The translations under genes were made by a program, and so were the position numbers. Shown piece after piece: positions 1 through 64,000 of a stretch of DNA of 64,000 nucleotides. Numbering within the stretch: position 1 is the stretch's first letter; every line of letters starts with the position of its first letter. The notes under the pieces were generated by a model. That model was not told the DNA's origin, did not search any database, and was given only the letters and a program-made list of their open reading frames with translations. The DNA lies in the sequence record ON529858.1; one strand, 5' to 3'.

Positions 1-19
1 CCAGCCTGAACCCCTTCTG

Positions 20-430
20 ATGAGCGCCAAGTCTCCTGTGCATCACGCGGAACTGGCGGCGCTGCGTGACCTCCTGTTGGTGGTCAACGGTCCGTCCCGC
101 GAACTGGACATCCGGATCGCCAACGTCCTGCTGGCCTGGGATCACCCCTGGGTCTACGTCGACGGAAGCTATCAGGCCGGTTGCCGCACCATCCCCGGCT
201 CGCGCCGCGAGGTCGTGACGATCAGCGAATACACCCGCTCGCCGTCGGCCGCCTGCGACCTCGCCCTGGTGGTGAACCCGAAAGGCTTCTTCAAAGCCGT
301 CGAGTGGGCGACGCGCTACGCCGGCGGCCTGAAACTCTACCTGCGCGACGACCATGAATATCCCGCGATCCTGTCGCGCTGCATCTGTCTCTTCCTCGTG
401 AAGGACGCCCTGGAGAACCCTCGTGGCTGA
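20..430 (+). CDS. hypothetical phage protein
   Basis: ORF in tightly overlapping + strand operon, GC3-rich codons. Confidence 0.6.
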   Translation: MSAKSPVHHAELAALRDLLLVVNGPSRELDIRIANVLLAWDHPWVYVDGSYQAGCRTIPGSRREVVTISEYTRSPSAACDLALVVNPKGFFKAVEWATRYAGGLKLYLRDDHEYPAILSRCICLFLVKDALENPRG

Positions 431-746
431 CGAAACCGAACCGACCGTGGTGACCGACGAGTTCCCCTCAACGCCCCTGCCTGAGACGCCGCTTCAGGAG
501 GCCGCCCGCAAAGCGGGCTGGGAGGCCTCCGCCACGGCCGAGCCGCGTGCGACGGGTCTGCGCCCGCCCATGACCGCCGAAGAGCGTCACGAGGCCGCTC
601 TGGCGGCTCTACAGATACTCGTCGACATGCACGCCGCCATCCCGCCCCGCGCGCCCGACGAATGCGTCGTCGAGGTCAGCATCACCGTCGGCGACGTGCG
701 CGCCGCCTTCAACGCCGTTCACGGAATCCGCGCCCATGGCTCGTAA
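423..746 (+). CDS. hypothetical phage protein
   Basis: Overlaps neighbours in operon; GTG start after GGAG. Confidence 0.6.
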   Translation: MADETEPTVVTDEFPSTPLPETPLQEAARKAGWEASATAEPRATGLRPPMTAEERHEAALAALQILVDMHAAIPPRAPDECVVEVSITVGDVRAAFNAVHGIRAHGS

Positions 747-1416
747 ACAACTGCTCTGCTCCCTGGCGTCGATGACGCCCGTCGAGATCGGCGACTACCT
801 CTACCCCGCCGGCGGGCTGGATGGAAAGCTGGTCGAACTGCGCGACGGCGTCGAGGCCGTGATCGAGATCGCGGACGGGCGCCGCTACTGGACGTCCTGG
901 GCCGGCGTCGGCCTGTCCTGGGTCGACCAAGAATGGACGAAGCCCCGCTGGGCGTCGCCCGAGCCGTTCCATCACCGGCACTTCAAGAACCCGCTGATGG
1001 TCGCCGTCCTGCTGCTGCCGGTCTACCAAGGCCACGGGCAACCCGGCCTGCTGACGGTCCAGCGCGGCATCGCGCCCCACATCGGCGGCTGGGCTCTGCC
1101 CGGCGGCTACGTCGAACTGCACGAGTCGATCGAGGCGGCGGCCGTGCGCGAACTGCGCGAAGAGACCGGCATCTACCTGGAGCCGCATCAGGTCTCGCTC
1201 TACCATAGCGCCCCGACCAAGGGCGACACGACCCAGGTCTTCGTCCTGGCGAACACCGGCATCAAGATCAGCGAGGTCCGCGACGCCTTCATGGTCTGTG
1301 AGGAGTCCCTGGCGTTCGGCGACACCGTCAAGGTCGAGGACCGGAACCTCTGCTTTCCGACGCACTGCGACGCCGTCGCCCGCTGGCACGCCGTCCAGGA
1401 TGGATACCGCGCATGA
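736..1416 (+). CDS. Nudix hydrolase with N-terminal extension
   Basis: Nudix box GGYVELHESIEAAAVRELREETGI preceded by WALP. Confidence 0.9.
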   Translation: MARKQLLCSLASMTPVEIGDYLYPAGGLDGKLVELRDGVEAVIEIADGRRYWTSWAGVGLSWVDQEWTKPRWASPEPFHHRHFKNPLMVAVLLLPVYQGHGQPGLLTVQRGIAPHIGGWALPGGYVELHESIEAAAVRELREETGIYLEPHQVSLYHSAPTKGDTTQVFVLANTGIKISEVRDAFMVCEESLAFGDTVKVEDRNLCFPTHCDAVARWHAVQDGYRA

Positions 1417-2348
1417 TCGAGCCCGCCAACTTCGATCCGTCGCACCTCGTCGAAGCCATCGAGACGAACGCTTTCGACTATCACTGCACCCTCTGTGGCG
1501 CCACGGATGCGTCGGCCGACGTGCGGCTGGCGGCGCCGTGTGAGAAGGCCGCCCTGCACCCGGACAAGATGGACGACTTCTCCTTCCTGACCACGCTGGC
1601 GCGCACGCCGGCGATGACCAAGGCGACGAAGGCGCGGCTGCTGAAGGTCGCTGAGCGGATCGCCGGCGCCGACCACATGGTTCCTGGCACGGCCGAGGAC
1701 ATCCAGGCCCTGAAGCGAATCGCCAAGGCGCTCCGCAACGAGGACGCCTTCACGCTCCCGCAGAAGGACCCGGACCTGCTGGAACGGCTCGCCAAGGACA
1801 TCGACATGAACCGGACCTACGGGATGCCGTGGCTGGCGCGTCAGGTCTGGGATGAGCGGCTGGAGGACAAGGAGATCGTCTCGATCCTGCGGTTCCATCC
1901 GCTGATCCAGGACCTGCACATGGTCAACGGCGCCATCCCGCAGCCGACCCATGGCGATGACCTGAAGCTGGTCCAGCGGCTGCTCGTGACCGCCCAGGTC
2001 GCCTCCTGCACCTGCTGCACGAAGACGCCCGAGATCGCCTTCCACGACGAGACCTGCACCTACCGTCTGGTGGTCGAGGCCTCGCACCTGATCACCCTGG
2101 CCCAGGAGAACGACGGCGGCGTGCGCGCACCCTGCCTGGAGACCAAGCCGCCACGCTCGCTCACCATCTGGGGTCCTCTGACCACCGCGCTCAACGACGG
2201 GATCGAACTGCCAATCAACACCCACGGCACGCACCCGGCGGTGGTCGCGGCCGACGCCCTGATCCAGAAGGCGATCGACCAGAAGCTGACCATCCCGGTC
2301 GACTCGGCGGAGGCCGTCGCCTTCCTTCTCGGCCTCAAAGATGCCTGA
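1413..2348 (+). CDS. hypothetical protein (CxxC motifs)
   Basis: ATGA overlap; HCTLC and CTCC motifs. Confidence 0.7.
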   Translation: MIEPANFDPSHLVEAIETNAFDYHCTLCGATDASADVRLAAPCEKAALHPDKMDDFSFLTTLARTPAMTKATKARLLKVAERIAGADHMVPGTAEDIQALKRIAKALRNEDAFTLPQKDPDLLERLAKDIDMNRTYGMPWLARQVWDERLEDKEIVSILRFHPLIQDLHMVNGAIPQPTHGDDLKLVQRLLVTAQVASCTCCTKTPEIAFHDETCTYRLVVEASHLITLAQENDGGVRAPCLETKPPRSLTIWGPLTTALNDGIELPINTHGTHPAVVAADALIQKAIDQKLTIPVDSAEAVAFLLGLKDA

Positions 2349-2565
2349 GATCGTGACCTGCACCGCCAACGGCGAGAAGACCTATGACGTGGCCTTCGAC
2401 GGCGACGAGATCGCCTATGTCGAGGTGGTCCAAGAGCGCGTCGTGGCCGGCAACCCTCAACGGTTTAAGCGCCGCATGTGGACGCGGGGTCGCGGCACAT
2501 TCGGATCGCCTCGTATCGAAGCCGCCAAGCGCGCCGCCCGCGCCGTAAAGGAATCCCATGCCTAA
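2341..2565 (+). CDS. hypothetical protein
   Basis: Overlapping operon gene. Confidence 0.6.
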   Translation: MPEIVTCTANGEKTYDVAFDGDEIAYVEVVQERVVAGNPQRFKRRMWTRGRGTFGSPRIEAAKRAARAVKESHA

Positions 2566-2989
2566 GAAGTCCGACAAGACCCCGCTGAACACCGCTCCGC
2601 GCCGGGGCATGACCATCACCGTTGACACGGCGCCGGCGAAGCGCGAGCCCGCGCCCAAGGTCGACCTGTCGATCCTGACGGACGACGCCAAGGCGATCCT
2701 GGGCTGCTGGTTCGCCATGATGCCGACCCACACCACCAACGGCCTCCAGTTTGGGATGCGCGAACTGAAGCCGACCGCCCGGACCCGCGCCGCGCTGGCC
2801 GAACTGATCGAGAAGAAGATCATCTTCCGGGTGATGGACTCCAGCGTGCCGCCGCCGCCGACCGAGGTCTACAAGCCCCTGTTCGACTGCTTCGAAGCGT
2901 TCGACTGGACCCGCGAAATCCTGGAGGACACCGACCATCCCGAGCGCGCCGCCGCCGTGTCCTGGAAGCTGATGGAGCCCGTCGCCTGA
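2558..2989 (+). CDS. hypothetical protein
   Basis: Overlapping operon gene, AAGGA RBS. Confidence 0.65.
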   Translation: MPKKSDKTPLNTAPRRGMTITVDTAPAKREPAPKVDLSILTDDAKAILGCWFAMMPTHTTNGLQFGMRELKPTARTRAALAELIEKKIIFRVMDSSVPPPPTEVYKPLFDCFEAFDWTREILEDTDHPERAAAVSWKLMEPVA

Positions 2990-3222
2990 TGGTCCCGGTC
3001 CTGTTCTTCATCTGCCTGGGCGTGCTGCTGCTCGCTCTCGCCGTCTGCATCGTCCAGGCCTACGGGACGACCCTGCTGAACGGTCCTGAAGCCGCCCAGC
3101 CTTGGGTCTTCGGCGCCGCCCTCACGGTGCTCACCCTGATCTACCTGATCTGGCATCCCGCCGGCCCGGCCGACTTCGTCCGCAGCCTTCACTTCACCGC
3201 ACCCCCGAGCCCATTCCAGTGA
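2989..3222 (+). CDS. small membrane protein (2 TM)
   Basis: TGATG coupling; two hydrophobic stretches. Confidence 0.65.
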   Translation: MVPVLFFICLGVLLLALAVCIVQAYGTTLLNGPEAAQPWVFGAALTVLTLIYLIWHPAGPADFVRSLHFTAPPSPFQ

Positions 3223-3425
3223 ACCTCTCGAATCACCTCCTGATCTGCGCGTCCCTGGCGCTGATGATCCTGTCGAGCCTCGTGGGGTCCGCGACGCCCA
3301 TGGTGGCGACGACCGACAACATGGCGCGGCTTCGCTTCGCCCTGGTCCTGAAGTCCCTGGCGGTGATCCTGGCGATCGTCGCGGCGGCCTCGGAGAACCA
3401 TCTGCTGGTCTGGCCGATCCGGTGA
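3219..3425 (+). CDS. small membrane protein (2 TM)
   Basis: GTGA overlap; start moved to GTG 3219; hydrophobic. Confidence 0.6.
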   Translation: MNLSNHLLICASLALMILSSLVGSATPMVATTDNMARLRFALVLKSLAVILAIVAAASENHLLVWPIR

Positions 3426-3601
3426 AGGGCCTGTCCGTCGTCGATGTCTGTGTCCTCACGGCGGTGCTCTTCGTCGGCGCCGGGCTCTTTCTCGCGCCTC
3501 CGGGCACGAAGGAGCGACAACGGCTATGGACCGCACTCGGCTGCTACGGCATAGGTTACGTCTGGCTCTCCTACGGCATCATCAAGGCGCTCTTCCCATG
3601 A
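3422..3601 (+). CDS. small membrane protein, 59 aa (not in ORF track)
   Basis: GTGA/ATGA overlaps both sides; MKGLSVVDVCVLTAVLFVGAGLFL...WLSYGIIKALFP. Confidence 0.6.
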   Translation: MKGLSVVDVCVLTAVLFVGAGLFLAPPGTKERQRLWTALGCYGIGYVWLSYGIIKALFP

Positions 3602-4515
3602 CCGACGAAATCCTGATCTCCGGCCTCGACGCTTCGGTGAACTTCGTGCGCCACCTGCCCGGCGGGCGGGGTGCGTTCGAGGCGCGCTACGTCAGCCGCA
3701 AGGACGAATACTTCATCGTCTACCTGTCCAGCCACGCCGGCTGCGACAAGGCCTGCCGCATGTGCCACCTGACCCAGATGGGGCAGACGGACATGACGCC
3801 CGCCACGCTGGAAGACTACCTGTCCCAGGCGCGCCGGGTCATGATGCACTACGCCGAACTGGAGCATGACGGACGCCCGCCGGCGGACTACGTCAACTTC
3901 AACTTCATGGCGCGGGGCGAGCCGTTCGCCAACCCGATCGTCCTGTCGGCCTTCCCGGTCCTGGACAACGACCTGCGTCAGATCGCGGCGGACGCCGGCA
4001 TCGGTCGCGCCCAACTGAACCTGTCGACCATCATGCCGCTGGAGATCGCCGGGCGAGACCTCAAGGAGATCATCGGCCCGAACCGCCGGGGCGTGAACGT
4101 CTACTACTCGCTCTACAGCATGGACAAGGACTTCCGGAAGCGCTGGCTCCCGAAGGCCATGGACCCGATGATCGCCCTGACCATGCTGGCGGAGTGGCAG
4201 ATGTCCGGCGAGGGCGGCGAGGTCGTGCTGCACTGGCCCTTCATCGCCGGCGCCAACGACAGCGAGGAAGACGTCGAGAAGATCATCCGCGCCGTGCGGA
4301 TGGTCGGGCTGAAGACCCGCTTCAACCTCGTGCGCTACAACCCGTTCAGCGCCGCCCAGGGCGTCGAGAGCGACGGCATCATCATGCGCCGCAACCTCCG
4401 CCTGCTGGGCGATGCGTTCGGCGATCCCCGCACCCAAATCGTGCCGCGTGTCGGAGGCGACGTGAAAGCCTCCTGCGGCATGTTCGTCAACGATGGAGAA
4501 CCCGCCCTTGCTTGA
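3598..4515 (+). CDS. RlmN/Cfr-family radical SAM protein
   Basis: SSHAGCDKACRMC (CxxxCxxC), FMARGEP (cf. MGMGEP), NLVRYNP, C-terminal KASCGM (cf. DAACGQ); start at ATG 3598. Confidence 0.88.
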   Translation: MTDEILISGLDASVNFVRHLPGGRGAFEARYVSRKDEYFIVYLSSHAGCDKACRMCHLTQMGQTDMTPATLEDYLSQARRVMMHYAELEHDGRPPADYVNFNFMARGEPFANPIVLSAFPVLDNDLRQIAADAGIGRAQLNLSTIMPLEIAGRDLKEIIGPNRRGVNVYYSLYSMDKDFRKRWLPKAMDPMIALTMLAEWQMSGEGGEVVLHWPFIAGANDSEEDVEKIIRAVRMVGLKTRFNLVRYNPFSAAQGVESDGIIMRRNLRLLGDAFGDPRTQIVPRVGGDVKASCGMFVNDGEPALA

Positions 4516-4954
4516 GTCCTTGAAGTCCGCCCTGTTCGCCATCGTCTGCTTCGGCGCGATCTTCGGCCTCCTGGTCCTGTGGTTCAGGGCAGGGATGCGT
4601 AGAGACGCCGCACGGACGGAATGGATCGTCGCCGGCGAGAAGCTGGTCGATCAGATGGACCGAACCATCACCGGGCCGCGCTACCGCATCGAACGCGCGG
4701 AAGGCTCCGCCACCTGGACCATCTACGTCCGCCGGCACTCCCGCCCCTACGCGCCTGAGAACTTCAAGCGCAGCACCCCGCCTCACGCCCCGGTCCTGGA
4801 GTGGGGGCTGGCCGACTGGTCGGTATCATCCGAGGCCAAGGCGAGGGCGCGGGTCAAGGAGTTCGCCGACCAGGAGCGCGCACGGTGGGCTGAGCCGGTG
4901 GTGACATGCTTCGACGTCTACGGCGGTGAGACCGACTGCGGAGACACCGTCTGA
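4493..4954 (+). CDS. hypothetical protein with N-terminal TM segment
   Basis: ORF track; C-terminus (CFDVYGGETDCGD) resembles that of the next gene; start uncertain. Confidence 0.6.
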   Translation: MENPPLLESLKSALFAIVCFGAIFGLLVLWFRAGMRRDAARTEWIVAGEKLVDQMDRTITGPRYRIERAEGSATWTIYVRRHSRPYAPENFKRSTPPHAPVLEWGLADWSVSSEAKARARVKEFADQERARWAEPVVTCFDVYGGETDCGDTV

Positions 4955-5373
4955 TGGGGTGGCTTGTCTTTTACCTGATCGTCATCCTGACGGTCGGCTG
5001 GATCATCGTTCGCGCCTTCATGCGCGGCTTCGCTCGCGACCGATGGATGACGGCGGGGCGCATGGCGACCACCGAAATGAAGCGGTCGCTCCGGATGGAG
5101 GGCCAGCCTCAGTATCGCATCTTCAGGGAGGACGATGACGACAAATACGCCGTCCAGGGTCGTGCGGTTCAGGGTCCGTGGGAGAGTAGCTGGACCGGCC
5201 CGAAAACGCCGCCCTTCAAGCCTCACGCGGTCTGGCGCACGCTCCATCTGATCGACAACGAGTCCGGCGCCAGGAGCATGATCGCGAAGTTGACCAAGCC
5301 CAAAAACCCCATGAAGATTTGCTTCGACGGCAAAGGCGACACGGTCGAATGTGGAGCGGACGATGGCGAATAG
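4954..5373 (+). CDS. hypothetical protein with N-terminal TM segment
   Basis: TGATG coupling; ends CFDGKGDTVECG, like the previous gene. Confidence 0.65.
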   Translation: MGWLVFYLIVILTVGWIIVRAFMRGFARDRWMTAGRMATTEMKRSLRMEGQPQYRIFREDDDDKYAVQGRAVQGPWESSWTGPKTPPFKPHAVWRTLHLIDNESGARSMIAKLTKPKNPMKICFDGKGDTVECGADDGE

Positions 5374-5656
5374 GGACCCCGAGGTCTGGTATAAGAACTG
5401 CTTCTACGGCCCGGCTGACCGGGGCAAGAAGATGTCGCTGTCGGGCGCCCTGGAGCCGGACCGGTCCGACAGCGATGACGACATCGACGCCCTGCGCAGC
5501 GATGTCGACCGCCTGCGGTCCATGATGGGATCGCTGCTCGCCGCCCTGGTGTCCGAGAAGGTCGTGACGATCAGCTTCGCCAAGGAGATCGCCGGCATCT
5601 ATGCCGACATCACCCCCGACGACCCCGAGATCAAGTGGAAGGATGAAGATGCCTGA
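5363..5656 (+). CDS. hypothetical protein
   Basis: ATG 5363 after GGAG. Confidence 0.6.
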   Translation: MANRDPEVWYKNCFYGPADRGKKMSLSGALEPDRSDSDDDIDALRSDVDRLRSMMGSLLAALVSEKVVTISFAKEIAGIYADITPDDPEIKWKDEDA

Positions 5657-5867
5657 CGCCTGCGAACTGTGCTCGGCACATACCGTGAACACGCGCGTTC
5701 AACCCATGGTCCTTCCCTATGGCGAGGCAGGACCGAATCGGGTGATGCTACGCTTTGACGCGCCGATCACCGAGTGCTCGACCTGCGGCGAAAGCTACAC
5801 GGCCGAGGGCTACGAGGAAGCCGAACTGGCTGCGATCGCCAAACTGAAGGACACCCGAGTTGACTGA
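5649..5867 (+). CDS. stand-alone YgiT/MqsA-type zinc-finger protein
   Basis: CELC...PY.....VML......ECSTCGESY spacing matches the MqsA N-terminal domain; no HTH; ATG 5649. Confidence 0.7.
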   Translation: MPDACELCSAHTVNTRVQPMVLPYGEAGPNRVMLRFDAPITECSTCGESYTAEGYEEAELAAIAKLKDTRVD

Positions 5868-6441
5868 AGACGACGACGACGACCACGTTGAACTGAGCGA
5901 CAGCGAATATCTGTTCGAACTGGCCGAGCGCAGCCTGGGCTTCGTCGGCGCCGGGCACGATGATCACGCCCGCCTGCACGAGATCAGCCGCCGCCTCGCG
6001 CCGCCGCCGGCCGCGAAGTCTTTCGCACCGGTCAACGCCTGGGCCAAGTCGGAGGACCCGGTCGCCAAGATGCTGCGCGACGCGCTGGAGCGGCTGGACC
6101 GCGAGACGCCCGACGTGTTCGGCGCCAAGGTCTTCCTGCACGGCCTGGGCCTCGCCATCGGCCTGATCTTCACCCATCAAGTCGCGGTCCCCGCCTGGGA
6201 GCCGGTCGAAGAAGTCGAGCCCATGGCGAAGGTCTGGTTCGTCCGGCCGGTGGTCCCCGGCAATCCCCTGCGCGGCCCGAAGCAGTTTGACACCTACATC
6301 TCGCGGCGGCCAGACGGACCCGGCTATGCCCTGTCCACCGACGACCGCGACGCCACCCTATTCACCCGCGCCGAAGTCGACCTGATCAAGGCTGCGTTCC
6401 CCGCCAACTGGATTTGGCATTTTGGAGATGAGCATGTCTGA
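5860..6441 (+). CDS. hypothetical protein
   Basis: TTG start overlapping previous stop. Confidence 0.65.
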   Translation: MTEDDDDDHVELSDSEYLFELAERSLGFVGAGHDDHARLHEISRRLAPPPAAKSFAPVNAWAKSEDPVAKMLRDALERLDRETPDVFGAKVFLHGLGLAIGLIFTHQVAVPAWEPVEEVEPMAKVWFVRPVVPGNPLRGPKQFDTYISRRPDGPGYALSTDDRDATLFTRAEVDLIKAAFPANWIWHFGDEHV

Positions 6442-7255
6442 CGAACCCCGCGTTGTCGTGAAGACCGCCGGACTGAAGCCGGCCGACGGGACGTTCCGCG
6501 ACACGGATCACCCGTCCGAGAACTACCTGACCTGCGTCGGGCTGATGGAGACGCCGACCATCACGAAGGTGATGGCCGTCGCCGACAAGATGATGCTCGG
6601 GCAGACCGTCACCGACGACGACATGACGGCCCTCTATGAAGACGGCCTGACCGGCATCGTCGACACCGCGATCGACGCGATCAACATGATCGGGCGCCGC
6701 GATGACGAAATCCACCGGCTGAACGAACTGAACGAGACCGTTTCGAAGATCGCCCTGGACTGGAAGACACCGCCCGTCGCTCTGCACGAGCGGCTTCGCG
6801 ACCTGAACGTCCGCATCGAGCGGATGATCTACCTGCCGCTGGCCTACGCCGATGACGAATACCTGGGCGAGGCCCTGGAGTCGTTCATCGAAGACGACTG
6901 GCCCGACGACGACGACAACGAACTGTGGACCCAGATGCCCGGTCTGCTGGACGCGCTGGGCTCCGAGAACGTGCCGGAGTTCGGCGAGTTCGTCCTGGCG
7001 ATCCGCCGGCTGAACCTGAACGGCTTCCTGATCCAGCTTTCGCGGCCGGTCACGCGGTGGTCCCGCAACGAGGTCGAGAAGGGCGAGGACCCGAACTACG
7101 GCTCGACGTCGTCCTGGGGCCACGCCTACCTGCGCTGGGCCTATGGGGCGACCCTGCCCGAGGCGCTGGAGCGCGCCGCCGAGTGGGCGGAGATGACCGA
7201 GGCCAAGGAGAAGACCGAGGCCAAGGTGTATCCCAAGCGCGAGGCCGTCGTCTGA
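6434..7255 (+). CDS. hypothetical protein
   Basis: ATG 6434 after GGAG; acidic. Confidence 0.7.
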   Translation: MSDEPRVVVKTAGLKPADGTFRDTDHPSENYLTCVGLMETPTITKVMAVADKMMLGQTVTDDDMTALYEDGLTGIVDTAIDAINMIGRRDDEIHRLNELNETVSKIALDWKTPPVALHERLRDLNVRIERMIYLPLAYADDEYLGEALESFIEDDWPDDDDNELWTQMPGLLDALGSENVPEFGEFVLAIRRLNLNGFLIQLSRPVTRWSRNEVEKGEDPNYGSTSSWGHAYLRWAYGATLPEALERAAEWAEMTEAKEKTEAKVYPKREAVV

Positions 7256-7458
7256 TGGAAGGAGCGGCCAAAGCGAAGTCGGAGTTCGACTTCATCCAGG
7301 GCATCGTCGCCAACCTGGAACGGGACCTGGATACGATGGAGACCGGGCTGACGAAGGCGCAGCGGACGCCCGGCATCTCGCGCCAGATCGACACCATGCG
7401 CGAGCGGGTCACGGTGATGCAACAGTGCTGCGAAGACGGCATCAAGGCGCTGTCATGA
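7255..7458 (+). CDS. hypothetical coiled-coil protein
   Basis: TGATG coupling. Confidence 0.6.
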   Translation: MEGAAKAKSEFDFIQGIVANLERDLDTMETGLTKAQRTPGISRQIDTMRERVTVMQQCCEDGIKALS

Positions 7459-7757
7459 GCGTCGCGATCGTCAAGGCCCTGCGCGCAGCGATGAAGGCGG
7501 CCGGCGAGATCGACATGACCGATCCGAAGGTCCAAGCGGCGCTGAAGACCCTCTACAACGACAAGGCCACGGGCCGTGTCATGGGGCCGATCTACGATCA
7601 GCTTCGCCGGGGCGAGCACGCCGCCGGGCGCAACCGCCTGAACGCCCGCTTCCAGCGGATCGGGCCGCGCACGTCGCTCTGGACCGCTGGGCCGTTCCGC
7701 TTCCGCGCCGATCCGAACGTGCCTGATCTCGGCATCACGAATCGGCAACTGCCATGA
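7455..7757 (+). CDS. hypothetical protein
   Basis: ATGA overlap. Confidence 0.6.
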   Translation: MSVAIVKALRAAMKAAGEIDMTDPKVQAALKTLYNDKATGRVMGPIYDQLRRGEHAAGRNRLNARFQRIGPRTSLWTAGPFRFRADPNVPDLGITNRQLP

Positions 7758-8032
7758 GAGCCCTGAAGCCCCTCCAGGAAGGCCGGACGTTCGAGGAATA
7801 CCGGGCGATCAAACAGAAGTCGTGGGACGCCTATGCGTGCTACCTGCCCTTCCGCGCCGACATCGACGACTGGACGCCGGGCGAGCCGCTACTGTTCCTG
7901 GCGGCCCGCCCGATGATGCACTACCGGATGCTCCCGCTGAAGAGCGGCAAGTGGCGGTTCGGCTTCCGCCGCCGGTCCGACCGCGACCGCTTCGTCACGC
8001 TCTACAAGGCGCGGGGGGCGAAGCCGTCGTGA
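7754..8032 (+). CDS. hypothetical protein
   Basis: ATGA overlap. Confidence 0.6.
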   Translation: MRALKPLQEGRTFEEYRAIKQKSWDAYACYLPFRADIDDWTPGEPLLFLAARPMMHYRMLPLKSGKWRFGFRRRSDRDRFVTLYKARGAKPS

Positions 8033-8241
8033 GCGATGATCCGCACCGTGACGACGTCCGCCGGCTGGCGAACCTCCTGTTCTGCCGGGTCGCGGCGAAG
8101 AGGATCAGCGAGGGGTGCGCGCTGCGCTCCCTTGAAGGCTACGTCACGGCGCCGGCGTTCGCGCTCAAGGACCGCCGGGCGCTGATCGAAGACGCATACG
8201 CCGTCCACCACCTGCCCTCGCCCTACGAGGTCCCCGCGTGA
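8029..8241 (+). CDS. hypothetical protein
   Basis: GTGA overlap; start moved to 8029. Confidence 0.55.
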   Translation: MSDDPHRDDVRRLANLLFCRVAAKRISEGCALRSLEGYVTAPAFALKDRRALIEDAYAVHHLPSPYEVPA

Positions 8242-8636
8242 TCATTCCCTACCCGCTCAACCTGGGGCCGGCCATCGTGTTCGAGCAGCACATGATCCGC
8301 ACCCTGTCGACCGAGCGCTACGAGCGCAAGAAGGCGGCCCTGCGCGCGCTTAAGGACCGGGCCAAGGCGAAGGTCATGGCGGCGCGCCAGGGCCGGCCCT
8401 GGGCTGAAGTGCTCGCGGCCCAGGACGAATACAAGGTCTGGGCGGAGCGGCTGGAGCGGTTCACCACCATCTCGTCGATGCTGCACTCGGGCGCCGAGAC
8501 CGGCTGGGGAGAGAGCGCCCCACGAGTTGCGGGTATTCGCTACCGGGCCGCCAAGCGCGCCGGCGGGCGCATCATCAAACCTCTGCCACGTCGGCTGACG
8601 TCGGCGTCCATCCCAGCCCTGAGTTTCGGTTCATGA
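8238..8636 (+). CDS. hypothetical protein
   Basis: GTGA overlap. Confidence 0.6.
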   Translation: MIIPYPLNLGPAIVFEQHMIRTLSTERYERKKAALRALKDRAKAKVMAARQGRPWAEVLAAQDEYKVWAERLERFTTISSMLHSGAETGWGESAPRVAGIRYRAAKRAGGRIIKPLPRRLTSASIPALSFGS

Positions 8637-8902
8637 CCACCTATAGCAAAGAGCGCAACTGCGAACACGTCGAGATCAGACTGTGGTCGCCGGGCGAGAG
8701 CGAAGAGGGTCTGTGGGGCTTCGACACGATGGAGGGTCGAGACGCTGACGCGCGCGGCGAGCCCGGCCCGTTCTGGCGCCGCGTGCGCCCCGCGCACCTC
8801 CCCCCGCCCAGCCTCGAATACCAAGTCACCCGCGCCTACCTCGCTGGCGCCGACATGCAGCAGGTGCTCGACACCGTCCGCGCCGAAGGAACCGTCCAAT
8901 GA
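8633..8902 (+). CDS. hypothetical protein
   Basis: ATGA overlap. Confidence 0.6.
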   Translation: MTTYSKERNCEHVEIRLWSPGESEEGLWGFDTMEGRDADARGEPGPFWRRVRPAHLPPPSLEYQVTRAYLAGADMQQVLDTVRAEGTVQ

Positions 8903-9552
8903 TCATGCTCCGCCCCTTCGACCTCGCCACTCTGCGGCTCTACAACCGGCCCGGCCGCTTCTACCACACCGCGCACCACGTCCTGGAACTGCTGGAACTG
9001 CACGAGACCGGGATGACGCGCGGCGTCCACGTCCCCGGCTACATCCGGCCGAACTTCGGCATGTATGACCCGGCGCTGATCTCGGCGATCGTCGCCCACG
9101 ACTGCGTCTACAAGCCGGGCGCGCCGAAGGGTCAGAACGAAACCGCCAGCGTCCAGGCGTGGCGCGACATGGTCCGGGCATCCCCGCAGGGCGTTGCGGC
9201 CGAATGGGACACGGCGGTCGAGAAGATCATCATGGCGACGGTCGATCACATCCCGCCGGCGCCGAGCAGCGAAACGTCCATCATCGTCCACGATGCGATC
9301 AAGCACATGATCGACCTGGATATGTCGGTGCTGGCGGCCGACCCGGCGGAGTTCGAGCAGAACACCGAGAACGTGCGCCTGGAGGCGAACTACGGCCTGA
9401 CGCTCGGCATCGCCTGGATGGATTTCAAGCGCGCCCGCAACGTCTTCTTCCAGTCGGTGCTCGACCAGCCGTCAATCTTCTTCACGCCGCAGTTTCATGT
9501 CGCGCTGGAAGAGAAGGCCCGCCACAACCTGCGCACCGCGATCGCCGGATGA
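8899..9552 (+). CDS. HD-superfamily metal-dependent phosphohydrolase
   Basis: RFYHTAHHV, IVAHDCVY, IDLDMSVL motifs. Confidence 0.8.
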   Translation: MIMLRPFDLATLRLYNRPGRFYHTAHHVLELLELHETGMTRGVHVPGYIRPNFGMYDPALISAIVAHDCVYKPGAPKGQNETASVQAWRDMVRASPQGVAAEWDTAVEKIIMATVDHIPPAPSSETSIIVHDAIKHMIDLDMSVLAADPAEFEQNTENVRLEANYGLTLGIAWMDFKRARNVFFQSVLDQPSIFFTPQFHVALEEKARHNLRTAIAG

Positions 9553-9983
9553 CCGAGCCGATCCTGGAGTTCCGGGGCAAGACCCGCTGGCTGTCCAACT
9601 TCCATCTCGTGACGGTGGTTCACGAGGGCATCACCTACCCCTCGACCGAGCACGCCTATCAGGCGGCGAAGACCCTGGACATGAGCGAGCGCCAGCGGAT
9701 CGCTGACCTGGAGAAGCCGGGCGACGCCATGCGCGTCGGTCGCGCCCTGAAGTCCCGAACGGACTGGCCGGACGTCAAGGTTCGGATCATGTATGAGGTC
9801 AACCGCGAGAAGTATCGGCCCGGCTCCGAACTGGCGGCGATGCTGCTGGCGACCGGCGACGCGCACCTGGAGGAAGGCAACCACCACGGCGACCGATTCT
9901 GGGGAACCGTCTACGGCAAAGGCCGCAACGAACTCGGCAAGGTGCTGATGCGGATCAGGGACGAACTGCGTGCCCTCCGCTAA
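9549..9983 (+). CDS. NADAR/YbiA-family protein
   Basis: WLSNF, YPSTEHAYQAAK, LEEGN...DRFWG, GRNELGKVLMRIR; start ATG 9549. Confidence 0.92.
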   Translation: MTEPILEFRGKTRWLSNFHLVTVVHEGITYPSTEHAYQAAKTLDMSERQRIADLEKPGDAMRVGRALKSRTDWPDVKVRIMYEVNREKYRPGSELAAMLLATGDAHLEEGNHHGDRFWGTVYGKGRNELGKVLMRIRDELRALR

Positions 9984-10008
9984 GCCTGCCGATCGGACCG
10001 GCACGGTC

Positions 10009-10374
10009 ATGCGGATCAGCCCGCCGCTGCGGCGCCTGGGCTTCAATCAGGCGATCAAGGTCACGCGCTATGGCGACGACAAGATCACCACCGCCGCCCT
10101 GGTCCAGGTGATGCTCTCTGGCAGTCTGGTCCTGAACAAGGGCAAGAAGGGGCTCTACTGGCTGGAGCACCCGAAGAAGGGGCGGATGCACGCGGCGCCG
10201 TTCGCTCACTACGGACGTGGCGTCTCGCGCCAGACGGTCGATCGGATCGTCGAGGCCGGCATGGCGGAGGTGCTGTCGTTCGATGAGGACTGGCGGCCTG
10301 TGGAGGTGCGCGCCCTGCCGCCGGACAACCCGCTCCCAGGTCCCGGCATCACGGTCATCGGCCACCGATATTGA
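10009..10374 (+). CDS. hypothetical protein
   Basis: ORF in operon; start uncertain. Confidence 0.55.
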   Translation: MRISPPLRRLGFNQAIKVTRYGDDKITTAALVQVMLSGSLVLNKGKKGLYWLEHPKKGRMHAAPFAHYGRGVSRQTVDRIVEAGMAEVLSFDEDWRPVEVRALPPDNPLPGPGITVIGHRY

Positions 10375-10447
10375 AGCGCGACAACGTCGTGAATCCTTGC
10401 TAGAACCTGTGCCGCTACACACCCACCCCCGCCACACTGGAGACCCC

Positions 10448-11221
10448 ATGGCCGACGAAAACTATGACCGCAAGATCGAGGACGCGCCCGTGTCCCTGTT
10501 CAAGGAGAAGGGCGCGCTGGAGGTCGACTATCAGCGCGGCCACGTCAGCCCGCCCGACGGCGGCCCCGACATCCCGCCCAGCCTGACGATCGCCCTGAAG
10601 GACGGCAAGGACTGGTTCGAGGTCAGCTTCGACAGCATGGACATGAGCCGCGTCGCCCGCGACCTGGGCGTGTCGCTCCTGAAGACCTTCGACCCCTCGC
10701 TCCTGGCCCTGCTGCCGATCGACGGCGAGGTGACCGAAGAGAAGCTGGAGATCGAGATCGACGACCTCCCGGCCCGCGCGACCAAGAAGGACATCGAACT
10801 GGTCATCTCCCAGATTTTGGACTTCGCCGGCGACGACGTGTTCGTCGAAGAGCGCCTGCTGGAAGCCCTGAAGAAGAAGCTGAAGACCACCGGCGCCCTG
10901 ATCAAGGCGGCCGTCAAGGGCGTGCGCGACAGCACGGCCCCGGCTGTCATCACCCAGATCGCCGCCGCTTCCGGTGGTCAGTCCCGCCGCCCCGCCCCGC
11001 CGGCCGAAGAATACGAGCCGGCGCCGACCCTGACCTATGACGAAGAGGCGCGTCAAAGCGAAGAGACCGCTCATCTCGACAGCCTCCGCCAAGAGGTCGA
11101 GGACGCCACCCGCACGGGGCGCGCCGGCGAGTTCGTCGAAGAGGACCGGCCGACCCTGCGCGACAGCCGTGAATACGACGACCGCGACCGCGCCTATGAC
11201 GCCGGGGACGATCGCCGCTGA
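10448..11221 (+). CDS. hypothetical acidic protein
   Basis: ATG 10448 after GGAG; promoter-like motif at 10384. Confidence 0.7.
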   Translation: MADENYDRKIEDAPVSLFKEKGALEVDYQRGHVSPPDGGPDIPPSLTIALKDGKDWFEVSFDSMDMSRVARDLGVSLLKTFDPSLLALLPIDGEVTEEKLEIEIDDLPARATKKDIELVISQILDFAGDDVFVEERLLEALKKKLKTTGALIKAAVKGVRDSTAPAVITQIAAASGGQSRRPAPPAEEYEPAPTLTYDEEARQSEETAHLDSLRQEVEDATRTGRAGEFVEEDRPTLRDSREYDDRDRAYDAGDDRR

Positions 11222-11484
11222 TGGCCGAGCCCGACCCCGGCCTGATGGCGAGCCGACATCTCGGAGACGGGATGTCGGACGCTGAACTGGTGAAGCAGAT
11301 GATGGTGCCGTCCGACAAGCAGCACGCCGACGCCATCCGAGACGCAGTCAAGGTCCTGAACGGGCGGGTGGTGGATGCGGCGAAGTCCGGCCTGGACATC
11401 GAGATCAATCAGGTCGAGATGCGAACGGTCGGTGGCGTCCCGCCGTGCCCGGTCCTGAACGTGACGATCGCCCGGCCGCTCTGA
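11221..11484 (+). CDS. hypothetical protein
   Basis: TGATG coupling. Confidence 0.65.
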   Translation: MAEPDPGLMASRHLGDGMSDAELVKQMMVPSDKQHADAIRDAVKVLNGRVVDAAKSGLDIEINQVEMRTVGGVPPCPVLNVTIARPL

Positions 11485-11732
11485 TGGGCTTCCATGACCG
11501 GCGATGGGGTGATAGCTGGATGGGCCTCGCGCCTGAAGATGTCGTCCATCGCTACGGCCTCCAGGAGATGTGCGACGAGGGCGTCAAGCTGCTGGCGGAC
11601 CCGAAGTATTCCTACACGGTGGTCGAGTTCCGGATCGGCCGAGAGGATGAGGCCGGGATCATCGAAGCCTACATGGCGAAGGTGCATCCCGGCGTGCCGT
11701 TTCAGATCGGTCGGTTGTTCTTGCAGCCCTGA
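11484..11732 (+). CDS. hypothetical protein
   Basis: TGATG coupling; last gene before terminator. Confidence 0.6.
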   Translation: MGFHDRRWGDSWMGLAPEDVVHRYGLQEMCDEGVKLLADPKYSYTVVEFRIGREDEAGIIEAYMAKVHPGVPFQIGRLFLQP

Positions 11733-11792
11733 GCGGGGCATGGTAAACAGTCCGTTCTTCCCCGGTGGGTTGAACGGTGTGGGCCGTGAGAG

Positions 11793-11828
11793 ACGGGGCC
11801 GTCGGCGAAAGTCGACGGCCCCGTTTTG
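11793..11828 (+). terminator. Rho-independent terminator
   Basis: ACGGGGCCGTCGGC-GAAA-GTCGACGGCCCCGT followed by T run. Confidence 0.8.
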
Positions 11829-11912
11829 CGTTGCATTGGAACCCCGGATCAACTAGACCGTTAGGACCTGGATGGCGGTGGTCGTGGTTGACCCAACGCC
11901 TGCGAACTGGTG

Positions 11913-11943
11913 GCCCCGGCGGAGTGATCCGCCGGGGCTTTCT
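11913..11943. terminator. hairpin terminator between convergent genes
   Basis: GCCCCGGCGGA-GTGA-TCCGCCGGGGC, then TTTCT. Confidence 0.6.
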
Positions 11944-11944
11944 G

Positions 11945-12469
11945 TTAGGCGGCGAGCCGGGCGTCTCTCGCCGTCTTCAGCCGGCCGGCCAGGACAGCCT
12001 TGGCTTCGTCCGTCAGCGGCGCCCGCTTGCGGGGCTCGGCGAAGCGGACCTTGCCCGCCTTGAAGCTGGCCTTCAGCACGTCGTGGGCCTCGCGCCCCAT
12101 CCCGAACCAGACGAGGTCCAGGTAGATCGCCGCATACTGCCAGCCGTGCCCAGCGACATCGAGCCCGTGCTTGCGCCGGGTCAGGGTGTGGGCGAGTTCA
12201 TGCAGGACGATGTGGTCGGTCCGGCTCCAGAGGGGCATCGTGATATAGCGCTCGTGTCCGCCGGCGTTGGATCGGCCGCGCCCGTCCTTGACCTTGATCG
12301 GCGTCCGGAGCCAGCGGCCGTAACGCTCCTGGATCGGCGCGCGGGCGATGACCTTGGCGATGAAGCGTTCGATGTCCGGCACGGTCTCCAGTCTCGCGGC
12401 TCTTGATCGAAGAACACCTTCGGCCTTATACAGCTTCGACCGCTGGCTATCGCGTTCTTTTATTGACAT
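11945..12469 (-). CDS. putative SprT-like zinc metallopeptidase
   Basis: VLHELAH...AGHGWQY (HExxH plus distal H); start MSIKERD at 12469. Confidence 0.7.
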   Translation of the reverse strand: MSIKERDSQRSKLYKAEGVLRSRAARLETVPDIERFIAKVIARAPIQERYGRWLRTPIKVKDGRGRSNAGGHERYITMPLWSRTDHIVLHELAHTLTRRKHGLDVAGHGWQYAAIYLDLVWFGMGREAHDVLKASFKAGKVRFAEPRKRAPLTDEAKAVLAGRLKTARDARLAA

Positions 12470-12679
12470 GGTGTGGGTCTCCATGAGTTGCGGACCTAAT
12501 CGGTCCGTGGGACCATTGTAGCACATCTGTCACTATATTGCAACACCCGTTATTTTGACCTGACAACGCGATTTGGTTGTGCCGGCGCTTTACACCCCAA
12601 AAGGGTTGTGAGATGACGGGGCCTTCGGCGGCTACGGCTGTCATTCACACCGGCGGCTACGGCTGTCAGAAAGAGACCC

Positions 12680-13768
12680 ATGACTGCTCGCATGACCGAG
12701 CGCGATTTCATCGCGACCGCTGCCCGCTATGGCAAGAACTCCGTCCGCATCAACGCACACACCGTCTACAGCGTCGGCCACAAATACGACACGCCCACGA
12801 TCGCCGGCTACGGCCCCCAGACGGGCGTCCGCGAGATCGCCCGCAACCTGACCCTCGACGAAGCCATGGAGATCGCCGAGACCTTCGGCCAGTCCATGAA
12901 GGAGTGCGAGGTCGCCGGCTTCACCCTCGACGTCCAGAAGTATGAGGTGGACGCGCCGGGCGGCGAGCGGCTTCAGCCCCTTCTCCAGGCTCTCCAGGGC
13001 CTGCCCTACGGCGCCCAGGTCAGCTTCAAGATGGAGGCCGGCGGCGCGCGCGTGATCCAGACGTGGCTCACCCCCAAGACGATCCAGGTGCGCGAAGAGG
13101 CGGCCAAGGCGGACCCTTCGGTCCGCGACCTGGAGGCCGCCAAGGCGCGTGTCGCCAGCCACATCACCACCGAGACGACGCACGCCTCGATCCTCGACAT
13201 CATGGCGAAAGAGTTCGGCGATTGGCATTGGCCGACGCAGGACTATCTCGTCGGCGTCTGCGAGGCCATGGAGCGGGCCTGGGGCAAGGACCGCCGCGAG
13301 ATGGAGCGCCTGCTGGACAACTACCGGGAGAGGCGCCGGCAGACCCTCATCGGAAACCTCACCGAGGACGCCGACCTGCCTGACATCATCCGCGTCTGCG
13401 ACCGCCTGCTGGATATGCGGCCGTCGTCCAGCTACATCCGCAAGCACATCCACGCCATCGCCGATCGGACCGGGCGCGCGCCCGAGACGATCGAGAAGTG
13501 CTTCGCAGCCCTCACGTCGGCGGCGGACGCCAAGGCTCAGGCCGTCAACGAGCACGACGCCGCCCAGAAGGGCATCGAGATCGTCTCCAGGCTCAACACC
13601 GCGACGCCCTTGGAGACGGTGCGTGCCGAGGTCATGGTCATGGGGACGATCGCCCACATCAGCCGCGCGACCCTCAACACCCTGGTCGGCATCCTGGCGA
13701 CGACCACGACCTGCCACCTGTCGGAACTGTCGGCCTGGGCCTTCAGCGACAAGCGGTGGTCCGCCTGA
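12680..13768 (+). CDS. hypothetical protein
   Basis: 362-aa ORF with strong phage codon bias. Confidence 0.75.
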   Translation: MTARMTERDFIATAARYGKNSVRINAHTVYSVGHKYDTPTIAGYGPQTGVREIARNLTLDEAMEIAETFGQSMKECEVAGFTLDVQKYEVDAPGGERLQPLLQALQGLPYGAQVSFKMEAGGARVIQTWLTPKTIQVREEAAKADPSVRDLEAAKARVASHITTETTHASILDIMAKEFGDWHWPTQDYLVGVCEAMERAWGKDRREMERLLDNYRERRRQTLIGNLTEDADLPDIIRVCDRLLDMRPSSSYIRKHIHAIADRTGRAPETIEKCFAALTSAADAKAQAVNEHDAAQKGIEIVSRLNTATPLETVRAEVMVMGTIAHISRATLNTLVGILATTTTCHLSELSAWAFSDKRWSA

Positions 13769-13986
13769 TGGGCGAGGCGAAGAAGAGGCTCACGGCCGCC
13801 GAGGCGCTGGCGTCGATCAAATGGACCCACGGGCTGGTCATCACCGGAGGCTTCCCTGCAACACGGGAAGTCTTTCGGCGGCGGGCGGCTGGGCTCCCGG
13901 AAGACGAGGCCTTGACAGAAACGGCGTTAGCTGAGATCGACGAACGCATCGCCAGCATCGGCGAGACACAGGAGGGGAATCCGTGA
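13768..13986 (+). CDS. hypothetical protein
   Basis: TGATG coupling; MGEAKKRL start. Confidence 0.55.
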   Translation: MGEAKKRLTAAEALASIKWTHGLVITGGFPATREVFRRRAAGLPEDEALTETALAEIDERIASIGETQEGNP

Positions 13987-14198
13987 CGACCATCGAGACC
14001 GTGCTGCGCACCCTGGCCCCGCGCCCGAGCGCCCATGCCATCACCACCGCCGTCGGCCGCTGCCGCGCCGAGGGCGCATCGTTCGAAGAGGTCAAGACCG
14101 CCTTCCGCCGGCAACTGACCCACAAGAAGCGCTCGACCGTCGACGACATGGTGAACCAGGGCTGGCGCGACGCCGAGCCCGAGGCCGCCGCAGCATGA
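13983..14198 (+). CDS. hypothetical protein
   Basis: GGAGG RBS, GTGA overlap. Confidence 0.6.
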   Translation: MTTIETVLRTLAPRPSAHAITTAVGRCRAEGASFEEVKTAFRRQLTHKKRSTVDDMVNQGWRDAEPEAAAA

Positions 14199-14437
14199 CG
14201 ACGAACACCGAACTCGGGCGCCTGCCGCTGGCCGACGCCGAACTGGAATCCTACTGCGTCGCCATGGCGGCGCTGCCCGACGCGAACACCGGCTCCATGG
14301 CCGTCGCTACGGCTCACGGTGTGAGCGCGCGGGAGGTCATGTCGCGCGCCCACGATCCCGAGATCAGCAGCCGCATCGACTTCCTGCGCAGCGTCAATAC
14401 CGAGCGCTGGGCTGACGTGGTCGAAGAGACCGCCTGA
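14195..14437 (+). CDS. hypothetical protein
   Basis: ATGA overlap. Confidence 0.6.
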   Translation: MTTNTELGRLPLADAELESYCVAMAALPDANTGSMAVATAHGVSAREVMSRAHDPEISSRIDFLRSVNTERWADVVEETA

Positions 14438-14533
14438 GCCGCCCGCAGGGCAACGCCCCCTCACAGACTCATTTTCTACGTTGACGCTCGCGACGTAGGC
14501 TGTATGGTAAACTTCTCTTAAGAAGGACATCCC

Positions 14534-15745
14534 ATGCCGCGCTACCCCATGGTCGAGAAATACGTCAACGGACGTCTGGTCACGCAACGCCAGTGGCGTA
14601 AGGCGGTGGTCGACGCCATCGACGCCGGCCCGCCCGAGGGCTCGACCATCACCATGATCGGCGAGCGCCTGGGGCCGGCATGGGTCGAGCCCGTCAACGT
14701 CCCGATCCTGTCGCACACCCTCCAGAACTTCAAGCGCAAGGGCATCGTCGAATGCCCGTCGCGCGGCGTCTACCGGGTCGTCGTCAACGCGGTCGACGTC
14801 TTCACCGACCACGAGAACGCGATCCTCGACAGCATCCGCAAGCGGGGCGGCGTCTGCCGCTGGCGCGACATCGCCGACGACTTCGGGGTCCGCAACAAGG
14901 ACGTGCCGCTGACGATCGAGCAGCAGGCGAACGAAAGCGACGCGGCCTGGAGGCTCCGCTTCGACGCCCACGAGCCCATCAACTTCGGCATCCGCTCCAT
15001 GCTGGTCGCCACCATCGCCGAGAGCGATCGCATCCGCCAGGACTTCGGCGTCCCCGGCCTCTACAACCTGCCCTACGAGGAACTGCACGCGCTCCCCATG
15101 CTGGGCTCCTGGGCGATCTACATGCACCGGCGCGCCGTGATGCTCCTGACGCCCCAGGGCGAGCGCTGGGATGAGGAACTGGTCGGGCAGATGACCAACG
15201 CCCACTACAAGCGGGTCGGCGCCGCCTTCCGCGCCGTGCGCGACCTGAAATACCTCGACCTGGAGACCCTGGTCGACGACAAGGTCTTCATCGGCATCCT
15301 GCGCCAGATGGCCGACAAGTCCGACGTCGCCGTCAACGACATCCTGCGCGAGCAGAAGGCCCGCATCCTGTCGCGCCACGGCATCGCCTTCGACAGCGGC
15401 ATCATCCCGCCCGAGGTCACCGAAGAACTGGACGACGCCCGCGAAGCGGCCATGAACTGGAAGTCCCTGACGATCCCCGCCGGGCTCCTGGGCGCCTTCG
15501 AAGACGGAAGCCCCGCCGTCCACCGCGTCGCGCCGGCCGACTTCTACACCGAGTTCTGCCAATCGTTCGTCGACGGCCCCGACCCGGTCCTCCTGTCGCG
15601 CGGCATCCTCGCACCCGGCGAGCCCGAGCACCGCATCCGCCCGGACCCCAACACCATGTCCGAGGAACAGAAGAAGATGCTGGCGGCCGACGGTGGCTCC
15701 CAGGTCTACATTCCCGCCGAGTGGGGCGAAGGCGCCGACGGGTAA
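14534..15745 (+). CDS. hypothetical protein, possible winged-helix DNA-binding N-terminus
   Basis: AAGGA RBS, own TTGACG promoter (14479); ILSHTLQNFKRKGIVECPSRGVYRV resembles a wHTH wing. Confidence 0.7.
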   Translation: MPRYPMVEKYVNGRLVTQRQWRKAVVDAIDAGPPEGSTITMIGERLGPAWVEPVNVPILSHTLQNFKRKGIVECPSRGVYRVVVNAVDVFTDHENAILDSIRKRGGVCRWRDIADDFGVRNKDVPLTIEQQANESDAAWRLRFDAHEPINFGIRSMLVATIAESDRIRQDFGVPGLYNLPYEELHALPMLGSWAIYMHRRAVMLLTPQGERWDEELVGQMTNAHYKRVGAAFRAVRDLKYLDLETLVDDKVFIGILRQMADKSDVAVNDILREQKARILSRHGIAFDSGIIPPEVTEELDDAREAAMNWKSLTIPAGLLGAFEDGSPAVHRVAPADFYTEFCQSFVDGPDPVLLSRGILAPGEPEHRIRPDPNTMSEEQKKMLAADGGSQVYIPAEWGEGADG

Positions 15746-15809
15746 GAACGTCGGCGCCCTTGATCAAGGCCCTCCCGCGAAGCGGCCGAAAGGGGTGTGG
15801 GTCCTCTAA

Positions 15810-16110
15810 TGACTCACAATCCTGTAGCTAGATGGGTGACAGGATGGGGTGGTGGGAGGCCTCCCCTGGCTGGCTCAGCCACCCCTCCAAAGGGACTCAT
15901 AGACACCAAGCCCATACAGGATTGATAGTCAGAACCCTATGAGGGTGCCTCTGCTCCCCCTCTCATTCTTACCAATAGATACCAAAACCATACAGGATTT
16001 AATGTTGAAACAACCCCTTTTAACATAAAATCCTATATAGACTTGGTATCTTTCCTGTATTCTGGGGGTAGGGAGAAGTGTGAATCGACTGTGAATCGAA
16101 GGCTTCTCTT
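15810..16110. repeat. AT-rich patch with six (T)ACAGGAT-type boxes in both orientations (origin candidate)
   Basis: CCATACAGGATT at 15912 and 15988; GACAGGAT 15838; inverted AATCCTGTA 15818, AATCCTATA 16029, TTTCCTGTAT 16051. Confidence 0.6.
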
Positions 16111-16428
16111 CTCTGGGGTCCGCCTCATTTTTCTCGGCTGGATCATCCAAATCGAGCCGTCCCGGTGTGACATCGGTATCGGTTGTCCGCATCAACCACC
16201 CAGGTCGTCGGCCGCGAAGGAGCGAAGCGACTGAGCCTGTCTCGTCGGGCCGAGCGAAGCGAGGCGGTCTGTCCTGGTCGTCGGCCGCGAAGAGGCGGAA
16301 CGCCTCTGAGCGAGGTCATCGGCTCCTGGCCCATATTTGGGTCACACGGTGGTTGTGGCCCTGTTTTGGGTCAGTCGATGTCCGGTTATGTCCGGATCGG
16401 TGGTGCCGGGCTCCGCCGGCGCTCGACC

Positions 16429-16495
16429 TAACTGTCCATATATGGACACTTAGCGCTTCCTGGAGCCGTAACTGTCCATATATGGACACTTAGCG
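16429..16495. repeat. two identical 27-bp palindromic boxes, 40-bp period
   Basis: TAACTGTCCATATATGGACACTTAGCG at 16429 and 16469; core TGTCCATATATGGACA is a perfect palindrome. Confidence 0.9.
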
Positions 16496-16657
16496 GTGGT
16501 GCTGGCGCTGGCCGGCGATGTCCGAGTGATGTCCGGTTTCCGCAACCGCATGAGGTTGCGATCGCGAAAGCAACCGGATTTCGTTGTTTCGGCCGAAACA
16601 ACGGGGTCGGCTACTTTTCTGCTTGACGGTGGTCTCGTCGATCGCTATGTCAGGGCG

Positions 16658-16686
16658 GACGACGTCATACGTCGCGAATCTTGACA
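16658..16686 (+). promoter_or_regulatory. conserved (late-type) promoter motif ACGTCGYGAATCTTGAC
   Basis: Same motif recurs at 40739, 51691, 52291, 55989, 56642, 62442; ends in a TTGAC -35 box. Confidence 0.7.
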
Positions 16687-16751
16687 TTTCGCGCTCGACG
16701 TGTCAGGGGTGGTTAACGAGATGACCGGTGGTCGGGTCTCGGGAGTAACCA

Positions 16752-17471
16752 ATGCCCCGCTACGTTCTGCGCCCGGTCGCCGCTAACGACCCCCGTCCCA
16801 CGGTCACCCATCCCGCCGTCGCCAATCTGGCGATCGACGGCCACATGCCCGCCCTGGTCGAGTGGACCAAGACGCGCCTGCCGGTCGACGAAGACATGAT
16901 CCGCTTCGCCGTCGGCATGGCGCTCAAGGCCGGTGGTCTCGACGGCTTCCGCATCGCCTCGCACCTGCGCGACGTCTTCTCCTGGCCGGCGAATGACGAA
17001 CTGACCGCGATCCTCAAGCAGGTCACCGGCGCCCTGAACACCGCCTGCGACGTGATCGCCGGCCAATGGGTCCTGCGCACCGGCATCCGCTTCCCTGGCA
17101 AGGTCGGCGACACGGTCGAGTTCGTCGCCGTCGACGGCTCCATCCAGGTCGGCGTCGTCACCGACATGCTCAAGCTGCGCGCCATGGGCTACGTCACCCT
17201 CGGTGGTGAAGAGAACTATCTGGTCCCGGCCGAGGCGGTGGTCGGCAACGTCACCACCTCCACCTATGCGACCCAGCGCCCGATCCTGGGGATGCGCTAC
17301 GAGGACGCGCCGGCGCTGGCCGCCGCCTACGAAGCCGAGCGCGCCGCGATCCGCCGCGCCCATCAGCCGCTGACCGTCGAAGAGCAAGAGGTCGCCGACA
17401 TGATGCGCGACGAGAACGTCTACATCGAAATCGAGGGCGACCCCGACTTCCCCGGACCGAGCGCCGCCTGA
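16752..17471 (+). CDS. hypothetical protein
   Basis: GGGAG RBS; first gene of packaging operon. Confidence 0.7.
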   Translation: MPRYVLRPVAANDPRPTVTHPAVANLAIDGHMPALVEWTKTRLPVDEDMIRFAVGMALKAGGLDGFRIASHLRDVFSWPANDELTAILKQVTGALNTACDVIAGQWVLRTGIRFPGKVGDTVEFVAVDGSIQVGVVTDMLKLRAMGYVTLGGEENYLVPAEAVVGNVTTSTYATQRPILGMRYEDAPALAAAYEAERAAIRRAHQPLTVEEQEVADMMRDENVYIEIEGDPDFPGPSAA

Positions 17472-17929
17472 TGACCAAGCCCAGCACCCCCGCCCTGGCG
17501 GCCTTCAACGACCTGGACCCGATCGCCAAGGCCGACGCCGCCCACGTCAACCTGTTCGCATGGCGTCTGTCGGCCGGTCCGCTGATGATGAGCGACCTGG
17601 AACTGGCGTGCCTGGACCTCGCCCTGGCGACCCTGCGCCAGAAGCACACCCGCATGATGGAAGAGGCGCACCCGATCTCGGCCGCCGATGTCCCCAACGA
17701 TTTCGAGAAGGTCGAGGCCGCCGATGAGGACGGCTGGAGCGAGTGGGTCCGCCCGGTCCCCAAGAGTTACCTGATGAAGTGCTGCGACTGCGGTCTGGTC
17801 CATGAGATGGACTTCGGCGTCTTCCGCCAGACCTCGCCGGCCGACGCCCAGGGCAACTACAGCGCCGAGACGATCGACGATCCCAACGTCCGCGCCATGC
17901 TGCGCGCCCGCCGGGTGGATGAAGCGTGA
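17471..17929 (+). CDS. hypothetical protein (CCDCG motif)
   Basis: TGATG coupling; WSEWVRP...MKCCDCGLVH. Confidence 0.65.
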   Translation: MTKPSTPALAAFNDLDPIAKADAAHVNLFAWRLSAGPLMMSDLELACLDLALATLRQKHTRMMEEAHPISAADVPNDFEKVEAADEDGWSEWVRPVPKSYLMKCCDCGLVHEMDFGVFRQTSPADAQGNYSAETIDDPNVRAMLRARRVDEA

Positions 17930-18438
17930 TCATTCTCGGTTGTGACCCCGGCGCCAAGGGCGCCTTCGCCCTCATCGACACCGAAGCCTGCACGATCGCC
18001 ATCTGCGACATGCCCCAGGAACCCGGCGTCAAGAACCGCACCGCCGTTTCGGCCGGTGGTGTCTCCGACCTGATCCGGGCCGCCGGCGCCGATCACCTGT
18101 TCGTCGAACTGGTCCACTCGTCGCCCCAGATGGGCGTCGCCTCCGCCTTCTCGTTTGGGCGTTCGCTCGGCATCGTCCACGGCGCCGCCTACCGCGACGG
18201 CCGCACCACCCTGACCGAGGTCCGCCCCCAGGAATGGAAGGGCAAGACCATGACCCCCAAGGACAAGAACGAAGCGCGCCGCCGGGCGATGCAACTGTTC
18301 CCGTCCGCCCGATCCATGTTCGAGCGGGTCAAGGATGACGGCCGCGCCGAAGCGGCGATCCTGGCCTTCTACGGCTGTCTGTTCCTCAAGACGGTGCCGG
18401 CGACGGCGCTGAAGCTGATCGAGTTCCCTCATGCGTAA
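17926..18438 (+). CDS. RuvC-like Holliday junction resolvase
   Basis: IILGCDPG, FVE, AFSFG, PQEWK, DDGRAEAAIL motifs. Confidence 0.85.
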   Translation: MIILGCDPGAKGAFALIDTEACTIAICDMPQEPGVKNRTAVSAGGVSDLIRAAGADHLFVELVHSSPQMGVASAFSFGRSLGIVHGAAYRDGRTTLTEVRPQEWKGKTMTPKDKNEARRRAMQLFPSARSMFERVKDDGRAEAAILAFYGCLFLKTVPATALKLIEFPHA

Positions 18439-18808
18439 CCGTCGAACCGTCCCCCTCAAGGATGTCCTGGCGATGAAGAAGCGTCAGTCCCTGCGCCCGC
18501 GCGCCGGCTTCGTCCACGGCGAAGAAGGCCTGTTCGTCGCGCCCGACTGCGTCATCGAAACGCCCCGCCCCAACCGGATCGAGGGCATCGGCATCCTGGA
18601 TCACCGGGGCCACCGCCTGTTCCGCGTCACCATCCCGATCAAGCAGCAGATGGGCTTCTACACCGGCGGCAACGCCTGGACCGGCGTCGGCGACGAGGTC
18701 TCCACCATCCTGCCCGAGGACATGATCGACGTCTCGACCGACGGCTCCGGCATCGACGGCTACGACGTCGACATCGACGACGAAGAAGAGGACGGCGAGT
18801 ATGAGTGA
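18431..18808 (+). CDS. hypothetical protein
   Basis: Overlapping operon gene. Confidence 0.65.
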   Translation: MRNRRTVPLKDVLAMKKRQSLRPRAGFVHGEEGLFVAPDCVIETPRPNRIEGIGILDHRGHRLFRVTIPIKQQMGFYTGGNAWTGVGDEVSTILPEDMIDVSTDGSGIDGYDVDIDDEEEDGEYE

Positions 18809-19088
18809 GCCGATCCGCCAACCGACGCCCGCCTACCGGGCCGCCCAACACGTCAAGTCCCGCGAGGCCGTGACCGCCAATGCGATCGCCGCCTGGGAGA
18901 CCGCCAACAAGCGGTTCGCCTCCCTCTGTCTCAAGACCGTCTCCCCGGCGATCCGTGAGCAGTATCGTTTCCAGGCCGTGGTCGCTTACGAGGCCATGCT
19001 GGATGCGATCTCCACCGAACGCGATGCGCTGAACGCCCTGCACGCCGTCGCAAATCAGAAGCCCCCGCGTCGCCGGGGAACCGCATAA
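18801..19088 (+). CDS. hypothetical protein
   Basis: Overlapping operon gene. Confidence 0.65.
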   Translation: MSEPIRQPTPAYRAAQHVKSREAVTANAIAAWETANKRFASLCLKTVSPAIREQYRFQAVVAYEAMLDAISTERDALNALHAVANQKPPRRRGTA

Positions 19089-19091
19089 CCT

Positions 19092-19982
19092 ATGAGCACC
19101 GTCACTCCCAACTCCCTGCCGAACCCCCGGCATGAACTCTTCGCGCGCCTGCGCGCCAAGGGCGCCAACGTCAACAAGGCCGGCATCGCCGCCGGCTTCG
19201 CCCAGGGCTCTTCGACGCCCTCCGAACTGGAGAAGTCGCCCGAGGTCCAGGCCCGGATCGACGAGATCAAGATCGAACTCCAGGACGCCCGCGACGCCAC
19301 CCGCGCCGCCGCCGTCGAAGCTGGGCGCGTGGTCGGTCAATCGGTCGGCGTCGGCAAGGCCTTCGTCATCCAGAAGCTGGTCGAGAACGCCCAGATGGCG
19401 GCCCAGGACGGCGACTACAAGGAATCCAACGCCGCCCTGAAGCTGATCGGCGATGAACTCGGCATGTTCACCGGCGGCTCGGCCACGCCCAAGGAGGACG
19501 AAGACGGGGTCCGCTCGATCGACATGGACGCTCTGGATGCGCTCGCCGACGCCGGCCGCGCCGGTCTGCTGCCGGGCGAAGCCGCCGAGAAGGCCGCCTC
19601 CAGCCGCAACATCGACCCCGAGGTCGCCATGGACCTGATCAAGGGTCACGGCACGGCCAAGTCGCGCCGCGCCGATCGCAAGCTGTCGCTCGGCTCCGAG
19701 ACCGATGTCGCCCTGACCATGGAAGAGGAAGAGGCCCGCGCCATCGCCGCGTTCGAAGCGTTCGAGGCCAAGAACCCGCCGCGTGAGAAGGACCCCGCCG
19801 AAGAGCCCCAGGCCGGTCCCGACGAAGACGGCATCACCTGGACGCCGGTCGATCCCAAGACCTCGCCCGAAGACCTGATCGCCATGGCGCTCGGCGACAA
19901 GCCGATCGTCCGCCGCGATGAACCCACCACCCAGGCCGCGCCCGCCGACGATGACCGTCCGCCCCGCCGGTCGCGAGGCTAA
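19092..19982 (+). CDS. probable terminase small subunit
   Basis: Directly upstream of TerL; RHELFARLRAKG.N...A.IAAGF N-terminal HTH pattern; ALKLIG..LGMF. Confidence 0.6.
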   Translation: MSTVTPNSLPNPRHELFARLRAKGANVNKAGIAAGFAQGSSTPSELEKSPEVQARIDEIKIELQDARDATRAAAVEAGRVVGQSVGVGKAFVIQKLVENAQMAAQDGDYKESNAALKLIGDELGMFTGGSATPKEDEDGVRSIDMDALDALADAGRAGLLPGEAAEKAASSRNIDPEVAMDLIKGHGTAKSRRADRKLSLGSETDVALTMEEEEARAIAAFEAFEAKNPPREKDPAEEPQAGPDEDGITWTPVDPKTSPEDLIAMALGDKPIVRRDEPTTQAAPADDDRPPRRSRG

Positions 19983-19985
19983 ACC

Positions 19986-22718
19986 ATGTCCGTCTATTCC
20001 CTGGAAGAGCGCGAACGCGCCCGGCGCGCCGTCGCCAACCTGTCCGCCATGCAGACCGAGGCCAAGAAGGCTTCCGAGCGCGGCCTGATCCTGCCCGACA
20101 CCACCGCCCAGGCGATCATCAAGATCACCGGGTCGAGCGAACTGAGCCAGCAGGTGACCGCGCTCGGCCGCATCGGCAACACCGTCCAGACCCAGCACCT
20201 GGAGCGGCTGAAGCCCCTGGCGCACGACGACTTCAACGCCTTCTGCGAATACGTCAACCCGGCCGAGGCGCCGGCGTCGAAGTGGCACATCTACCTGACC
20301 GGCCTGCTTCAGCAGATCGAAGAGGACCCGGACCTGGAGCGGTTCGTGCTGAACTGCCCGCCCGGTCACGCCAAGCCGCTGCACGTCGACACCCCGGTCC
20401 TGATGGGCGACGGGTCCTGGAAGCGTCTGGGCGACATCGTCCCTGGCGATCACGTCGTCTCCGGCGAGGGAAACGTCTGCAAGGTGACCAAGGTCCACGA
20501 GCAGGGCGTCCAACCGATCCTGCGCATCCACACCAAGCACGGCCGCCAGATCGACAGCGCCCCGGACCATTCGTTCCGGGTCGGCTCCACCTGGAAGCAG
20601 GCCGGCGATCTCAAGCCGGGCGATCCGCTCGACGTGGTCGGCTCGCATGACCTGCGCTGGAACGCCTCTGGGGTATCGGATACCCGGATGTTCCGCCTCG
20701 CCGGCTACCTCTCCGCCCAGGGCGGGCGCAGCTTCTTCACCCGCGAGCACAAGGCCGGGCCGAAGACCTACCGCAACGTCCTGCTCTGGACCTCGGACCC
20801 GATCGCGTCCCAGGACATGCAGGCCTGCCTCAACGCTCTGAAGATCGACTTCACCGGCCGGCTGGCGAAGCATGAGAAGGTCTGGCGCCTGCGCCTGAAC
20901 ACGGCCTGGGGCGATGACAACGCCGCCCTGTTCAACATCGACCAGCGGGCCAACGAGCGCCGCATTCCGGACTTCGTCTTCAAGGGCGATCATGACCAGA
21001 TTGCGACCTACCTGTCGACGGTCTTCTCGCTGCTCGCCGAAGCGCCCGACCGCTACAAGCTGCCGCGCATGATCGTTTACGCCAAGTCGCCCGGCTTCGC
21101 TCGCGACCTCCAGCGGCTGCTCGCCGTGGTCGGCGTCCCGTCCTGCGTCAAGACCCCCTCGACCGGGCGCAGCCGCGTCATCCTTACCGGCCCCGAGATC
21201 AGCAGCTACTTCGCCGCCGGCCTGACCTTCCGCTCGCCCTTCGCCGAGCGCGTCGCTGGCCGCATGAAGTCCTACCCGGTAGCGCCGGCCCTACTTGGTG
21301 ATACCGTCCACCGGATCGAGGCGATGGAGCCGGCCGAGTGCCGCTGCCTCACCGTCAAGGGCGATCACACCTTCCTGGCCGAGAACGTGGTCGTCCACAA
21401 CTCGACCTACGCCTCGCGCCTGTTCGTCGCGTGGCGCCTGGGGCGCGACCCCAGCCAGAAGATCATCGGCGGCGGACACAGTCAGCGCTTCGTCGAGAAC
21501 GAGTTCTCCGCCAAGATTCGGAACCTCGTGCGGACGCCCGAATATCAGAACGTCTTCCCCAACGTGAAGATCGACCACGCGACGTCGGCTAAGGACCAGT
21601 GGGCGATCGCCGGACACGGCGGACAGTATGCCGCCAAGGGCGCCGGACAGGCCATCCACGGTCTGCGCGCCAACTTCGTCTGCATCGACGACCCCTACCC
21701 GTCGATCGCAAAGGCTGAGTCTCCGACGTATCGCGAAGAGGTTAGGACGTGGTTCTTTGGAGACGTCGGGTCGCGTTTGCTTCCCTACGCCAAGGTCTTC
21801 CTGATCATGACGCGCTTCCACGAAGAAGACCTGACAGGTTCTATCCAAGAGATGAACCCGAAACTTCCGAGTTACGCTCAATACCACATCGTCGAAGCGC
21901 CTGCACTGTGCTACGACCCGGAAACTGACGTCTTGGGCCGCGACCTCGGAGAAGTTCTTTGGGACTACTATGACCTGGATTATTTTCTGGCGAAGCAGGT
22001 TGAGTGGAAGTATCAAAGATTTGCCTTGGTGTATCAACAGCTTGCGGACGCGGCCTCCGGCGACAACATCGCCAGCAAGTTCCTCACCTATCTGACGCTC
22101 CCTCACCTGGAGCCGAAGGTGCTCGCCGAGCGCCGCGACCAGGGCCACGTCGACGCCCACAACCGGCCGATCCCGGACATCAAGGCCCACTTCAAGCGGG
22201 TCGTGGTGTCGGTCGACGCCGCCATCAAGAACACCGAGCGAGCGGACTATTCCGTCGTCCAGGTGTGGGGCGAGACGTATGACCGCAAGCACTACCTGAT
22301 CTACAACGAGCGCAAGAAGGTCGAACTCCTGGGGCTGATCCCCATGATCGAAAAGGTGGCCGTTCGCTACGCTGCGGACAGCATTTTGGTCGAAGATAAG
22401 GGCAACGGGACCGCCTATATCCAGTCCCGAGGCCAGACGGACAGCCAGCGCCGGCTCGCGCCCTGCCCGATCGTGGCGATCCAGGTCCCGAGCACCCAGG
22501 GCAAGGAGTTCCGCTTCGAAGAGATCACGCCGATGATCGAGAACGGCGAGGTCTTCATCCCGGAGACGGCAAGCTGGAAGGACCTGTTCGTCCGCGAGGT
22601 CGGGCAGTTCCCCGACGGCGCCAACGATGACCAAGTCGACGCCATGACGCAGTATCTCCGCTGGGCCAAGACCAAGCGCACGCGGTTCGGATCGAAGAAG
22701 GTTTCTGGCATGGGCTAG
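19986..22718 (+). CDS. terL: terminase large subunit (intein-containing)
   Basis: Spliced Walker A NCPPGHAK|ST, Walker B VCIDDP, LIMTRFHEEDL, nuclease SVD, LVEDKGNG, DDQVDAMTQ. Confidence 0.93.
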   Translation: MSVYSLEERERARRAVANLSAMQTEAKKASERGLILPDTTAQAIIKITGSSELSQQVTALGRIGNTVQTQHLERLKPLAHDDFNAFCEYVNPAEAPASKWHIYLTGLLQQIEEDPDLERFVLNCPPGHAKPLHVDTPVLMGDGSWKRLGDIVPGDHVVSGEGNVCKVTKVHEQGVQPILRIHTKHGRQIDSAPDHSFRVGSTWKQAGDLKPGDPLDVVGSHDLRWNASGVSDTRMFRLAGYLSAQGGRSFFTREHKAGPKTYRNVLLWTSDPIASQDMQACLNALKIDFTGRLAKHEKVWRLRLNTAWGDDNAALFNIDQRANERRIPDFVFKGDHDQIATYLSTVFSLLAEAPDRYKLPRMIVYAKSPGFARDLQRLLAVVGVPSCVKTPSTGRSRVILTGPEISSYFAAGLTFRSPFAERVAGRMKSYPVAPALLGDTVHRIEAMEPAECRCLTVKGDHTFLAENVVVHNSTYASRLFVAWRLGRDPSQKIIGGGHSQRFVENEFSAKIRNLVRTPEYQNVFPNVKIDHATSAKDQWAIAGHGGQYAAKGAGQAIHGLRANFVCIDDPYPSIAKAESPTYREEVRTWFFGDVGSRLLPYAKVFLIMTRFHEEDLTGSIQEMNPKLPSYAQYHIVEAPALCYDPETDVLGRDLGEVLWDYYDLDYFLAKQVEWKYQRFALVYQQLADAASGDNIASKFLTYLTLPHLEPKVLAERRDQGHVDAHNRPIPDIKAHFKRVVVSVDAAIKNTERADYSVVQVWGETYDRKHYLIYNERKKVELLGLIPMIEKVAVRYAADSILVEDKGNGTAYIQSRGQTDSQRRLAPCPIVAIQVPSTQGKEFRFEEITPMIENGEVFIPETASWKDLFVREVGQFPDGANDDQVDAMTQYLRWAKTKRTRFGSKKVSGMG
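20376..21401 (+). mobile_element. intein (342 aa, residues 131-472) with degenerate LAGLIDADG domain
   Basis: Starts PLHVDTPVLMGDGSWK, block B SAPDH, block F CRCLTV..DHTF, ends VVHN|S; LAGYLSAQG endonuclease-like motif. Confidence 0.9.
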
Positions 22719-22799
22719 GCCGTTAACCATGTTCGCTAACCATGGTCATGATGGCGACAATATGGCGTGTTAACCCTAAGAACCTCCTGGTTAACGGCG

Positions 22800-22921
22800 G
22801 GGACCCTGGCATTTTAACCATGGGGACCCGCCGGAATCAAGGCCAGGGACCCTCCGATTTTCACCTCGGGGACCCAACCAAATCATCACCAGGGACCCTC
22901 CGATTTTCACCTCGGGGACCC
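22800..22921. repeat. array of six GGGACCC boxes at exact 23-bp period
   Basis: Boxes at 22800, 22823, 22846, 22869, 22892, 22915. Confidence 0.92.
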
Positions 22922-22955
22922 TTCGAAATCCAGGGCCAAAGGAGCCCAGAACACC

Positions 22956-23156
22956 GTGGATCACGCTCAAATGGCCGCTTATCTGGCTGAACACCACCTC
23001 GGGCTCATCGCCATTGCGATCCTGCTGTTCGGCATCATCGCCGCTCAGGTCCGGGGCTCGATCCACAGCCGGTCCATCGCTCTGCTGAAGGACCGCAACG
23101 AGCGCCTGCTGCGGATCATGGAGCGCATCAGCGGCATCCGGCCCGAGGACGTCTAG
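22956..23156 (+). CDS. small membrane protein
   Basis: One TM segment, GGAG upstream. Confidence 0.55.
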   Translation: MDHAQMAAYLAEHHLGLIAIAILLFGIIAAQVRGSIHSRSIALLKDRNERLLRIMERISGIRPEDV

Positions 23157-23492
23157 CCCGCCGGCTGACGGAGTCATAGGTCACAGCAATCGTGACATCG
23201 GTCAGATATTCCACAGCAAAATCAGCCGCTTAGGCCCAAATCCCATTAAGGAATCATGCAGATGTTGCCTCGTATCATGACTCGCTGCGCTGCAATATGT
23301 GCAGTTTTCTGCCTCAATATCGCGATTTCGAGGGCGATCAAGCCCGAGCCCCAGCCGCGTGTCGATCCTCACCACCAGACCGACGCCGACACCACCCGCC
23401 AACTCTAGTCCCCTGTCAAGACCCCGGCCGACCACCGTGTCATAGGTCCGGGGCATCGTGACAAAATAGTTCAGTTCTCCAAGGATTTCCGT

Positions 23493-23750
23493 ATGTTCTA
23501 TCTGCTCGCCATCTGCGTCGTGATCGCCGCCCTGGGCGGCCTCTGGCTCTACATGAAGGTCCACAAGCGCCGCATCCTGGCCCTGGAGCAGGCCGAGGTC
23601 GACCGGGCCTATGATGAACTGGTCCTGGTCCTGGACCCCAACGCCGCCCACACCACCGCCAAGGCCTTCAACGTCGCCCTCCCGGCCTCGATCGACCGCC
23701 TCCAGGGCCAGCTTCGCGAGGATGGCGTGCCCGATACGACGCCGGCGTGA
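23493..23750 (+). CDS. small membrane-anchored protein
   Basis: N-terminal TM, AAGGA RBS. Confidence 0.6.
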   Translation: MFYLLAICVVIAALGGLWLYMKVHKRRILALEQAEVDRAYDELVLVLDPNAAHTTAKAFNVALPASIDRLQGQLREDGVPDTTPA

Positions 23751-23885
23751 TTCAACGCATCAACGATTCGACGCTTTGACGCTCGAACGCTTTGACGCTG
23801 GAGCGATTCAACGGGCGAGCGATTTGACGCGCCAGCGATTTGACGGTCGCACATTTCATTTCAACGCTGACCCGATTTGACGCGG
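23749..23885. repeat. degenerate 16-bp-period array (core TTYRAC)
   Basis: Cores at 23751, 23767, 23775, 23791, 23807, 23823, 23839, 23860, 23876. Confidence 0.8.
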
Positions 23886-23904
23886 GGTCGTTTTGCGCCG
23901 GTAG

Positions 23905-24127
23905 GGTTAACGCCCGCCGGCGCTGGCGATTCAGGGTTAACGTCCATTTAAGCCTGTCCCCGTTAACCTTCACGCTGTTAAGGTTAATGCTGCCCCAGGC
24001 CGTTAGGGTTAATCCCGTTAAGGTTAACGCCGCGTTAAGGTTACCCGTTAAGGTTAACGCCGCCCGACGGCGCGTTAACCATGAAGATTCATCATGAATC
24101 AGCCTAGTGAACAAACATGGTTAACGG
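23905..24127. repeat. dense TTAAC/GTTAA cluster (CtrA half-site-like)
   Basis: More than ten TTAA within about 220 bp of otherwise GC-rich DNA. Confidence 0.75.
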
Positions 24128-24194
24128 CCCAGGCAAGCCCAAAGGCCCCCAGGCTGGCGCCTGGAGGCCTCAAGGTCGCCGAGGTGCCGCCCGC

Positions 24195-24503
24195 CTAGGC
24201 GGCGAGCGCCACCCCCTGACCCAGGGCCGCCACCTTGTCCGCCAAGGCGGCGACGGCGGGCCTGAGCGGCGCCCGGATCGCCGGGACCGGGAGAACCCAG
24301 CCCCGCCCGGTCAAGAGCCGGTCGAGGGCGCCGAGCGTGGTCGCTTGCGCGCCGGTGAGAACCGGCCGCTTGGCGAGATCGGCCCGGACTTCCAAGAGCC
24401 GTTCGACCGGCACATTCTGGAGGGCGCGGGCCTGGACGGCGACGGCGTGAGCCGGGGCGGCGGTGGCGGCGATGAGGCCGACGGCGATGGCGAGGCGTGT
24501 CAT
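24195..24503 (-). CDS. putative exported protein
   Basis: MTRLAIAVGLIAATAAPAHA signal-peptide-like; GGAG RBS; promoter box at 24564-24578 on minus strand. Confidence 0.65.
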   Translation of the reverse strand: MTRLAIAVGLIAATAAPAHAVAVQARALQNVPVERLLEVRADLAKRPVLTGAQATTLGALDRLLTGRGWVLPVPAIRAPLRPAVAALADKVAALGQGVALAA

Positions 24504-24671
24504 GTGATAGGCTCCTGAGATGCGCCGGGTAAGTCCGGACATCCACAACCTAGCGGGCAGGTCCTAACAAAGTCCTAACGTCCGAATCTTTTCTCGACTG
24601 CCGGCCGTTAACGATTCGTTAGGACTTTGGGGCTAGGGTGGCTTCATCGCAAACCACTGATGGAGTCCCCC

Positions 24672-25541
24672 ATGACCGCCCGCAAGCCCGCCGCCGCCCT
24701 CACAAATCCCTCCCATAAGGTCGTCGGGCCGGACGGGACGGAGTTCTTTCTGATCCGCCGCAAGGGCGCCCGCCTGCGCATCAAAATCCTCTTCGCCGCG
24801 AACGGTTTCGCGGCGGGCGAGGTCAGCGAGGGTTGGGGACCGACCGGCGCCGATGACGTCCTGATGGGGCATTGGACCGGCCCGCTGGGCTTCCACTTCG
24901 GTTACAACGTCATCCGCCAACTGCCCCAGGGCACGCATTGCGTCGAGATCGGTCGCGAGACCGGCGAGGCGAGCCTTCATGACTATCAGACCGACATCCT
25001 GTATAACGGCGAGGTCACCAACTTCCCCCTGGTCCGCGCCGGGTTCAACGTCGGGCGTTTCGGGCGCAAGGGCCTGCCGGTCACCCGGCCCCAGATCGCC
25101 GAGGCCCGCGCCGTCACCCTCGCCCATAAGGCCGCCCTGATCGACGGGACCTATCGCCGCGACGACGGCCCGATGATCAAGAACACGGCGCCGGACGACG
25201 GCGGCTATCGCCCGACCTATGTCCGCGCCGAGGGCTCGCCCGTCCCCGCCGACCTGCTGGCGGAGTTTGTCGCCGACTGTGACCGCCTGCTGGCCTATCT
25301 GGACTTTCTGGAGACCCTGCCGCCCCTGCCCGAGCGTCCCCGGACCTCCCCGGCGCCGGAAACTCAACTGTCCTGGCTGCGCACCCACGCCCGCTATGAG
25401 CGCGGCGAGAACCTGCGCGCCTATCTGCTGGGCGTGCTGGAGTCCGGGATGAATGACCCGGCCGCCTATGAGGCGGCCCGCGCCGCTGACACCCAGGCGC
25501 ACAACGCCCGCGTCGCCCAGGCGAGAAAATCGGCGGCGTAA
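24672..25541 (+). CDS. early hypothetical protein (cassette)
   Basis: GGAG RBS, ATG 24672; TAA stop lies inside the next junction element. Confidence 0.7.
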   Translation: MTARKPAAALTNPSHKVVGPDGTEFFLIRRKGARLRIKILFAANGFAAGEVSEGWGPTGADDVLMGHWTGPLGFHFGYNVIRQLPQGTHCVEIGRETGEASLHDYQTDILYNGEVTNFPLVRAGFNVGRFGRKGLPVTRPQIAEARAVTLAHKAALIDGTYRRDDGPMIKNTAPDDGGYRPTYVRAEGSPVPADLLAEFVADCDRLLAYLDFLETLPPLPERPRTSPAPETQLSWLRTHARYERGENLRAYLLGVLESGMNDPAAYEAARAADTQAHNARVAQARKSAA

Positions 25542-25602
25542 ACCTCTCGTTAAGACCTCCCCCGTATAAGGGGGAGGTCACCACTGAGAAGGAGTTCTCG
25601 CC

Positions 25603-25986
25603 ATGCCTCTCCCCGCCCACCTCTTCGCCTCCGATGACGGCGGCCTGTATGACACCCGCTCGCCGGACTGGTCTAAGGGCAAGCCCCTGCGCACCGGCTA
25701 CCAGGGCGCCGCCGCCCAGATCGAAACCCTCGCCCAGGTCAAGGCCGCGCTGCGCGCCGGGGGCTTCACCTTCCCCGGCGCCTACCCCCTGTATTTCGTC
25801 ACCCGCGACGGCTGCGCCCTCTCGTTTGACGCGGTCCGCGCCGAGTTCGCCGAGGTCTGCGAGGATTTCCTGGCGGACGTTTCCACCGGCTGGCGGATCA
25901 CCGGTTGCACCGTCAACTATGAGGACTCGGACCTGACGTGTGAACACACGGGCGAGAAGATTCCGGCCGCATACAGCGACGAGTAA
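25603..25986 (+). CDS. early hypothetical protein (cassette)
   Basis: AAGGAG RBS; FPGAYPLYFVTRDG...VNYED motif typical of phage hypotheticals. Confidence 0.75.
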   Translation: MPLPAHLFASDDGGLYDTRSPDWSKGKPLRTGYQGAAAQIETLAQVKAALRAGGFTFPGAYPLYFVTRDGCALSFDAVRAEFAEVCEDFLADVSTGWRITGCTVNYEDSDLTCEHTGEKIPAAYSDE

Positions 25987-26049
25987 CGATCCGTTAAGAC
26001 CTCCCCCGTATAAGGGGGAGGTCACCACCGGCAAGAGAAGGAACCCCGA

Positions 26050-26610
26050 ATGCCCGAGACCGTCACCCAGGCCGAGGCCGCCACCGTTCCCGAATACGCG
26101 GAACACGCTGAGCCGCCCGCCTACGCCGTCGCCGTCTGGACTGATGACGTGATCACCAATCACGGCGGCGACCTGCCCCTGTGGGGCCTGGACGTGCCCG
26201 TGCCCGCCATCGGCGCCGACATCGTCGTGACGATCAACCGTTGCGGCCTCGCCTACGTCACCGGCTATTTCGTGCAAGATGGCTGGCTGGGCGTGCTCTG
26301 CACCCTGCGCAACCCGCCGGAATGGCATGTGAAGCAGAACAAGGGTGATCCCAAGGGCCACGCCTTCGCCCCTGAGTTCCGCCCGGCCGTAGCCGCCGAC
26401 CTCGCCGACCCGCCGGTCGAGACGGGCGTCGCCCGCGCCGTCCGGCTGGGCTACACGGTCGAGTCGACCACCGATGAGGCGGACGGCGTGCCGATCTTCC
26501 GCTACGTCCGGCCGAACGGCGAGCCCGATTCCGAATGGCTGTCGAGCCTCGCCAAAATCTGGGAAGGCGCCGGGTCGGATTCTTTTCTTTGGGAAATGGA
26601 CCACGGGTAA
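26050..26610 (+). CDS. early hypothetical protein (cassette)
   Basis: AAGGA RBS; stop inside junction. Confidence 0.7.
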   Translation: MPETVTQAEAATVPEYAEHAEPPAYAVAVWTDDVITNHGGDLPLWGLDVPVPAIGADIVVTINRCGLAYVTGYFVQDGWLGVLCTLRNPPEWHVKQNKGDPKGHAFAPEFRPAVAADLADPPVETGVARAVRLGYTVESTTDEADGVPIFRYVRPNGEPDSEWLSSLAKIWEGAGSDSFLWEMDHG

Positions 26611-26671
26611 CCTCTTGTTAAGACCTTGCCGGTAGGTTGGCTTCATCAACCACCGGCAAGGAGCCAACCCC

Positions 26672-27031
26672 ATGCGATCCACCCTTTCCAATCTGGTCAT
26701 CGCCCTCAAGACCGCGATCGCCGACAACCGCCGCCTGCCCCGCCCGGCCGATCCGGTCGAGGCCGCTGTCATCGACGGCGTCGGCGCGCTTCAGGCCGAG
26801 GCCCTGGAGAAGGCCGAGGGCCTGCTGGCGGGCCTCGCCTATGAGATCGAGATCGCCCAGGCGGGCGCCCTCATCGGCCTGCTCCGCCTCGACACCCCCT
26901 GCCCGATCAAGGCGGACGCCCAGGCCAAAGCCATCCGCGCCGCCCTCCTGCCCGACGGGATCGAGGCGACCCTCTACGCGGTCGAGATCAACAAAAGCCG
27001 GGTGATCGCTGTCGCTCAATACCCCCGGTAA
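26672..27031 (+). CDS. early hypothetical protein (cassette)
   Basis: AAGGAG RBS; stop inside junction. Confidence 0.7.
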   Translation: MRSTLSNLVIALKTAIADNRRLPRPADPVEAAVIDGVGALQAEALEKAEGLLAGLAYEIEIAQAGALIGLLRLDTPCPIKADAQAKAIRAALLPDGIEATLYAVEINKSRVIAVAQYPR

Positions 27032-27096
27032 CGATCCGTTAAGACCTCCCCCGTATAAGGGGGAGGTCACCACCGTTTGAGAAGGAACCCGCCCAG

Positions 27097-27462
27097 ATGA
27101 GCAAGATCACGATTGAGGAAATCGAAAGCTGGACCGCCGAGGTCGAGCGCCCGCGCCAGACGCTGGAGGTCATTTTCCAAACGCTGGGCTATGACAACGG
27201 GACCAAACGAGTCGACGCCTATGTGATCGTCAAGCGCCCAGGCGGCTACGGTCGCGAGGCGGGCGTCGCCCGTGTCGTCCACGCCAGCGGCTGCTACACC
27301 TACGGGCTGGCCCTGATGTCGCTGGAGCGCCAAATGCGCGCCGCCCGCTTCGCCCCCGCCGCCCAGGCCCTGGTCGAGGGCTTCGCCGCCCAGGCCCGGC
27401 GCCAGGGGATGGACCGAACCGAGTTTCCGAAAAGCGTCACCCTCATTCCGACCGAGCGGTAA
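27097..27462 (+). CDS. early hypothetical protein (cassette)
   Basis: AAGGA RBS; stop inside junction. Confidence 0.7.
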   Translation: MSKITIEEIESWTAEVERPRQTLEVIFQTLGYDNGTKRVDAYVIVKRPGGYGREAGVARVVHASGCYTYGLALMSLERQMRAARFAPAAQALVEGFAAQARRQGMDRTEFPKSVTLIPTER

Positions 27463-27524
27463 CGGTCTGTTAAGATTTGGCCTGTAGGGTCTGATCATCA
27501 ACCCCGGACAAGGAGTCCCCGCCC

Positions 27525-27818
27525 ATGACTAAGCCCGCCAAGCCCCGCAAGCTGACCCGCGCCGAACTGGCCCGCAAGGTGCTCGAACTGGAGGGACAAC
27601 TGGCGTCGTCCTATCACTTCGCCACCCTCGAACTGCACAAGGCGGGCGACAACCTCATGGCGTCCGGCGTGCTCATCTCCCTGACCGCCCTAGGCGGGCG
27701 CGAGATCATCAAGCCCGTGGTGATCCGCGACGGCCTGAGCGCCGCCACCATCGCCGCCCTGCGCGCCGATATGGTGCGCAGCTATGAACTGGCGACCTCT
27801 TTTAAGCCCAAGGCGTAA
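27525..27818 (+). CDS. early hypothetical protein (cassette)
   Basis: AAGGAG RBS; stop inside junction. Confidence 0.7.
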   Translation: MTKPAKPRKLTRAELARKVLELEGQLASSYHFATLELHKAGDNLMASGVLISLTALGGREIIKPVVIRDGLSAATIAALRADMVRSYELATSFKPKA

Positions 27819-27880
27819 CCCTTCGTTAAGACCTCGCCTGTAGGGTGAGGTCATCAACCGCTGGACAAGGAGTCCCCCGA

Positions 27881-28435
27881 ATGCCGACCGCCAAACAAAC
27901 CGCCCAGGCCATCGCCCTGACCCCCTCGACGGGCGAGGCCGTGGCGATGATCCTTCACGCGCTCGACATCGGCCGTCTGTATTTTCAGCGCGAGGTCGAG
28001 GCGACCGACTCGCTGTCGAATAAGGAACTGGCCCAGGTCCGGCTCGACACATTCGAACGCGCCTCGATCATCGCCCGTGAATCCGGCGTGCTCATCACCG
28101 CTGAAGGCGAGAGCGTCGCGGCCATTCTCGACGATCTTTTCAACGCCATGCCTACCCCCGGAACCGACAAGCTGTCAAAGCCGTGGAACCGCGCGCTGAA
28201 GCAAGCCCGCCGCCCGCGCTACCGCTTCAAAGCCGGGACCGGGAGCGCCACCGTGACCGATACGCTTAAGGGCGTCTCCGCCACCACCCGCCACCCCGGA
28301 CCGGTCGCGGCGGCGCGCGAGGCCTTCGCCAATACCGACTCGGGCGCCCACGTCACCCCGGCCGGGGTCGGGGTCTGCGGACTGGATGAGGACAAGGCCC
28401 GCTCATTCCTCGCCACCGCTGAGCGCGGCCGGTGA
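27881..28435 (+). CDS. early hypothetical protein
   Basis: AAGGAG RBS, ATG 27881. Confidence 0.7.
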   Translation: MPTAKQTAQAIALTPSTGEAVAMILHALDIGRLYFQREVEATDSLSNKELAQVRLDTFERASIIARESGVLITAEGESVAAILDDLFNAMPTPGTDKLSKPWNRALKQARRPRYRFKAGTGSATVTDTLKGVSATTRHPGPVAAAREAFANTDSGAHVTPAGVGVCGLDEDKARSFLATAERGR

Positions 28436-28728
28436 GGGCCGGTCAAGTCAAGGTCGCGGTCCCCCTCTCGTTTGGGGCCTGCGGCTATGTCTGGCGCCCG
28501 AACAAAACCGCCGCCGGGATGACGAAAACCGACGCCCGGCGCGGTCAACGGCGCGGCCCAGGCGAGGGCGTCGGGCTCAAGCTGGCGGTGCGCGGGACCA
28601 CCGACGCCCTGGATATGGCCCTGGTTTTCTGCATCACCCGCCGAAACCCGGACTATCTGTGTCTGAACAAATCCGGCAAGGCCCGGCTGGCGCGCCTGAG
28701 AAAACGCCGCGCCGTAACCCTTCGTTAA
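28432..28728 (+). CDS. early hypothetical basic protein
   Basis: GTGA overlap; stop is the second half-site of the junction. Confidence 0.55.
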   Translation: MRAGQVKVAVPLSFGACGYVWRPNKTAAGMTKTDARRGQRRGPGEGVGLKLAVRGTTDALDMALVFCITRRNPDYLCLNKSGKARLARLRKRRAVTLR

Positions 28729-28778
28729 GACCTTGCCGGTAGGTTGGGCTCATCAACCACCGGCAAGGAGCCGCGCCG

Positions 28779-28895
28779 ATGAAACCGACCCGCAACCCCG
28801 CCGCGAAGGCCCTGGCCTCCGCCGCCTACCGTCAACAGGTCGTCAAGCCCCGCAAGGGTCGCGGCGCCTACTCTCGAAAGGGAAACCGCCCATGA
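28779..28895 (+). CDS. ArfA-like 38-aa peptide (not in ORF track)
   Basis: MKPTRNPAAKALASAAYRQQVVKPRKGRGAYSRKGNRP; own promoter, AAGGAG RBS, ATGA overlap with next gene. Confidence 0.75.
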   Translation: MKPTRNPAAKALASAAYRQQVVKPRKGRGAYSRKGNRP

Positions 28896-29374
28896 CCGCC
28901 CTCGACACTGTCAACACCTCGTTTTTCTTCGTCGTCCTGCGCGACGCCCAGGGCGTCCACCTCGCCACCGAAACCGTCTGGTGCCCGCCCGGCTCGAAAC
29001 CCGCCGACATCATCGGCGACGCCTGCTCTTTCTTCCAAGTGGACGAAAACGGCGCCTATGACGACGACGTGATCGCCGCCGGTGTCATCGACCTGTTCGG
29101 CCCCTTCGATCAAGGTTCGGCCCTGACCGTCAAGGTCGCCCGCCCGGACGGCGACGACTTCGCCGACTTCCAGATCGTCCCCGAGACCACCGCCGAACCT
29201 TTCGACTATATGGGCCAGATCATGGCCTATGAGGCGGGCGAACTGGACGACGACGACGTCGACACCCTGTTCCAATATCTGGTCGACACCGGCCTCGCCT
29301 GGAGCCTGCAAGGCGCCTATGGGCGCACCGCCCAGGCCCTGGCCGCCGCCGGTCGAATCACCCTCCCCGAGTAA
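28892..29374 (+). CDS. early hypothetical protein (two-domain)
   Basis: ATG 28892; C-terminal IMAYEAGEL...FQYLVDTGLAWSLQGAYGR domain common in phages. Confidence 0.7.
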   Translation: MTALDTVNTSFFFVVLRDAQGVHLATETVWCPPGSKPADIIGDACSFFQVDENGAYDDDVIAAGVIDLFGPFDQGSALTVKVARPDGDDFADFQIVPETTAEPFDYMGQIMAYEAGELDDDDVDTLFQYLVDTGLAWSLQGAYGRTAQALAAAGRITLPE

Positions 29375-29435
29375 CGAACCGTTAAGACCTCCCCCGTATA
29401 AGGGGGAGGTCACCCACCGAGAAGGAACCCAGATC

Positions 29436-30152
29436 ATGGCCGCTGGAGCCACAAAAGAACAGATTGCCCGCGCCACCCGCACGGCGCTGCAAAAGATCGC
29501 CAAGGCGTCCGGCGGGACCTATACCGCCGCGACCACAAAGACCCGCGCTTTCGCCAGCGGGACCACGAACGACGGCCTGCGCTGGATCGCCAACGTCGGG
29601 AGCGGCAACGCCTCGAACGGTCAAACCTTCCTGAGCCTGAACATTTCCGTCAACGGATCGTTTGGCGAAGCCATCACCCGCACCGGCTATTTTGAAGGCG
29701 ACGTGACCGTCGCGGGCGTCTGCCTGTTGTTCCGCCTGATCAACGGCTATCCCCTCGAACTGGACGGCTCGCCCGGCGACTTCCGCCTGCTGCTGGCGGC
29801 GCCCGGCGTCTCGAACTGGTTCGCCGACCGCTACGCCCTGACCTTCCGGGGCGACGGTTTCGACGTGCTGGACAAGGCCCGCAAAATGGTTCGGACCTTC
29901 ACCGCCGCCGAGGCCGATCAAGAGGCCCGCCGCCTCGCCCTGGCCTTCCGTTCGGACCTGCGCGCCGAGACGATGCCGACCCACTATGACGCGGAAACCT
30001 ACGCCCGCGTCCGGGCTTCTGAGGCCGCCTTGTCGCAACGTCGCGGCGCCGGGCTGGACGCATGGGGCGACGACCGCCTCGCCGTCTATCCCGACGGCTG
30101 GACCGGCGCCCTGACCGACTGGAGGCTGGCCCATGGCCCCCGTGAGAACTGA
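29436..30152 (+). CDS. early hypothetical protein
   Basis: AAGGA RBS, ATG 29436. Confidence 0.7.
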   Translation: MAAGATKEQIARATRTALQKIAKASGGTYTAATTKTRAFASGTTNDGLRWIANVGSGNASNGQTFLSLNISVNGSFGEAITRTGYFEGDVTVAGVCLLFRLINGYPLELDGSPGDFRLLLAAPGVSNWFADRYALTFRGDGFDVLDKARKMVRTFTAAEADQEARRLALAFRSDLRAETMPTHYDAETYARVRASEAALSQRRGAGLDAWGDDRLAVYPDGWTGALTDWRLAHGPREN

Positions 30153-30309
30153 CGGCCTCGTGCCGCTGGAGGTCTGCGCCTCCGCCCTCGAACTCGCCAA
30201 GCGCGATGTCGAGGCGCGGCTGGCGCGTGACCCGAACGCCCACGACGCCGACGTCCTGCGCAGCCAGCGCGACACCTACGCCCGCGCCCTGAGCGTGGCC
30301 TATTCCTGA
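30133..30309 (+). CDS. early hypothetical protein, 58 aa (not in ORF track)
   Basis: GGAGG RBS; MAPVRTDGLVPLEVC... Confidence 0.5.
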   Translation: MAPVRTDGLVPLEVCASALELAKRDVEARLARDPNAHDADVLRSQRDTYARALSVAYS

Positions 30310-30398
30310 AAAAATCTCGACTGCCGGCGCTGCGGTAACTTCTCGTTAAGACCTCTCCCGTATGGTCTCAATATCAACCCCGCCAAGGAGACCACCGA

Positions 30399-30839
30399 AT
30401 GCCCCGCATCACTCAAGCCGCCGCCTTCGTCGCCGCCCACCTGCCCGCGCTGCTGGGCTATGTCGAGGCCGACAAGACCGCCACCCCGCACAAGCCCGGC
30501 CCGGCCTTCACGGGGTCGAGCAACTGCCAAGCCAATATCGAGCGCGACTATGCCCGCCGCAACGGCGGCCATTGGTTCGACAAAGAGACCTTCCGGTTTT
30601 TCCGGACCACCATCACGGCCGGTTTCTGGGACGTGCCCGAGGCGGGCGTCACCCTCTTTGTGACCGGCGAGCGCGACACCTGCCAGCCGGGCCGGAGCCG
30701 GGCCTATACGGTGCGCGCCTACTTCTGGAACGGCGCCGACATCGAAACGATTGGCCCGTTCAACGAAACGAGCCAGCGCGTGGCGGAGCAAGCCGTGCCC
30801 CTCTTCGTCGCCGCCCTGAAAGAAAGGGCGGCGGCGTGA
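30399..30839 (+). CDS. early hypothetical protein
   Basis: AAGGAG RBS; GHWFDKETFRFF motif typical of phage hypotheticals. Confidence 0.75.
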   Translation: MPRITQAAAFVAAHLPALLGYVEADKTATPHKPGPAFTGSSNCQANIERDYARRNGGHWFDKETFRFFRTTITAGFWDVPEAGVTLFVTGERDTCQPGRSRAYTVRAYFWNGADIETIGPFNETSQRVAEQAVPLFVAALKERAAA

Positions 30840-31051
30840 GCCGGGTCCTGGTCGGGACCGTCCGCGTCCTGGACGGTCAAACCGTCTGCGTCCGCCCTGA
30901 CGGCCGCGTGCATGAAGTCGGCGGCAAGGTCTCGACCTTCCCCGTTTTCGGCGGCCTGCGCCCCTATGATGAGGGCAAGCAGATTTGGCGCGTGGCGGGC
31001 GTGACCCAGATGGAAAACGACTCGCAGCGCGACCGCCGCCTGGGCCGCTAA
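30836..31051 (+). CDS. early hypothetical protein
   Basis: GTGA overlap; TAA stop inside junction. Confidence 0.6.
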   Translation: MSRVLVGTVRVLDGQTVCVRPDGRVHEVGGKVSTFPVFGGLRPYDEGKQIWRVAGVTQMENDSQRDRRLGR

Positions 31052-31113
31052 CCCTTCGTTAAGACCTCGCCTGTAGGGTGAGGTCATCAACCACCGGACA
31101 AGGAGTCCACGCC

Positions 31114-31581
31114 ATGACCACCAAACTGATCGAGGTTCGCGGCCCGACCGCTGAAGAGGCCGCCGCCCTAGGCGGCGACGTGGTCTTCGTCCGCCGCGAC
31201 CGCGCGGGCGTCGAGACCAAAATCCACGCCAGCGTGTCGCACGAGTCGTGGTCGCAATGGGGCGCCGACCGTGACCTGCTGGGCGAAAATCAAGAGGCCG
31301 TCGAAAGCTGGCGGCGCGGCCTGGACGACGTTCTAGGGCTGATCGACGAATCGGACTTCGCCGACGAACCCGAAGAGGCCGAGTCCGGCGATTGGGAAGT
31401 CGGCGACCGGGCCTATGTGGGCGCCGAGGGTGACCGGGGCGAGATCATCGAGATCATCACCACCGGCCTGCCCGACTCGGCGCGAGGCCGCGCCCGCGTC
31501 AAGATGCAACTCGACTATTGGCGCGTCGGCGAACTCTGGGAAGGCTCCATCGACGACATCGACACTCTGGACGACGAGTAA
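31114..31581 (+). CDS. early hypothetical acidic protein
   Basis: AAGGAG RBS; stop inside junction. Confidence 0.7.
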   Translation: MTTKLIEVRGPTAEEAAALGGDVVFVRRDRAGVETKIHASVSHESWSQWGADRDLLGENQEAVESWRRGLDDVLGLIDESDFADEPEEAESGDWEVGDRAYVGAEGDRGEIIEIITTGLPDSARGRARVKMQLDYWRVGELWEGSIDDIDTLDDE

Positions 31582-31642
31582 CGATTTGTTAAGACCTCGC
31601 CCCTAGGGTGAGGTCATCAACCCCGGACAAGGAGTCCCCCAG

Positions 31643-32308
31643 ATGACGACCACCCCGAACTTCTCCACCCCCTCGCTCGCCGTCGCATTCTTCGCCAGCG
31701 CGGGCGGCGCCGCCTTCCTGAAGGCCGTGCTGGACCTGCGCGCCGCGACCGTCGGCATCGACGACGAACCGGACATTTCGAACGCCCTTGTCATCGAGAT
31801 CGGCGCCGCCAAGAACGCGCTCGACGACGTCATCGGCCTGCTGGCCGAGGCGGGCGTGCAAATCGTCATCGCCGCCCCCGGCGTCTATGACAACGTGCCG
31901 CAATCCATTCTCGACGCGGTTTTCAACCCGCCGAAGGAACTGGCCGCCGCTGTCGCCGACATCAACGCCGGGGCCGCCCTCAAGACCACGCTGGAGCCGG
32001 GCGACATCGGATTCGCCCAGGCGTCCGGCTACGGCATCGGCCCGGCGAGCGAGACCGGCGACGGCCGCGAAGGGTTCTGTTTCTTCGCCCCTGACGGCCG
32101 CCGCTCCGCCGCCTTCACCCTGCAACTGACGGCATGGCTTGCGGCCGTGCGCGAGGTCGAGGGCCTGCCCTACGCCGTCGGCGAGCACGGCCTGCCGCCG
32201 CTCGCCCGCTTCGCCACCGAGGCCGAGGGCGCCGCCTATATCGACACGCTGGACCCCGTCAAGCGAGAGGCTGGCGGCTACTATCTGGACGGCCCGGCGG
32301 ATGACTAA
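31643..32308 (+). CDS. early hypothetical protein
   Basis: AAGGAG RBS. Confidence 0.7.
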   Translation: MTTTPNFSTPSLAVAFFASAGGAAFLKAVLDLRAATVGIDDEPDISNALVIEIGAAKNALDDVIGLLAEAGVQIVIAAPGVYDNVPQSILDAVFNPPKELAAAVADINAGAALKTTLEPGDIGFAQASGYGIGPASETGDGREGFCFFAPDGRRSAAFTLQLTAWLAAVREVEGLPYAVGEHGLPPLARFATEAEGAAYIDTLDPVKREAGGYYLDGPADD

Positions 32309-32516
32309 GCCCCGCCGCTCCCCCAAGCGCCGCCTCGCCACCTACACGGCGAGGAACGCCCCGCCGCGAGGCAACGCCCGGTCCTATCTTCTGGACTGCC
32401 TGCGCCTCGCCGCTGACTACCGCCGCCGAGGCGTTCCGGCCGTCGCCCGCCTTGTCCTGGCGAATGTCCGCGCCGACCGCCTCGCCCAGCCCGGCCGTCT
32501 CTCGCTCCCCGGCTAA
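32301..32516 (+). CDS. early hypothetical Arg-rich protein
   Basis: ATG 32301 overlapping previous stop. Confidence 0.5.
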   Translation: MTKPRRSPKRRLATYTARNAPPRGNARSYLLDCLRLAADYRRRGVPAVARLVLANVRADRLAQPGRLSLPG

Positions 32517-32712
32517 GTCACGATTCCACCCACCTATGACATCTAGCCTTGTATTCCCCGGAACAAACAAGCATAGATGTCATTATTCCCCGGCGAGATG
32601 ACTCGTCTCATGACACAGGAGGCCTAGCACATTCATTTAGTTGAGGGTTTTATCAAGGGTTCCGCCCTGATCGCTGCACTCGTTTTTCTCATGCTTTTCT
32701 TCTAGCGCGAGA

Positions 32713-32834
32713 GGGACCCACGAAAATCTAGGCAAGGGACCCGTCGGATTCGTCCGGCGGGTCCCTTCGCATTTCAGGGCAGGGACCCGCGAGATTTAAG
32801 GGCAGGGACCCGCGCGTTTTCATGGCCGGGACCC
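32713..32834. repeat. second array of six GGGWCCC boxes at exact 23-bp period
   Basis: Boxes at 32713, 32736, 32759 (GGGTCCC), 32782, 32805, 32828. Confidence 0.92.
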
Positions 32835-33013
32835 TAGGGAATCCTCCCCAGGATTGGAGGCCGTTTTCCGGCCCGCTGAGCGCCTTGCCGCACCTTCCGG
32901 ACCCAGGGCCTGGACCGACCCAGGCCCAGGCCCTGGCGGGCCTCCCAGGCGTTTACGATTTGGTAAGACCTGCCCGCTAGGATCACGTCATCAACCGCAC
33001 AAGGAATCCCCCC

Positions 33014-33631
33014 ATGACCTTCCCCGTCTACACCGCGACCGCCGCCTCTGTCGGCGCCGCCCATATCCTGCGCGACGGTCAAGCCGTGCTCTACGTCAAG
33101 ACGATGCGCGACCCGTCCGACTCGACCCGGCCCCTGCTGTCGGATGACGCCCTAGGCGACTTGGTCGAGGCGACGGCCGAGCGCCTGACCGGCGCCACCC
33201 TGGACCGCGCCGACGCCGTCCTGCTGGCGCGCGTGCTCGACCCGGCATTCGCCACCACCGACGCCGACCTCGCCCAGGTCCGGGCCGCGCTGAACTTCGC
33301 CCTGCAAGACGCCCCAGGCGAGAAGCAGGCCGCCCGGCGGCGGCTGGCCGAGATCACCCCCGAGCAGCGCGCCCGGATCGACCGGGACGTCGCCCAGGCC
33401 CAGGGCGTCGCCACCTATCAGGGCTACGCCTGCCTCGCCTATGTGGACCGGATCGGCGGCGTGGTCATCAAGGACTCGACCGACGGGCGCGACGCCTACG
33501 TCCAACCCGGCGACGACGCCGCCGCCCTGCGGGCTGAACTGGAGGCGGCCGAGGGCGTGCCCGAGCCGACCACCTCCGCCGCCCTAGGCCCGCACGACCT
33601 GATCGAGAACATCCTGCGAGAATACTTCTAG
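33014..33631 (+). CDS. early hypothetical protein
   Basis: AAGGA RBS, junction promoter at 32952. Confidence 0.7.
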   Translation: MTFPVYTATAASVGAAHILRDGQAVLYVKTMRDPSDSTRPLLSDDALGDLVEATAERLTGATLDRADAVLLARVLDPAFATTDADLAQVRAALNFALQDAPGEKQAARRRLAEITPEQRARIDRDVAQAQGVATYQGYACLAYVDRIGGVVIKDSTDGRDAYVQPGDDAAALRAELEAAEGVPEPTTSAALGPHDLIENILREYF

Positions 33632-33688
33632 GCCGTTCACACTTCGTTAGCACCTCCCGGCTATGGTCGGGAGGTCGAACGGAAAAGC

Positions 33689-33830
33689 GCTTTGATCGCC
33701 CAGGGATTTGATCGCCGAGCGATTTGATCGCCCAGGGATTTGATCGCCGAGCGATTTAACCAGCGGGCGATTTAACCAGGGAGCGATTCAACAACCGCCC
33801 GTTTCATTTTGACCGGGAGCCGATTTGATC
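33689..33830. repeat. second 16-bp-period array
   Basis: Cores at 33691, 33707, 33723, 33739, 33755, 33771, 33787, 33808, 33824. Confidence 0.85.
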
Positions 33831-33835
33831 CTGGT

Positions 33836-33970
33836 TAGTTAACGGCGTGTTAACGAACATGAACGCGATATAGTTAACGAACATTAACCATGATGTGGTT
33901 AACGCAGCATTAACCTTCACGCCGTTAAGGTTAACGGCGCGTTAATGATGAACGAATATGGTTAACGCGA
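33836..33970. repeat. second dense TTAAC cluster
   Basis: Shares TTAACCTTCACGCYGTTAAGGTTAA with 23963 (copy at 33910). Confidence 0.75.
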
Positions 33971-34143
33971 TAGCCGTCCCCCGCCGTTGTGCCCCTTAAG
34001 TTCGAAGAGCCCGGCCTAGTCTCAAGAGTAGCACGCCGAATCCTAACAAGTCACTAACAAAATCAAGAAAAGTTCTTTTCGGGCGTTAATCTCTTCTTAA
34101 GGACTCGGGCCTAGATTGGCCTAGTCAACAACGGAGCAACCCA

Positions 34144-34467
34144 ATGACAACCCGCACCGCCGCCCAGACCGCCGCCCTCGCCGACATGGTCGCGAAGTTC
34201 GAAGGCATCGCCCAGACGCTGGAGTCCGCCGCCCTGACCGCTACCGGTTACATTCTGGCTTGGCCGACCGGCCTAGGCATCCGCTGGGTCGATGGCTCGC
34301 CCGTCGTCTGCGGAGTGCTACACGCCGACCCGATCACCGACTCGGCCCAGACGTTCACGATCCAGAACGGCGCCGGTGAAGTCGCCCGGCTCTTCACCCG
34401 CAAGGAAGCGCTAGAGGGCGCCGCCGCCTCCGCCCGCGAGTCGCTCGCATTCATGAAGGCCGCCTAG
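34144..34467 (+). CDS. early hypothetical protein
   Basis: GGAG RBS; perfect TTAA-N7-TTAA at 34086. Confidence 0.7.
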   Translation: MTTRTAAQTAALADMVAKFEGIAQTLESAALTATGYILAWPTGLGIRWVDGSPVVCGVLHADPITDSAQTFTIQNGAGEVARLFTRKEALEGAAASARESLAFMKAA

Positions 34468-34535
34468 CAGGATCGGCGCCCGGCTCAGGCCGGGCGCCAG
34501 ACCCTGGCCCCATAGTTAACGAAATCGGCTTTTCT

Positions 34536-34642
34536 GTTAACCATGTTTGGTCACCATGAAGAAACATGGTTAACCGCGTTAACCATGTTTGGTCACTATG
34601 AACAAACATGGTTAACGCGATAGTCGATCCCTCCCTAAGACT
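34536..34642 (-). ncRNA. candidate small hairpin RNA (two tandem 39-bp palindromic units)
   Basis: Units 34536-34574 and 34578-34616 downstream of minus-strand promoter box 34660; no ORF. Confidence 0.4.
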
Positions 34643-34706
34643 ACTCTAATCTCAAAAAGTTAACAGGAGGTTAACGCCGGGAGAAAAATCTCCCGGCGCC
34701 GACCTG

Positions 34707-35015
34707 CTAGAGGCGGAGGCCGACCTTGGCGCCGGGCTTGCCTTGCGGCCGTTCGGCCTCCGCCGGTTCGATCCAGTGCGCGAGGCCGAACGCTTGCACG
34801 CTGAAAGGCTCGCGCTTGACGGACTCGGCGGAGGCGGCGCAAGTCGCGTCATCCAGAAGCGAATCGGCGTTCGCGTCGTCGTCCGGATAGAGGTCATTCC
34901 GCGTGGCGACCAAATCGGCGCAAAGGGTAAAAAACGCATCTTCAAAGGATGCGCAAACGACGGGCTCCGAGTCCGGGAGATAGCCGGGAGCGTTGAAGCC
35001 GACAAGGTAAGCCAT
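34707..35015 (-). CDS. early hypothetical protein
   Basis: MAYLVGFNAPGYLPDSEP; promoter box at 35084. Confidence 0.7.
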   Translation of the reverse strand: MAYLVGFNAPGYLPDSEPVVCASFEDAFFTLCADLVATRNDLYPDDDANADSLLDDATCAASAESVKREPFSVQAFGLAHWIEPAEAERPQGKPGAKVGLRL

Positions 35016-35094
35016 GGGGGCTGATCCTCAAGAGCGGGGCGCCGCCAATCGGCGCCCCTTGTGACCTGTATAGGGGCGAAGTCTTAACGAACCG

Positions 35095-35250
35095 TTAAAC
35101 CGGCTCGACCCGGATAATCAGGGCGCGATTGCCGAACGCGAGGCGCGCGGCCTCTTCGCCGCCTTCGCCGCGCCAGATGCAGGCATGGGGCGCGCCCTCT
35201 TCGCCCTGAACCCAAACGCGGAAGGCGGAAGCGGCGGAGGCGGTTTTCAT
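35095..35250 (-). CDS. early hypothetical protein, 51 aa
   Basis: ATG 35250; TAA stop forms the half-site of the minus-strand junction. Confidence 0.55.
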   Translation of the reverse strand: MKTASAASAFRVWVQGEEGAPHACIWRGEGGEEAARLAFGNRALIIRVEPV

Positions 35251-35409
35251 GGCGGTATTCCCTAGGCGGGAGAAGCCCCGCCCCCTGTATCTAGGCCTCC
35301 GCATTTTTCTTGTCAACACTTGCAAGCCAGTAACCTTTTGTTAAGACTTTGGCCCTAGGTTGAGATTGTTCAGACGGATTGGCCGCCGGGACAGTGAAGG
35401 AAAAACACC

Positions 35410-35838
35410 ATGCGCAACGCTTCGATCATTCTCCCCGCTCGCGACAATGACGGCGCCGACCTCTCGCCCTTGCACGCCATTCTGGCGGCTGAACTGTGCA
35501 ACACGTTCGGCGGCTTCACTGCCTCCGCCGTGACTGGCGCATGGCGCGACGACACGGACGGCCGCATCTATCAGGATGAGTCGACGGAATACCGCATCGC
35601 CGCCGACTGGAATCCCGCACAACGCGAGGCGCTGGAGTCCATCGCCGCTCGCTACTGTGCGGAGGCCCGTCAGGTGGTCATCTATGTTCAGCACGCGAAC
35701 GGCGCCGTTTCCTTTGTCCCGCCGGTGGAATACGCGGAAGCCGTCGAGACGGCGCCCCGCACGGGCGAGCCGGACCACAAGGGCGCCCGACGCAAACAGG
35801 CGGAGGCGTTCGGCGAACTCTTCGCCCGCGTCGCCTAG
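35410..35838 (+). CDS. early hypothetical protein
   Basis: AAGGA RBS; FGGFT....GAW motif. Confidence 0.7.
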   Translation: MRNASIILPARDNDGADLSPLHAILAAELCNTFGGFTASAVTGAWRDDTDGRIYQDESTEYRIAADWNPAQREALESIAARYCAEARQVVIYVQHANGAVSFVPPVEYAEAVETAPRTGEPDHKGARRKQAEAFGELFARVA

Positions 35839-35967
35839 GCCAAGCGAGAGAGGCGCCGCCCTAGGGCGGCGCCGATTCTTTTCTGGCCGTTAAGGGTTTG
35901 GTAACACCCTGGCCCTAAACAGGAAGGGCGGAGGCGATTGGCGCCCCGCCCTTTAGGACCTGAACCG

Positions 35968-36180
35968 ATGCAAGATCACTACGCAATCAACGTCGCAAAA
36001 GACAACGGCCGCAAGGCCTATGGCGGAGGCCGTAGCTACTCCCATTTTTTCCGGGCGGAGGTCCGCGACACTGTCCCGGCGAAGGAAGCCGCCGCTGCTA
36101 TCCGGGCGGCTTTCCCGGAACCGGAATACAAGGTTGACGTGACCTTGTGGCAAGGTCGCGGTTACTCTCAGGACTTCTAA
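35968..36180 (+). CDS. early hypothetical protein
   Basis: AGGA RBS, ATG 35968. Confidence 0.65.
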   Translation: MQDHYAINVAKDNGRKAYGGGRSYSHFFRAEVRDTVPAKEAAAAIRAAFPEPEYKVDVTLWQGRGYSQDF

Positions 36181-36257
36181 GGCGAAGGGCGCCCGGCAGA
36201 GCCGGGCGCCCACTGCCGGCCGTTAACGGTTTGTTAAGACTTTCCGGCTATCCTGAC

Positions 36258-36345
36258 AGTAGGGAGGGATCGACTACCGCGTTAACCATGTTTGTTCATG
36301 GTGACCAAACATGGTTAACAGCCTAGCCGATCCCTCCCTAAGACT
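36258..36345. ncRNA. candidate small hairpin RNA flanked by opposed promoters
   Basis: Outer stem AGGGAGGGATCG/CGATCCCTCCCT enclosing a 39-bp unit (36281-36319); promoter boxes at 36223 (+) and 36364 (-). Confidence 0.4.
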
Positions 36346-36473
36346 GACTATACCGGCAAGAGGTTAACAAAAGGTAAACGCAGAAAAGAAAGTCCGTTTA
36401 CCTTTTGTTAAGACTTCGCCCCTAGTGTGAGTTTGTCGAGGCAATCCCGCCTCCCCTGCTTAAGGCCTCTCAG

Positions 36474-36746
36474 ATGTCCCTCGCCGAATATATCGCCCGC
36501 GCAAACGCCGCCCTTATCAAGCGCCACGGAATCTGCTTCATCACGGACGAAAACACGTCTTGGCTTGGCGACTCGGGCGCCGACGAATCGGACCTCGCCC
36601 GCTATCAGGCGGACGGCGACACGCCGGAGCAAATCGCCGCGTTTTGGGGTGACAAATACGGACTCGACTCCGTGTTCGGCGACTTCGACTCCATGGCGTC
36701 GGACTATCTGGCGAAAGCCCTTTCCGCTCTTGAGGTGGCGGCATGA
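36474..36746 (+). CDS. early hypothetical acidic protein
   Basis: Junction promoter at 36397. Confidence 0.65.
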   Translation: MSLAEYIARANAALIKRHGICFITDENTSWLGDSGADESDLARYQADGDTPEQIAAFWGDKYGLDSVFGDFDSMASDYLAKALSALEVAA

Positions 36747-36952
36747 GGGCCGTTCTCGCCGCCCTAGGCGCGGCGCTGGCGTTGGGGGCTTGCGCCCCCT
36801 CCGCCGGGCCTTCCTATACCCTGCTAGGCGTTGACGCGGCGGGCGAAGGCTACGCGCTCGACACGCGCCAGACGCTGGCGGACTGCCAGCGCCAGACGTT
36901 CGATTATGACCTAAGATTCGTCGAAAAACTTTGCGTGGCGGAGGCGTCTTAA
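36743..36952 (+). CDS. small lipoprotein
   Basis: MRAVLAALGAALALGA-C lipobox; stop inside junction. Confidence 0.7.
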   Translation: MRAVLAALGAALALGACAPSAGPSYTLLGVDAAGEGYALDTRQTLADCQRQTFDYDLRFVEKLCVAEAS

Positions 36953-36979
36953 CCTCTTGTTAAGACTTTCCCCGTAAAC

Positions 36980-37012
36980 AGGTCAGGTCAGGGGCGCTTC
37001 TGCCCCTGACCT
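36980..37012 (+). repeat. 33-bp hairpin leader repeated at 38320-38352
   Basis: AGGTCAGGTCAGGGGCGCTTCTGCCCCTGACCT identical in both copies. Confidence 0.85.
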
Positions 37013-37028
37013 AGCAAGGATCGCCCCC

Positions 37029-37415
37029 ATGGCCCGCCCCTCCGATCGCAACGCCCTTCTGACCCACGAAACCGTCAAGGCCTTTGCGCCGATCGCGTCC
37101 GCCGCCGTCGCCTCGCGCGACGCCGCTGCTATCGAGTCCGCCTCGCATATCTCCGCCGCTCTTGAGGCCTTGGCGCAATGGCGCCGGGATACGACGGAAA
37201 CGAGCCGCCGCCATGCGTTCGGCGCCGCCTCCGCCGCCTATGCCGTCGCATCCAGCCGCGCCACGGGTCACGGCGCCGTCGCGACCCGCCGCGCCCTGAC
37301 CGCCTATGCCGCCGGGCTCTTGCTCGCCACGGGCGCCCAAAACGACGCGCAAGCGGCCTTGCACGCTTGCACCGGCGCCGCTCGAATGTTGCTGGCCCTC
37401 GCCCGCGCGGCGTAA
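37029..37415 (+). CDS. early hypothetical Ala-rich protein
   Basis: AAGGA RBS; stop inside junction. Confidence 0.65.
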   Translation: MARPSDRNALLTHETVKAFAPIASAAVASRDAAAIESASHISAALEALAQWRRDTTETSRRHAFGAASAAYAVASSRATGHGAVATRRALTAYAAGLLLATGAQNDAQAALHACTGAARMLLALARAA

Positions 37416-37483
37416 CCCTTTCTTAACGCCCTGGCCCTAGAAAGGGTCAGGGCAATAAAGCCCCCTCAGAGAAAGCCGAACCC

Positions 37484-37672
37484 ATGCAAAAGCGCCATTT
37501 TGAAGCCGTCGCCGCCGACATCCGCCGCGCCTATCAGCAAGCCGAATCCGACGGCGAGCGGCGCGGCTGCTATGCCGTCGCGCACAACCTCGCCGAAACC
37601 TTCGCCGCTGCTAACCCCCTGTTTGACCGTCAACGCTTCCTTGTGGCGTGTGGCGTTGTGGCGGGGGGCTAG
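37484..37672 (+). CDS. early hypothetical protein
   Basis: MQKRHFEAVA...A..FAAANPLFDRQRFL.AC pattern common in phage early genes. Confidence 0.7.
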   Translation: MQKRHFEAVAADIRRAYQQAESDGERRGCYAVAHNLAETFAAANPLFDRQRFLVACGVVAGG

Positions 37673-37676
37673 GGCC

Positions 37677-37955
37677 ATGATCGCCACGCCTGCCCGCCTC
37701 AGAGAGGCTAGACGCCAAGCCCGCTCAGATGCGCGCCAAGGCCGGGCCTGTGACCCTTGCGGGTTCACGGGCCTAGCAGCGGAGGCCTATCGCAAGGCCT
37801 TTCGTGGGTTCTTTAGCGTGACCTATAGAGGGGTCAATCTGGAGCGCAACACAACGCGCCCCCATGCCTTGCGCTGGAGCGCGCTAGGCTATGGCGCGGC
37901 CGATACCCTAGACGGACTCAAGCGCCTTGTGCGCGACACTCAAGCGGAGGCTTAG
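37677..37955 (+). CDS. early hypothetical protein
   Basis: ATG 37677 (MIATPARL). Confidence 0.55.
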   Translation: MIATPARLREARRQARSDARQGRACDPCGFTGLAAEAYRKAFRGFFSVTYRGVNLERNTTRPHALRWSALGYGAADTLDGLKRLVRDTQAEA

Positions 37956-37959
37956 CCCC

Positions 37960-38289
37960 ATGCCCCATATCATCCTAGAACGCCACGCCTACGCCCCTGA
38001 ACTGAACCGCGCGCATATCCTCCGCAAGGGGCGAGTCGTGGCTCAGAGGCCTTGCCCCGGCGCCCTCTCGATCAAAGAGGCGCGCGCCATGCTATGGCCT
38101 CGCCTGACGCAAGGCCCTGCCCGCGTCGCCTTCTATGCCTCGCACTATGAGGGCGCCCGCAAGTGGCTTGAGAGGGCCTATCACGGCCGCGTCTCCAGCT
38201 ACGCCGCCGCGCTCGCCTTCTGGCGTCAAGAGGCCGCCAAACTGGCGCCCGGCGGAACCGCTACGATTCGCACAAGGCTTGTCGGCTAG
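37960..38289 (+). CDS. early hypothetical protein
   Basis: GGAGG RBS, ATG 37960. Confidence 0.6.
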   Translation: MPHIILERHAYAPELNRAHILRKGRVVAQRPCPGALSIKEARAMLWPRLTQGPARVAFYASHYEGARKWLERAYHGRVSSYAAALAFWRQEAAKLAPGGTATIRTRLVG

Positions 38290-38370
38290 TAACCTTTTGT
38301 TAAGACTTGCCCCGTATAAAGGTCAGGTCAGGGGCGCTTCTGCCCCTGACCTGAACCGGAGTTTCCCGCT

Positions 38371-38598
38371 ATGTCCGCCCACAAGTCGATGACCGAAACC
38401 GCCACGATGACCCCCCGCCGCGTGTTCGCCTATGAGGGCGTCGGTTACACGCGCGAGACGGGCGCCCCTGCCCCCCGCGTCGCTCCCGTGACGGTTACCG
38501 CCAAGGTTGAGCGTTTCCCCCTCTTCGCCCTTGTCGCGGTTGGCTTCGCCGCTGGCACGGTTCTTGCCGTGGTCGCCATGGCCGCCGGTCTGTTCTAA
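38371..38598 (+). CDS. early membrane-anchored protein
   Basis: GGAG RBS; C-terminal TM. Confidence 0.65.
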   Translation: MSAHKSMTETATMTPRRVFAYEGVGYTRETGAPAPRVAPVTVTAKVERFPLFALVAVGFAAGTVLAVVAMAAGLF

Positions 38599-38609
38599 AA
38601 TGACACACC

Positions 38610-38643
38610 CCCTCCCCTGTCCCAAAAAAGGACAGGGGAGGGA
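38610..38643. terminator. hairpin ending the early cassette region
   Basis: CCCTCCCCTGTCC-CAAAAAA-GGACAGGGGAGGG. Confidence 0.6.
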
Positions 38644-38908
38644 CCCAAGGCCCCCCCTTTGTTAACCACGTTTTGGGCGCCCCCGTGCGTATGGCGATGT
38701 AATCGAAAAGCGCCAACTCGTTAATCCCAGGAAAAAATGAGCCGAGGCGTTTTCCCAGGAACCGAGGGGGTAGGGTCGAAAAGGCAGTCCCAGATTTTTT
38801 TGAATCGGTGCGTCGATGTCTGTCAAGGAAAGTGCTAGGCCGACACTGGCACAGTTTGCTCCCAACGTGATAGTTGGCTATATAGCTGCTCTGGAATGGG
38901 AGTCCCAC

Positions 38909-39088
38909 ATGCCACGTCGAGATGGTCGAATGACCGCGTCCGAAAAATCGGCGGCTGTCGATGTCCTGACGGACATTTTCGGTGACGGCTCTGAAGAGGC
39001 GGGGGCAGAAGCCGGTCGTGACCTCCCGCGCCCGAGCCCCGAGAAGATCAAGGCAATCGCCCAGCAGTTGGTAGCAGCGCGCTCGTAA
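38909..39088 (+). CDS. possible small hypothetical protein
   Basis: GGGAG RBS, ATG 38909; atypical codon usage. Confidence 0.35.
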   Translation: MPRRDGRMTASEKSAAVDVLTDIFGDGSEEAGAEAGRDLPRPSPEKIKAIAQQLVAARS

Positions 39089-39531
39089 CTATTCTCCCGC
39101 GTAAACTGTGCCAGTGCCGCTAGGCCCGCGAAGCCATCGCTCAGACGCTGCGCGTCTTCGCGGCCGAGGACCGATCCAGTCCACTCGACCAATCCAGCCC
39201 ACTCATCCGATCCGGACAACTCGCCATCCCTGGCGACTAAACCGCTGATCCTGTATCCAAATCGTCAAATCTGGCGACTTATCCGCCCCAGCCGATCAGA
39301 TGTGAGGGTGTTGCGCCTGCCGGCCGGCTCGCCCAATCGGGCGCTACGCGGGAGGGTCCTGGGGACCGGGCAAAAGAAAACCGGCGGACCGCTCGTAACG
39401 ATCCGCCGGCCGTTGCCGCGCCGAGGCATGTCTTCAACAACACGGGACCCGCTTACCCCTCTAGGTCCCAGGCTGTCAAGGATCGACCCTCAGATTTTTT
39501 TTGAATCGCTCGGCGGATGCAGTCAAGTTTT

Positions 39532-40284
39532 CTACTGTCCCGGCGAAGCCGTCTTGAGCAGGTCCGGGTTCTCGCTGTCCTGACCGATGAAGATTTCGCC
39601 GGCGCCGCCGCGCCAGATGGAGAAGCCGGGGCGCAGGTCGACCGAGAGGTCTCCGTCCATCAGCACCGAGCCCAGGCGGACCGGGCGGGTCTCCTGGAAC
39701 GGCATGGGGGTTTCGTAGACGCCGACCCCGATCTCGACGACGCCGGCGTCGGCGGTTTCGACCAGGAGCGTCGCGTGTCCCGACGTGCCGCCGGGCGCCC
39801 AGATCATCAGCGCCATCTTGGACCCGCCCTGGCCGGCGGTGTGCAGCATCTCGGCGACCGTCAGGGCGTAGTCCTCGCAGTCGCCGCAGACGGTGTTGGA
39901 CGACCAGTAGTCCTCCTTGCCGAACATGAGGTCGTCGGGGGTGTAGTAGAACTTGGCCCGCAGGGCGGCGTCGATCCGCACGACCTGTTCCAGCGGGAGC
40001 GCGGCGTCACCACCGCCGGCGCAGAGCACGGACGACACGGTGGGGTCGTTGCAGAAGCGCTCGATGTCGCCGACCTCCATGACGATCCCCTCTCCTGGCT
40101 GGGGCCGTGGAGTCAGTGCCCCGAAAACGCCGGTCACGATGTTGGGCTTCTTGCGCTGGGGGCAGGGTGCGGCCGAGATCGGCGCGGTCACCTGGGTCTG
40201 TGAGGGGGCGTCCGGCTGCGCCGGCGTGCAGGCAAAGAGTCCCAGCGCCAGGGCGACGGGAGCGAGAAAGCGCAGCAGGTTCAT
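39532..40284 (-). CDS. transglutaminase-like cysteine peptidase (BTLCP/LapG-like) lipoprotein
   Basis: Lipobox LGLFA-C; DDLMFGKEDYW, GDCEDYA, GHATLLV catalytic motifs; start MNLLRFL 40284. Confidence 0.85.
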   Translation of the reverse strand: MNLLRFLAPVALALGLFACTPAQPDAPSQTQVTAPISAAPCPQRKKPNIVTGVFGALTPRPQPGEGIVMEVGDIERFCNDPTVSSVLCAGGGDAALPLEQVVRIDAALRAKFYYTPDDLMFGKEDYWSSNTVCGDCEDYALTVAEMLHTAGQGGSKMALMIWAPGGTSGHATLLVETADAGVVEIGVGVYETPMPFQETRPVRLGSVLMDGDLSVDLRPGFSIWRGGAGEIFIGQDSENPDLLKTASPGQ

Positions 40285-40727
40285 AGGGGACAGCCACAGA
40301 GGTGAAACTGTCCACAATCATGACACAATACGTCGCGAATCACAACATATTGCCAGATCACGACGACGTGATGGAACAAAAACGCCCCGCCGGACATGCC
40401 AGCGGGGCGTCTGAAGGCGCTCTCCCATCCTCACGGGTAGGGACAACTGCCCCGGTGCTCGGTCACCATGCGCGGCGCCGCCAGGGCAAGGGCCATTATC
40501 GACGCCCTCATAAAAAGGCCCGCCGCAGCGGAGGGGCTGGGGCGGGCCGGTGGATGTTATCGCCGAAGCGAGGGTCGGGAGGCGAGACCTGCGGTTCCGC
40601 CAGAACAGTTCAACGCAACATCTCGCACCTCCTGGGTCATGAGTTCATAGGGTCGCCGCAGCGGCCTTTGGGAAGACCACAACCTACAGGCTGTCGCGGT
40701 CGCGTCAAGAGGGCATCGTCGTTAACG

Positions 40728-40756
40728 GCGACATTCCTACGTCGTGAATCTTGACA
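40728..40756 (+). promoter_or_regulatory. conserved promoter motif upstream of portal
   Basis: ACGTCGTGAATCTTGAC at 40739-40755. Confidence 0.7.
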
Positions 40757-40897
40757 CCCCCCGTTAACCATGGCATCTCTGGCTTCGCTGAGCCCTCCCA
40801 GGCAGAGCACCCTCCTACGTCATGGAACACTAGGGGGCGGATAGTAGGCCCGGATCAGTATGTCGGACCGAATACCGCCCCCGCCTTTTTGAGCGCG

Positions 40898-42652
40898 ATG
40901 TCCGGTCAGACCCCCAACAGCACGAATATCGACCGGGTCGCCCGCGCCACCTCGCAAGCGGTGTATCTGGTCACGCACCCGGAGTATCAATACTGGCGCC
41001 CCGAGTGGACCAAGCTGCGCGACGTGATCTCCGGCCAGCGTGAGATCAAGCGCAAGGGCCGCGCCTACCTGCCGGGCATGAAGGGCGCAGACACCGACGA
41101 CTACGCGATCTACCTGGAGCGCGCCACCTTCTACAACATGACGGGCCAGACCGTGAACGGCATGGTCGGTCAGGTCTTCCGCCGCGACCCGGTCATCCGG
41201 GGTCTGCCGGACCGCTTCAAGACCACGATGCGCAAGTTCGGCAAGGACGGCTCCACCCACGTCCTGTTCGCCAAGTCGATCGTCGCCGAGCAAGCCACCC
41301 TGGGCCGCGTCGGCGTCCTGGTCGATGCGCCGCCCACGATGACCAAGGGCATCCCGTCCTCCTTCGCCGTCGCCTACTCGGCCGAGAACATCCTGGATTG
41401 GGACGTCACCACCAGCGAAGACGGCTTCCTGACCCCGCTGCGCGTCCTGCTGCGCGAGTTCGCCCGTGACGACGGCGTCGTCCAGGCCGCCAAGCCCCTG
41501 ACCTCCGCCGAAGCCCGCAAGCGCCGCGCCCAGGAAGAGGCCGCCGCCCGCGCCGGCAAGCCCATGGTCCGCCAGTCGCGCGCCCAGATCGGCGGCTACA
41601 GCTACAAGACCATCTACCGCGAACTGGTCCTCGAACAGATTCCGTATCCGGATGGCGTCTACCGCGCCGGCTACGTCCAATACGTCTACGAGGAAGACCC
41701 GAACTCCCAGCCGATCGACCGCATCGTGCCGACCGTGCGCGGGATGCCCTGGGCCGAGATTCCGTTCCAGATGTTCGGCGCGTCGAGCAACAACTTCGAC
41801 GTCGAGAAGCCGCCGGTCCTTGAGATCGCCGACCTCAACATCTCCCACTACCGCACCTACGCCGAACTGGAATACGGCCGGCTGTTCACGGCTCTGCCCG
41901 TCTACTACGCGCCGGGCACCGACGGCGAAGGCACGGGCGAATACCACATCGGCCCCAACATGGTCTGGGAGGTCCCGCAAGGATCGACCCCTGGCATCCT
42001 GGAATACACGGGTCAGGGGCTCAACGCCCTGGTCGTCGCCCTGAACTCCAAGGAGCAGCAGATCGCCGCGATCGGCGGGCGCATGATGCCCGGCGCCTCC
42101 AAGTCGACCTCGGAGTCGAACCAGCAGACCTCGCTCCGCGAGGCCAACGAGCAATCGCTGCTGCTGAACATCGTCCAGGCCAACGAGCACGGCATGGCGA
42201 ACGTGGTCCGCTGGTATCTGATCTGGCGCGATGCGACGCCCGAAGAGGTCGCCGAACTCCGCTACGAGATCAACACGGACTTCCTGTCCACCCCGATCGG
42301 CGCCCGCGAAATCCGCGCCGTGCAGATGATGTTCAACGACGGCCTGCTGACCGTGCCGCAACTCTACACCTACCTGCGCAAGGCCGAGATCGTCGGTTCG
42401 GACACGTCGGTCGAAGAGTTCGAGGCGCAACTGCGTGACCCGAACAGCTTCTTCAACAACCCGGACGCCCAAGCCAAGCTGCGAGGCTTCGCCAACCGCG
42501 CCCAGGAACTGCTTCAGAACCAACTCGCTCGCGAGGCGGACTTCGAACAGCAGTCGCTCGACCTCCAAGAGCGCCAGATCGAAATGCCTGACGCCGCCAG
42601 CCGCTCCAAGATGCTGTCGGCTAACATCGCCGCCAACACCCCGCCCGCCTGA
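40898..42652 (+). CDS. portal protein
   Basis: THPEY...W..LRD...G.REIK.KG.AYLP; YLERATFYN; position after terminase and before head genes; start moved to ATG 40898. Confidence 0.88.
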   Translation: MSGQTPNSTNIDRVARATSQAVYLVTHPEYQYWRPEWTKLRDVISGQREIKRKGRAYLPGMKGADTDDYAIYLERATFYNMTGQTVNGMVGQVFRRDPVIRGLPDRFKTTMRKFGKDGSTHVLFAKSIVAEQATLGRVGVLVDAPPTMTKGIPSSFAVAYSAENILDWDVTTSEDGFLTPLRVLLREFARDDGVVQAAKPLTSAEARKRRAQEEAAARAGKPMVRQSRAQIGGYSYKTIYRELVLEQIPYPDGVYRAGYVQYVYEEDPNSQPIDRIVPTVRGMPWAEIPFQMFGASSNNFDVEKPPVLEIADLNISHYRTYAELEYGRLFTALPVYYAPGTDGEGTGEYHIGPNMVWEVPQGSTPGILEYTGQGLNALVVALNSKEQQIAAIGGRMMPGASKSTSESNQQTSLREANEQSLLLNIVQANEHGMANVVRWYLIWRDATPEEVAELRYEINTDFLSTPIGAREIRAVQMMFNDGLLTVPQLYTYLRKAEIVGSDTSVEEFEAQLRDPNSFFNNPDAQAKLRGFANRAQELLQNQLAREADFEQQSLDLQERQIEMPDAASRSKMLSANIAANTPPA

Positions 42653-42671
42653 CCACCGAGCCTGAGTATCC

Positions 42672-42842
42672 ATGCCGCGTTACGACTCCATCGACGACCT
42701 GACCTTCGACCTCGATCACGAGGGTATGGCGGGGGAAGACGACTCCCTCGACGACGATGATCTGGCGCTTCTGACACCGCCCCGCCGGCCGGCGGCCCCG
42801 ACTCCGGCCAAGAAGAAGTCCACCCCGAAGAGAAAGACCTGA
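42672..42842 (+). CDS. small hypothetical protein, 56 aa (acidic N-terminus, basic C-terminus; not in ORF track)
   Basis: MPRYDSIDDLTFDLDHEG...AKKKSTPKRKT. Confidence 0.55.
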   Translation: MPRYDSIDDLTFDLDHEGMAGEDDSLDDDDLALLTPPRRPAAPTPAKKKSTPKRKT

Positions 42843-42844
42843 TC

Positions 42845-43315
42845 ATGTCCTACGATCCTTTCGCCCTCTCCCCCGAGATTGCGGCGAAGTATCCCGGTCC
42901 CGACCGTCCGCTGAGCAACATCAGCTACGAGACGAAGACCGGCGCCCGCTCCCCCTATGAGGCCCTGTGCCGCAAGGGTCCCTTCGATCCGTTCATGGTT
43001 TCGGCCGAGTTCGAGGATCGCCCCGAGGCTCCGCCCGTGCGCGGTCTCTGCCTGGACGGCCTGGGCGACCTGCCCTCCATCGACACCTACAGCGAGCAGA
43101 CGCAGGCCTACATCGCCGCGCTCCGCACGCCCGGCTTCGACCCGTTCGCCGTGTCGCCCCACATCGCCGCCAAGTATCCCAAGGACGTGCCCCTGACGGC
43201 TGGCGTCTTCGGCTCCTACGACGGCCCCGAGGACACCCTGACGTTCGTGACCCCCGAGATCGCCGCGCGCTATCCGGACAAGGCCGAGCCCCAGGCCGAC
43301 GGCGGCGCCGCCTGA
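42845..43315 (+). CDS. hypothetical protein with internal DPFAxSPEIAAKYP repeats
   Basis: Motif recurs 3-4 times. Confidence 0.65.
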   Translation: MSYDPFALSPEIAAKYPGPDRPLSNISYETKTGARSPYEALCRKGPFDPFMVSAEFEDRPEAPPVRGLCLDGLGDLPSIDTYSEQTQAYIAALRTPGFDPFAVSPHIAAKYPKDVPLTAGVFGSYDGPEDTLTFVTPEIAARYPDKAEPQADGGAA

Positions 43316-43542
43316 TGGCTCAGGTCCCGCCCGATCCCGACTACCGCTACGACTACGACGACACCCAGGTCGGCGATCGTGGCGGCCCCGCCTCCCAGGG
43401 CTGGAAGGACAGCCTTGAGGACTGGTGGCACGCCTTCATGTGGGAGACCAACGACCTGCTCCAGTTCAACCGCAAGGCTGCGCTGACCCTGGCCGGCGTC
43501 TCCGCCTTCGCCGGCTGGCTGATCGGCTCGCTCCTGTTCTGA
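43315..43542 (+). CDS. small membrane-anchored protein
   Basis: TGATG coupling; C-terminal TM. Confidence 0.6.
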   Translation: MAQVPPDPDYRYDYDDTQVGDRGGPASQGWKDSLEDWWHAFMWETNDLLQFNRKAALTLAGVSAFAGWLIGSLLF

Positions 43543-43703
43543 ACCATTCGCCCTGAAACGATAGGGGCGGACCCGCCGTGCCGGGCTTTGTAGAGCGCAC
43601 GGGCAACGCTGACCACGTTCGGTCCTGCACCCCAGGCAGTATTAGACAGGGCCGTCGCGTTGGGGTCGGCGGCCCATCCCTTCCCCGCTTTGGAGCATCC
43701 CTG

Positions 43704-44078
43704 ATGCCGCTCTCTGCCGCAGATTATCGCGAACTGGCCGACGCCGCCGACCAACACGTCCAGGACGTCGCCGCCACCGCGTATCTCATCGCCGACGAAC
43801 AGATCGCCGAGGCCTCCGCCCTCTACGACCAGATCGCCGCCGCCGACATCGACAAAGCCGTCCGAGAGGCCGCCCGCCTGAAGCTGGTCGCCGACCTCCT
43901 GGAACTCGCCGACGAAGTCGAGGCCGGTCTGGTCCGCAGCGTCGCCTACGTCGCCGTCCGCGACGGGACGATCACCAAGCGCTTCAGCCACACCGGCGAT
44001 TGGGCGACCCTGCTGGGCGCCGTCACTTCGATCGCCAACGACATCGACGCCGAGGGCAACAACACGCCCGAGGCCTAA
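43704..44078 (+). CDS. hypothetical protein
   Basis: GGAG RBS, ATG 43704. Confidence 0.65.
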   Translation: MPLSAADYRELADAADQHVQDVAATAYLIADEQIAEASALYDQIAAADIDKAVREAARLKLVADLLELADEVEAGLVRSVAYVAVRDGTITKRFSHTGDWATLLGAVTSIANDIDAEGNNTPEA

Positions 44079-44272
44079 CCCTCTTCATCCTGTGCATCCT
44101 CCACCCAGGTCGCAGGCCGGCACGCTAGGTCATCAAGACGGGGCTGCTCTGGCTGGGTTCGACACCCAGATTCCAGCAGTCAAATCGCGCACAGGCAGGG
44201 GCTTCACCGCTCCTGGTAGACAGCGTCAAGTCCCGTAAGCCGGCACCTCTCTTTCGCTCCCGAGCATCCGCC

Positions 44273-44941
44273 ATGTCCACCCAAGATCACCGCCCTGACC
44301 GCGACCAGACGCTCTTCAGCGTCTCGGGTGTGGACCTGCCGTCCTTCGCGCCGCCCCTGATCCAGGACCCCCGCGACTGGCGTAACGTCAGGCGCGCCGC
44401 CGCGCCGCACCTGTCGCACGACGCCCAGGCCGTGGACGCCATCGCCGCCGGCATGGAGCAGCCGACGGCCAGCTACCTCATCGGCGGCTGCGTCGATCTG
44501 AACGGGTCGTCCGCGCGGCCGGAGGGCATCTATCGCTCGCCTCCCCCCAACGGCCTGCCGGACCTGAGCGGCCTCGACATCGCCATCGCGCGCCCCGCCC
44601 TGCCCGGCGACCTCCGCCCCACTCCGCCCCAGCCGGGCGCCTCGCCTTTCATGCCGCGTCCCGTCGTTCTCCCCGAGAAGCCCATGCCCGCCAAGATCGT
44701 CATCGCCGTCTATCTGGATGACGGCCGCGTCTTCGAATACGACGTCAACACCACGAGCCAAGCGCGCGAGCACACCGCCGCGATCATCACGGGCGGCTAC
44801 CGCTCCTGCCAGATGGATACCTCGATCGGATCGAGCGAAGAGGGCGTGCTGGAGCACTACCCGCCGCACCGCATCCTGAAGGTCAAGGCCACGGGTCCGG
44901 GCATCCGCACCAACTATCCCGACCGCATCCGGGGGACCTGA
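44273..44941 (+). CDS. hypothetical Pro-rich protein
   Basis: ORF track, coding-like codon bias. Confidence 0.65.
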   Translation: MSTQDHRPDRDQTLFSVSGVDLPSFAPPLIQDPRDWRNVRRAAAPHLSHDAQAVDAIAAGMEQPTASYLIGGCVDLNGSSARPEGIYRSPPPNGLPDLSGLDIAIARPALPGDLRPTPPQPGASPFMPRPVVLPEKPMPAKIVIAVYLDDGRVFEYDVNTTSQAREHTAAIITGGYRSCQMDTSIGSSEEGVLEHYPPHRILKVKATGPGIRTNYPDRIRGT

Positions 44942-45195
44942 CATGGTCGCGTGGCTGCATCGTCTGATGGATCGCCTCTGCCCGTCCTTCGACTGGCTCG
45001 ACGGGCTGTTCCAGCATGACCTCCCTATCATCGACGCGGACCTCCGCATCTTCACCGGAAAGAAGCCTGATGGCGATTCCTGAAAAATACCAGGACACGG
45101 CGCTGTTCCTGTTCCATTGCGCCCTCTGGCTCGGTGGCATCTTCTTCGGCTACTTGGCCGCCCAGGTCGGCTCCTAGGGTTTCCGGATACACGCT

Positions 45196-45459
45196 ATGCC
45201 GATGGACATCCCCGAACTGCTGGATCACTTCGCCGGCTGCGCCCAGAGCACCTACGCCACGACGGGCGTAGCGCTGCACGGCTACTCGACCGGCCGTGAC
45301 GGCGGCGTCGAGACCGCGTGGTTCGAAGCGACCAAGACCGCCCTCATCCTGGATGGGCGCTTCACCGTGACGGACACCTCCAGCACGACGATGCACTCCC
45401 TGTCCCTCACCCTCAACGATCCCGTCGGCCCGGCCGGCGACATCACCCGGAAGAACTGA
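45196..45459 (+). CDS. hypothetical protein
   Basis: ORF track. Confidence 0.55.
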   Translation: MPMDIPELLDHFAGCAQSTYATTGVALHGYSTGRDGGVETAWFEATKTALILDGRFTVTDTSSTTMHSLSLTLNDPVGPAGDITRKN

Positions 45460-45460
45460 C

Positions 45461-45787
45461 ATGGCCGACGGCTCCCTCCACATCGCCCGCCCCACCCTGG
45501 CCGAGCGCCAGAAAACCATCATGTCCAGCTACGCCGGCTGGTCCGCCCAGCGCGTGGCGAACGAACTGCTGTCAAGGGCGACGACCATGCTGGTCGAGGC
45601 CGGCGAGATCAACGCCAAGGTCGAGAGGGTCGACGCCGAGATCAAGCTGCTGGAGGGCCGGCGCCGCGAACTGCAAGACCATCAGGACGAACTCACGGGC
45701 GCGGCCGAGCGCCGCCAGAAGGACGCCATGATCGTGTCCGGCCTGGACATCGACGCCCCCGAGGCCGCGCCGCCGGGAGACCGCTGA
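45461..45787 (+). CDS. hypothetical coiled-coil protein
   Basis: ORF track. Confidence 0.65.
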   Translation: MADGSLHIARPTLAERQKTIMSSYAGWSAQRVANELLSRATTMLVEAGEINAKVERVDAEIKLLEGRRRELQDHQDELTGAAERRQKDAMIVSGLDIDAPEAAPPGDR

Positions 45788-46023
45788 TGATCTCCTGGCC
45801 GAAGGGCTCCTGGGAGGCGATCGCCTTCTTCGGCACGGCCGGCTTGCTCGCCGTCGGCGCCGCGATCGGCTTCATGCTGTTCGCCCTGGTCTACGGCCTG
45901 GGCGCCCTGCTGTTCCTGCACGACTTCTCCTTCTCGTGGGTCGCCGCCGGCATCGGCGCGGGCCTGGGCTCGCTCCCCGGCCTCCTGCTGACCTTCACCT
46001 TCCTGCGCTCTGGACTCCGCTAA
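45787..46023 (+). CDS. small membrane protein
   Basis: TGATG coupling; hydrophobic. Confidence 0.65.
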   Translation: MISWPKGSWEAIAFFGTAGLLAVGAAIGFMLFALVYGLGALLFLHDFSFSWVAAGIGAGLGSLPGLLLTFTFLRSGLR

Positions 46024-46352
46024 TGGCCGCCGCTGTATGCACCTTCGCCGCCGACGGGACCCCGACCTACGCCTACGCCAAGGTCGGCGAGGCCGTGGGC
46101 TATGATCCCGCCGATCTGTCCCTGGTCGTCCCCGACAACATCGCCGTCCATGACGTGAAGACGGGGGCGCCGGCCGTCGACCCGCGCGGGCGCAAGTATG
46201 CCTTCCTGGAGGTCAACGCCGCCGAAGGCTGGGGCGTGGTCGTCGACTACGACCGCCCCTGGGACGGCGACGACATGCCGACCAAGCGGATCACCGGCCA
46301 CTTCGAAATCCGGCTGGTCCGCCCCAAGAAGACCAAGCCCCGTGCCGCCTAA
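46023..46352 (+). CDS. hypothetical protein
   Basis: TAATG coupling. Confidence 0.6.
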   Translation: MAAAVCTFAADGTPTYAYAKVGEAVGYDPADLSLVVPDNIAVHDVKTGAPAVDPRGRKYAFLEVNAAEGWGVVVDYDRPWDGDDMPTKRITGHFEIRLVRPKKTKPRAA

Positions 46353-46365
46353 TCCGTCGGAGATC

Positions 46366-46572
46366 ATGACGGACGCCTTTCGCGACCTCATGACCCACGG
46401 CTTCTACATCACCGACCCCGACACGGGCGAGGTGCTGGAAGGCGAAGAGCGCGACCGCGTCCTGAAGATGACCAAGGCGTGGCGCAACGATATGTGGCGC
46501 GCCTTCCAGCCACTCGACGACGGCCTGAACCCGATCCGGGCGCTGAACCGGATCAAGGCGCGTGGACGCTGA
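46366..46572 (+). CDS. hypothetical protein
   Basis: GGAG RBS, ATG 46366. Confidence 0.6.
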   Translation: MTDAFRDLMTHGFYITDPDTGEVLEGEERDRVLKMTKAWRNDMWRAFQPLDDGLNPIRALNRIKARGR

Positions 46573-46630
46573 TTTGAGATCGGGCGGTAAACGGTCCCAA
46601 CCCACTATTGCCGGGTTGGGTCCGCGCCCG

Positions 46631-46677
46631 TTTATGCGCTTTTCCGCATAATCCGGTTTTATGCGCTTTTCCGCATA
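46631..46677. promoter_or_regulatory. tandem operator-like palindromes TATGCG-N6-CGCATA
   Basis: TTTATGCGCTTTTCCGCATA at 46631 and 46658. Confidence 0.6.
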
Positions 46678-46918
46678 TTCGCCCGGTCCGGACCACCGAC
46701 CGGGCGAACATTCGCGAGGTGTGTCACCTTCGCTTTACACAATCCCGGTTTAACGGAGCGCGAAGGCGACATTCCGCCCAGCCGGAACGCCGGCGGCCCT
46801 GACTATCGCGCATGTCAGATGCGCCGAAGTTCCGCCGATCGAAGATTCCTACGTCAGGATTGTTGACATACTTCGTCGCCTGTGGTGTCTTGATCTCGTT
46901 AACCATACGGGCTCCCCG

Positions 46919-47179
46919 ATGTCCCTTCCTCTCCCCGTGGTGGTCGACTGTCTCGTGACGGTCGGTTGCCTCTCGACCCGCGAATACCGGGTCCTGCACA
47001 TCATCGACGACCATGCCTGGATCAGGCCGGTCGACGGCGGCGAGGACGCGCTGAAGCGTCTCACCCGCCTCCAGATGGTCGAGGTGGAAGTGGAGATCGT
47101 CGAGGTCGAGGTGACCGAATCTGTCGCCCCGCTGGGCCACTATCTCGACTCGTTCTTCGCTTTCCCCAAGGCCGCCTGA
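46919..47179 (+). CDS. hypothetical protein
   Basis: After TTGACA at 46863. Confidence 0.6.
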   Translation: MSLPLPVVVDCLVTVGCLSTREYRVLHIIDDHAWIRPVDGGEDALKRLTRLQMVEVEVEIVEVEVTESVAPLGHYLDSFFAFPKAA

Positions 47180-47493
47180 TGATCCGCCTCAACGCCGTCC
47201 CGCACAAGTCGAACACCGACAAGAGCGGCCGGGTGATCTTCGTGAACCCGGACCACATCACCCAGGTCAACGCGCCCTACGACGGCTCGAACTATCCGGG
47301 CGCCCGCGCCGCCGTCACCGTGCGCGACGCCGACTGCGAGATGGTCGCCGAGAGCCCCGACGAAGTCATGATGCTGAAGGCCGGCTGGTATAACCAGCAC
47401 AAGATCGCCGACACCGCCAACTCCCACGAACTCTGCCTCTACGTCTGGCTGGAGAATACGTTCGTGAAGCCTGAAAAGGTGATGGCGCGATGA
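47179..47493 (+). CDS. hypothetical protein
   Basis: TGATG coupling. Confidence 0.6.
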   Translation: MIRLNAVPHKSNTDKSGRVIFVNPDHITQVNAPYDGSNYPGARAAVTVRDADCEMVAESPDEVMMLKAGWYNQHKIADTANSHELCLYVWLENTFVKPEKVMAR

Positions 47494-48287
47494 GCACCAC
47501 CCACTATCAGCCGACCACCGTGGTCGGTGAAGAGAACGGACACGCAGTCGTCGCCAAGGATGGCCCCGCCTACCGGGTCACCGACGAAGACGTCAACATG
47601 GCGGCTGCTGCCGCCCGCCTCTTCCTGAAGGAAGGGGCCGCACCCAACAACAAGACTCTGGCGGCGCAACTCTCCCGCACCCTGCTTCATATCCTTGACG
47701 AACGGGTTGATCCGCGCCGCCAGTTCATCTCCCCCGAGGTCATGACCGCCTCCGGGCAGTATTTCGATTTCGAGCGCCCCGAGGCCTTCGACTGGTCGAT
47801 CGACGACATCGCCCATGGCCTGTCGATGCAGTGTCGCTTCACCGGCCACACCGGGGTCTTCTATTCGACCGCACAGCACTCGTGCCTCGCCTCCGATCTG
47901 GCGGCGCCGGAGTTCAAGTTCGAAGCCCTGATGCACGACGGCCATGAGTCCTTCCTGGGTGACATGGCGACTCCGCTGAAAATCCTCTGCCCCGACTACC
48001 GCCGCGTCGAGGACCGGGCCGAGGCGGCGCTGCGCGCCCGCTACAACCTGCCGGCCAAGATGAGCCCCGAGGTCAAGAAGATCGACACCCTCATGCTGGG
48101 CTGGGAGAAGCGCGACCTGATGGTCCCGTCCGACGGCGAGCAGTGGTCGATGCTGGCCGGCGTCGTGCCGCCCCAGCACAAGATCATCGCCTGGAGCCCC
48201 GAGTGGTCCAAGGCCGCCTTCCTCCACCGCTTCCGGCTGGAGTTCCCTCTTCACATGGAGCGCGTCGCGCGCAGTTTCTCCGCATGA
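47490..48287 (+). CDS. HD-domain 5'-deoxynucleotidase-like (YfbR/YfdR type)
   Basis: IAHGLS..CRFTGH...YSTAQHS, ALMHDGHESFLGDMATPLK, VKKID. Confidence 0.85.
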   Translation: MSTTHYQPTTVVGEENGHAVVAKDGPAYRVTDEDVNMAAAAARLFLKEGAAPNNKTLAAQLSRTLLHILDERVDPRRQFISPEVMTASGQYFDFERPEAFDWSIDDIAHGLSMQCRFTGHTGVFYSTAQHSCLASDLAAPEFKFEALMHDGHESFLGDMATPLKILCPDYRRVEDRAEAALRARYNLPAKMSPEVKKIDTLMLGWEKRDLMVPSDGEQWSMLAGVVPPQHKIIAWSPEWSKAAFLHRFRLEFPLHMERVARSFSA

Positions 48288-48580
48288 GCAAGCCCATCGC
48301 CATCTCCGAGGTCCGTGAAATCCAGAAGCCGTTCTCGGCTGACGCGATGATGGACGCCATCAACGAGCGCATCAAGGCCGCCGCTGCCGAAGGCCGCGAC
48401 GTCGCCTGGGTCCGGGTCGACGACGTTCGCGATCGCTCGTTGAGGGCGACCCTCACGGCGTCCACCGTGCTCAGCAAGAGCCTGAAGGAAGCGACCGAAC
48501 GGTTCAAAGAGGCGGGCTACACCGTCACGCATTTCCCCGGCGATCAGCGGGAAACCGAAAGCTGGAGCATCCGCTGGTGA
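48284..48580 (+). CDS. hypothetical protein
   Basis: ATGA overlap. Confidence 0.6.
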   Translation: MSKPIAISEVREIQKPFSADAMMDAINERIKAAAAEGRDVAWVRVDDVRDRSLRATLTASTVLSKSLKEATERFKEAGYTVTHFPGDQRETESWSIRW

Positions 48581-49542
48581 CCAAGACCATGACCCGAGAC
48601 TTCTCGCCCAACCGGGCGTCGATCGCCGACAGCTACAAGCCCGACGTGGTGCTCTACCACCATCCGTGCTCTGACGGCATGGGCGCCGCCTGGGCGGTCT
48701 GGAGCCGCTGGCCGGGCATCACCTTCTCGCCGGCCTCCTACGAGGACGACAAGATGCCGGACCTCGTCGGCAAGCACGTCCTCATCGTCGACTTCAGCTA
48801 CAAGCGCGACAAGCTGGTCGAGATCGCCAGCCGCGCCGCGTCGGTGACCCTGCTGGATCACCACGAATCCGCCGAGCGTGATCTGGCCGAGTGGATCGTC
48901 ACCGCCGACCAGCTTCTGCCGCCGGGCGCCCTCGCCCGCCGCGACCCTGCGCAATACGGGCCGCCGATCCAGGCGCTGTTCGACATGAAGCGCTCCGGTG
49001 CGATGATGGCCTGGAACTACGTCTTCCCCGGCATGAACCCGCCGAAGATGATCCAGTATATCCAGGACCGCGACCTGTGGACCTGGGCTCTGCCTCAGTC
49101 GCGGGCGATCGCCGCCTACTCGCAGACCGTGAACCTGTCCTTCGGTGCGTTCGAGGAACTGCACATCGAACTGGAAGAGCCGGAATCGTTCGCTCGCGCG
49201 GCCGACATCGGCGCCATCCTGGTCGAGCGCATGGACAGCGAGATCAAGACCGCCATCAAGGCGACGAAGCGCTTCATGACGATCGGCGGGCACGTCGTCC
49301 CGGTCTGCAACCTGCCCTACATGATGGCCTCGGACGGCGGCAACATCCTGTCCAAGGGCCACGCCTTCGCGGCGACCTACTTCGATCTCGCCGACGGCCG
49401 CCGCAAGTTCTCGCTCCGGTCCGACAACACCGACCCGAACGCGGCGAACGTCTCGCTCATCGCCGCCAGCTACGGCGGCGGCGGCCACTACCACGCGGCC
49501 GGCATCACCATGCCGAAGGGCTGGGAAGGCGACGAACTGTGA
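48577..49542 (+). CDS. DHH/DHHA1-family phosphoesterase
   Basis: YHHPCSDG, IVDFS, LLDHH, IQDRDLW, YGGGGHYHAAG. Confidence 0.9.
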   Translation: MTKTMTRDFSPNRASIADSYKPDVVLYHHPCSDGMGAAWAVWSRWPGITFSPASYEDDKMPDLVGKHVLIVDFSYKRDKLVEIASRAASVTLLDHHESAERDLAEWIVTADQLLPPGALARRDPAQYGPPIQALFDMKRSGAMMAWNYVFPGMNPPKMIQYIQDRDLWTWALPQSRAIAAYSQTVNLSFGAFEELHIELEEPESFARAADIGAILVERMDSEIKTAIKATKRFMTIGGHVVPVCNLPYMMASDGGNILSKGHAFAATYFDLADGRRKFSLRSDNTDPNAANVSLIAASYGGGGHYHAAGITMPKGWEGDEL

Positions 49543-49823
49543 TCACCCTGGAGATGAACCTTGTCCCCTACGGCCGCCGCATGTTCGGCGAGCAGTTGGT
49601 GATGACGGGCACGATCTGGACCGACGAACGCCGGCCGGTTCATCACTACACCCTGCGCGCCAACGACGGCCGCGTCCTCATGGAGGGCGAGGTTCCCAAG
49701 ACCAAGTCCGGGCACCGCAACCCTCTCCACCTCCTGTCCGCCATCATGGCCGACTTCAACCCCGACCTCTTCGGCGACGACTACGTCACCTGTGAGGCAG
49801 ACATCAAGGCGGGCCGAAAGTGA
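49539..49823 (+). CDS. hypothetical protein
   Basis: GTGA overlap. Confidence 0.6.
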   Translation: MITLEMNLVPYGRRMFGEQLVMTGTIWTDERRPVHHYTLRANDGRVLMEGEVPKTKSGHRNPLHLLSAIMADFNPDLFGDDYVTCEADIKAGRK

Positions 49824-50305
49824 GCACCTACTTCCTCGACTGCGAGTTCAATGGGTTCGGCGGGCAACTCCTGTCCCTCGCCCTGGTCGAAGCGGTCGGC
49901 TCGCGCGTGATCGTCCCCGAGGCGCCGGTCCGTCACCTCTACATGACCTTCGCGCACGACGGCATGACGATCGAGCCCTGGGTCGCCGAGAACGTCCTGC
50001 CGATCATGTCGGCGATCCCCGAGGGCTACGAGCAGTCCTTCCCGCTGAACCGCCGCGTCGCCGCCGAGATGATCCGTGACTTCCTGACGGCGGACCCGGC
50101 CCCCTACATCGTCACCGACTGGCCCGACGACGTCCGCTACTTCTGCGAGTCCGTCATCACCGCACCGGGCGAGATGGTCTCCATCCCCAGCCTCCGGTTC
50201 GAGGTCTGCCGTGTCGACGCCTACCCTTCCCGCCTGAACGACGCCGTTCAGCACAACGCCCTATGGGACGCGCTTGCCCTGCGCGATCTCCTTCTCAAGG
50301 ACTAA
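49820..50305 (+). CDS. DEDDh 3'-5' exonuclease-like protein
   Basis: YFLDCEF..., SLALV, WPDD, HNALWDA. Confidence 0.8.
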   Translation: MSTYFLDCEFNGFGGQLLSLALVEAVGSRVIVPEAPVRHLYMTFAHDGMTIEPWVAENVLPIMSAIPEGYEQSFPLNRRVAAEMIRDFLTADPAPYIVTDWPDDVRYFCESVITAPGEMVSIPSLRFEVCRVDAYPSRLNDAVQHNALWDALALRDLLLKD

Positions 50306-50308
50306 CCG

Positions 50309-50677
50309 ATGAGCGACCCCGTCAAGATCGAAGCCTGCGCGCGCGCCGCGCACGAGGCCAACCGCGCCTACTGCATCGCCATCGGCGATCTGACGCAACC
50401 CTCCTGGGAAGAAGCGCCCGAGTGGCAGAAGAAGAGCGCCGTCAACGGTGTGATCGGCGTCCTGCACGGCAACGGCCCCGAGCAGTCGCACGAAAGCTGG
50501 TCGGCCGAGAGGATCGCCGACGGCTGGAGGTTCGGCGAAGAGAAGGACCCCGAGGCCAAGACGCACCCCTGCCTCGTGCCCTACGCTGAACTGTCCGACG
50601 CCCAGCGGCGCAAGGACGACGTCTACGTCGCCGTGGTCAACGCCATGCGCAACGCCCTGGCGCTGCGCGCCGCCTGA
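50309..50677 (+). CDS. RyR-domain protein
   Basis: HESWSAERIADGWRFGEEKDPEAKTHPCLVPYAELSDAQRRKD. Confidence 0.85.
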   Translation: MSDPVKIEACARAAHEANRAYCIAIGDLTQPSWEEAPEWQKKSAVNGVIGVLHGNGPEQSHESWSAERIADGWRFGEEKDPEAKTHPCLVPYAELSDAQRRKDDVYVAVVNAMRNALALRAA

Positions 50678-50841
50678 TGCAACTCCCGACCTGGATACCC
50701 CGCATCTCGCGGCCTTGGAACCCGGCGTATCGCTCGACGTGGGACGTGATGTCCGACAACGAGAAGCGCTGGTCCTGGCTGTTCGATGCCGGGGTGGTCC
50801 TGGTCGTCGGCATCGTCCTCCTGGTCCTGTCCCGCCAATGA
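50677..50841 (+). CDS. small membrane protein, 54 aa (not in ORF track)
   Basis: TGATG/ATGA overlaps; C-terminal TM. Confidence 0.5.
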   Translation: MQLPTWIPRISRPWNPAYRSTWDVMSDNEKRWSWLFDAGVVLVVGIVLLVLSRQ

Positions 50842-51101
50842 CCACCCTCATCATCGTTGAGGATGCCTCGACCGCTCAGCAGATGCAGCGGCACATCCCG
50901 GTCGACATCTGCCGGTTCGGCTTCCCGTTCATGACCCTGGCAGGTCTGCGCTACGACCGCGTCTACCTGCGCTGGCCGAGCCCGAACTGGTTCACGGCGC
51001 GCCGCTGCACCGACCAGAAACTCCAAGATTGGGTTCGGATGGAACTGACGCACCAGATGCGCAGGTCCGGCCCCGATGCCCCTGATTTCCAATACTTCTG
51101 A
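50838..51101 (+). CDS. hypothetical protein
   Basis: ATG 50838. Confidence 0.55.
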   Translation: MTTLIIVEDASTAQQMQRHIPVDICRFGFPFMTLAGLRYDRVYLRWPSPNWFTARRCTDQKLQDWVRMELTHQMRRSGPDAPDFQYF

Positions 51102-51107
51102 GGACCC

Positions 51108-51500
51108 ATGACCGACTTCATCGACCGTCGCCTGAAGGTGACCGTGTCCGGCCCGCGCGGCGCCGGCAAGACCAACCTGACCCTGGCGATCGCCCGGATG
51201 CTGACCGGCTACGCCGACCAGGGCCTGCGCGCCGACCAGATCGAGGCCGCGCCGGGCGACAAGGACGCGGCCGTCGCGCTCGACCACCTGAACAAGGGCG
51301 GCAAGGTCGAGACCGCCGACCGCATCTCCGTAATCATGGCGAACGTGTCCGAGGAAATCGAGCCCCGCGAAGTCCGCACGGTCGGCCAACTGATCGAAGC
51401 GCTCCAGCGCCTGCCGGCGAAGGCCGAGGTCATCGGCGGCGAGTGCAAGCCCCTGAAGGTCGTTCCGCAGACGACCGGCGCCATCCTCATCAACGGCTAG
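51108..51500 (+). CDS. small P-loop-containing protein
   Basis: SGPRGAGKT Walker A; GAGG RBS. Confidence 0.6.
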   Translation: MTDFIDRRLKVTVSGPRGAGKTNLTLAIARMLTGYADQGLRADQIEAAPGDKDAAVALDHLNKGGKVETADRISVIMANVSEEIEPREVRTVGQLIEALQRLPAKAEVIGGECKPLKVVPQTTGAILING

Positions 51501-51514
51501 AAGGACTGAACCCC

Positions 51515-51667
51515 ATGAGCAAGAAGCTGACCAAGACCCCGCCGCCCGTGCCGGGCATCAACCGCCGTCCGATCCTGATGGCGACGACCGCCTTCGGGAA
51601 CTGGCACTACCTGATGACCCCGATGACGGCCGAGTTCGGCTGGCACGGCGCCACCGAAGCCAACTAA
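51515..51667 (+). CDS. small hypothetical protein
   Basis: AAGGA RBS, ATG 51515. Confidence 0.5.
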   Translation: MSKKLTKTPPPVPGINRRPILMATTAFGNWHYLMTPMTAEFGWHGATEAN

Positions 51668-51737
51668 ACGCTTGACATAGGCGACACACTGTGTCGCGAA
51701 TCTTGACGTTGCGCCCGGATCATGCCATGGTCCGGGC

Positions 51738-52277
51738 ATGTCGCGTTCCCCTGGCGGGCGCACCCGCCGGCGGCTGACGCCGGCCAATCGTCGCTCGATG
51801 GCGGCGAACGGTGTCGTCTCGAACCCCACCCATCGCACCTACCCAGGCCGCATCCGCCGGCCGGCGCCCGGCATGTGCCGCTGGTGCGGCGTGCTGATCT
51901 GGAAGACCGACGGCACGATTGATCGGAACCGCACCTTCTGCGGTCAACAATGTGTCACGAACTACTTGCTGCGCGCAGACCCCGCCGTGATGCGCCGCCA
52001 CGTCTTCTTCCGGGACCAAGGCTTCTGCGGCCTGTGCGGCAAGCAGCACCTCTCGCTGCGCTCCAAGGACTGGCAGGCCGACCACATCGAGCCGCTATTC
52101 ATGGCTGCGGCCGATCCTGCGTTCTGGGAACCCGAGAACGTCCAAGTCCTCTGCACCTCGCCCTGTCACCACGCAAAAAGTGCAGCAGATAGAGAGCGTT
52201 ACGCCGAGGTCTATGCGCTGCTGAAGGAGAGCGCCCCGACCGTCCGGCGCGTCCGGCTGGCAGAAAGGTTGTCGTGA
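51738..52277 (+). CDS. HNH endonuclease
   Basis: CRWCG...FCGQQC Zn motif; CGLCG, WQADHIEP, ENVQVLC...CHHAKS. Confidence 0.85.
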   Translation: MSRSPGGRTRRRLTPANRRSMAANGVVSNPTHRTYPGRIRRPAPGMCRWCGVLIWKTDGTIDRNRTFCGQQCVTNYLLRADPAVMRRHVFFRDQGFCGLCGKQHLSLRSKDWQADHIEPLFMAAADPAFWEPENVQVLCTSPCHHAKSAADRERYAEVYALLKESAPTVRRVRLAERLS

Positions 52278-52308
52278 GTCAAGACGTAAAACGTCGTGAA
52301 TCTTGACA
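52278..52308 (+). promoter_or_regulatory. conserved promoter motif upstream of scaffold/capsid operon
   Basis: GACGTAAAACGTCGTGAATCTTGAC; 24/25 identical to 56634-56658. Confidence 0.75.
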
Positions 52309-52443
52309 AAGCGAATCTTTTTTGCTAGGGTCCGCCTCAATCCCGATAGGCCTACCTGTTTCCCGACGATGGCAGGCCGGACATCTCAACAGTGACGGGT
52401 CGTCGCCCCTCCACAGGGTCTGTGGAAGTAGAGAAACACACCT

Positions 52444-53235
52444 ATGCCTATCCTGAGTTTCGACTCGCTCGACCTCGTTCCCGAAGGTCTGCGCGAGTCC
52501 GCGAAGCAAGCCGAAGGGTCCGACAAGTTCTCCGTGAACGTCGTCGCCGCCCACAAGATCGACGAGTTCCGCGACAACAACATCCAGATTTCGAAGGAGC
52601 GCGATCAGCTTCTGAAGGACCTGGAGCCGCTGAAGAATATCGTGGGTGAAGACCCCGAAGCCTTCGGAGCCCACCTGGAAGAACTGCGCAACATCGCGCA
52701 GCGCGTCAAGGACGGCGAACTGAAGGAAGGCCGTGGCCTCGACGAAGCGCTTCAGAAGCGCACCGAGGAAATGCGGAAGCAATACCAGGACCAACTTCAA
52801 AAGGTTGGTTCCGAGAAGGCCGCCTGGGAAGCCCGCCACAAGCAGGTCGAAGCGCGGTTCAAGGAATCGCTGGTCTCCAACGCCATCACGGCGGCGGCGA
52901 TGGCGAACGGTTCGGGCGTCGAACCGACTGCTGTTGACGAGATCGTGCGTAGCGCGCTCGGCGTCTTCAAGTCGGACGATGCGGGCCGCCTGACGCCGTA
53001 TGCGGGGGAAGCCCCGATCTACGGCGCCGATGGTGTCTCGCCGATGACGCCGAAGGAATGGCTGCTGAAGCTGAAGGAAGAGAAGCCCTTCTTCTTCCAA
53101 CAGTCCGGCGGCGGCGGAGCCGGCGGCGACAAGTCGGTGAAGACGGTCCACGGCAAGACCGGCGACCAACTGAAGTCGATGACGGCGGCCGAACGTCTGG
53201 CCGTTGCGAACGGCGAAGTCAGCGCCCGCCTGTAA
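52444..53235 (+). CDS. head scaffolding protein
   Basis: Coiled-coil, PFFFQQSGGGGAGG C-terminal pattern, directly upstream of capsid gene. Confidence 0.75.
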   Translation: MPILSFDSLDLVPEGLRESAKQAEGSDKFSVNVVAAHKIDEFRDNNIQISKERDQLLKDLEPLKNIVGEDPEAFGAHLEELRNIAQRVKDGELKEGRGLDEALQKRTEEMRKQYQDQLQKVGSEKAAWEARHKQVEARFKESLVSNAITAAAMANGSGVEPTAVDEIVRSALGVFKSDDAGRLTPYAGEAPIYGADGVSPMTPKEWLLKLKEEKPFFFQQSGGGGAGGDKSVKTVHGKTGDQLKSMTAAERLAVANGEVSARL

Positions 53236-53492
53236 GGCGAACGAATAATCCCACGTCGGGAAAACGACGAGAGGCCTTCCGGGGAGCCTGCACCAATCCC
53301 TGGACCAAGTTTCGACCTTCGGGTCGCAGTCCCCCAGGCGCTTCTTAGCAGCCGGGACGCACAAGTCAAGTCCCCTCTCACGGGAGGGGGCGAGAGATTC
53401 CTCTGGGCGCCTGCCGGGCGGTTCAGGGGCGAACCCGAGGCGGGGGCCGCCTCTCAAACCCGCTCGGCACGAACCCATAAGGAGCAAGCCCA

Positions 53493-54437
53493 ATGGCTGC
53501 TGTTACCCTGCTTCAAGCGTCCGAAATGGCGCTCGGCAACGATGAAGTCAAGCGCGCCGCGATCATCGAACTGTTCGCAACGCCTGACATCCTGCGCGTG
53601 ATTCCGTTCCTGGACATCACGGGCGGCGCCTACACCTACCTGCAAGAAGGCCAGCTTTCGGGCGTCGCCTTCCGTGGCATCAACGAGTCCTACACGACCT
53701 CGACCGGTGTCATCAACCCGCAGGTCGAACGTCTCCGCATCGTCGGTGGCGACCTGGACGTCGACAAGGCGCTCCTGAAGACCCACGGCACGGGCATCCG
53801 CTCGCAGCAAGAGCGCATGAAGGTCAAGGCCCTCTCGCTCTATCTGGCCGGCAAGTTCATCAACGGCGACTCGGAAGCCGACCCCCGCGAGTTCGACGGT
53901 CTGCGCAAGCGCATCACCGGCTCGCAACTGTTCCCTGCTGGCGGCACCGCTGGTGGTGACGCCCTGTCGCTGGCCGTCCTGGACGAAGCCATCGACGCCG
54001 TCGACGGCGCGAACTACCTCGTGATGTCGAAGCGTATGCGTAACCTGCTCGCGCAGTCGGCCAACAACCCCAACGTGACCGGCTACGTCACCTGGGACAG
54101 CGAGAACTTCGGCAACACCGTCCGTCGCGTCATGCGCTACGCCGACCTGCCGATCCTGGTCACCGACTACGACGACCGCAACGATCAGGTCATCGACTTC
54201 AACGAAGCCAACCCTGGCGGCGGCGCCTCGGAAGGCACCTCGATCTACGTTCTGAACGTGGGCGATGAAGGCGTTCTGGGTCTCCAGAACGGCGTCATGG
54301 AAATCGAGGACCTGGGCGAAATCGACGCCAAGCCCGTTCTGCGCACCCGCGTCGAATGGCTGGTCTCGATGGCCGTCCTCTCGGGCCGCGCCGCTGCCCG
54401 CGTCTGGGGTATCAAGAAGGCCGCTGTCGTCCGCTAA
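53493..54437 (+). CDS. major capsid protein
   Basis: TLLQASEM...IIELF...IL..IPF..I.G.AY.Y..EG.L.GVAFR.INE; EFDGLRKRI; strong AAGGAG RBS; terminator follows. Confidence 0.88.
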   Translation: MAAVTLLQASEMALGNDEVKRAAIIELFATPDILRVIPFLDITGGAYTYLQEGQLSGVAFRGINESYTTSTGVINPQVERLRIVGGDLDVDKALLKTHGTGIRSQQERMKVKALSLYLAGKFINGDSEADPREFDGLRKRITGSQLFPAGGTAGGDALSLAVLDEAIDAVDGANYLVMSKRMRNLLAQSANNPNVTGYVTWDSENFGNTVRRVMRYADLPILVTDYDDRNDQVIDFNEANPGGGASEGTSIYVLNVGDEGVLGLQNGVMEIEDLGEIDAKPVLRTRVEWLVSMAVLSGRAAARVWGIKKAAVVR

Positions 54438-54447
54438 GGACGGCAAT

Positions 54448-54472
54448 CGGGGGAGGCTAACCCCTCCCCCGA
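54448..54472 (+). terminator. hairpin after capsid gene
   Basis: GGGGGAGG...CCTCCCCC stem. Confidence 0.45.
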
Positions 54473-54524
54473 GGCTCTTCAAGACCTCGTTCCCTACAAC
54501 TCTCTGAACAGGAAACCCCCAGAG

Positions 54525-54962
54525 ATGGAATCCAAGATTCGCCACCAATACGACGCTGACCTCGCGCTTCGCGCGCCCGGTTCGGCTGCGATCACCGCGA
54601 CGACCGCCACCGGCGCCGTCGACATCTACCGTCTGGACCGCGCTCGCGGCGTGCAGGGCCGTTATGGCATCGGCTCGTTCGACATCGTGATCCACTTCGG
54701 CGCGCTCGACACGACCACCGGCGATGAGACCTACTTCATCGACGTGGAAACCGTTGACGCCAACGGCGCCAACGCCGTCGTCCAAGCGACCGTTCCGGTC
54801 GTGGCCGGCAACCTCGGCGAGCCGATCGTGCTGGGCTTCCACCCCTCCACGTTCGCTGCCAAGGACCCGGACGCCGCCAAGGTCCGCCTGAACGTCCGCG
54901 TCGCCGGCACCACGCCGTCGGCCACGTTCTACGCCTTCCTGGCCCCGCACTCGCACTACTAA
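54525..54962 (+). CDS. probable minor capsid/decoration protein
   Basis: Beta-rich 145-aa protein immediately after capsid gene. Confidence 0.6.
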   Translation: MESKIRHQYDADLALRAPGSAAITATTATGAVDIYRLDRARGVQGRYGIGSFDIVIHFGALDTTTGDETYFIDVETVDANGANAVVQATVPVVAGNLGEPIVLGFHPSTFAAKDPDAAKVRLNVRVAGTTPSATFYAFLAPHSHY

Positions 54963-54990
54963 GCGAGCGCCGGCCAGCCGGGTAACGATT

Positions 54991-55028
54991 GGGGCTGGGA
55001 GTCTTCGGGCTCCCAGCCCTTTTCTTTT
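54991..55028 (+). terminator. Rho-independent terminator
   Basis: GGGGCTGGGAG-TCTTCGGG-CTCCCAGCCCC followed by TTTTCTTTT. Confidence 0.85.
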
Positions 55029-55056
55029 GTCAGAATATCTCTCAGGAAGCACCATC

Positions 55057-55953
55057 ATGGCACGTCAACCGCAGCGCCGCCGCCTCCCCCGCTCCATCAC
55101 GCCCCGCTCGGGCATCGGCCCTGGCTTCGTCGCCTCGGTGGGCGACGTCACCCTCTCCGCCGCTCTGATCGCCGAGAACGCGCCGGAAGGCACGATCATC
55201 GGCACCCTGTCGGCCAACCCGGTCGAAGGCACCACCTACACCCTGCTCGACGCCGGCGCCAACCGCACGAAGCTGCTCAGCGGCGGTCGCCTTGCTGTCG
55301 GTCCCGCCGCCTCCAACTACGAGGCCGGCACGTCCTTCCAGATCATCGTGCGTGCGCAGTGGGGCCAAGCCTCCACCGACCAGACGTTCACGATCACGAT
55401 CACCGACGTCGACGAGATCAGCAACATCACCCTGTCGAACGCCTCCATCCTGGAGAGCGCGGCGGCGGCGGCCGTCGTCGGCGCGCTGACCTCCACGCCG
55501 ACGGGCGCGACCTTCTCCATGGTGGACACGGCGGGCAACCGCTTCGCCATCTCGGGCAACAATCTCGTGCGCGGCGCGACCGCCTTGGACACCGAGGTCA
55601 ACGCCACCCACACCGTCACGATCCGGGGCACGCGCCTGGGCGAGACCTTCGACAAGAACTTCACCATTACCGTGACCGACGTCGATGAGATCACCAACAT
55701 CTCCCTGGCGACGCCCACGATCGCTTCGGGCGCCGCCCAGGGCACCGTCGTCGGCGCGCTGACCTCGACGCCCGCCGGCGCCACCTATACGATGCCGGAC
55801 ACGGCCGGCGGTCGCTTCGGCCTTTCGGGCTCCAACGTCATCGCCGGCGCCACGCCGACCGACAGTGAAGCCGCGACCTCCCACGACGTGACCGTGCGCG
55901 GCACGCGCCTGTCCGAGACCTTCGACAAGGTCATCACGATCACGGTGACCTAA
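55057..55953 (+). CDS. cadherin/Ig-like repeat virion protein
   Basis: Three about 88-aa repeats (ITLS...I.E.A..G.VVGAL...RFAISG..L...D.E....H.VT.R...DK.F.ITVTDVDE); ATG 55057. Confidence 0.8.
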   Translation: MARQPQRRRLPRSITPRSGIGPGFVASVGDVTLSAALIAENAPEGTIIGTLSANPVEGTTYTLLDAGANRTKLLSGGRLAVGPAASNYEAGTSFQIIVRAQWGQASTDQTFTITITDVDEISNITLSNASILESAAAAAVVGALTSTPTGATFSMVDTAGNRFAISGNNLVRGATALDTEVNATHTVTIRGTRLGETFDKNFTITVTDVDEITNISLATPTIASGAAQGTVVGALTSTPAGATYTMPDTAGGRFGLSGSNVIAGATPTDSEAATSHDVTVRGTRLSETFDKVITITVT

Positions 55954-56104
55954 CCCTCTGCGCCGGTGTCAAGATCGACGACGCACTTGCGCCACGATTC
56001 TTGACTTCCGGCGCGTTTCGTGCCAAACCTTCAGGCTCTGACGCGGCTGCTCGCGTCCGCCTTCCGAACCCGCGAACAACCCCGCATAGGAAAGACCACC
56101 ACCC

Positions 56105-56554
56105 ATGTCCACCGCGCCCAAGGGCACTATCGCCGTCTACGCCCCCGGCTCGCAAGAGCCGACCTACGAAACCCGCCTGAACGCCCACGACCTCGTGAAC
56201 GGCGCCGGCTACACCTGGAAGCCCGGCGTCGAGACGACCCCGGCCGCCTTCTCGCCCGCGCGCGTGACCCAGCCGCGCGGCAAGGAACCGGCTCAGGCCG
56301 TGATGGATCGCGCCGGCTCGCCGACCCAGCACAACCCCGAGCCCGACGATGACGACGACATCGACGAGACCCCGCCGGCCCGCGCCGCTGCGCCCGCTCC
56401 GGCCCCGGCTCCCGCGCCCGCTGCTGCTCCGGTCACCGTGACCGCCGAGAAGCCGGCCGCTGAGCCCGAGGTCAAGAAGGACGTGAAGGGCGACTCGACC
56501 ACCACCAAGACCGCCGCCACGCCGAAGTCGGCCGCTGCCGCCGCCAAGAAGTAA
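56105..56554 (+). CDS. hypothetical protein with Ala/Pro/Lys-rich tail
   Basis: APAPAPAPAP tract. Confidence 0.65.
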   Translation: MSTAPKGTIAVYAPGSQEPTYETRLNAHDLVNGAGYTWKPGVETTPAAFSPARVTQPRGKEPAQAVMDRAGSPTQHNPEPDDDDDIDETPPARAAAPAPAPAPAPAAAPVTVTAEKPAAEPEVKKDVKGDSTTTKTAATPKSAAAAAKK

Positions 56555-56579
56555 GCCACCACTCGGCTGAGACGAATAG

Positions 56580-56612
56580 ACGGGTCGCCCCTCGGGCGGC
56601 CCGTTTTTCTTT
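56580..56612 (+). terminator. Rho-independent terminator
   Basis: ACGGGTCGCCC-CTC-GGGCGGCCCGT followed by TTTTCTT. Confidence 0.8.
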
Positions 56613-56722
56613 GCCCGCTGGATCAGGATCGACGACGTAAAACGTCGCGAATCTTGACGTCTGCCCTCAAACGTGTCACAAGTCAAGGCTCGATTTTCCG
56701 TTTTTCTCGGGGCGCTACCGCT

Positions 56723-57097
56723 TTGCCGAACCTCTCCTACAAGTCGCACGACGATCTGATCGCGGCCTGGGGTCCCGATCTGACGATCGGCCTGCTCTAC
56801 GGCCCGCCCAACCCGGACGGCACGGACGTCATCGAGCCTGATGCGGGCTCCGGTTATGCGCGCCTGCCGATCACGTTCACCAAGGTCCAGGCCGACGGCG
56901 TGACCTACCTGACGAACGACGCCAACATCATCTTCGGCCCGGCCGACACCACCGACTGGCAACCGGTCGACACCTTCGGCATCTTCGATGCCGCTGGCGA
57001 CCTGCGCGTCTACGGCCGCCTGCGCACCACGCGCACCGTGACCATCAACCTCGGCGCCGCCTTCCCGATCGACGACATCCAACTCCGGCTGCGGTAA
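56723..57097 (+). CDS. virion structural protein (GxGYAR/fibre-adaptor type)
   Basis: GSGYARLPITF...TNDANIIFGPA...W..V..FGIFDAA; start probably TTG 56723. Confidence 0.65.
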   Translation: MPNLSYKSHDDLIAAWGPDLTIGLLYGPPNPDGTDVIEPDAGSGYARLPITFTKVQADGVTYLTNDANIIFGPADTTDWQPVDTFGIFDAAGDLRVYGRLRTTRTVTINLGAAFPIDDIQLRLR

Positions 57098-57103
57098 CCC
57101 GGC

Positions 57104-58987
57104 GTGGCGCGCCGGATCGACATCACGGCCGACGTCAACACCGACGTTGAAGCCCACCGCATCATGCGCCTGCGCGCGGTCGGACCTTACCCTGAAGAGG
57201 GCGAGTTCTGCGGCCTGCTGTTCGCCGGCGAGCGTGGTTCGGAAGGCTACGTCCCGGTCTCGATCACCGTCCAGGGTGCGGACGATGCGACACAACTGAA
57301 GATGGGGGCCGGCGTCTATTCGGACGGCGCCGTTCTCATCACCGAGAACACCAAGGTCAACGTCGCGATCGACCTGATCAATGAGAAGCTGCTGGAGGTC
57401 TCCCAACAGGAGCCGCCGGCGACCGACGGATTCCATCTCGTGCTCGGCGACGTCGTCGCCGACGGAGACGGGACCTGGGCCGGCGGAGCCGTCATGCTGA
57501 CGGACGACATGCCGATCTCGGAAGGGATCGACCGCCTGAACGAAGTGCTCGGCCGGCTGGTTCCGGCTGGACCTCCGGCCTTCCCGAACGGCTCGCTCAC
57601 GATCTCGAACACCTCGGGATCGCAAGCGCGTCTGGCGGCGGGCTACACCGACAACGATCTGGCGGGCACTGTCCTGCCGGGCACGGCCGTCACCCGCGTC
57701 ACGGCCGCCTTCGTCAACTCGAACACGTTCAACGATGTGGGTCCGGGCGACACGGGAACGATCGGCGTCTCGCTCAACGGCGCGCTCGCCGTCTCGATCG
57801 CCCTGGATGGCACGGACGTCGGCACCTACTCCGGGCTGAACATCCTGGACCAGAAGGACTTCCCGGTCGGCACGCCCGGCTTCTGGAAGTCGCTGGACGT
57901 TCTGCTCTCGGGCTTCGCTGTCCCGGTCGGCCTCAACGCCGTCCAGATCGCGCACACCGGCGGCGGCGCCACCAACACGGTCGTGGTCATGCGCGATCCG
58001 ATGACGTCCAACCCGGCGATCTCCGCCGGCTCGGTTGTCCAGGCTGTCGGCGGACCGGGCACGGTCGCCTATTCGTCCGGCGTCCCTCACTACGGCGCCG
58101 ACGCCTACCTCACGGTCGGCATGTCGATCTCGAACCTCGCGGGCGAGACCTACTACGGCGGCGGCGACCCGATCCAGTTCTCGGGTCCGGTCATCTCGAC
58201 GAAGACCATCGGCTACGCGGCGGCGGACATCGACGCGCCGATCGCGCGCAACACCCTCGCCCCCGTGGCGATCGAGCCCCAGACCATCTCGGTCGACGGG
58301 ACCGGTCACCTCTCCGGCAAGATCAGCGGCACCGCCCGCAACGTCAACGGCTCGGCGACCCAGGACCTGGGCGGCCCGACGATCCTGATCAAGCGCGGCT
58401 CGGCCGGCGCCCGGATCGACGAAACGAGCGTGCCGGGTCCGGCGGTCACCGCCGTCCGCAAGGGTCAGGCCGCAGGCCCGACTCCCGCCGGCGTTCCCGC
58501 CGCCTGGACCCAGAACACGGTCCCGGCGACGCACGAAGCAACGGTCGTCGCGGGCGTGCTCGCGCACGACCAGACGAACTACTCGACCGGCTACCTCCCC
58601 GCCGGACCTGATCTCTCGGCCGGACGCGCGGGTGCGCAATACGTCACCTTCTCGTTCAGCCGCGCCGCGCTCTCGGCGTTCAAGATCAACGTCACGGGAA
58701 GCTATGCCGACTGCCGCATTCGCCTGCCGGGTGCGTCGGACCTCGCGCCCAACGCCCCGAACGGCTGGTGGAACGCCTTCAAGCCCTACGACGGGGCCGG
58801 CGTCCCTGGCGAACAGGGCGACGCGGACGCGGGCTGCGCTCTGGGCTCGCCCATGAACGGAGCCTCCGGGACGTTCAACATCACCTTCGGCACGCAGTCC
58901 TCCACGAATGCGACCGGCAACGAAATCCTGATCCGCTTCCGGCTCGACGCCGGCCAGTCGATCTCCGCGCTCTCCTTCTCGAACTAG
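57104..58987 (+). CDS. virion structural protein, paralog of the C-terminal part of the next gene
   Basis: Shares DQKDFPV.TPGFWKS, NLAGETYYGG, PNGWWNAFKPYDGAGVPGE, ITFGTQSSTNATGNEIL. Confidence 0.75.
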   Translation: MARRIDITADVNTDVEAHRIMRLRAVGPYPEEGEFCGLLFAGERGSEGYVPVSITVQGADDATQLKMGAGVYSDGAVLITENTKVNVAIDLINEKLLEVSQQEPPATDGFHLVLGDVVADGDGTWAGGAVMLTDDMPISEGIDRLNEVLGRLVPAGPPAFPNGSLTISNTSGSQARLAAGYTDNDLAGTVLPGTAVTRVTAAFVNSNTFNDVGPGDTGTIGVSLNGALAVSIALDGTDVGTYSGLNILDQKDFPVGTPGFWKSLDVLLSGFAVPVGLNAVQIAHTGGGATNTVVVMRDPMTSNPAISAGSVVQAVGGPGTVAYSSGVPHYGADAYLTVGMSISNLAGETYYGGGDPIQFSGPVISTKTIGYAAADIDAPIARNTLAPVAIEPQTISVDGTGHLSGKISGTARNVNGSATQDLGGPTILIKRGSAGARIDETSVPGPAVTAVRKGQAAGPTPAGVPAAWTQNTVPATHEATVVAGVLAHDQTNYSTGYLPAGPDLSAGRAGAQYVTFSFSRAALSAFKINVTGSYADCRIRLPGASDLAPNAPNGWWNAFKPYDGAGVPGEQGDADAGCALGSPMNGASGTFNITFGTQSSTNATGNEILIRFRLDAGQSISALSFSN

Positions 58988-58998
58988 GTCTCACGCAC

Positions 58999-61302
58999 TT
59001 GATCCAAGATAATGAAAAGCTGGACTTCCTCTGGAAGCGTCTGCTGTTCGGCGTGTCGAAGACCGCTAAGACGGCGGACAAGGCCGGCTCGAACGAAATC
59101 ATCCCTGCGCCGATCACCGTCTACCCCGAGTCGATCTGGGCGGACGCCGCCGCTATCCCGGCCTTCGCCGCCGAGACGCCGGGCGTCGTGCTGCCCTACG
59201 TTGGCGCGAACCGCATCGCCGCGACCACCGACCCCACCTCGACGCCGAACCTGACGTGGCTGGCGACGACGACCCCAGGCGACATCAACACCCGCATCGG
59301 CGACTTCATCCCCCCGACCTTCGGTTCCTCCTACGCCGCGCGCGTCTTCATGGGCGATCCCAACGTCGGCCCGGCCGCCCGCCTGTTCCCGGACACCACC
59401 GGTGAAGAGTGGGTGTTCGACTACGTCTCGGGCACGCTGATCTTCGCGTCGTCGATCCCCACCTCCAAGACCGCGACCATCGGCTCCGGCAACGTCACCA
59501 TGGCGGCCGGCATCTTCATCGAAGTCTACCAGTATGACGGCCTGCTCGGCTTCCCGCCCAGCTTCGACGACGGCTCGGAACTCCTGCTCGGCGACACCAC
59601 CGGCTGGGACGGTCAGGTCGTGTTCGCTCCCGACGACAGCGTCACCGAGGCGATCGACAAGATCAACGACGCCCTGAAGGCCGTGGCTCAGAACGGCGGC
59701 GGCGGAGACGGCTTCGCCATCCCGCTCGGCCCGATCGCCACGGACGGCGACGGCTCCTGGACGCCCGGCGCCGTCGTGCTCGACGACACCACCCCGGTCT
59801 CCGAGGCCGTGGACCGCATGAACGAAGTGCTCGGCAAGCTGGTCCCCACCGCGCCGACCGACTTCCCTGGCGCGGCCCTGTCCGTCGCCAACGGCGCCGG
59901 CTCTTCGCCCCGCCTTGCGACCGGCGTCACCGCCAACACCGCCAACACCCTCGCCGCCGGCGACGCCGTCACCCGGATCACCGCAGCGGGCGTGACCTCC
60001 AACGTCTTCGGCGACGTCGGCCCCGGCGAGACCGGCACGGTCACCGCCCTGATCAACGGCGTGCCCGTCGGCTCCCGCGTCCTGACCGGCACGGCGGACG
60101 GCGGAACCTACGGCGGCCTGCTCATCGCTGACCAGAAGGACTTCCCGGTCGCGACGCCCGGCTTCTGGAAGTCGATCGACATCAGCCTGTCCCTGGCCGC
60201 CGCCTCGATCGGCATCAACAAGGCCCGCATCACCCACTCCGCCGCCGGGCAGACCAACGAGGTCTTCTTCGTGCGCGACGCCCTCACCGCCACGCCGGCG
60301 ATCTCCGCCGGCACGGTCGTGGAAGCCGCCGCCGGCACCCTGGCCTATTCGTCCTCGGTCCCGCACTACGGGGACGGCGCGTCGCTGACTGTCGCCCTGT
60401 CGATGACCAACCTCGCGGGCGAGACCTACTATGGCGGCGCGGACCCCCTGATCCTGTCCGGCACGAACGGCATCATCTCGGCCGACACCCTGGCCTACGC
60501 CGATCTTGGCATCACCACCCCGATCGCGCGTCAGACCACGACCGCCACCGCCATCACCCCGGTCACCGTGGCGATCGACGGCGCGAACGTCCACAACACG
60601 GGCGTCATCCAGGCCGTCGCCAAGAACGTCAACGGCGGGTCCGCCGCGACCACCGTGCAGGCCAAGAACATCAACGTCAAGCGTGGCTCCGCCGGCGCTC
60701 GCCTCGACGAGATGGCTGTCACCGTCTCCGGCCTGGGCTCGGCCCCGAACGCGAACCCCGCCGTCCGCAAGGGACATGGTGGGACCGACACGCCGGCCGG
60801 CGCCGCCTCGCCCTGGAACTCGTCGTCCGCCATCACCGTCAACGACGCCACCGTCGTCGGCGGGGTCCTGAAGCACGACGTCACCGACTACTCGGGCTAC
60901 CTGCCCGCCGGCCCGAACCTGTCCGCAGGTCGCTCCGGCGCGCAATACGTCGAGTTCTCCTTCAACCGCTCCGCCCTGTCGGCCTTCAAGATCGCGATCG
61001 CCGGCACCTACGCGGGCGTGTGGGTCCGCCTGCCCGGCGTGTCCGACAATGCCGGCATCTCGCCCAACGCTCCGAACGGCTGGTGGAACGCCTTCAAGCC
61101 TTACGACGGCGCGGGCGTCCCCGGCGAGACGGGCGACAACGACGCGGGCTGCGCCTTGGGCTCGGTCATGAACGGCGTGGGCGGCACCTTCCAGATCACC
61201 TTCGGCACGCAGTCCTCGACCAACGCCACGGGCAACGAAATCCTGGTCCGCATCCGTCTCAACGCCGGTCAGTCGATCACCGCTCTGTCGTTCACGGCGT
61301 AA
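58999..61302 (+). CDS. virion structural protein (fusion of two paralogous modules)
   Basis: N-terminus like 61317 gene, C-terminus like 57104 gene; TTG 58999. Confidence 0.75.
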   Translation: MIQDNEKLDFLWKRLLFGVSKTAKTADKAGSNEIIPAPITVYPESIWADAAAIPAFAAETPGVVLPYVGANRIAATTDPTSTPNLTWLATTTPGDINTRIGDFIPPTFGSSYAARVFMGDPNVGPAARLFPDTTGEEWVFDYVSGTLIFASSIPTSKTATIGSGNVTMAAGIFIEVYQYDGLLGFPPSFDDGSELLLGDTTGWDGQVVFAPDDSVTEAIDKINDALKAVAQNGGGGDGFAIPLGPIATDGDGSWTPGAVVLDDTTPVSEAVDRMNEVLGKLVPTAPTDFPGAALSVANGAGSSPRLATGVTANTANTLAAGDAVTRITAAGVTSNVFGDVGPGETGTVTALINGVPVGSRVLTGTADGGTYGGLLIADQKDFPVATPGFWKSIDISLSLAAASIGINKARITHSAAGQTNEVFFVRDALTATPAISAGTVVEAAAGTLAYSSSVPHYGDGASLTVALSMTNLAGETYYGGADPLILSGTNGIISADTLAYADLGITTPIARQTTTATAITPVTVAIDGANVHNTGVIQAVAKNVNGGSAATTVQAKNINVKRGSAGARLDEMAVTVSGLGSAPNANPAVRKGHGGTDTPAGAASPWNSSSAITVNDATVVGGVLKHDVTDYSGYLPAGPNLSAGRSGAQYVEFSFNRSALSAFKIAIAGTYAGVWVRLPGVSDNAGISPNAPNGWWNAFKPYDGAGVPGETGDNDAGCALGSVMNGVGGTFQITFGTQSSTNATGNEILVRIRLNAGQSITALSFTA

Positions 61303-61316
61303 GGGGCGGCTGAGCG

Positions 61317-62003
61317 ATGATCCTGGATCAAGAAAAGATCGACTTCCTCTGGAAGCGCATCATCTACGGCGTCACCAAGACGGCCGGGTCGCTGGTGAAG
61401 TTCGCCTCTAACGAGACGATCGCTTCCCTGCCGCCGATCCTGCCGTCGCAAATCTGGGCGGACGCGGCGGACATCCCGGCGACCCCGCTCGCGAACGCGG
61501 CCGTCGCCTCCTTCACGGGCGCCTCGCGCGTGCGGATGACCACCGATCCGACCTCGCCGGTCAATCAGGCGTGGCTCGCCACGCAGACCTACGGCGACCT
61601 GCCCTCGCGGATGACCGACTTCATCCCGCCGACCTTCGGGACCGGCTACGCGGTCAAGGTCTACATCGGCGATCCGAACGGCGGCCCCGCCGCCCGCATC
61701 TTCCCGGACACGGCAGGCGAAGAGTTCGTCTTCGACTACGCCGCCGGCGTCCTTGTCTTCACGGGCACGATCCCGGCCAACAAGCCGGCCTCGATCGGCT
61801 CGGGTTCCCTGTCCGCAGCGACCTCGGGAATCTTCATCGAACTCTACCGCTACATCGGGTCCAAGGGCGCGGGTGGCGGTGGGACTGGTCCCGGCAATCT
61901 CGGGACCATGGCGACGCAAGACGCCGACAATGTGAACATCACGGGCGGTGCTCTGGATGGCGTCACACTCACGAATGTCACCGTCGACGGTGGCTGGTTC
62001 TAA
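61317..62003 (+). CDS. virion structural protein, paralog of the N-terminal part of the previous gene
   Basis: EKIDFLWKR..GV.KT, IWADAA.IPA, DFIPPTFG..YA, GDPN.GPAAR.FPDT.GEE.VFDY. Confidence 0.75.
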   Translation: MILDQEKIDFLWKRIIYGVTKTAGSLVKFASNETIASLPPILPSQIWADAADIPATPLANAAVASFTGASRVRMTTDPTSPVNQAWLATQTYGDLPSRMTDFIPPTFGTGYAVKVYIGDPNGGPAARIFPDTAGEEFVFDYAAGVLVFTGTIPANKPASIGSGSLSAATSGIFIELYRYIGSKGAGGGGTGPGNLGTMATQDADNVNITGGALDGVTLTNVTVDGGWF

Positions 62004-62025
62004 CGCCATCTAAGGAGAAACCCAA

Positions 62026-62442
62026 ATGGCTTCCGTTATCTACGACTCGTTCATGCAAGACCTCGCCACGGCGGGCCTGAACATGGACACCGACACCTTC
62101 AAGGTCGCCCTGGTCACTTCGGCCTACGTCGCCGACAAGGGCCTGCACGACCGCTTCAACGACATCACCGGCGAAGTGGTCGGCACCGGATACACGCAAT
62201 CCGGACAGGTCTCGGACGGCACGCTGACGCTCGACACGGCGCTGCACCGCCTGGACATCACGTTCGGCAACGTGACGTGGGCCGGCTCGACGCTGACCGC
62301 GCGCGGTTGCGTCATCTACAAGGTCGGCGCCACGCCGGCCCTGAGCCCGCTGGTCGCCTACGTCGACTTCGGCCAGAACGTCTCGTCGACGTCGGCTGCG
62401 TTCGCCGTGACCTTCTCGTCGGCTCTGCGCCTGCAAAACTAA
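62026..62442 (+). CDS. virion structural protein
   Basis: AAGGAG RBS; DTDTFKVALVTSAY, EVVGTGYT..G, DITFGNVTW...TLTARG. Confidence 0.75.
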   Translation: MASVIYDSFMQDLATAGLNMDTDTFKVALVTSAYVADKGLHDRFNDITGEVVGTGYTQSGQVSDGTLTLDTALHRLDITFGNVTWAGSTLTARGCVIYKVGATPALSPLVAYVDFGQNVSSTSAAFAVTFSSALRLQN

Positions 62443-62534
62443 CGTCGTCGATCTTGACGTTCAACTAGCGCCGGGCGATACCCTCGCCCGGCGCCCTTGC
62501 CTGTTTTCGGGACTCCCCAGCCTTGCCGACTCAA

Positions 62535-64000
62535 ATGCCGACCACCGGAGTTTACAGCGCCGCCTATACCGGCGCGGTGGAGACGTTTGTCGCGGAAGTC
62601 GACGGCGGGATCACCTTTGAACTGTGGGGCGGCGCCGGCGCGGGCGGCTCCTACGGGAACACCGCCAACACCAGGGCCAACCGGCGCGGTGGCAACGGCG
62701 GCTTCCAGAAGGGCCTCATTCCTGTCGTCGCCGGCGATGTGATCACCGTCGAAGTCGGGCAAGGCGGTCGCAAGCCCACGGCCTTCAGCCCCACGGTTGG
62801 CGGCGGCCCTGGCGGCTGGCCTGATGGCGGCGCAGGCGGCACGTCCACCACCGCCACGATCGCCCTGGGCGGCGGCGGCGGCTCGACGCGCCTCTATAAG
62901 AACGGCGTCCTGATGGCGATCGCCGGCGCGGGCGGTGGCGGCACGGGATATTATTTCGGCGGCTCCGGCGGCGGCGCGCTCGGCTCGACGGACGGCTACA
63001 ACACCGCCCAAGCGGCTGAGAACGGCGCGAACTCCACCGGCGGCTCCCAGACGGCGGGTGGCACCACCGGCGGCGCCTCTCTGAAGGGCGCGGATTCGCC
63101 CTCCCCCGCAACGGCGATTGCGACCGCGTCGGCAGGCGGCGGCGGCGGCTATTTCGGCGGCGGTCGCTCCAGCACCAGCGGCGCGCACGGAGGCGGCGGC
63201 GGCGGCTCGAACTTTGCGGCCGAAGCTGTCCTCAACTATGAGAGCCGCATCGCTCTGACGGCTGCGGATACGATCTCCACGCTTCCGCCGGTTTCGGCGA
63301 ATGCGCCCGCCGGCACGGGCATGGGCGGCGTCAGCGCCACCACGATCGCCGGCATCGCGAATGGCGGCGACGGCTACGCCCGACTGGCGTTCACGGCCTC
63401 TGCCCGGACCATGGGTCCGACGGATGTCCTGTCCCTGCCCCCGATCGCGAACGATCAAGTCATCACGGTCACCGCTGCTGGGGTCCTGCAACTGAAGTTG
63501 TGGGGCGCAGGCGGCGCGGGCGGTAGCTATTCGGGGAGCACCGTGACGGCCCGTCGCGGCGGTCCGGGGGCGTTCACGAACGTCTATCTGCGGGTTGCGG
63601 CCGGCGACGTGCTGCGCATCAAGGTCGGCGCCCCCGGTCAAAAGGGAATGCACGACTCCACGCCGATCCGAGGCGGCTCCGCCGCTTATCCGGACGGGGG
63701 CTGGAGCAATCGGTCGGCCGCCAACACCGTCATCCTGTTCGGCGGCGGCGGCGGCTCGACGCAGGTCTTCAAGAACAATGTCCTGGTCGCGGTCGCGGCT
63801 GGCGGTGGCGGCTGCACGGGCTTCTATGCCGGCGGCGCGGGCGGCGCAGACACCGGTCAAGTCGGCATGGACGCCGTGGCGGCGAACGGGACCGGCGGCA
63901 CGCAGAGCGCCGGCGGGCTGAGCGGCGGCGGCTATCTTCAGGGCGGCAACAGCGGCGCAAACACGGCCAGCCAGACGAACGGCGGCTCGGGCGGCGGCGG
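62535..64000 (+). CDS. glycine-rich repeat virion/fibre protein (ALK/LTK-like glycine-rich domains), 3' truncated by window
   Basis: Open frame from ATG 62535; two tandem domains starting LWGGAGAGG / LWGAGGAGG with GGGGGST and GGGGGYFGGG. Confidence 0.75.
   Translation, partial: MPTTGVYSAAYTGAVETFVAEVDGGITFELWGGAGAGGSYGNTANTRANRRGGNGGFQKGLIPVVAGDVITVEVGQGGRKPTAFSPTVGGGPGGWPDGGAGGTSTTATIALGGGGGSTRLYKNGVLMAIAGAGGGGTGYYFGGSGGGALGSTDGYNTAQAAENGANSTGGSQTAGGTTGGASLKGADSPSPATAIATASAGGGGGYFGGGRSSTSGAHGGGGGGSNFAAEAVLNYESRIALTAADTISTLPPVSANAPAGTGMGGVSATTIAGIANGGDGYARLAFTASARTMGPTDVLSLPPIANDQVITVTAAGVLQLKLWGAGGAGGSYSGSTVTARRGGPGAFTNVYLRVAAGDVLRIKVGAPGQKGMHDSTPIRGGSAAYPDGGWSNRSAANTVILFGGGGGSTQVFKNNVLVAVAAGGGGCTGFYAGGAGGADTGQVGMDAVAANGTGGTQSAGGLSGGGYLQGGNSGANTASQTNGGSGGG

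Follow-up and report, generated by a model that had tools for sequence, protein, structure and literature searches.

What joins the small genes of this locus, and does the joint serve to move genes or to express them? The window analysed in this study is a 64,000-nucleotide stretch (record ON529858.1) of the 207-kb genome of Brevundimonas phage vB_BgoS-Bajun, a phiCbK-like phage. A preliminary description of this DNA had proposed an integron-like gene-shuffling system in which each junction supplies a CtrA box, a hairpin, an RBS and the stop codon of the preceding gene. Sequence comparisons lead us to a different weighting of these parts. We consider it probable that the array lies in the terminal repeat of the phage and that its junctions are composites of a terminator-like hairpin and a CtrA promoter, with recombination as a by-product.

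The junction array and its location

The GenBank record of Bajun is circular, with the terminal repeat collapsed, and the genome termini of phiCbK have been mapped (Gill 2012). Window 21945-22324 aligns with phiCbK 6-385, which is the left physical end, inside terL. Window 38637-38684 aligns with phiCbK 10240-10287 (82% over 49 bp, E = 5e-6), a segment that stops exactly at the mapped right boundary of the direct terminal repeat (DTR) of phiCbK. From this homology, a Bajun DTR of ~16.7 kb holding the junction array is predicted. The features are as follows.

21940..38684, + strand: predicted DTR of Bajun, ~16.7 kb, by homology to the mapped phiCbK termini; encloses the entire array
24608..24671, +: junction 1; box TTAACGATTCGTTAG; -10 TAGGGT 24634-24639; RBS; ATG 24672; no strong hairpin (z -1.2); no co-directional upstream gene
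25539..25602, +: junction 2, type A; stop TAA 25539-25541 overlaps the left half-site, 1 nt out of register; hairpin GACCTCCCCC/GGGGGAGGTC surrounds -10 TATAAG; z -4.25
25983..26049, +: junction 3, type A; left half-site is stop 25984-25986; 48 bp identical to junction 5; z -3.4
26607..26671, +: junction 4, type C; left half-site is stop 26608-26610; long hairpin CCTTGCCGGT...ACCGGCAAGG spanning spacer to RBS; z -4.7
27028..27096, +: junction 5, type A; left half-site is stop 27029-27031; 48 bp common to junction 3
27459..27524, +: junction 6; left half-site is stop 27460-27462; -10 TAGGGT; no significant hairpin (z +0.7)
27815..27880, +: junction 7, type B; left half-site is stop 27816-27818; 44 bp identical to junction 11; hairpin GACCTCGCCT/GGGTGAGGTC with 2 G·U pairs; z -2.5
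28714..28778, +: junction 8, type C; right half-site is the upstream stop 28726-28728; z -3.0
29371..29435, +: junction 9, type A; left half-site is stop 29372-29374; z -4.1
30335..30398, +: junction 10; upstream TGA ends at 30309, 26 nt before the box; no hairpin (z -0.7)
31048..31113, +: junction 11, type B; left half-site (CTAA) is stop 31049-31051; 44 bp common to junction 7
31578..31642, +: junction 12, type B; left half-site is stop 31579-31581; z -3.1
32952..33013, +: junction 13; degenerate box TTTACGATTTGGTAA; -10 TAGGAT; conserved CATCAACC; no hairpin (z +0.9), no abutting upstream gene
33636..33680, +: junction 14, decayed; box TTCA..TTAG; hairpin CCTCCCGG/CGGGAGG around TATGGT; no downstream ORF; z -3.2; sequence counterpart of the phiCbK/Magneto gp020 promoter
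34086..34143, +: junction 15; box TTAATCTCTTCTTAA; -10 TAGATT; moderate hairpin (z -2.3)
34643..34674, -: junction 24; points into the double palindrome 34505-34640; no ORF
35016..35098, -: junction 16; left half-site is the stop of minus-strand gene 35250..35095; hairpin downstream, in the 5′UTR; z -2.0
35330..35409, +: junction 17; box GTAACCTTTTGTTAA, identical to phiCbK boxes; -10 TAGGTT; no hairpin; downstream gene is a homolog of phiCbK gp018
35852..35873, +: separate canonical intrinsic terminator, 9-bp GC stem and T-run, after gene 35410-35838 and upstream of junction 18
35890..35967, +: junction 18; box TTAAGGGTTTGGTAA; -10 TAAACA; 5′UTR hairpin; z -3.5
36223..36257, +: junction 19; box TTAACGGTTTGTTAA, identical to the phiCbK gp005/gp018 boxes; -10 TATCCT; no ORF; points into a palindrome
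36347..36378, -: junction 25; convergent with junction 19 on one palindrome; no ORF
36397..36473, +: junction 20; box TTTACCTTTTGTTAA; -10 TAGTGT; 5′UTR stem-loop with conserved loop GCAATCCCGC
36949..37028, +: junction 21; left half-site is stop 36950-36952; 33 bp identical to junction 23; hairpin begins approximately at the predicted start site; z -3.4
37412..37483, +: junction 22; left half-site is stop 37413-37415; hairpin GCCCTGGCCCT/AGGGTCAGGGC surrounds -10 TAGAAA; z -3.25
38289..38370, +: junction 23; upstream TAG 38287-38289 abuts the TAA of the box; 5′UTR hairpin (z -4.0); last before the predicted DTR end

The junctions share the form [T/G]TAAC-N6-TTAAGAC followed by TAnnn[T/A], and 25 oriented copies were counted in the window, in agreement with the claim of about 25. 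Such a number greatly exceeds chance: the window has 17 occurrences of TAA-N7-TTAAGA versus 0.02 expected. When one mismatch is allowed, the composite NTAA-N7-TTAA-N11-TAnnn[T/A] has 28 matches on the two strands of the genome, and all 28 fall within window 24024-38289, a 14-kb segment inside the predicted DTR. An RBS and a start codon follow 58-83 nt after the box start in 21 of the 25 junctions, and the other four (33636, 36223, 34674 and 36378, the last two on the minus strand) have no downstream ORF. Information content is highest at offsets 1-3, 11-14 and 26-27. The last pair is the TA of a -10-like TAnnnT located exactly 11 nt past the right half-site, and this TA is found at the same offsets in 25/25 junctions. 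The preliminary description was right about the box and the RBS-ATG end, but it missed this truly invariant third element, and the GAC that it treated as a fixed part is not invariant.

The stop positions that had been listed all match GenBank CDS ends, including the right half-site at 28728. Twelve stops had been equated with the left half-site. Eleven of these are exact (25986, 26610, 27031, 27462, 27818, 29374, 31051, 31581, 36952, 37415 and, on the minus strand, 35095), but the stop at 25541 only overlaps it, in TAAA-N7-TTAA. The left half-site is used by 11 of the 13 stops inside junctions (binomial p = 2e-4 versus equal frames). The array genes end on TAA in 16-17 cases, TGA in 6 and TAG in 7, versus TGA 144, TAA 49 and TAG 38 elsewhere in the genome according to heuristic gene calls (Fisher p = 3e-4); TGA does prevail outside the array, as had been stated. 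The proposal that junctions supply stops also holds, with all three reading frames closed in 15 of 21 cases. No Pfam family was assigned to 17 of the 20 cassette proteins, no paralogues occur among the cassette proteins of Bajun, and gene order is not the same in Bajun, Domovoi and phiCbK. The array appears to consist of tiny orphan genes separated by ~65-base elements, each combining the upstream stop, its putative RNA hairpin and a predicted CtrA-dependent promoter.

Hairpins and the upstream gene

A hairpin had been attributed to every junction. Values of z <= -2 were obtained for 14 of the 20 folded junctions, but hairpins are not universal, and they occupy three positions rather than one. 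When all junctions of 11 phages are averaged, their core shows hardly more structure than random 36-mers of the same GC-rich regions (mean -10.5 versus -8.9 kcal/mol), and the signal comes from a subclass. Strong hairpins, defined by dG <= -15, are present in 8 of the 11 Bajun junctions whose left half-site is the stop versus 1 of the 10 others (hypergeometric one-sided p = 0.006); in that single case, the stop sits in the right half. Junction 6 (27459) is an exception to this rule. Across the 11 phages, the corresponding counts are 24/38 versus 3/36 (Fisher p = 7e-7), with orthologues that are not independent. Junctions with upstream room have separate terminators or hairpins instead.

The hairpins cover offsets 15 to 37/40 and end at the predicted start site; therefore, they could exist only in RNA arriving from upstream. 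Of 22 distinct hairpins, 21 fold more stably as sense than as antisense RNA (Wilcoxon p = 2e-5), and the set contains 29 G·U pairs on the sense strand versus 3 on the antisense strand. Compensatory changes were observed in three sets of orthologous promoters: CCCCCCGG/CGGGGGG versus CCTCCCGG/CGGGAGG versus CCCCTGG/CAGGGGG; CTCGCCGCC/GGCGGGG versus CCGGCCGC/GGCCGGG; and CCTGACC/GGTCAGG versus CTTGACC/GGTCAAG. We read the hairpins as probable 3′ RNA elements of the upstream gene that lie inside the promoter which follows. The T-run of intrinsic terminators is absent from the junction hairpins, and termination as such is therefore doubtful.

The predicted CtrA promoter

According to Mascolo (2022), equivalent phiCbK promoters are bound by CtrA and depend on it for activation, and CtrA sites are clustered. 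The gp005 and gp018 promoters are bound by CtrA~P in EMSA, and their activity falls 29-fold and 5-fold, respectively, in a ctrA-ts strain (Mascolo 2022). These two promoters (boxes at 2594 and 8835) have the same architecture as the Bajun junctions, and the Bajun box at 36223 matches theirs exactly. In activated host promoters, the full CtrA motifs are located at the -35 region, and the 5′ nucleotide of the box of host ctrA P2 is at -39. The Bajun geometry fits these host promoters as well as those of phiCbK gp005 and gp018, in line with the earlier view of the boxes as CtrA-type sites. The -10 TAGGGT is also paired with a canonical TTGACA-N17 at window 52303-52331. The junction element is predicted to be a compact CtrA-activated promoter with the CtrA box in place of the -35. 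Because SciP represses full-motif CtrA promoters of the host in swarmer cells, the timing of the phage promoters is uncertain. The CtrA-promoter part is known already through the equivalent phiCbK promoters; the association of hairpin with stop, the end of the hairpin before the predicted start, the sense-only G·U pairs and the compensatory changes are absent from Mascolo (2022).

Recombination and competing readings

Identical stretches of exactly 48, 44 and 33 bp, as claimed, are shared between junctions despite unrelated flanking genes, and box spacer, hairpin type and leader type are combined mosaically among the Bajun junctions. The collections searched contained no close Bajun relative. 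In phiCbK relatives, two cassettes (Ccr29 gp008 and one in RBC63) are each bracketed by a pair of junction copies, with junction overlaps of 62-75 bp, at sites where relatives have a single junction, and phiCbK differs from Swift by a block replacement whose ends fall at junction offsets +59 and +1. About 4 of the 14 structural events among phiCbK-like DTRs have both ends in junctions versus ~0.1-0.6 expected (binomial p = 0.002 even under an intergenic-only null), but junctions are not involved in ~8 of the 14. The suggested alignment of relatives thus places breakpoints at junctions in only part of the cases. Moreover, some concentration of breakpoints in conserved intergenic elements is to be expected, since recombinants survive only with their genes intact.

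Could the junctions be plain, independently evolving promoters, near-identical through functional constraint only, with no role in recombination and with stop overlap as mere compaction? The box and the -10 are accounted for by what a CtrA promoter requires, GC3-rich codons explain the GTAA left half where it doubles as a stop, and many indels are located elsewhere. However, identity over 48/48 and 44/44 bp covers spacer, stem and leader, which vary freely between subfamilies. Homogenisation is seen among the junction paralogues of phiCbK, which carry CTTCTGGCCTC at 2304, 3980 and 5178 and nearly the same sequence at 6403, and Rogue junctions at corresponding positions differ among themselves. 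The same-offset indels with long junction overlaps are a signature of repeat-mediated recombination, and the excess of events with both ends in junctions also argues against this reading, which we consider unlikely. At the other extreme, a dedicated system for shuffling cassettes, either integron-like or a mobile element, would have the junctions as recombination sites, the capture and movement of ORFs as its main role, and the promoter, RBS and stop as parts of the mobile unit. The junction-flanked cassette indels, the identical copies beside unrelated genes, the closure of three frames, the scarcity of Pfam families and the mini-circles formed by T4 PeSLs are all compatible with such a system. 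Nevertheless, the annotation of the Bajun genome contains no integrase or any other recombinase, and the junctions have no inverted terminal repeats, target-site duplications or attC-like features. They are always found in one orientation directly 5′ of a gene; relatives have most of their indels elsewhere; their strongest sequence constraints are those of the CtrA promoter; and the hairpin follows the upstream stop codon, not the cassette boundaries. We regard a dedicated system as quite unlikely. The integron-like part of the earlier proposal finds no support, and its gene-shuffling part retains the cassette indels of phiCbK relatives but not dedicated mobility. On these data we favour a regulatory element that, by being repeated, secondarily offers homology for recombination.

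Two other readings concern what recognises the element. The hairpins might act as DNA, either as cruciforms with a single-stranded -10 (a promoter pre-melted on entering DNA) or as operators for a dimeric phage repressor that shuts off early genes. Types A and B, the junctions at 33636, 34086 and 37412 and several relatives do have the -10 within the loop or beside it, and an inverted repeat covering a -10 occupies a classic site for an operator. Cruciforms and operators should be strand-symmetric, however, and the G·U counts and stabilities given above are not. Stem sequences and arm spacing vary between subfamilies, so that no single protein could read all of them, and the hairpins are absent from promoters without an abutting upstream gene; we find a role as DNA highly improbable. 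A phage-encoded regulator might instead read the boxes, their likeness to CtrA boxes being mimicry or coincidence. The N7 spacer, C[C/G][T/G]TTTG, is unusually conserved in Bajun and phiCbK-like phages although a plain CtrA site does not require it, and the Bajun annotation includes a histidine kinase, a GcrA homologue and HTH proteins. Yet purified CtrA~P shifts the gp005 and gp018 probes of phiCbK, half-site mutations abolish the shift, and these promoters, whose boxes recur identically in Bajun, work in uninfected Caulobacter cells, and their activity collapses in the ctrA-ts strain, i.e., without any phage protein. We give this reading very little credence.

According to the composite of hairpin and CtrA promoter that we prefer, the array would comprise about 20 back-to-back mono- or bicistronic transcription units for orphan proteins. 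Host CtrA~P on the box ([T/G]TAAC-N6-TTAA, replacing the -35) would recruit RNA polymerase, with a predicted start within the conserved CATCAAC, ~38-39 nt from where the box begins, and a leader of 25-45 nt with an RBS; transcription would presumably be early. Where genes abut, the upstream gene ends on the TAA of the left half-site. In these stop-in-box cases, the GC-rich RNA hairpin of that gene would occupy the stretch around the -10, from the right half-site to the start site, probably as an attenuator, terminator or 3′-end stabiliser, and the 11-nt gap from stop to hairpin may hold the ribosome clear of the stem as it terminates. In anatomy, T4 PeSLs are a fitting comparison: their stem-loops likewise lie between -35 and -10 or over the -10, and they finish with SD and ATG. 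By this analogy, the Bajun junctions may be a convergent look-alike of T4-type promoter/stem-loop cassettes. Because ~20 similar elements of 60-80 bp lie in direct orientation, homologous recombination between them would occasionally delete, duplicate or swap the intervening genes in Bajun itself, probably as a by-product, as in T4 PeSLs, rather than through dedicated mobile machinery.

The junction array and its predicted promoters

The genome of Brevundimonas phage vB_BgoS-Bajun (ON529858.1), a member of the Dolichocephalovirinae or phiCbK-like phages, has 207,261 bp and matches the window at 100% identity; window positions are obtained by subtracting 62,000 from those of the record. On one side of the flagged stretch is the large terminase gene, with its end at window position 22718, and on the other is the portal gene; the approximately 30 genes of the stretch are all annotated as hypothetical. 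According to Gill (2012), the physical genome of phiCbK starts inside terL and begins with a direct terminal repeat (DTR) of 10.3 kb. The left end of phiCbK aligns to window 21945-22324, and the 48 bp that end exactly at its right DTR boundary align to window 38637-38684 (82% identity, E = 5e-6). Because the deposited record is circular and the repeat collapsed, we infer the extent of the Bajun DTR from homology with these termini, which predicts a repeat of 16.7 kb at approximately 21940-38684, and the junction array (24608-38370) fills it. Searches of 50,697 phage records with megablast and blastn returned Bajun itself and scattered single genes, and no close relative appeared there or in the IMG/VR and metagenome collections searched. 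A general junction pattern matched 40 IMG/VR loci once each, which is the chance level, with no array, and a specific 22-base junction pattern had 0 matches in the metagenomes.

A junction is an element of approximately 65 bases between Bajun genes that comprises a CtrA box ([T/G]TAAC-N6-TTAAGAC), 11 nt, the hexamer TAnnn[T/A] and usually an RBS and a start codon; offsets are counted in nt from the start of the box, whose two TTAA-like halves are the left and right half-sites. The preliminary description counted approximately 25 junctions built of a box, a hairpin and an RBS, and they are real and far above chance. The sequence TAA-N7-TTAAGA occurs 17 times in the window, compared with 0.02 expected. 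The composite pattern NTAA-N7-TTAA-N11-TAnnn[T/A], scanned genome-wide on both strands with at most one mismatch, has 28 matches in 207 kb, every one within the 14 kb of window 24024-38289. We counted 25 oriented junctions, all of which contain NTAA-N7-TTAA with at most one or two mismatches (the right half nearly invariant, the left half T/G/C-TAA), and an RBS and start codon follow 58-83 nt after the box start in 21 of them. The box of the preliminary description is confirmed, whereas the third invariant element is a -10-like hexamer and the hairpin occurs in a subclass only. In every junction, TA stands exactly 11 nt past the right half-site (TAGGGT, TAGGTT, TATAAG, TAAACA and others). The information content peaks at offsets 1-3 (TAA), 11-14 (TTAA) and 26-27 (TA), with weaker signals from a T-rich spacer and from CATCAAC near offset 38-44.

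Activated host promoters carry a full CtrA motif at the -35 region, and the ctrA P2 box has its 5′ nucleotide at -39 (Zhou, 2015). With a start approximately 7 nt past the -10 element, the 5′ nucleotide of the Bajun box would fall at -38/-39, and the predicted start at offset 38-39 matches the geometry of ctrA P2. As in the host promoters ctrA P2, fliQ, fliL and pilA site 1, a single full motif would cover the -35 region and begin approximately 39 nt before the start, and the left half-site is degenerate in its first base or bases. The phage versions differ in that they are pressed against or into the preceding coding sequence, stand approximately 20 in tandem and have a conserved T-rich spacer; any SciP/MucR control region of a Bajun junction would fall within the preceding gene. 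The same architecture is found in the DTRs of phiCbK, Magneto, Karma, Ccr2, Ccr29, Swift, Rogue, RBC63 and CcrPW, and also in that of Domovoi, a jumbo Brevundimonas phage. Among the phiCbK promoters that share it are those of gp005 (box at 2594) and gp018 (box at 8835). CtrA~P binds these two promoters, whose activity fell 29-fold and 5-fold, respectively, in a ctrA-ts strain (Mascolo et al., 2022; PMC9437464). The Bajun box at 36223 (TTAACGGTTTGTTAA) is identical to the gp005 and gp018 boxes, and three other phiCbK boxes match those at 35330 and 38289 exactly. Taken together, the host-like geometry and the CtrA binding and dependence known from phiCbK make the CtrA-promoter reading of the Bajun junctions, which the preliminary description had adopted, a well-supported prediction from sequence.

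CtrA promoters of this kind, with CtrA-binding sites clustered in the terminal repeats, have already been published for the subfamily. Bajun belongs to the same subfamily as the phages in the 'lytic deferment' study of Mascolo et al. (2022; PMC9437464), and its region likewise lies downstream of terL in the predicted DTR, with the same TTAA-N7-TTAA sites upstream of genes of unknown function at equally skewed positions, 21 of 25 directly before a start codon. We found no sign of Bajun among the phages analysed in that study, whose text treats binding sites only and mentions no hairpin, stem-loop, terminator, stop codon, recombination or shuffling. Within this text search, it contains nothing on a fixed distance to the -10, on how stop, box and hairpin are coupled, on a sense-strand RNA hairpin with its covariation, or on the three-frame stops, the back-to-back transcription units and the junction-flanked cassette indels.

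A generic sigma70 scan picks up none of the junctions, in which the CtrA box takes the place of the -35 element. A textbook TTGACA-N17-TAGGGT promoter at 52303-52331 (+), outside the DTR and with the same -10 flavour as the junctions, shows at the sequence level that Bajun also has predicted promoters of the ordinary sigma70 type. A lone box-like site, GTAAACTTCTCTTAAGAAGGACATCCCATG, lies outside the DTR at 14507-14536 (+); it has no -10 at the correct spacing, its right half-site runs directly into an RBS, and it is probably a chance occurrence or another kind of site.

The DTR contains further repeated structures. Two convergent junction-type promoters without an ORF, at 36223 (+) and 36378 (-), are aimed into a near-perfect palindrome of approximately 80 nt at 36258-36348 (TAGGGAGGGATCG...GTTAACCATGTTTG..CAAACATGGTTAAC...CGATCCCTCCCTA), which folds as RNA at -51 and -57 kcal/mol on the two strands (z -8.6 and -10.7), has no Rfam match and may be either a DNA site or two sRNAs, sense and antisense. 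This unit recurs at 34505-34645, where the promoter is at 34674 (-); the conserved TAGGGAGGGATCGACTA leader is shared, and the GTTAACCATGTTTG palindrome is present twice in tandem (-57 kcal/mol, z -7.1). The extended motif GTTAACCATGTTTG, which includes a CtrA half-site of the TTAACCAT type, has 10 sites with at most two mismatches in window 22722-38674, compared with 0.07 expected; all are within the predicted DTR, and one copy adjoins each predicted boundary (at 22722 and at 38661). Conserved copies are also present in Rogue, Swift, RBC63 and CcrPW, again within the DTR (compared sequences L047, ~2013/2132; L050, ~2016/2153; L052, ~2010/2165; L055, 166). Dense clusters of TTAAC/GGTTAAC half-sites without a -10, at 23937-24060 and 33839-33960, bracket the main promoter run, and a comparable cluster lies at phiCbK 2007-2060, upstream of the first junction; such a region might titrate CtrA or be origin-like. 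Iteron-like direct repeats, GATTTGATCGCC / CGATTTAACCAG, occur in approximately 8 copies in the gene-free sequence at 33680-33830, past the decayed junction at 33636, and four direct repeats of approximately 14 bp (GGCAGGGACCCGCG-like) occur at 32700-32840, in a mid-array gap of 500 bp that contains no genes.

Stop codons and hairpins within the junctions

The preliminary description placed 12 upstream stop codons in the left half-site. All agree with GenBank CDS ends; eleven are exactly the TAA of the left half-site, whereas the one at 25541 overlaps the half-site 1 nt out of register. The stop at 28728, described as the right half-site, agrees with the GenBank CDS end, and that at 38289 is a TAG abutting the TAA of the box. 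The left half-site is used by 11 of 13 in-junction stops (binomial p = 2e-4). The TAA stop is mostly preceded by G or C, the bases to be expected at the third position of a final codon when the genome is GC-rich. TAA ends 16-17 of the approximately 30 array genes, compared with 49 TAA, 144 TGA and 38 TAG when genes were called heuristically in the remainder of the genome, not only of the window (Fisher p = 3e-4), which bears out the dominance of TGA outside the array that had been described. The TGA-ending array genes are mostly coupled to the next gene by ATGA/GTGA overlaps within one unit.

The three A/T-rich elements of the promoter start at offsets 1, 12 and 26, which are three different reading frames. 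Therefore, most junctions (15/21) close every frame, compared with 15.5% of shuffled sequences, and the earlier statement that any ORF captured between two junctions gains a stop is literally true. This three-frame property is a by-product of the promoter geometry.

Significant structure (z <= -2) was present in 14 of the 20 folded junctions, and the hairpin takes one of three positions:

An arm on each side of the -10: types A and B, plus junctions 33636, 34086 and 37412
From the spacer to the RBS: type C
In the 5′UTR: junctions 35098 (minus strand), 35890, 36949 and 38289

When 79 junction cores from 11 phages were pooled, the fold energy was hardly better than that of random 36-mers; therefore, the hairpin is a subclass feature. 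The signal emerged only when junctions with an upstream stop in the box were separated from the rest. A dG <= -15 kcal/mol is reached in Bajun by 8 of 11 junctions with a left-half stop, compared with 1 of 10 others (hypergeometric one-sided p = 0.006), and in that single exception the stop is the right half-site. In the 11 phages, whose orthologues are not independent, a strong hairpin occurs in 24/38 vs 3/36 (Fisher p = 7e-7). Where there is room upstream of the box, a separate terminator or hairpin precedes it, for example at Bajun 35852-35873 and at phiCbK 5140-5164 and 9386-9413 (annotated).

The hairpins cover offsets 15 to 37-40. Because they end at the predicted transcript start, the RNA would form only in transcripts from the upstream gene. 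Of 22 distinct hairpins, 21 fold more stably as sense than as antisense RNA (Wilcoxon p = 2e-5), with 29 G·U pairs in the sense strand and 3 in the antisense strand, and this asymmetry argues against a DNA cruciform or a protein operator. Compensatory changes maintain the stems. That of the gp020 promoter is CCCCCCGG/CGGGGGG in phiCbK, CCTCCCGG/CGGGAGG in Magneto, Karma and Bajun 33636, and CCCCTGG/CAGGGGG in RBC63; other pairs are CTCGCCGCC/GGCGGGG in Rogue vs CCGGCCGC/GGCCGGG in RBC63, and CCTGACC/GGTCAGG in Swift vs CTTGACC/GGTCAAG in RBC63. We conclude from these patterns that the hairpin is probably a 3′ RNA element of the upstream gene, built into the next promoter where the genes abut. 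Judging from the size of a ribosome footprint, we infer that the left half, 11 nt before the stem, is the nearest stop position that would spare the hairpin from the terminating ribosome.

The junction hairpins are followed by ACCACC, ATCAACC or GCAAGG rather than by a U-tract, so they do not have the form of intrinsic terminators, and a terminator scan of the plus strand reported the separate terminator at 35852-35873 and no junction hairpin. The hairpin may be an attenuator, a pause site, a processing site or a 3′ stabiliser. An Rfam search returned no credible family.

A different stem-loop is conserved in the 5′UTR, with the loop GCAATCCCGC (variant GCATCCCGC) on differing complementary stems (GAGGC/GCCTC in Bajun, CCGGGC/GCCCGG in phiCbK-like phages). 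It occurs at window 36437-36452, at approximately 4020, 5220, 6445 and 8880 of compared sequence L046, in relatives, and in many junction leaders subfamily-wide, and it may be a 5′ stabiliser or a protein-binding site.

Cassette genes and their possible exchange

No Pfam family is matched by 17 of 20 cassette proteins, and the remaining three match only domains of unknown function (DUF7417, DUF7447 and DUF3574). The PHROG matches are to families of unknown function, save a dubious 'DNA ligase' label on a 127-aa protein, and PADLOC gave 0 matches for 10 cassette proteins. Because the genes are located in the DTR, they are presumably expressed early. Only 3-5 of the approximately 30 array genes are shared with phiCbK or Domovoi, in altered order.

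The 127-aa protein (window 25603-25986) is the most widely conserved in the array, with 62-64% identity in Domovoi and CcrPW; the 'DNA ligase' label, from one PHROG and RefSeq, is doubtful because of the size of the protein. A search with it found 53-58% identity in four contigs of 47-48% GC (two marine TARA scaffolds, one IMG/VR contig and the metagenome contig VAPL010361003.1), which we rejected as Bajun relatives, since none has a junction and the contexts are unrelated. At 32301-32516 (+) there is an unannotated arginine-rich ORF of 71 codons with a TAA stop, probably an overlooked gene; its ATG and the last bases of gene 31643-32308 overlap (ATGACTAA).

The near-identical junction stretches in the preliminary description measure exactly 48, 44 and 33 bp. 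Perfectly identical copies stand beside genes that are unrelated, and no two of the cassette proteins are paralogous. Box spacers, hairpin types and leader types are combined as mosaics across the Bajun junctions; hairpin types B and C, for instance, are both found with the spacer CCCTTCG, and types B and D share one leader. Junction copies are homogenised within phiCbK, and at the corresponding positions of Rogue the junctions differ among themselves. The gp008 cassette of Ccr29 (approximately 595 bp) lies between two junctions where phiCbK and Ccr2 have a single one, with an overlap of 62-63 bp, and it is also present in Rogue beside a different downstream gene. Similarly, a junction stands on each side of RBC63 gene 2637-3023, in the place of a single Swift junction (75-bp overlap), and both a two-gene insertion in RBC63 and the block swap of phiCbK gp008-gp011 for Swift gp008-gp010 end inside junctions. 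Gene order 1, 2, 3, 15, 16 in Bajun is 2, 3, 15, 1, 16 in Domovoi; relative to phiCbK, the gp010-like and gp011-like genes are inverted.

An alignment across relatives had been proposed as a check of whether breakpoints map to junctions, and among phiCbK-like phages the answer is divided. Among 14 structural events in eight phiCbK-like DTRs, approximately 4 have both ends in junctions, which exceeds an intergenic-only null (p = 0.002), and 2 have one end there, whereas 8 are unrelated to junctions; the events other than those 4 are deletions between paralogues, intragenic replacements and insertions at gene boundaries within operons. The 2.6-kb tandem duplication in Ccr29 was rejected as a junction-to-junction event, since one breakpoint is in a junction (offset +35) and the other at a start codon. 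Its joint (L048, the Ccr29 sequence, 9788-9830) fuses a CtrA promoter, just past the -10, to the start of the duplicated gene, which is TTG with no leader or RBS remaining, and the transcript is putatively leaderless.

According to Arbiol (2010; PMC2839356) and Comeau (2014; PMC4122927), the PeSLs of T4-type phages are composite terminator/promoter motifs, in which the stem-loop lies mostly between the -35 and -10 or over the -10, an SD and ATG stand at the 3′ end, and ORFans are flanked; terminator activity and mini-circles have been demonstrated. The Bajun junctions have the same anatomy, with a stem-loop in or over the promoter (z <= -2 in 14/20) followed by an SD and ATG (21/25). They likewise border small ORFans in a hyperplastic, presumably early region, and, as with PeSLs, some indels and replacements between relatives, here phiCbK-like phages, end in the repeated copies. 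However, there is no sequence homology, and Bajun is a siphovirus of Caulobacterales, an unrelated lineage with an unrelated host. Moreover, the strong sigma70-consensus promoter of PeSLs, with its consensus -35 and AT-rich upstream (UP) element, is replaced by a predicted activator-dependent promoter; because a CtrA box serves as the -35, junction expression would be tied to a host cell-cycle regulator. In the junctions, the stop codon also belongs to the activator site.

The preliminary description went further and proposed a PeSL/integron-like shuffling system. The PeSL analogy holds in anatomy and partly in dynamics, whereas a dedicated mobile system is unsupported. An integron (attC x attI, IntI) is likewise an array of promoter-dependent small ORFs parted by structured repeats, but it has a single Pc, whereas each junction cassette has its own promoter. 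No integrase or recombinase occurs among the annotated features examined, those outside window 41353-63900, and the hairpins are simple perfect stems that are not attC-like; any recombination signature at the junctions is homologous rather than site-specific. A REP/MITE reading also fails, since the junctions have a fixed orientation 5′ of genes and no terminal repeats, target duplications or recombinase. The integron-like, mobile reading is not supported, and the junctions are best seen as regulatory elements that repetition has made recombination hotspots.

Implications for the Dolichocephalovirinae

A further-reaching reading is tentative and, taken as a whole, rather unlikely: the Dolichocephalovirinae would have independently evolved a PeSL-like cassette architecture together with an overlapped unit of approximately 40 bp that supplies portable homology for gene exchange. 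This unit would overlap a host activator site, the stop codon of the prior gene, the 3′ RNA hairpin of that gene and the start site of the next, so that transcription units would abut without gaps, with the stop-to-hairpin distance tuned to ribosome clearance. As portable homology, the units would allow early orphan genes to be exchanged among Caulobacter and Brevundimonas phages, and any newly gained gene would thereby fall automatically under CtrA control.

The reading of the junctions as CtrA promoters with built-in hairpins joins two known ideas, the host-CtrA control of phiCbK-type early genes and the promoter/stem-loop cassette that drives gene turnover. If this model holds, it would explain how approximately 20 independently regulated orphan genes are packed into the first-entering DNA, and it would provide a subfamily-wide rule (TAA, 11 nt, hairpin, +1) for annotating promoters, starts and 3′ ends. 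The junction could also serve as a compact, activator-dependent promoter/insulator part for Caulobacter genetics. The PeSL-like architecture would then be a convergent solution and not a peculiarity of T4.

Follow-up and report, generated by a model that had tools for sequence, protein, structure and literature searches.

The described system closest to the peptide analysed here is the ribosome-rescue factor ArfA, a protein that is disordered off the ribosome. The E. coli representative, also called YhdL, has 72 residues, belongs to Pfam family PF03889 and is found in PDB entries 5MGP, 5U4I and 5MDV. It needs no more than 47 of these residues, but loses activity when cut short after Met40 (PMC5378476). 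At the decoding centre residues 15-24 are helical; Q27-E30 supply RF2 with an additional beta-strand, and a KH motif is in contact with the entry channel (PMC8012679). The basic segment of the protein occupies the empty mRNA tunnel, Thr7 and Lys8 contact h44, and Leu19, Leu24 and Phe25 contact Trp319, Val198 and Phe217 of RF2, with residues 2-16 becoming ordered only once RF2 opens (PMC5378476). The A18T variant recruits and binds RF2, but activation is abolished by a steric clash; in a complex of ArfA with T. thermophilus RF2, RF2 is in the closed conformation, and the pairing of ArfA with RF2 can be species-specific (PMC8012679).

Two other small, release-factor-dependent rescue peptides, ArfT of Francisella and BrfA of Bacillus, also insert a basic tail into the mRNA tunnel, and are considered to have evolved independently (PMC6299226, PMC8012679). 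ArfT, of ~40 residues, has a KKGGSTNKK tail, uses RF1 or RF2 and is not regulated in the manner of arfA (PMC6299226, PMC8012679). ArfA has been presented as a backup system under tmRNA control and stated to be restricted to some beta- and gamma-proteobacteria (PMC8012679). In a nucleotide-HMM survey, arfA was present in 0 of 2,376 alphaproteobacterial genomes, and C. crescentus, which is without ArfA, relies on ArfB (PMC11633108). In phages, gp10 of Citromicrobium phage RXM has been mentioned as ArfA (PMC8953757), and gp30 of pelagiphage HTVC027P has been named ArfA and is expressed early and late in infection (PMC12753301). No functional study of a phage ArfA or mini-ArfA was found in the searchable literature.

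A short gene of phage Bajun and its junction element

The DNA analysed here (the window, 64,000 nt; record coordinates equal window coordinates plus 62000) belongs to Brevundimonas phage vB_BgoS-Bajun (ON529858.1, 207 kb, Dolichocephalovirinae), whose host is B. goettingensis LVF2; positions 27000-31000 of the window are 99.9% identical to that record. The ORF of interest lies on the + strand at 28779-28895, with ATG at 28779 and TGA at 28893-28895, and its 38-residue translation, MKPTRNPAAKALASAAYRQQVVKPRKGRGAYSRKGNRP, is exactly the sequence given in the initial annotation. The ORF had there been called unannotated. ON529858.1, however, already holds it as CDS BAJUN_01750 (UTC29805.1, 'hypothetical protein'); it is thus unnamed rather than unannotated. 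We call its product mini-ArfA. In PHROGs the peptide falls into phrog_20887 ('unknown function'), and NCBIfam returned no match to it.

The signals for translation that had been proposed for this gene can be read directly from the sequence. A Shine-Dalgarno sequence, AAGGAG, is present at 28765-28770 (+), with an 8-nt spacing to the ATG (8-9 nt at neighbouring annotated genes), and the stop codon overlaps the start of the next gene in an ATGA at 28892-28895 (+). The next gene, BAJUN_01760 (28892-29374, +), encodes 160 residues assigned to DUF7417 and phrog_3908, and is described for context only. The ATGA overlap is kept in two related contigs, L093 and L094, with a different gene following in each: DUF7417 in Bajun (28892-29374), an unrelated 158-aa protein in one relative (L093:1756-2232) and DUF6926 in the other (L094:525-827). 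Because the downstream gene differs among relatives, the DUF7417 gene is not a fixed partner; a functional link between the two was rejected, and BAJUN_01760 is probably not a functional partner of mini-ArfA.

L093, a metagenomic contig of a Bajun-like phage with ~85% nucleotide identity and the same gene order, also provides the evidence that the ORF is coding. Fifteen codons are changed between the two copies, 13 synonymously and 2 non-synonymously, and of the 18 nucleotide differences 13 affect the third codon position of the mini-ArfA frame. This codon-position pattern rules out the other reading frames and strands as coding. Comparison with the sister Brevundimonas phages gives dN/dS values of 0.15-0.46, synonymous sites being close to saturated. 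The ORF at 28779-28895 is a real gene under purifying selection.

The gene is preceded by a junction element (28724-28778, +) made up of GTTAAGACC, a hairpin, TCATCAACC, the Shine-Dalgarno sequence and the 8-nt spacer, which is repeated upstream of other genes. The general cassette spans ~58 bp and reads GTTAAGACC, a GC-rich hairpin, TCAyCAACC, AAGGAG, 8-9 nt and ATG. At least 10 copies, on the + strand only, precede genes or gene pairs between 25549 and 31588, within the stretch 25549-31646. The count of 10 was obtained with a flexible regular expression; a fixed-spacing pattern gave 0 matches, and an exact 39-mer of the element occurs in only 2 copies. Here the TAA stop of the upstream gene (28726-28728) falls within the GTTAAG of the element, and among the junction copies the upstream stop codon often lies within or just before GTTAAG. 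The initial annotation had proposed a promoter at this junction. The repeated element is there, but a sigma-70 consensus is absent at every junction in a scan whose model was sigma-70 and whose scope stops short of Caulobacter-type promoters, and a sigma-70 promoter was dropped on this basis. The element could be a phage-specific promoter or a site of RNA processing or stability.

Within the element, an RNA hairpin at 28731-28768 (+) has an MFE of -28.6 kcal/mol, which 200 shuffles place at z = -3.35. The first four Shine-Dalgarno bases, AAGG, are paired with its 3' arm, and by sequestering part of the Shine-Dalgarno sequence the hairpin could limit translation of mini-ArfA. The outer stem is kept in L093 and the loop differs. 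In two junction copies, at 26625-26663 and 28732-28770, a long-stem variant (CTTGCCGGT...ACCGGCAAG) stands in place of the short hairpin seen elsewhere, and in both it pairs with part of the Shine-Dalgarno sequence.

Homology to ArfA and anatomy of the peptide

A profile match to ArfA, the absence of which had been set beforehand as grounds for abandoning the ArfA reading, was found by several routes. The peptide scores 31.4 bits against Pfam PF03889 (gathering score 25.5, E = 1.3e-7), with residues 12-36 on model positions 18-42 of 44, while nine shuffled versions and the reversed peptide gave 0/10 ArfA matches in Pfam. A phmmer search of all PDB sequences returned ArfA chains only, at E ~0.004. 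With a query profile built from nine close phage and metagenomic relatives, hhalign aligned phage residues 4-36 with residues 12-44 of E. coli ArfA at 96.8% probability (E = 2.9e-10). The E. coli ArfA fragment used for alignment in the initial annotation agrees with the protein translated from NC_000913.3, our E. coli reference, against which the ungapped alignment with 13 identities was reproduced; in this register, adding 8 to a phage residue number gives the E. coli one. Among 20,000 shuffles of the peptide the highest count was 11 identities, and 13 was never reached. By these sequence comparisons, the 38-codon gene of Bajun is a genuine ArfA homologue.

In this register the Bajun peptide covers E. 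coli residues 9-46, one residue short of the 47-residue construct that is sufficient in E. coli. Codons 7-22 (28797-28844, +) correspond to E. coli residues 15-30, and would supply the equivalents of the decoding-centre helix and the RF2-recruiting beta-strand. PAAKALASAA is colinear with helix 15-24, and QQVV faces the QRVE strand with two of four residues identical. Codons 23-38 (28845-28892, +) correspond to E. coli residues 31-46 and encode the basic segment KPRKGRGAYSRKGNRP, a putative occupant of the mRNA tunnel. Its presumptive tunnel core, KGRGAYSRKG at residues 26-35, matches the KGKGSYxRKG segment of ArfA. In E. coli numbering the two proteins have in common N14, L20, R26, Q27, V29, K31 and the core K34-G-x-G-x-Y-x-R-K-G43. 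It had been proposed that the phage peptide lacks most of the N-terminus. That is an overstatement: the missing part is confined to E. coli residues 1-8, whose contacts in the active state are with h44 and S12, and residues colinear with 15-24 and 27-30 are present.

The differences from E. coli ArfA are concentrated elsewhere. Lys10 of Bajun stands at the position of E. coli Ala18, the hydrophobic patch L19/L24/F25 is replaced by A11/A16/Y17, and the KH motif by NR. The Bajun peptide therefore departs from the E. coli-type activating features, namely a small residue 18 and the L19/L24/F25 patch; these features are, however, traits of E. coli-type ArfA, and other members of the Pfam family need not have them.

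Mini-ArfAs in phages and in SAR11

A profile search of 5.8 billion proteins, with an alignment headed by the 60-aa RXM homologue, yielded more than 3,700 matches at E <= 0.001. The top matches are mostly 35-40 aa long and have PF03889 as a precomputed domain; JGI gives several of them the name ArfA. In IMG/VR, a mini-ArfA relative is encoded on at least 215 viral contigs. Judged by length and motifs, the Bajun peptide belongs to a large class of 35-45-aa mini-ArfAs. The class is already known to databases and already named in sister phages. Conservation was counted over 205 distinct mini-ArfAs. Little or no variation is seen at the tunnel residues K26, G27, G29 and R33; N6, A9, L12 and V22 on the RF2/decoding side are near-invariant, and K or R is the usual residue at the A18-equivalent position. 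For 36 of the 205 sequences a motif filter had fixed the allowed residues, including N6, A9, L12, V22, G27 and G29; the same pattern holds in the remaining 169.

Among cultured phages, tblastn found ArfA-type copies in eight Brevundimonas phages. Five of the eight are already annotated as alternative (or putative) ribosome-rescue factor. In Papperlapapp, Kabachok, Bambus and Kikimora the gene is annotated ArfA; these copies are 36-38 aa long, share the architecture of the Bajun peptide and are 64-73% identical to it. The Bajun and Gurke copies carry the label 'hypothetical protein' only. Further copies were found in Citromicrobium phage RXM ('ArfA'), Caulobacter phage Cr30, Ochrobactrum phage OC and Roseobacter phage CRP-212, and all cultured phages with such tblastn copies infect Alphaproteobacteria. 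RXM gp10 (60 aa) and OC p093 (65 aa; 'putative ArfA' in the record note) differ from the Bajun peptide in having extra C-terminal tails.

ArfA-like ORFs are unannotated in Cr30 (L006:1135-1299), in CRP-212 (L010:780-917), where the ORF falls inside the span of the large annotated CDS gp38, and in Agrobacterium phage OLIVR5 (L009:795-941), where the annotated genes are on the other strand. Gaps or errors in the annotation of these records are possible. In T4-like phages, the ArfA or DUF7230 gene lies within one or two genes of an RNA ligase gene (Cr30; PhT2 rnlB) or of RNase H (OC). This neighbourhood hints at a response to RNA damage, but shared T4-like synteny may explain it.

DUF7230 (PF23876) is a related case. 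The Bajun peptide scores 15.8 bits against this family, whose gathering score is 27, and membership was rejected. An Acinetobacter phage homologue scores 49.4 bits (E = 4.9e-13), and Sinorhizobium and Agrobacterium phage versions match weakly. Confident members are small proteins of Acinetobacter T4-like phages, such as that of PhT2 (L007:801-926); similar small ORFs lie at L011:792-932 and, in Agrobacterium phage OLIVR5, at L009:795-941. DUF7230 has in common with mini-ArfA its size and an N-terminal half of the form K-R-N-P-x-A-K-A...VVK, and the two families cross-match weakly. It is without the KGxGxY core, which is replaced, for example, by DRTKYDRK. In sequence terms DUF7230 has the look of a divergent sister family of ArfA that has gone unrecognised.

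Mini-ArfAs are also cellular. The genome-scan matches listed, at least 80 loci, come mainly from Pelagibacteraceae. The SAR11 genes, found across loci L014-L092, encode 35-46 residues and end in their own stop codon (for example, L069:5992-6099 and L031:5992-6126), and a 35-aa SAR11 protein passes the Pfam ArfA threshold. Among the matches listed, gene order on both flanks is collinear in 51 of 53 loci; the neighbourhood is of a housekeeping kind and contains genes for a PfkB kinase, a symporter and a photolyase-related protein. Together, the collinearity and the Pfam result make mini-ArfA part of the core chromosomal gene set of SAR11, contrary to the statement that ArfA is restricted to beta- and gamma-proteobacteria (PMC8012679) and to the count of 0/2,376 in Alphaproteobacteria (PMC11633108). 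The SAR11 proteins resemble the Bajun peptide in length class, in the NPxAKxL...KGKGS(Y/F)xRK pattern and in their own stop; they differ in being cellular and AT-rich, and are 44-60% identical to the Bajun family.

Proposed function and comparison with known rescue factors

Bajun carries other genes that bear on translation. A permuted, two-piece type alpha-proteobacterial tmRNA lies outside the window (L097:16406-16838; record 192406-192838), with Rfam scores of 87.9 bits (RF04321) and 57.4 bits (RF01849); its tag is read by ARAGORN as VAANDNAPFAVREAIAA, and tRNA-Met genes flank it. No tRNA or tmRNA is found within the 64,000-nt window. Since the phage has its own tmRNA as well as mini-ArfA, it carries two separate ribosome-rescue components. 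It also encodes, likewise outside the window, an RtcB RNA ligase (L095:17923-19161), a small RelA/SpoT-like GTP pyrophosphokinase (L095:14100-14684), a peptide deformylase (L096:10324-11001) and at least 26 tRNAs. RtcB, the GTP pyrophosphokinase, the deformylase and the tRNAs form a broad translation-maintenance toolkit.

From its sequence we infer that mini-ArfA would bind the ribosome, recruit RF2 and activate it. The explanation that we consider probable, with a fair margin of doubt, is that mini-ArfA is produced constitutively and independently of tmRNA, and that during infection it recruits RF2 to ribosomes stalled on truncated mRNAs and so frees them. It would be made whenever its mRNA is translated, whatever the tmRNA status. 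The basic C-terminal half (KPRKGRGAYSRKG) would enter the mRNA tunnel left empty when a ribosome stalls at the 3' end of a truncated mRNA, and the N-terminal half (NPAAKALASAAYRQQVV) would sit in the A site and recruit host RF2. Recruitment is envisaged to occur by strand addition through QQVV and to lead to peptidyl-tRNA hydrolysis, so that the protein is released without being tagged. The ribosomes thus freed would be those trapped on decaying or cleaved mRNAs, the products of host-mRNA turnover or of RNA-cleaving defences. Mini-ArfA would act alongside the phage tmRNA, the RtcB RNA ligase and the tRNA set, and the phage would gain added rescue capacity in a host lineage from which ArfA is reported to be absent.

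In support of rescue through RF2 we count the PF03889 and hhalign homology, the coding evidence, the length close to 47 residues and the constraint on N6, A9, L12 and V22. The core gene in SAR11, the phage tmRNA, RtcB, deformylase and tRNAs, the expression of the pelagiphage gene and the reported absence of ArfA from C. crescentus and the surveyed alphaproteobacterial genomes are counted in its favour as well. Counted against it are Lys10 at the A18 position, the changed L19/L24/F25 patch, the absence of residues 1-8 and NR in place of KH, as are the species-specific pairing of ArfA with RF2 and the hairpin that sequesters the Shine-Dalgarno sequence.

Some of these departures would be expected of a non-activating binder, which would occupy the empty tunnel and perhaps hold RF2 closed without hydrolysis, competing with host tmRNA-SmpB or ArfB or sequestering RF2, and would in this way modulate or inhibit ribosome rescue in the host. 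Lysine at the A18-equivalent position, the missing eight N-terminal residues and the weakened L19/L24 hydrophobic contacts all fit such a binder, and E. coli ArfA(A18T) provides a precedent in recruiting RF2 without activating it (PMC8012679). We nevertheless regard this as unlikely. The mini form containing Lys or Arg is a conserved core gene in SAR11, which makes an inhibitor role hard to reconcile; N6, A9 and L12 are near-invariant; and blocking trans-translation seems counterproductive for a phage that invests in its own tmRNA. Where the initial annotation had left a choice between a rescue factor and a blocker, the evidence leans towards a rescue factor.

A rescue factor could also be active with another partner specificity, using RF1 as well as RF2 as ArfT does, or needing another phage factor. 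The N-terminal architecture is unlike that of E. coli ArfA, ArfT is likewise a peptide of ~40 aa that uses RF1 or RF2 (PMC6299226), and mini-ArfA is translationally coupled to a downstream gene. But the coupled gene differs among relatives, residues colinear with the Q27-E30 strand are retained, and the sequence matches ArfA and not the KKGGSTNKK-type tail of ArfT (PMC6299226), so that a different partner appears quite improbable. That the ORF is a chance reading frame or untranslated sequence in a GC-rich genome, with a likeness to ArfA in basic composition only, is a reading to which we give almost no weight and which is effectively refuted: the peptide is very short and K/R/G-rich, and long spurious ORFs on other frames overlap 28779-28895, but shuffled peptides are without an ArfA match, the substitutions relative to L093 are biased to third positions specifically in the mini-ArfA frame, and both length and motifs recur in hundreds of homologues.

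A wider proposal goes beyond rescue through RF2 in Bajun and is advanced only tentatively, since we think it rather unlikely to hold as a whole. Mini-ArfAs may be distinct, unregulated RF2 activators of ~35 aa with a different N-terminal mode of activation, marked by Lys at A18 and the absence of residues 1-8. Phages of Alphaproteobacteria might deploy them with tmRNA and RtcB against RNA-cleaving abortive infection or against the effects of their own destruction of host mRNA; alternatively, mini-ArfAs might modulate host rescue in a dominant way. At 38 residues the peptide can be made by chemical synthesis, which makes in vitro tests straightforward. If active, it would be the smallest natural RF2-recruiting factor, and A18 and the first eight residues, considered critical in E. 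coli, would not be universal. Ribosome rescue would then join the functions that phages carry with them, which may matter where defence systems target RNA.

The comparison with E. coli ArfA extends to regulation. The hydrophobic C-terminal tail of E. coli ArfA and the internal RNase III/terminator hairpin of its gene are both missing in Bajun. A true TGA at codon 39 falls at the equivalent of just past E. coli Gly46, ahead of the regulatory hairpin and the hydrophobic tail, and no arfA-style hairpin is found within the ORF, where the coding RNA structure is not unusual (z = +0.31). Regulation of the enterobacterial type, with a non-stop mRNA, a dispensable tail and repression by tmRNA, is ruled out by these three observations; given the true stop codon and the unremarkable fold of the coding RNA, tmRNA cannot control the gene in the E. 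coli manner. The tmRNA-independent form that had been suggested for the peptide thus fits the sequence. In size the Bajun peptide is similar to ArfT, but its motif is the ArfA-type KGxGxY, and membership of ArfT, compared through its description in PMC6299226, was rejected. A naturally minimal ArfA with its own stop codon, in place of the longer tmRNA-controlled protein of E. coli, is widespread on phage genomes, above all in phages of Alphaproteobacteria.
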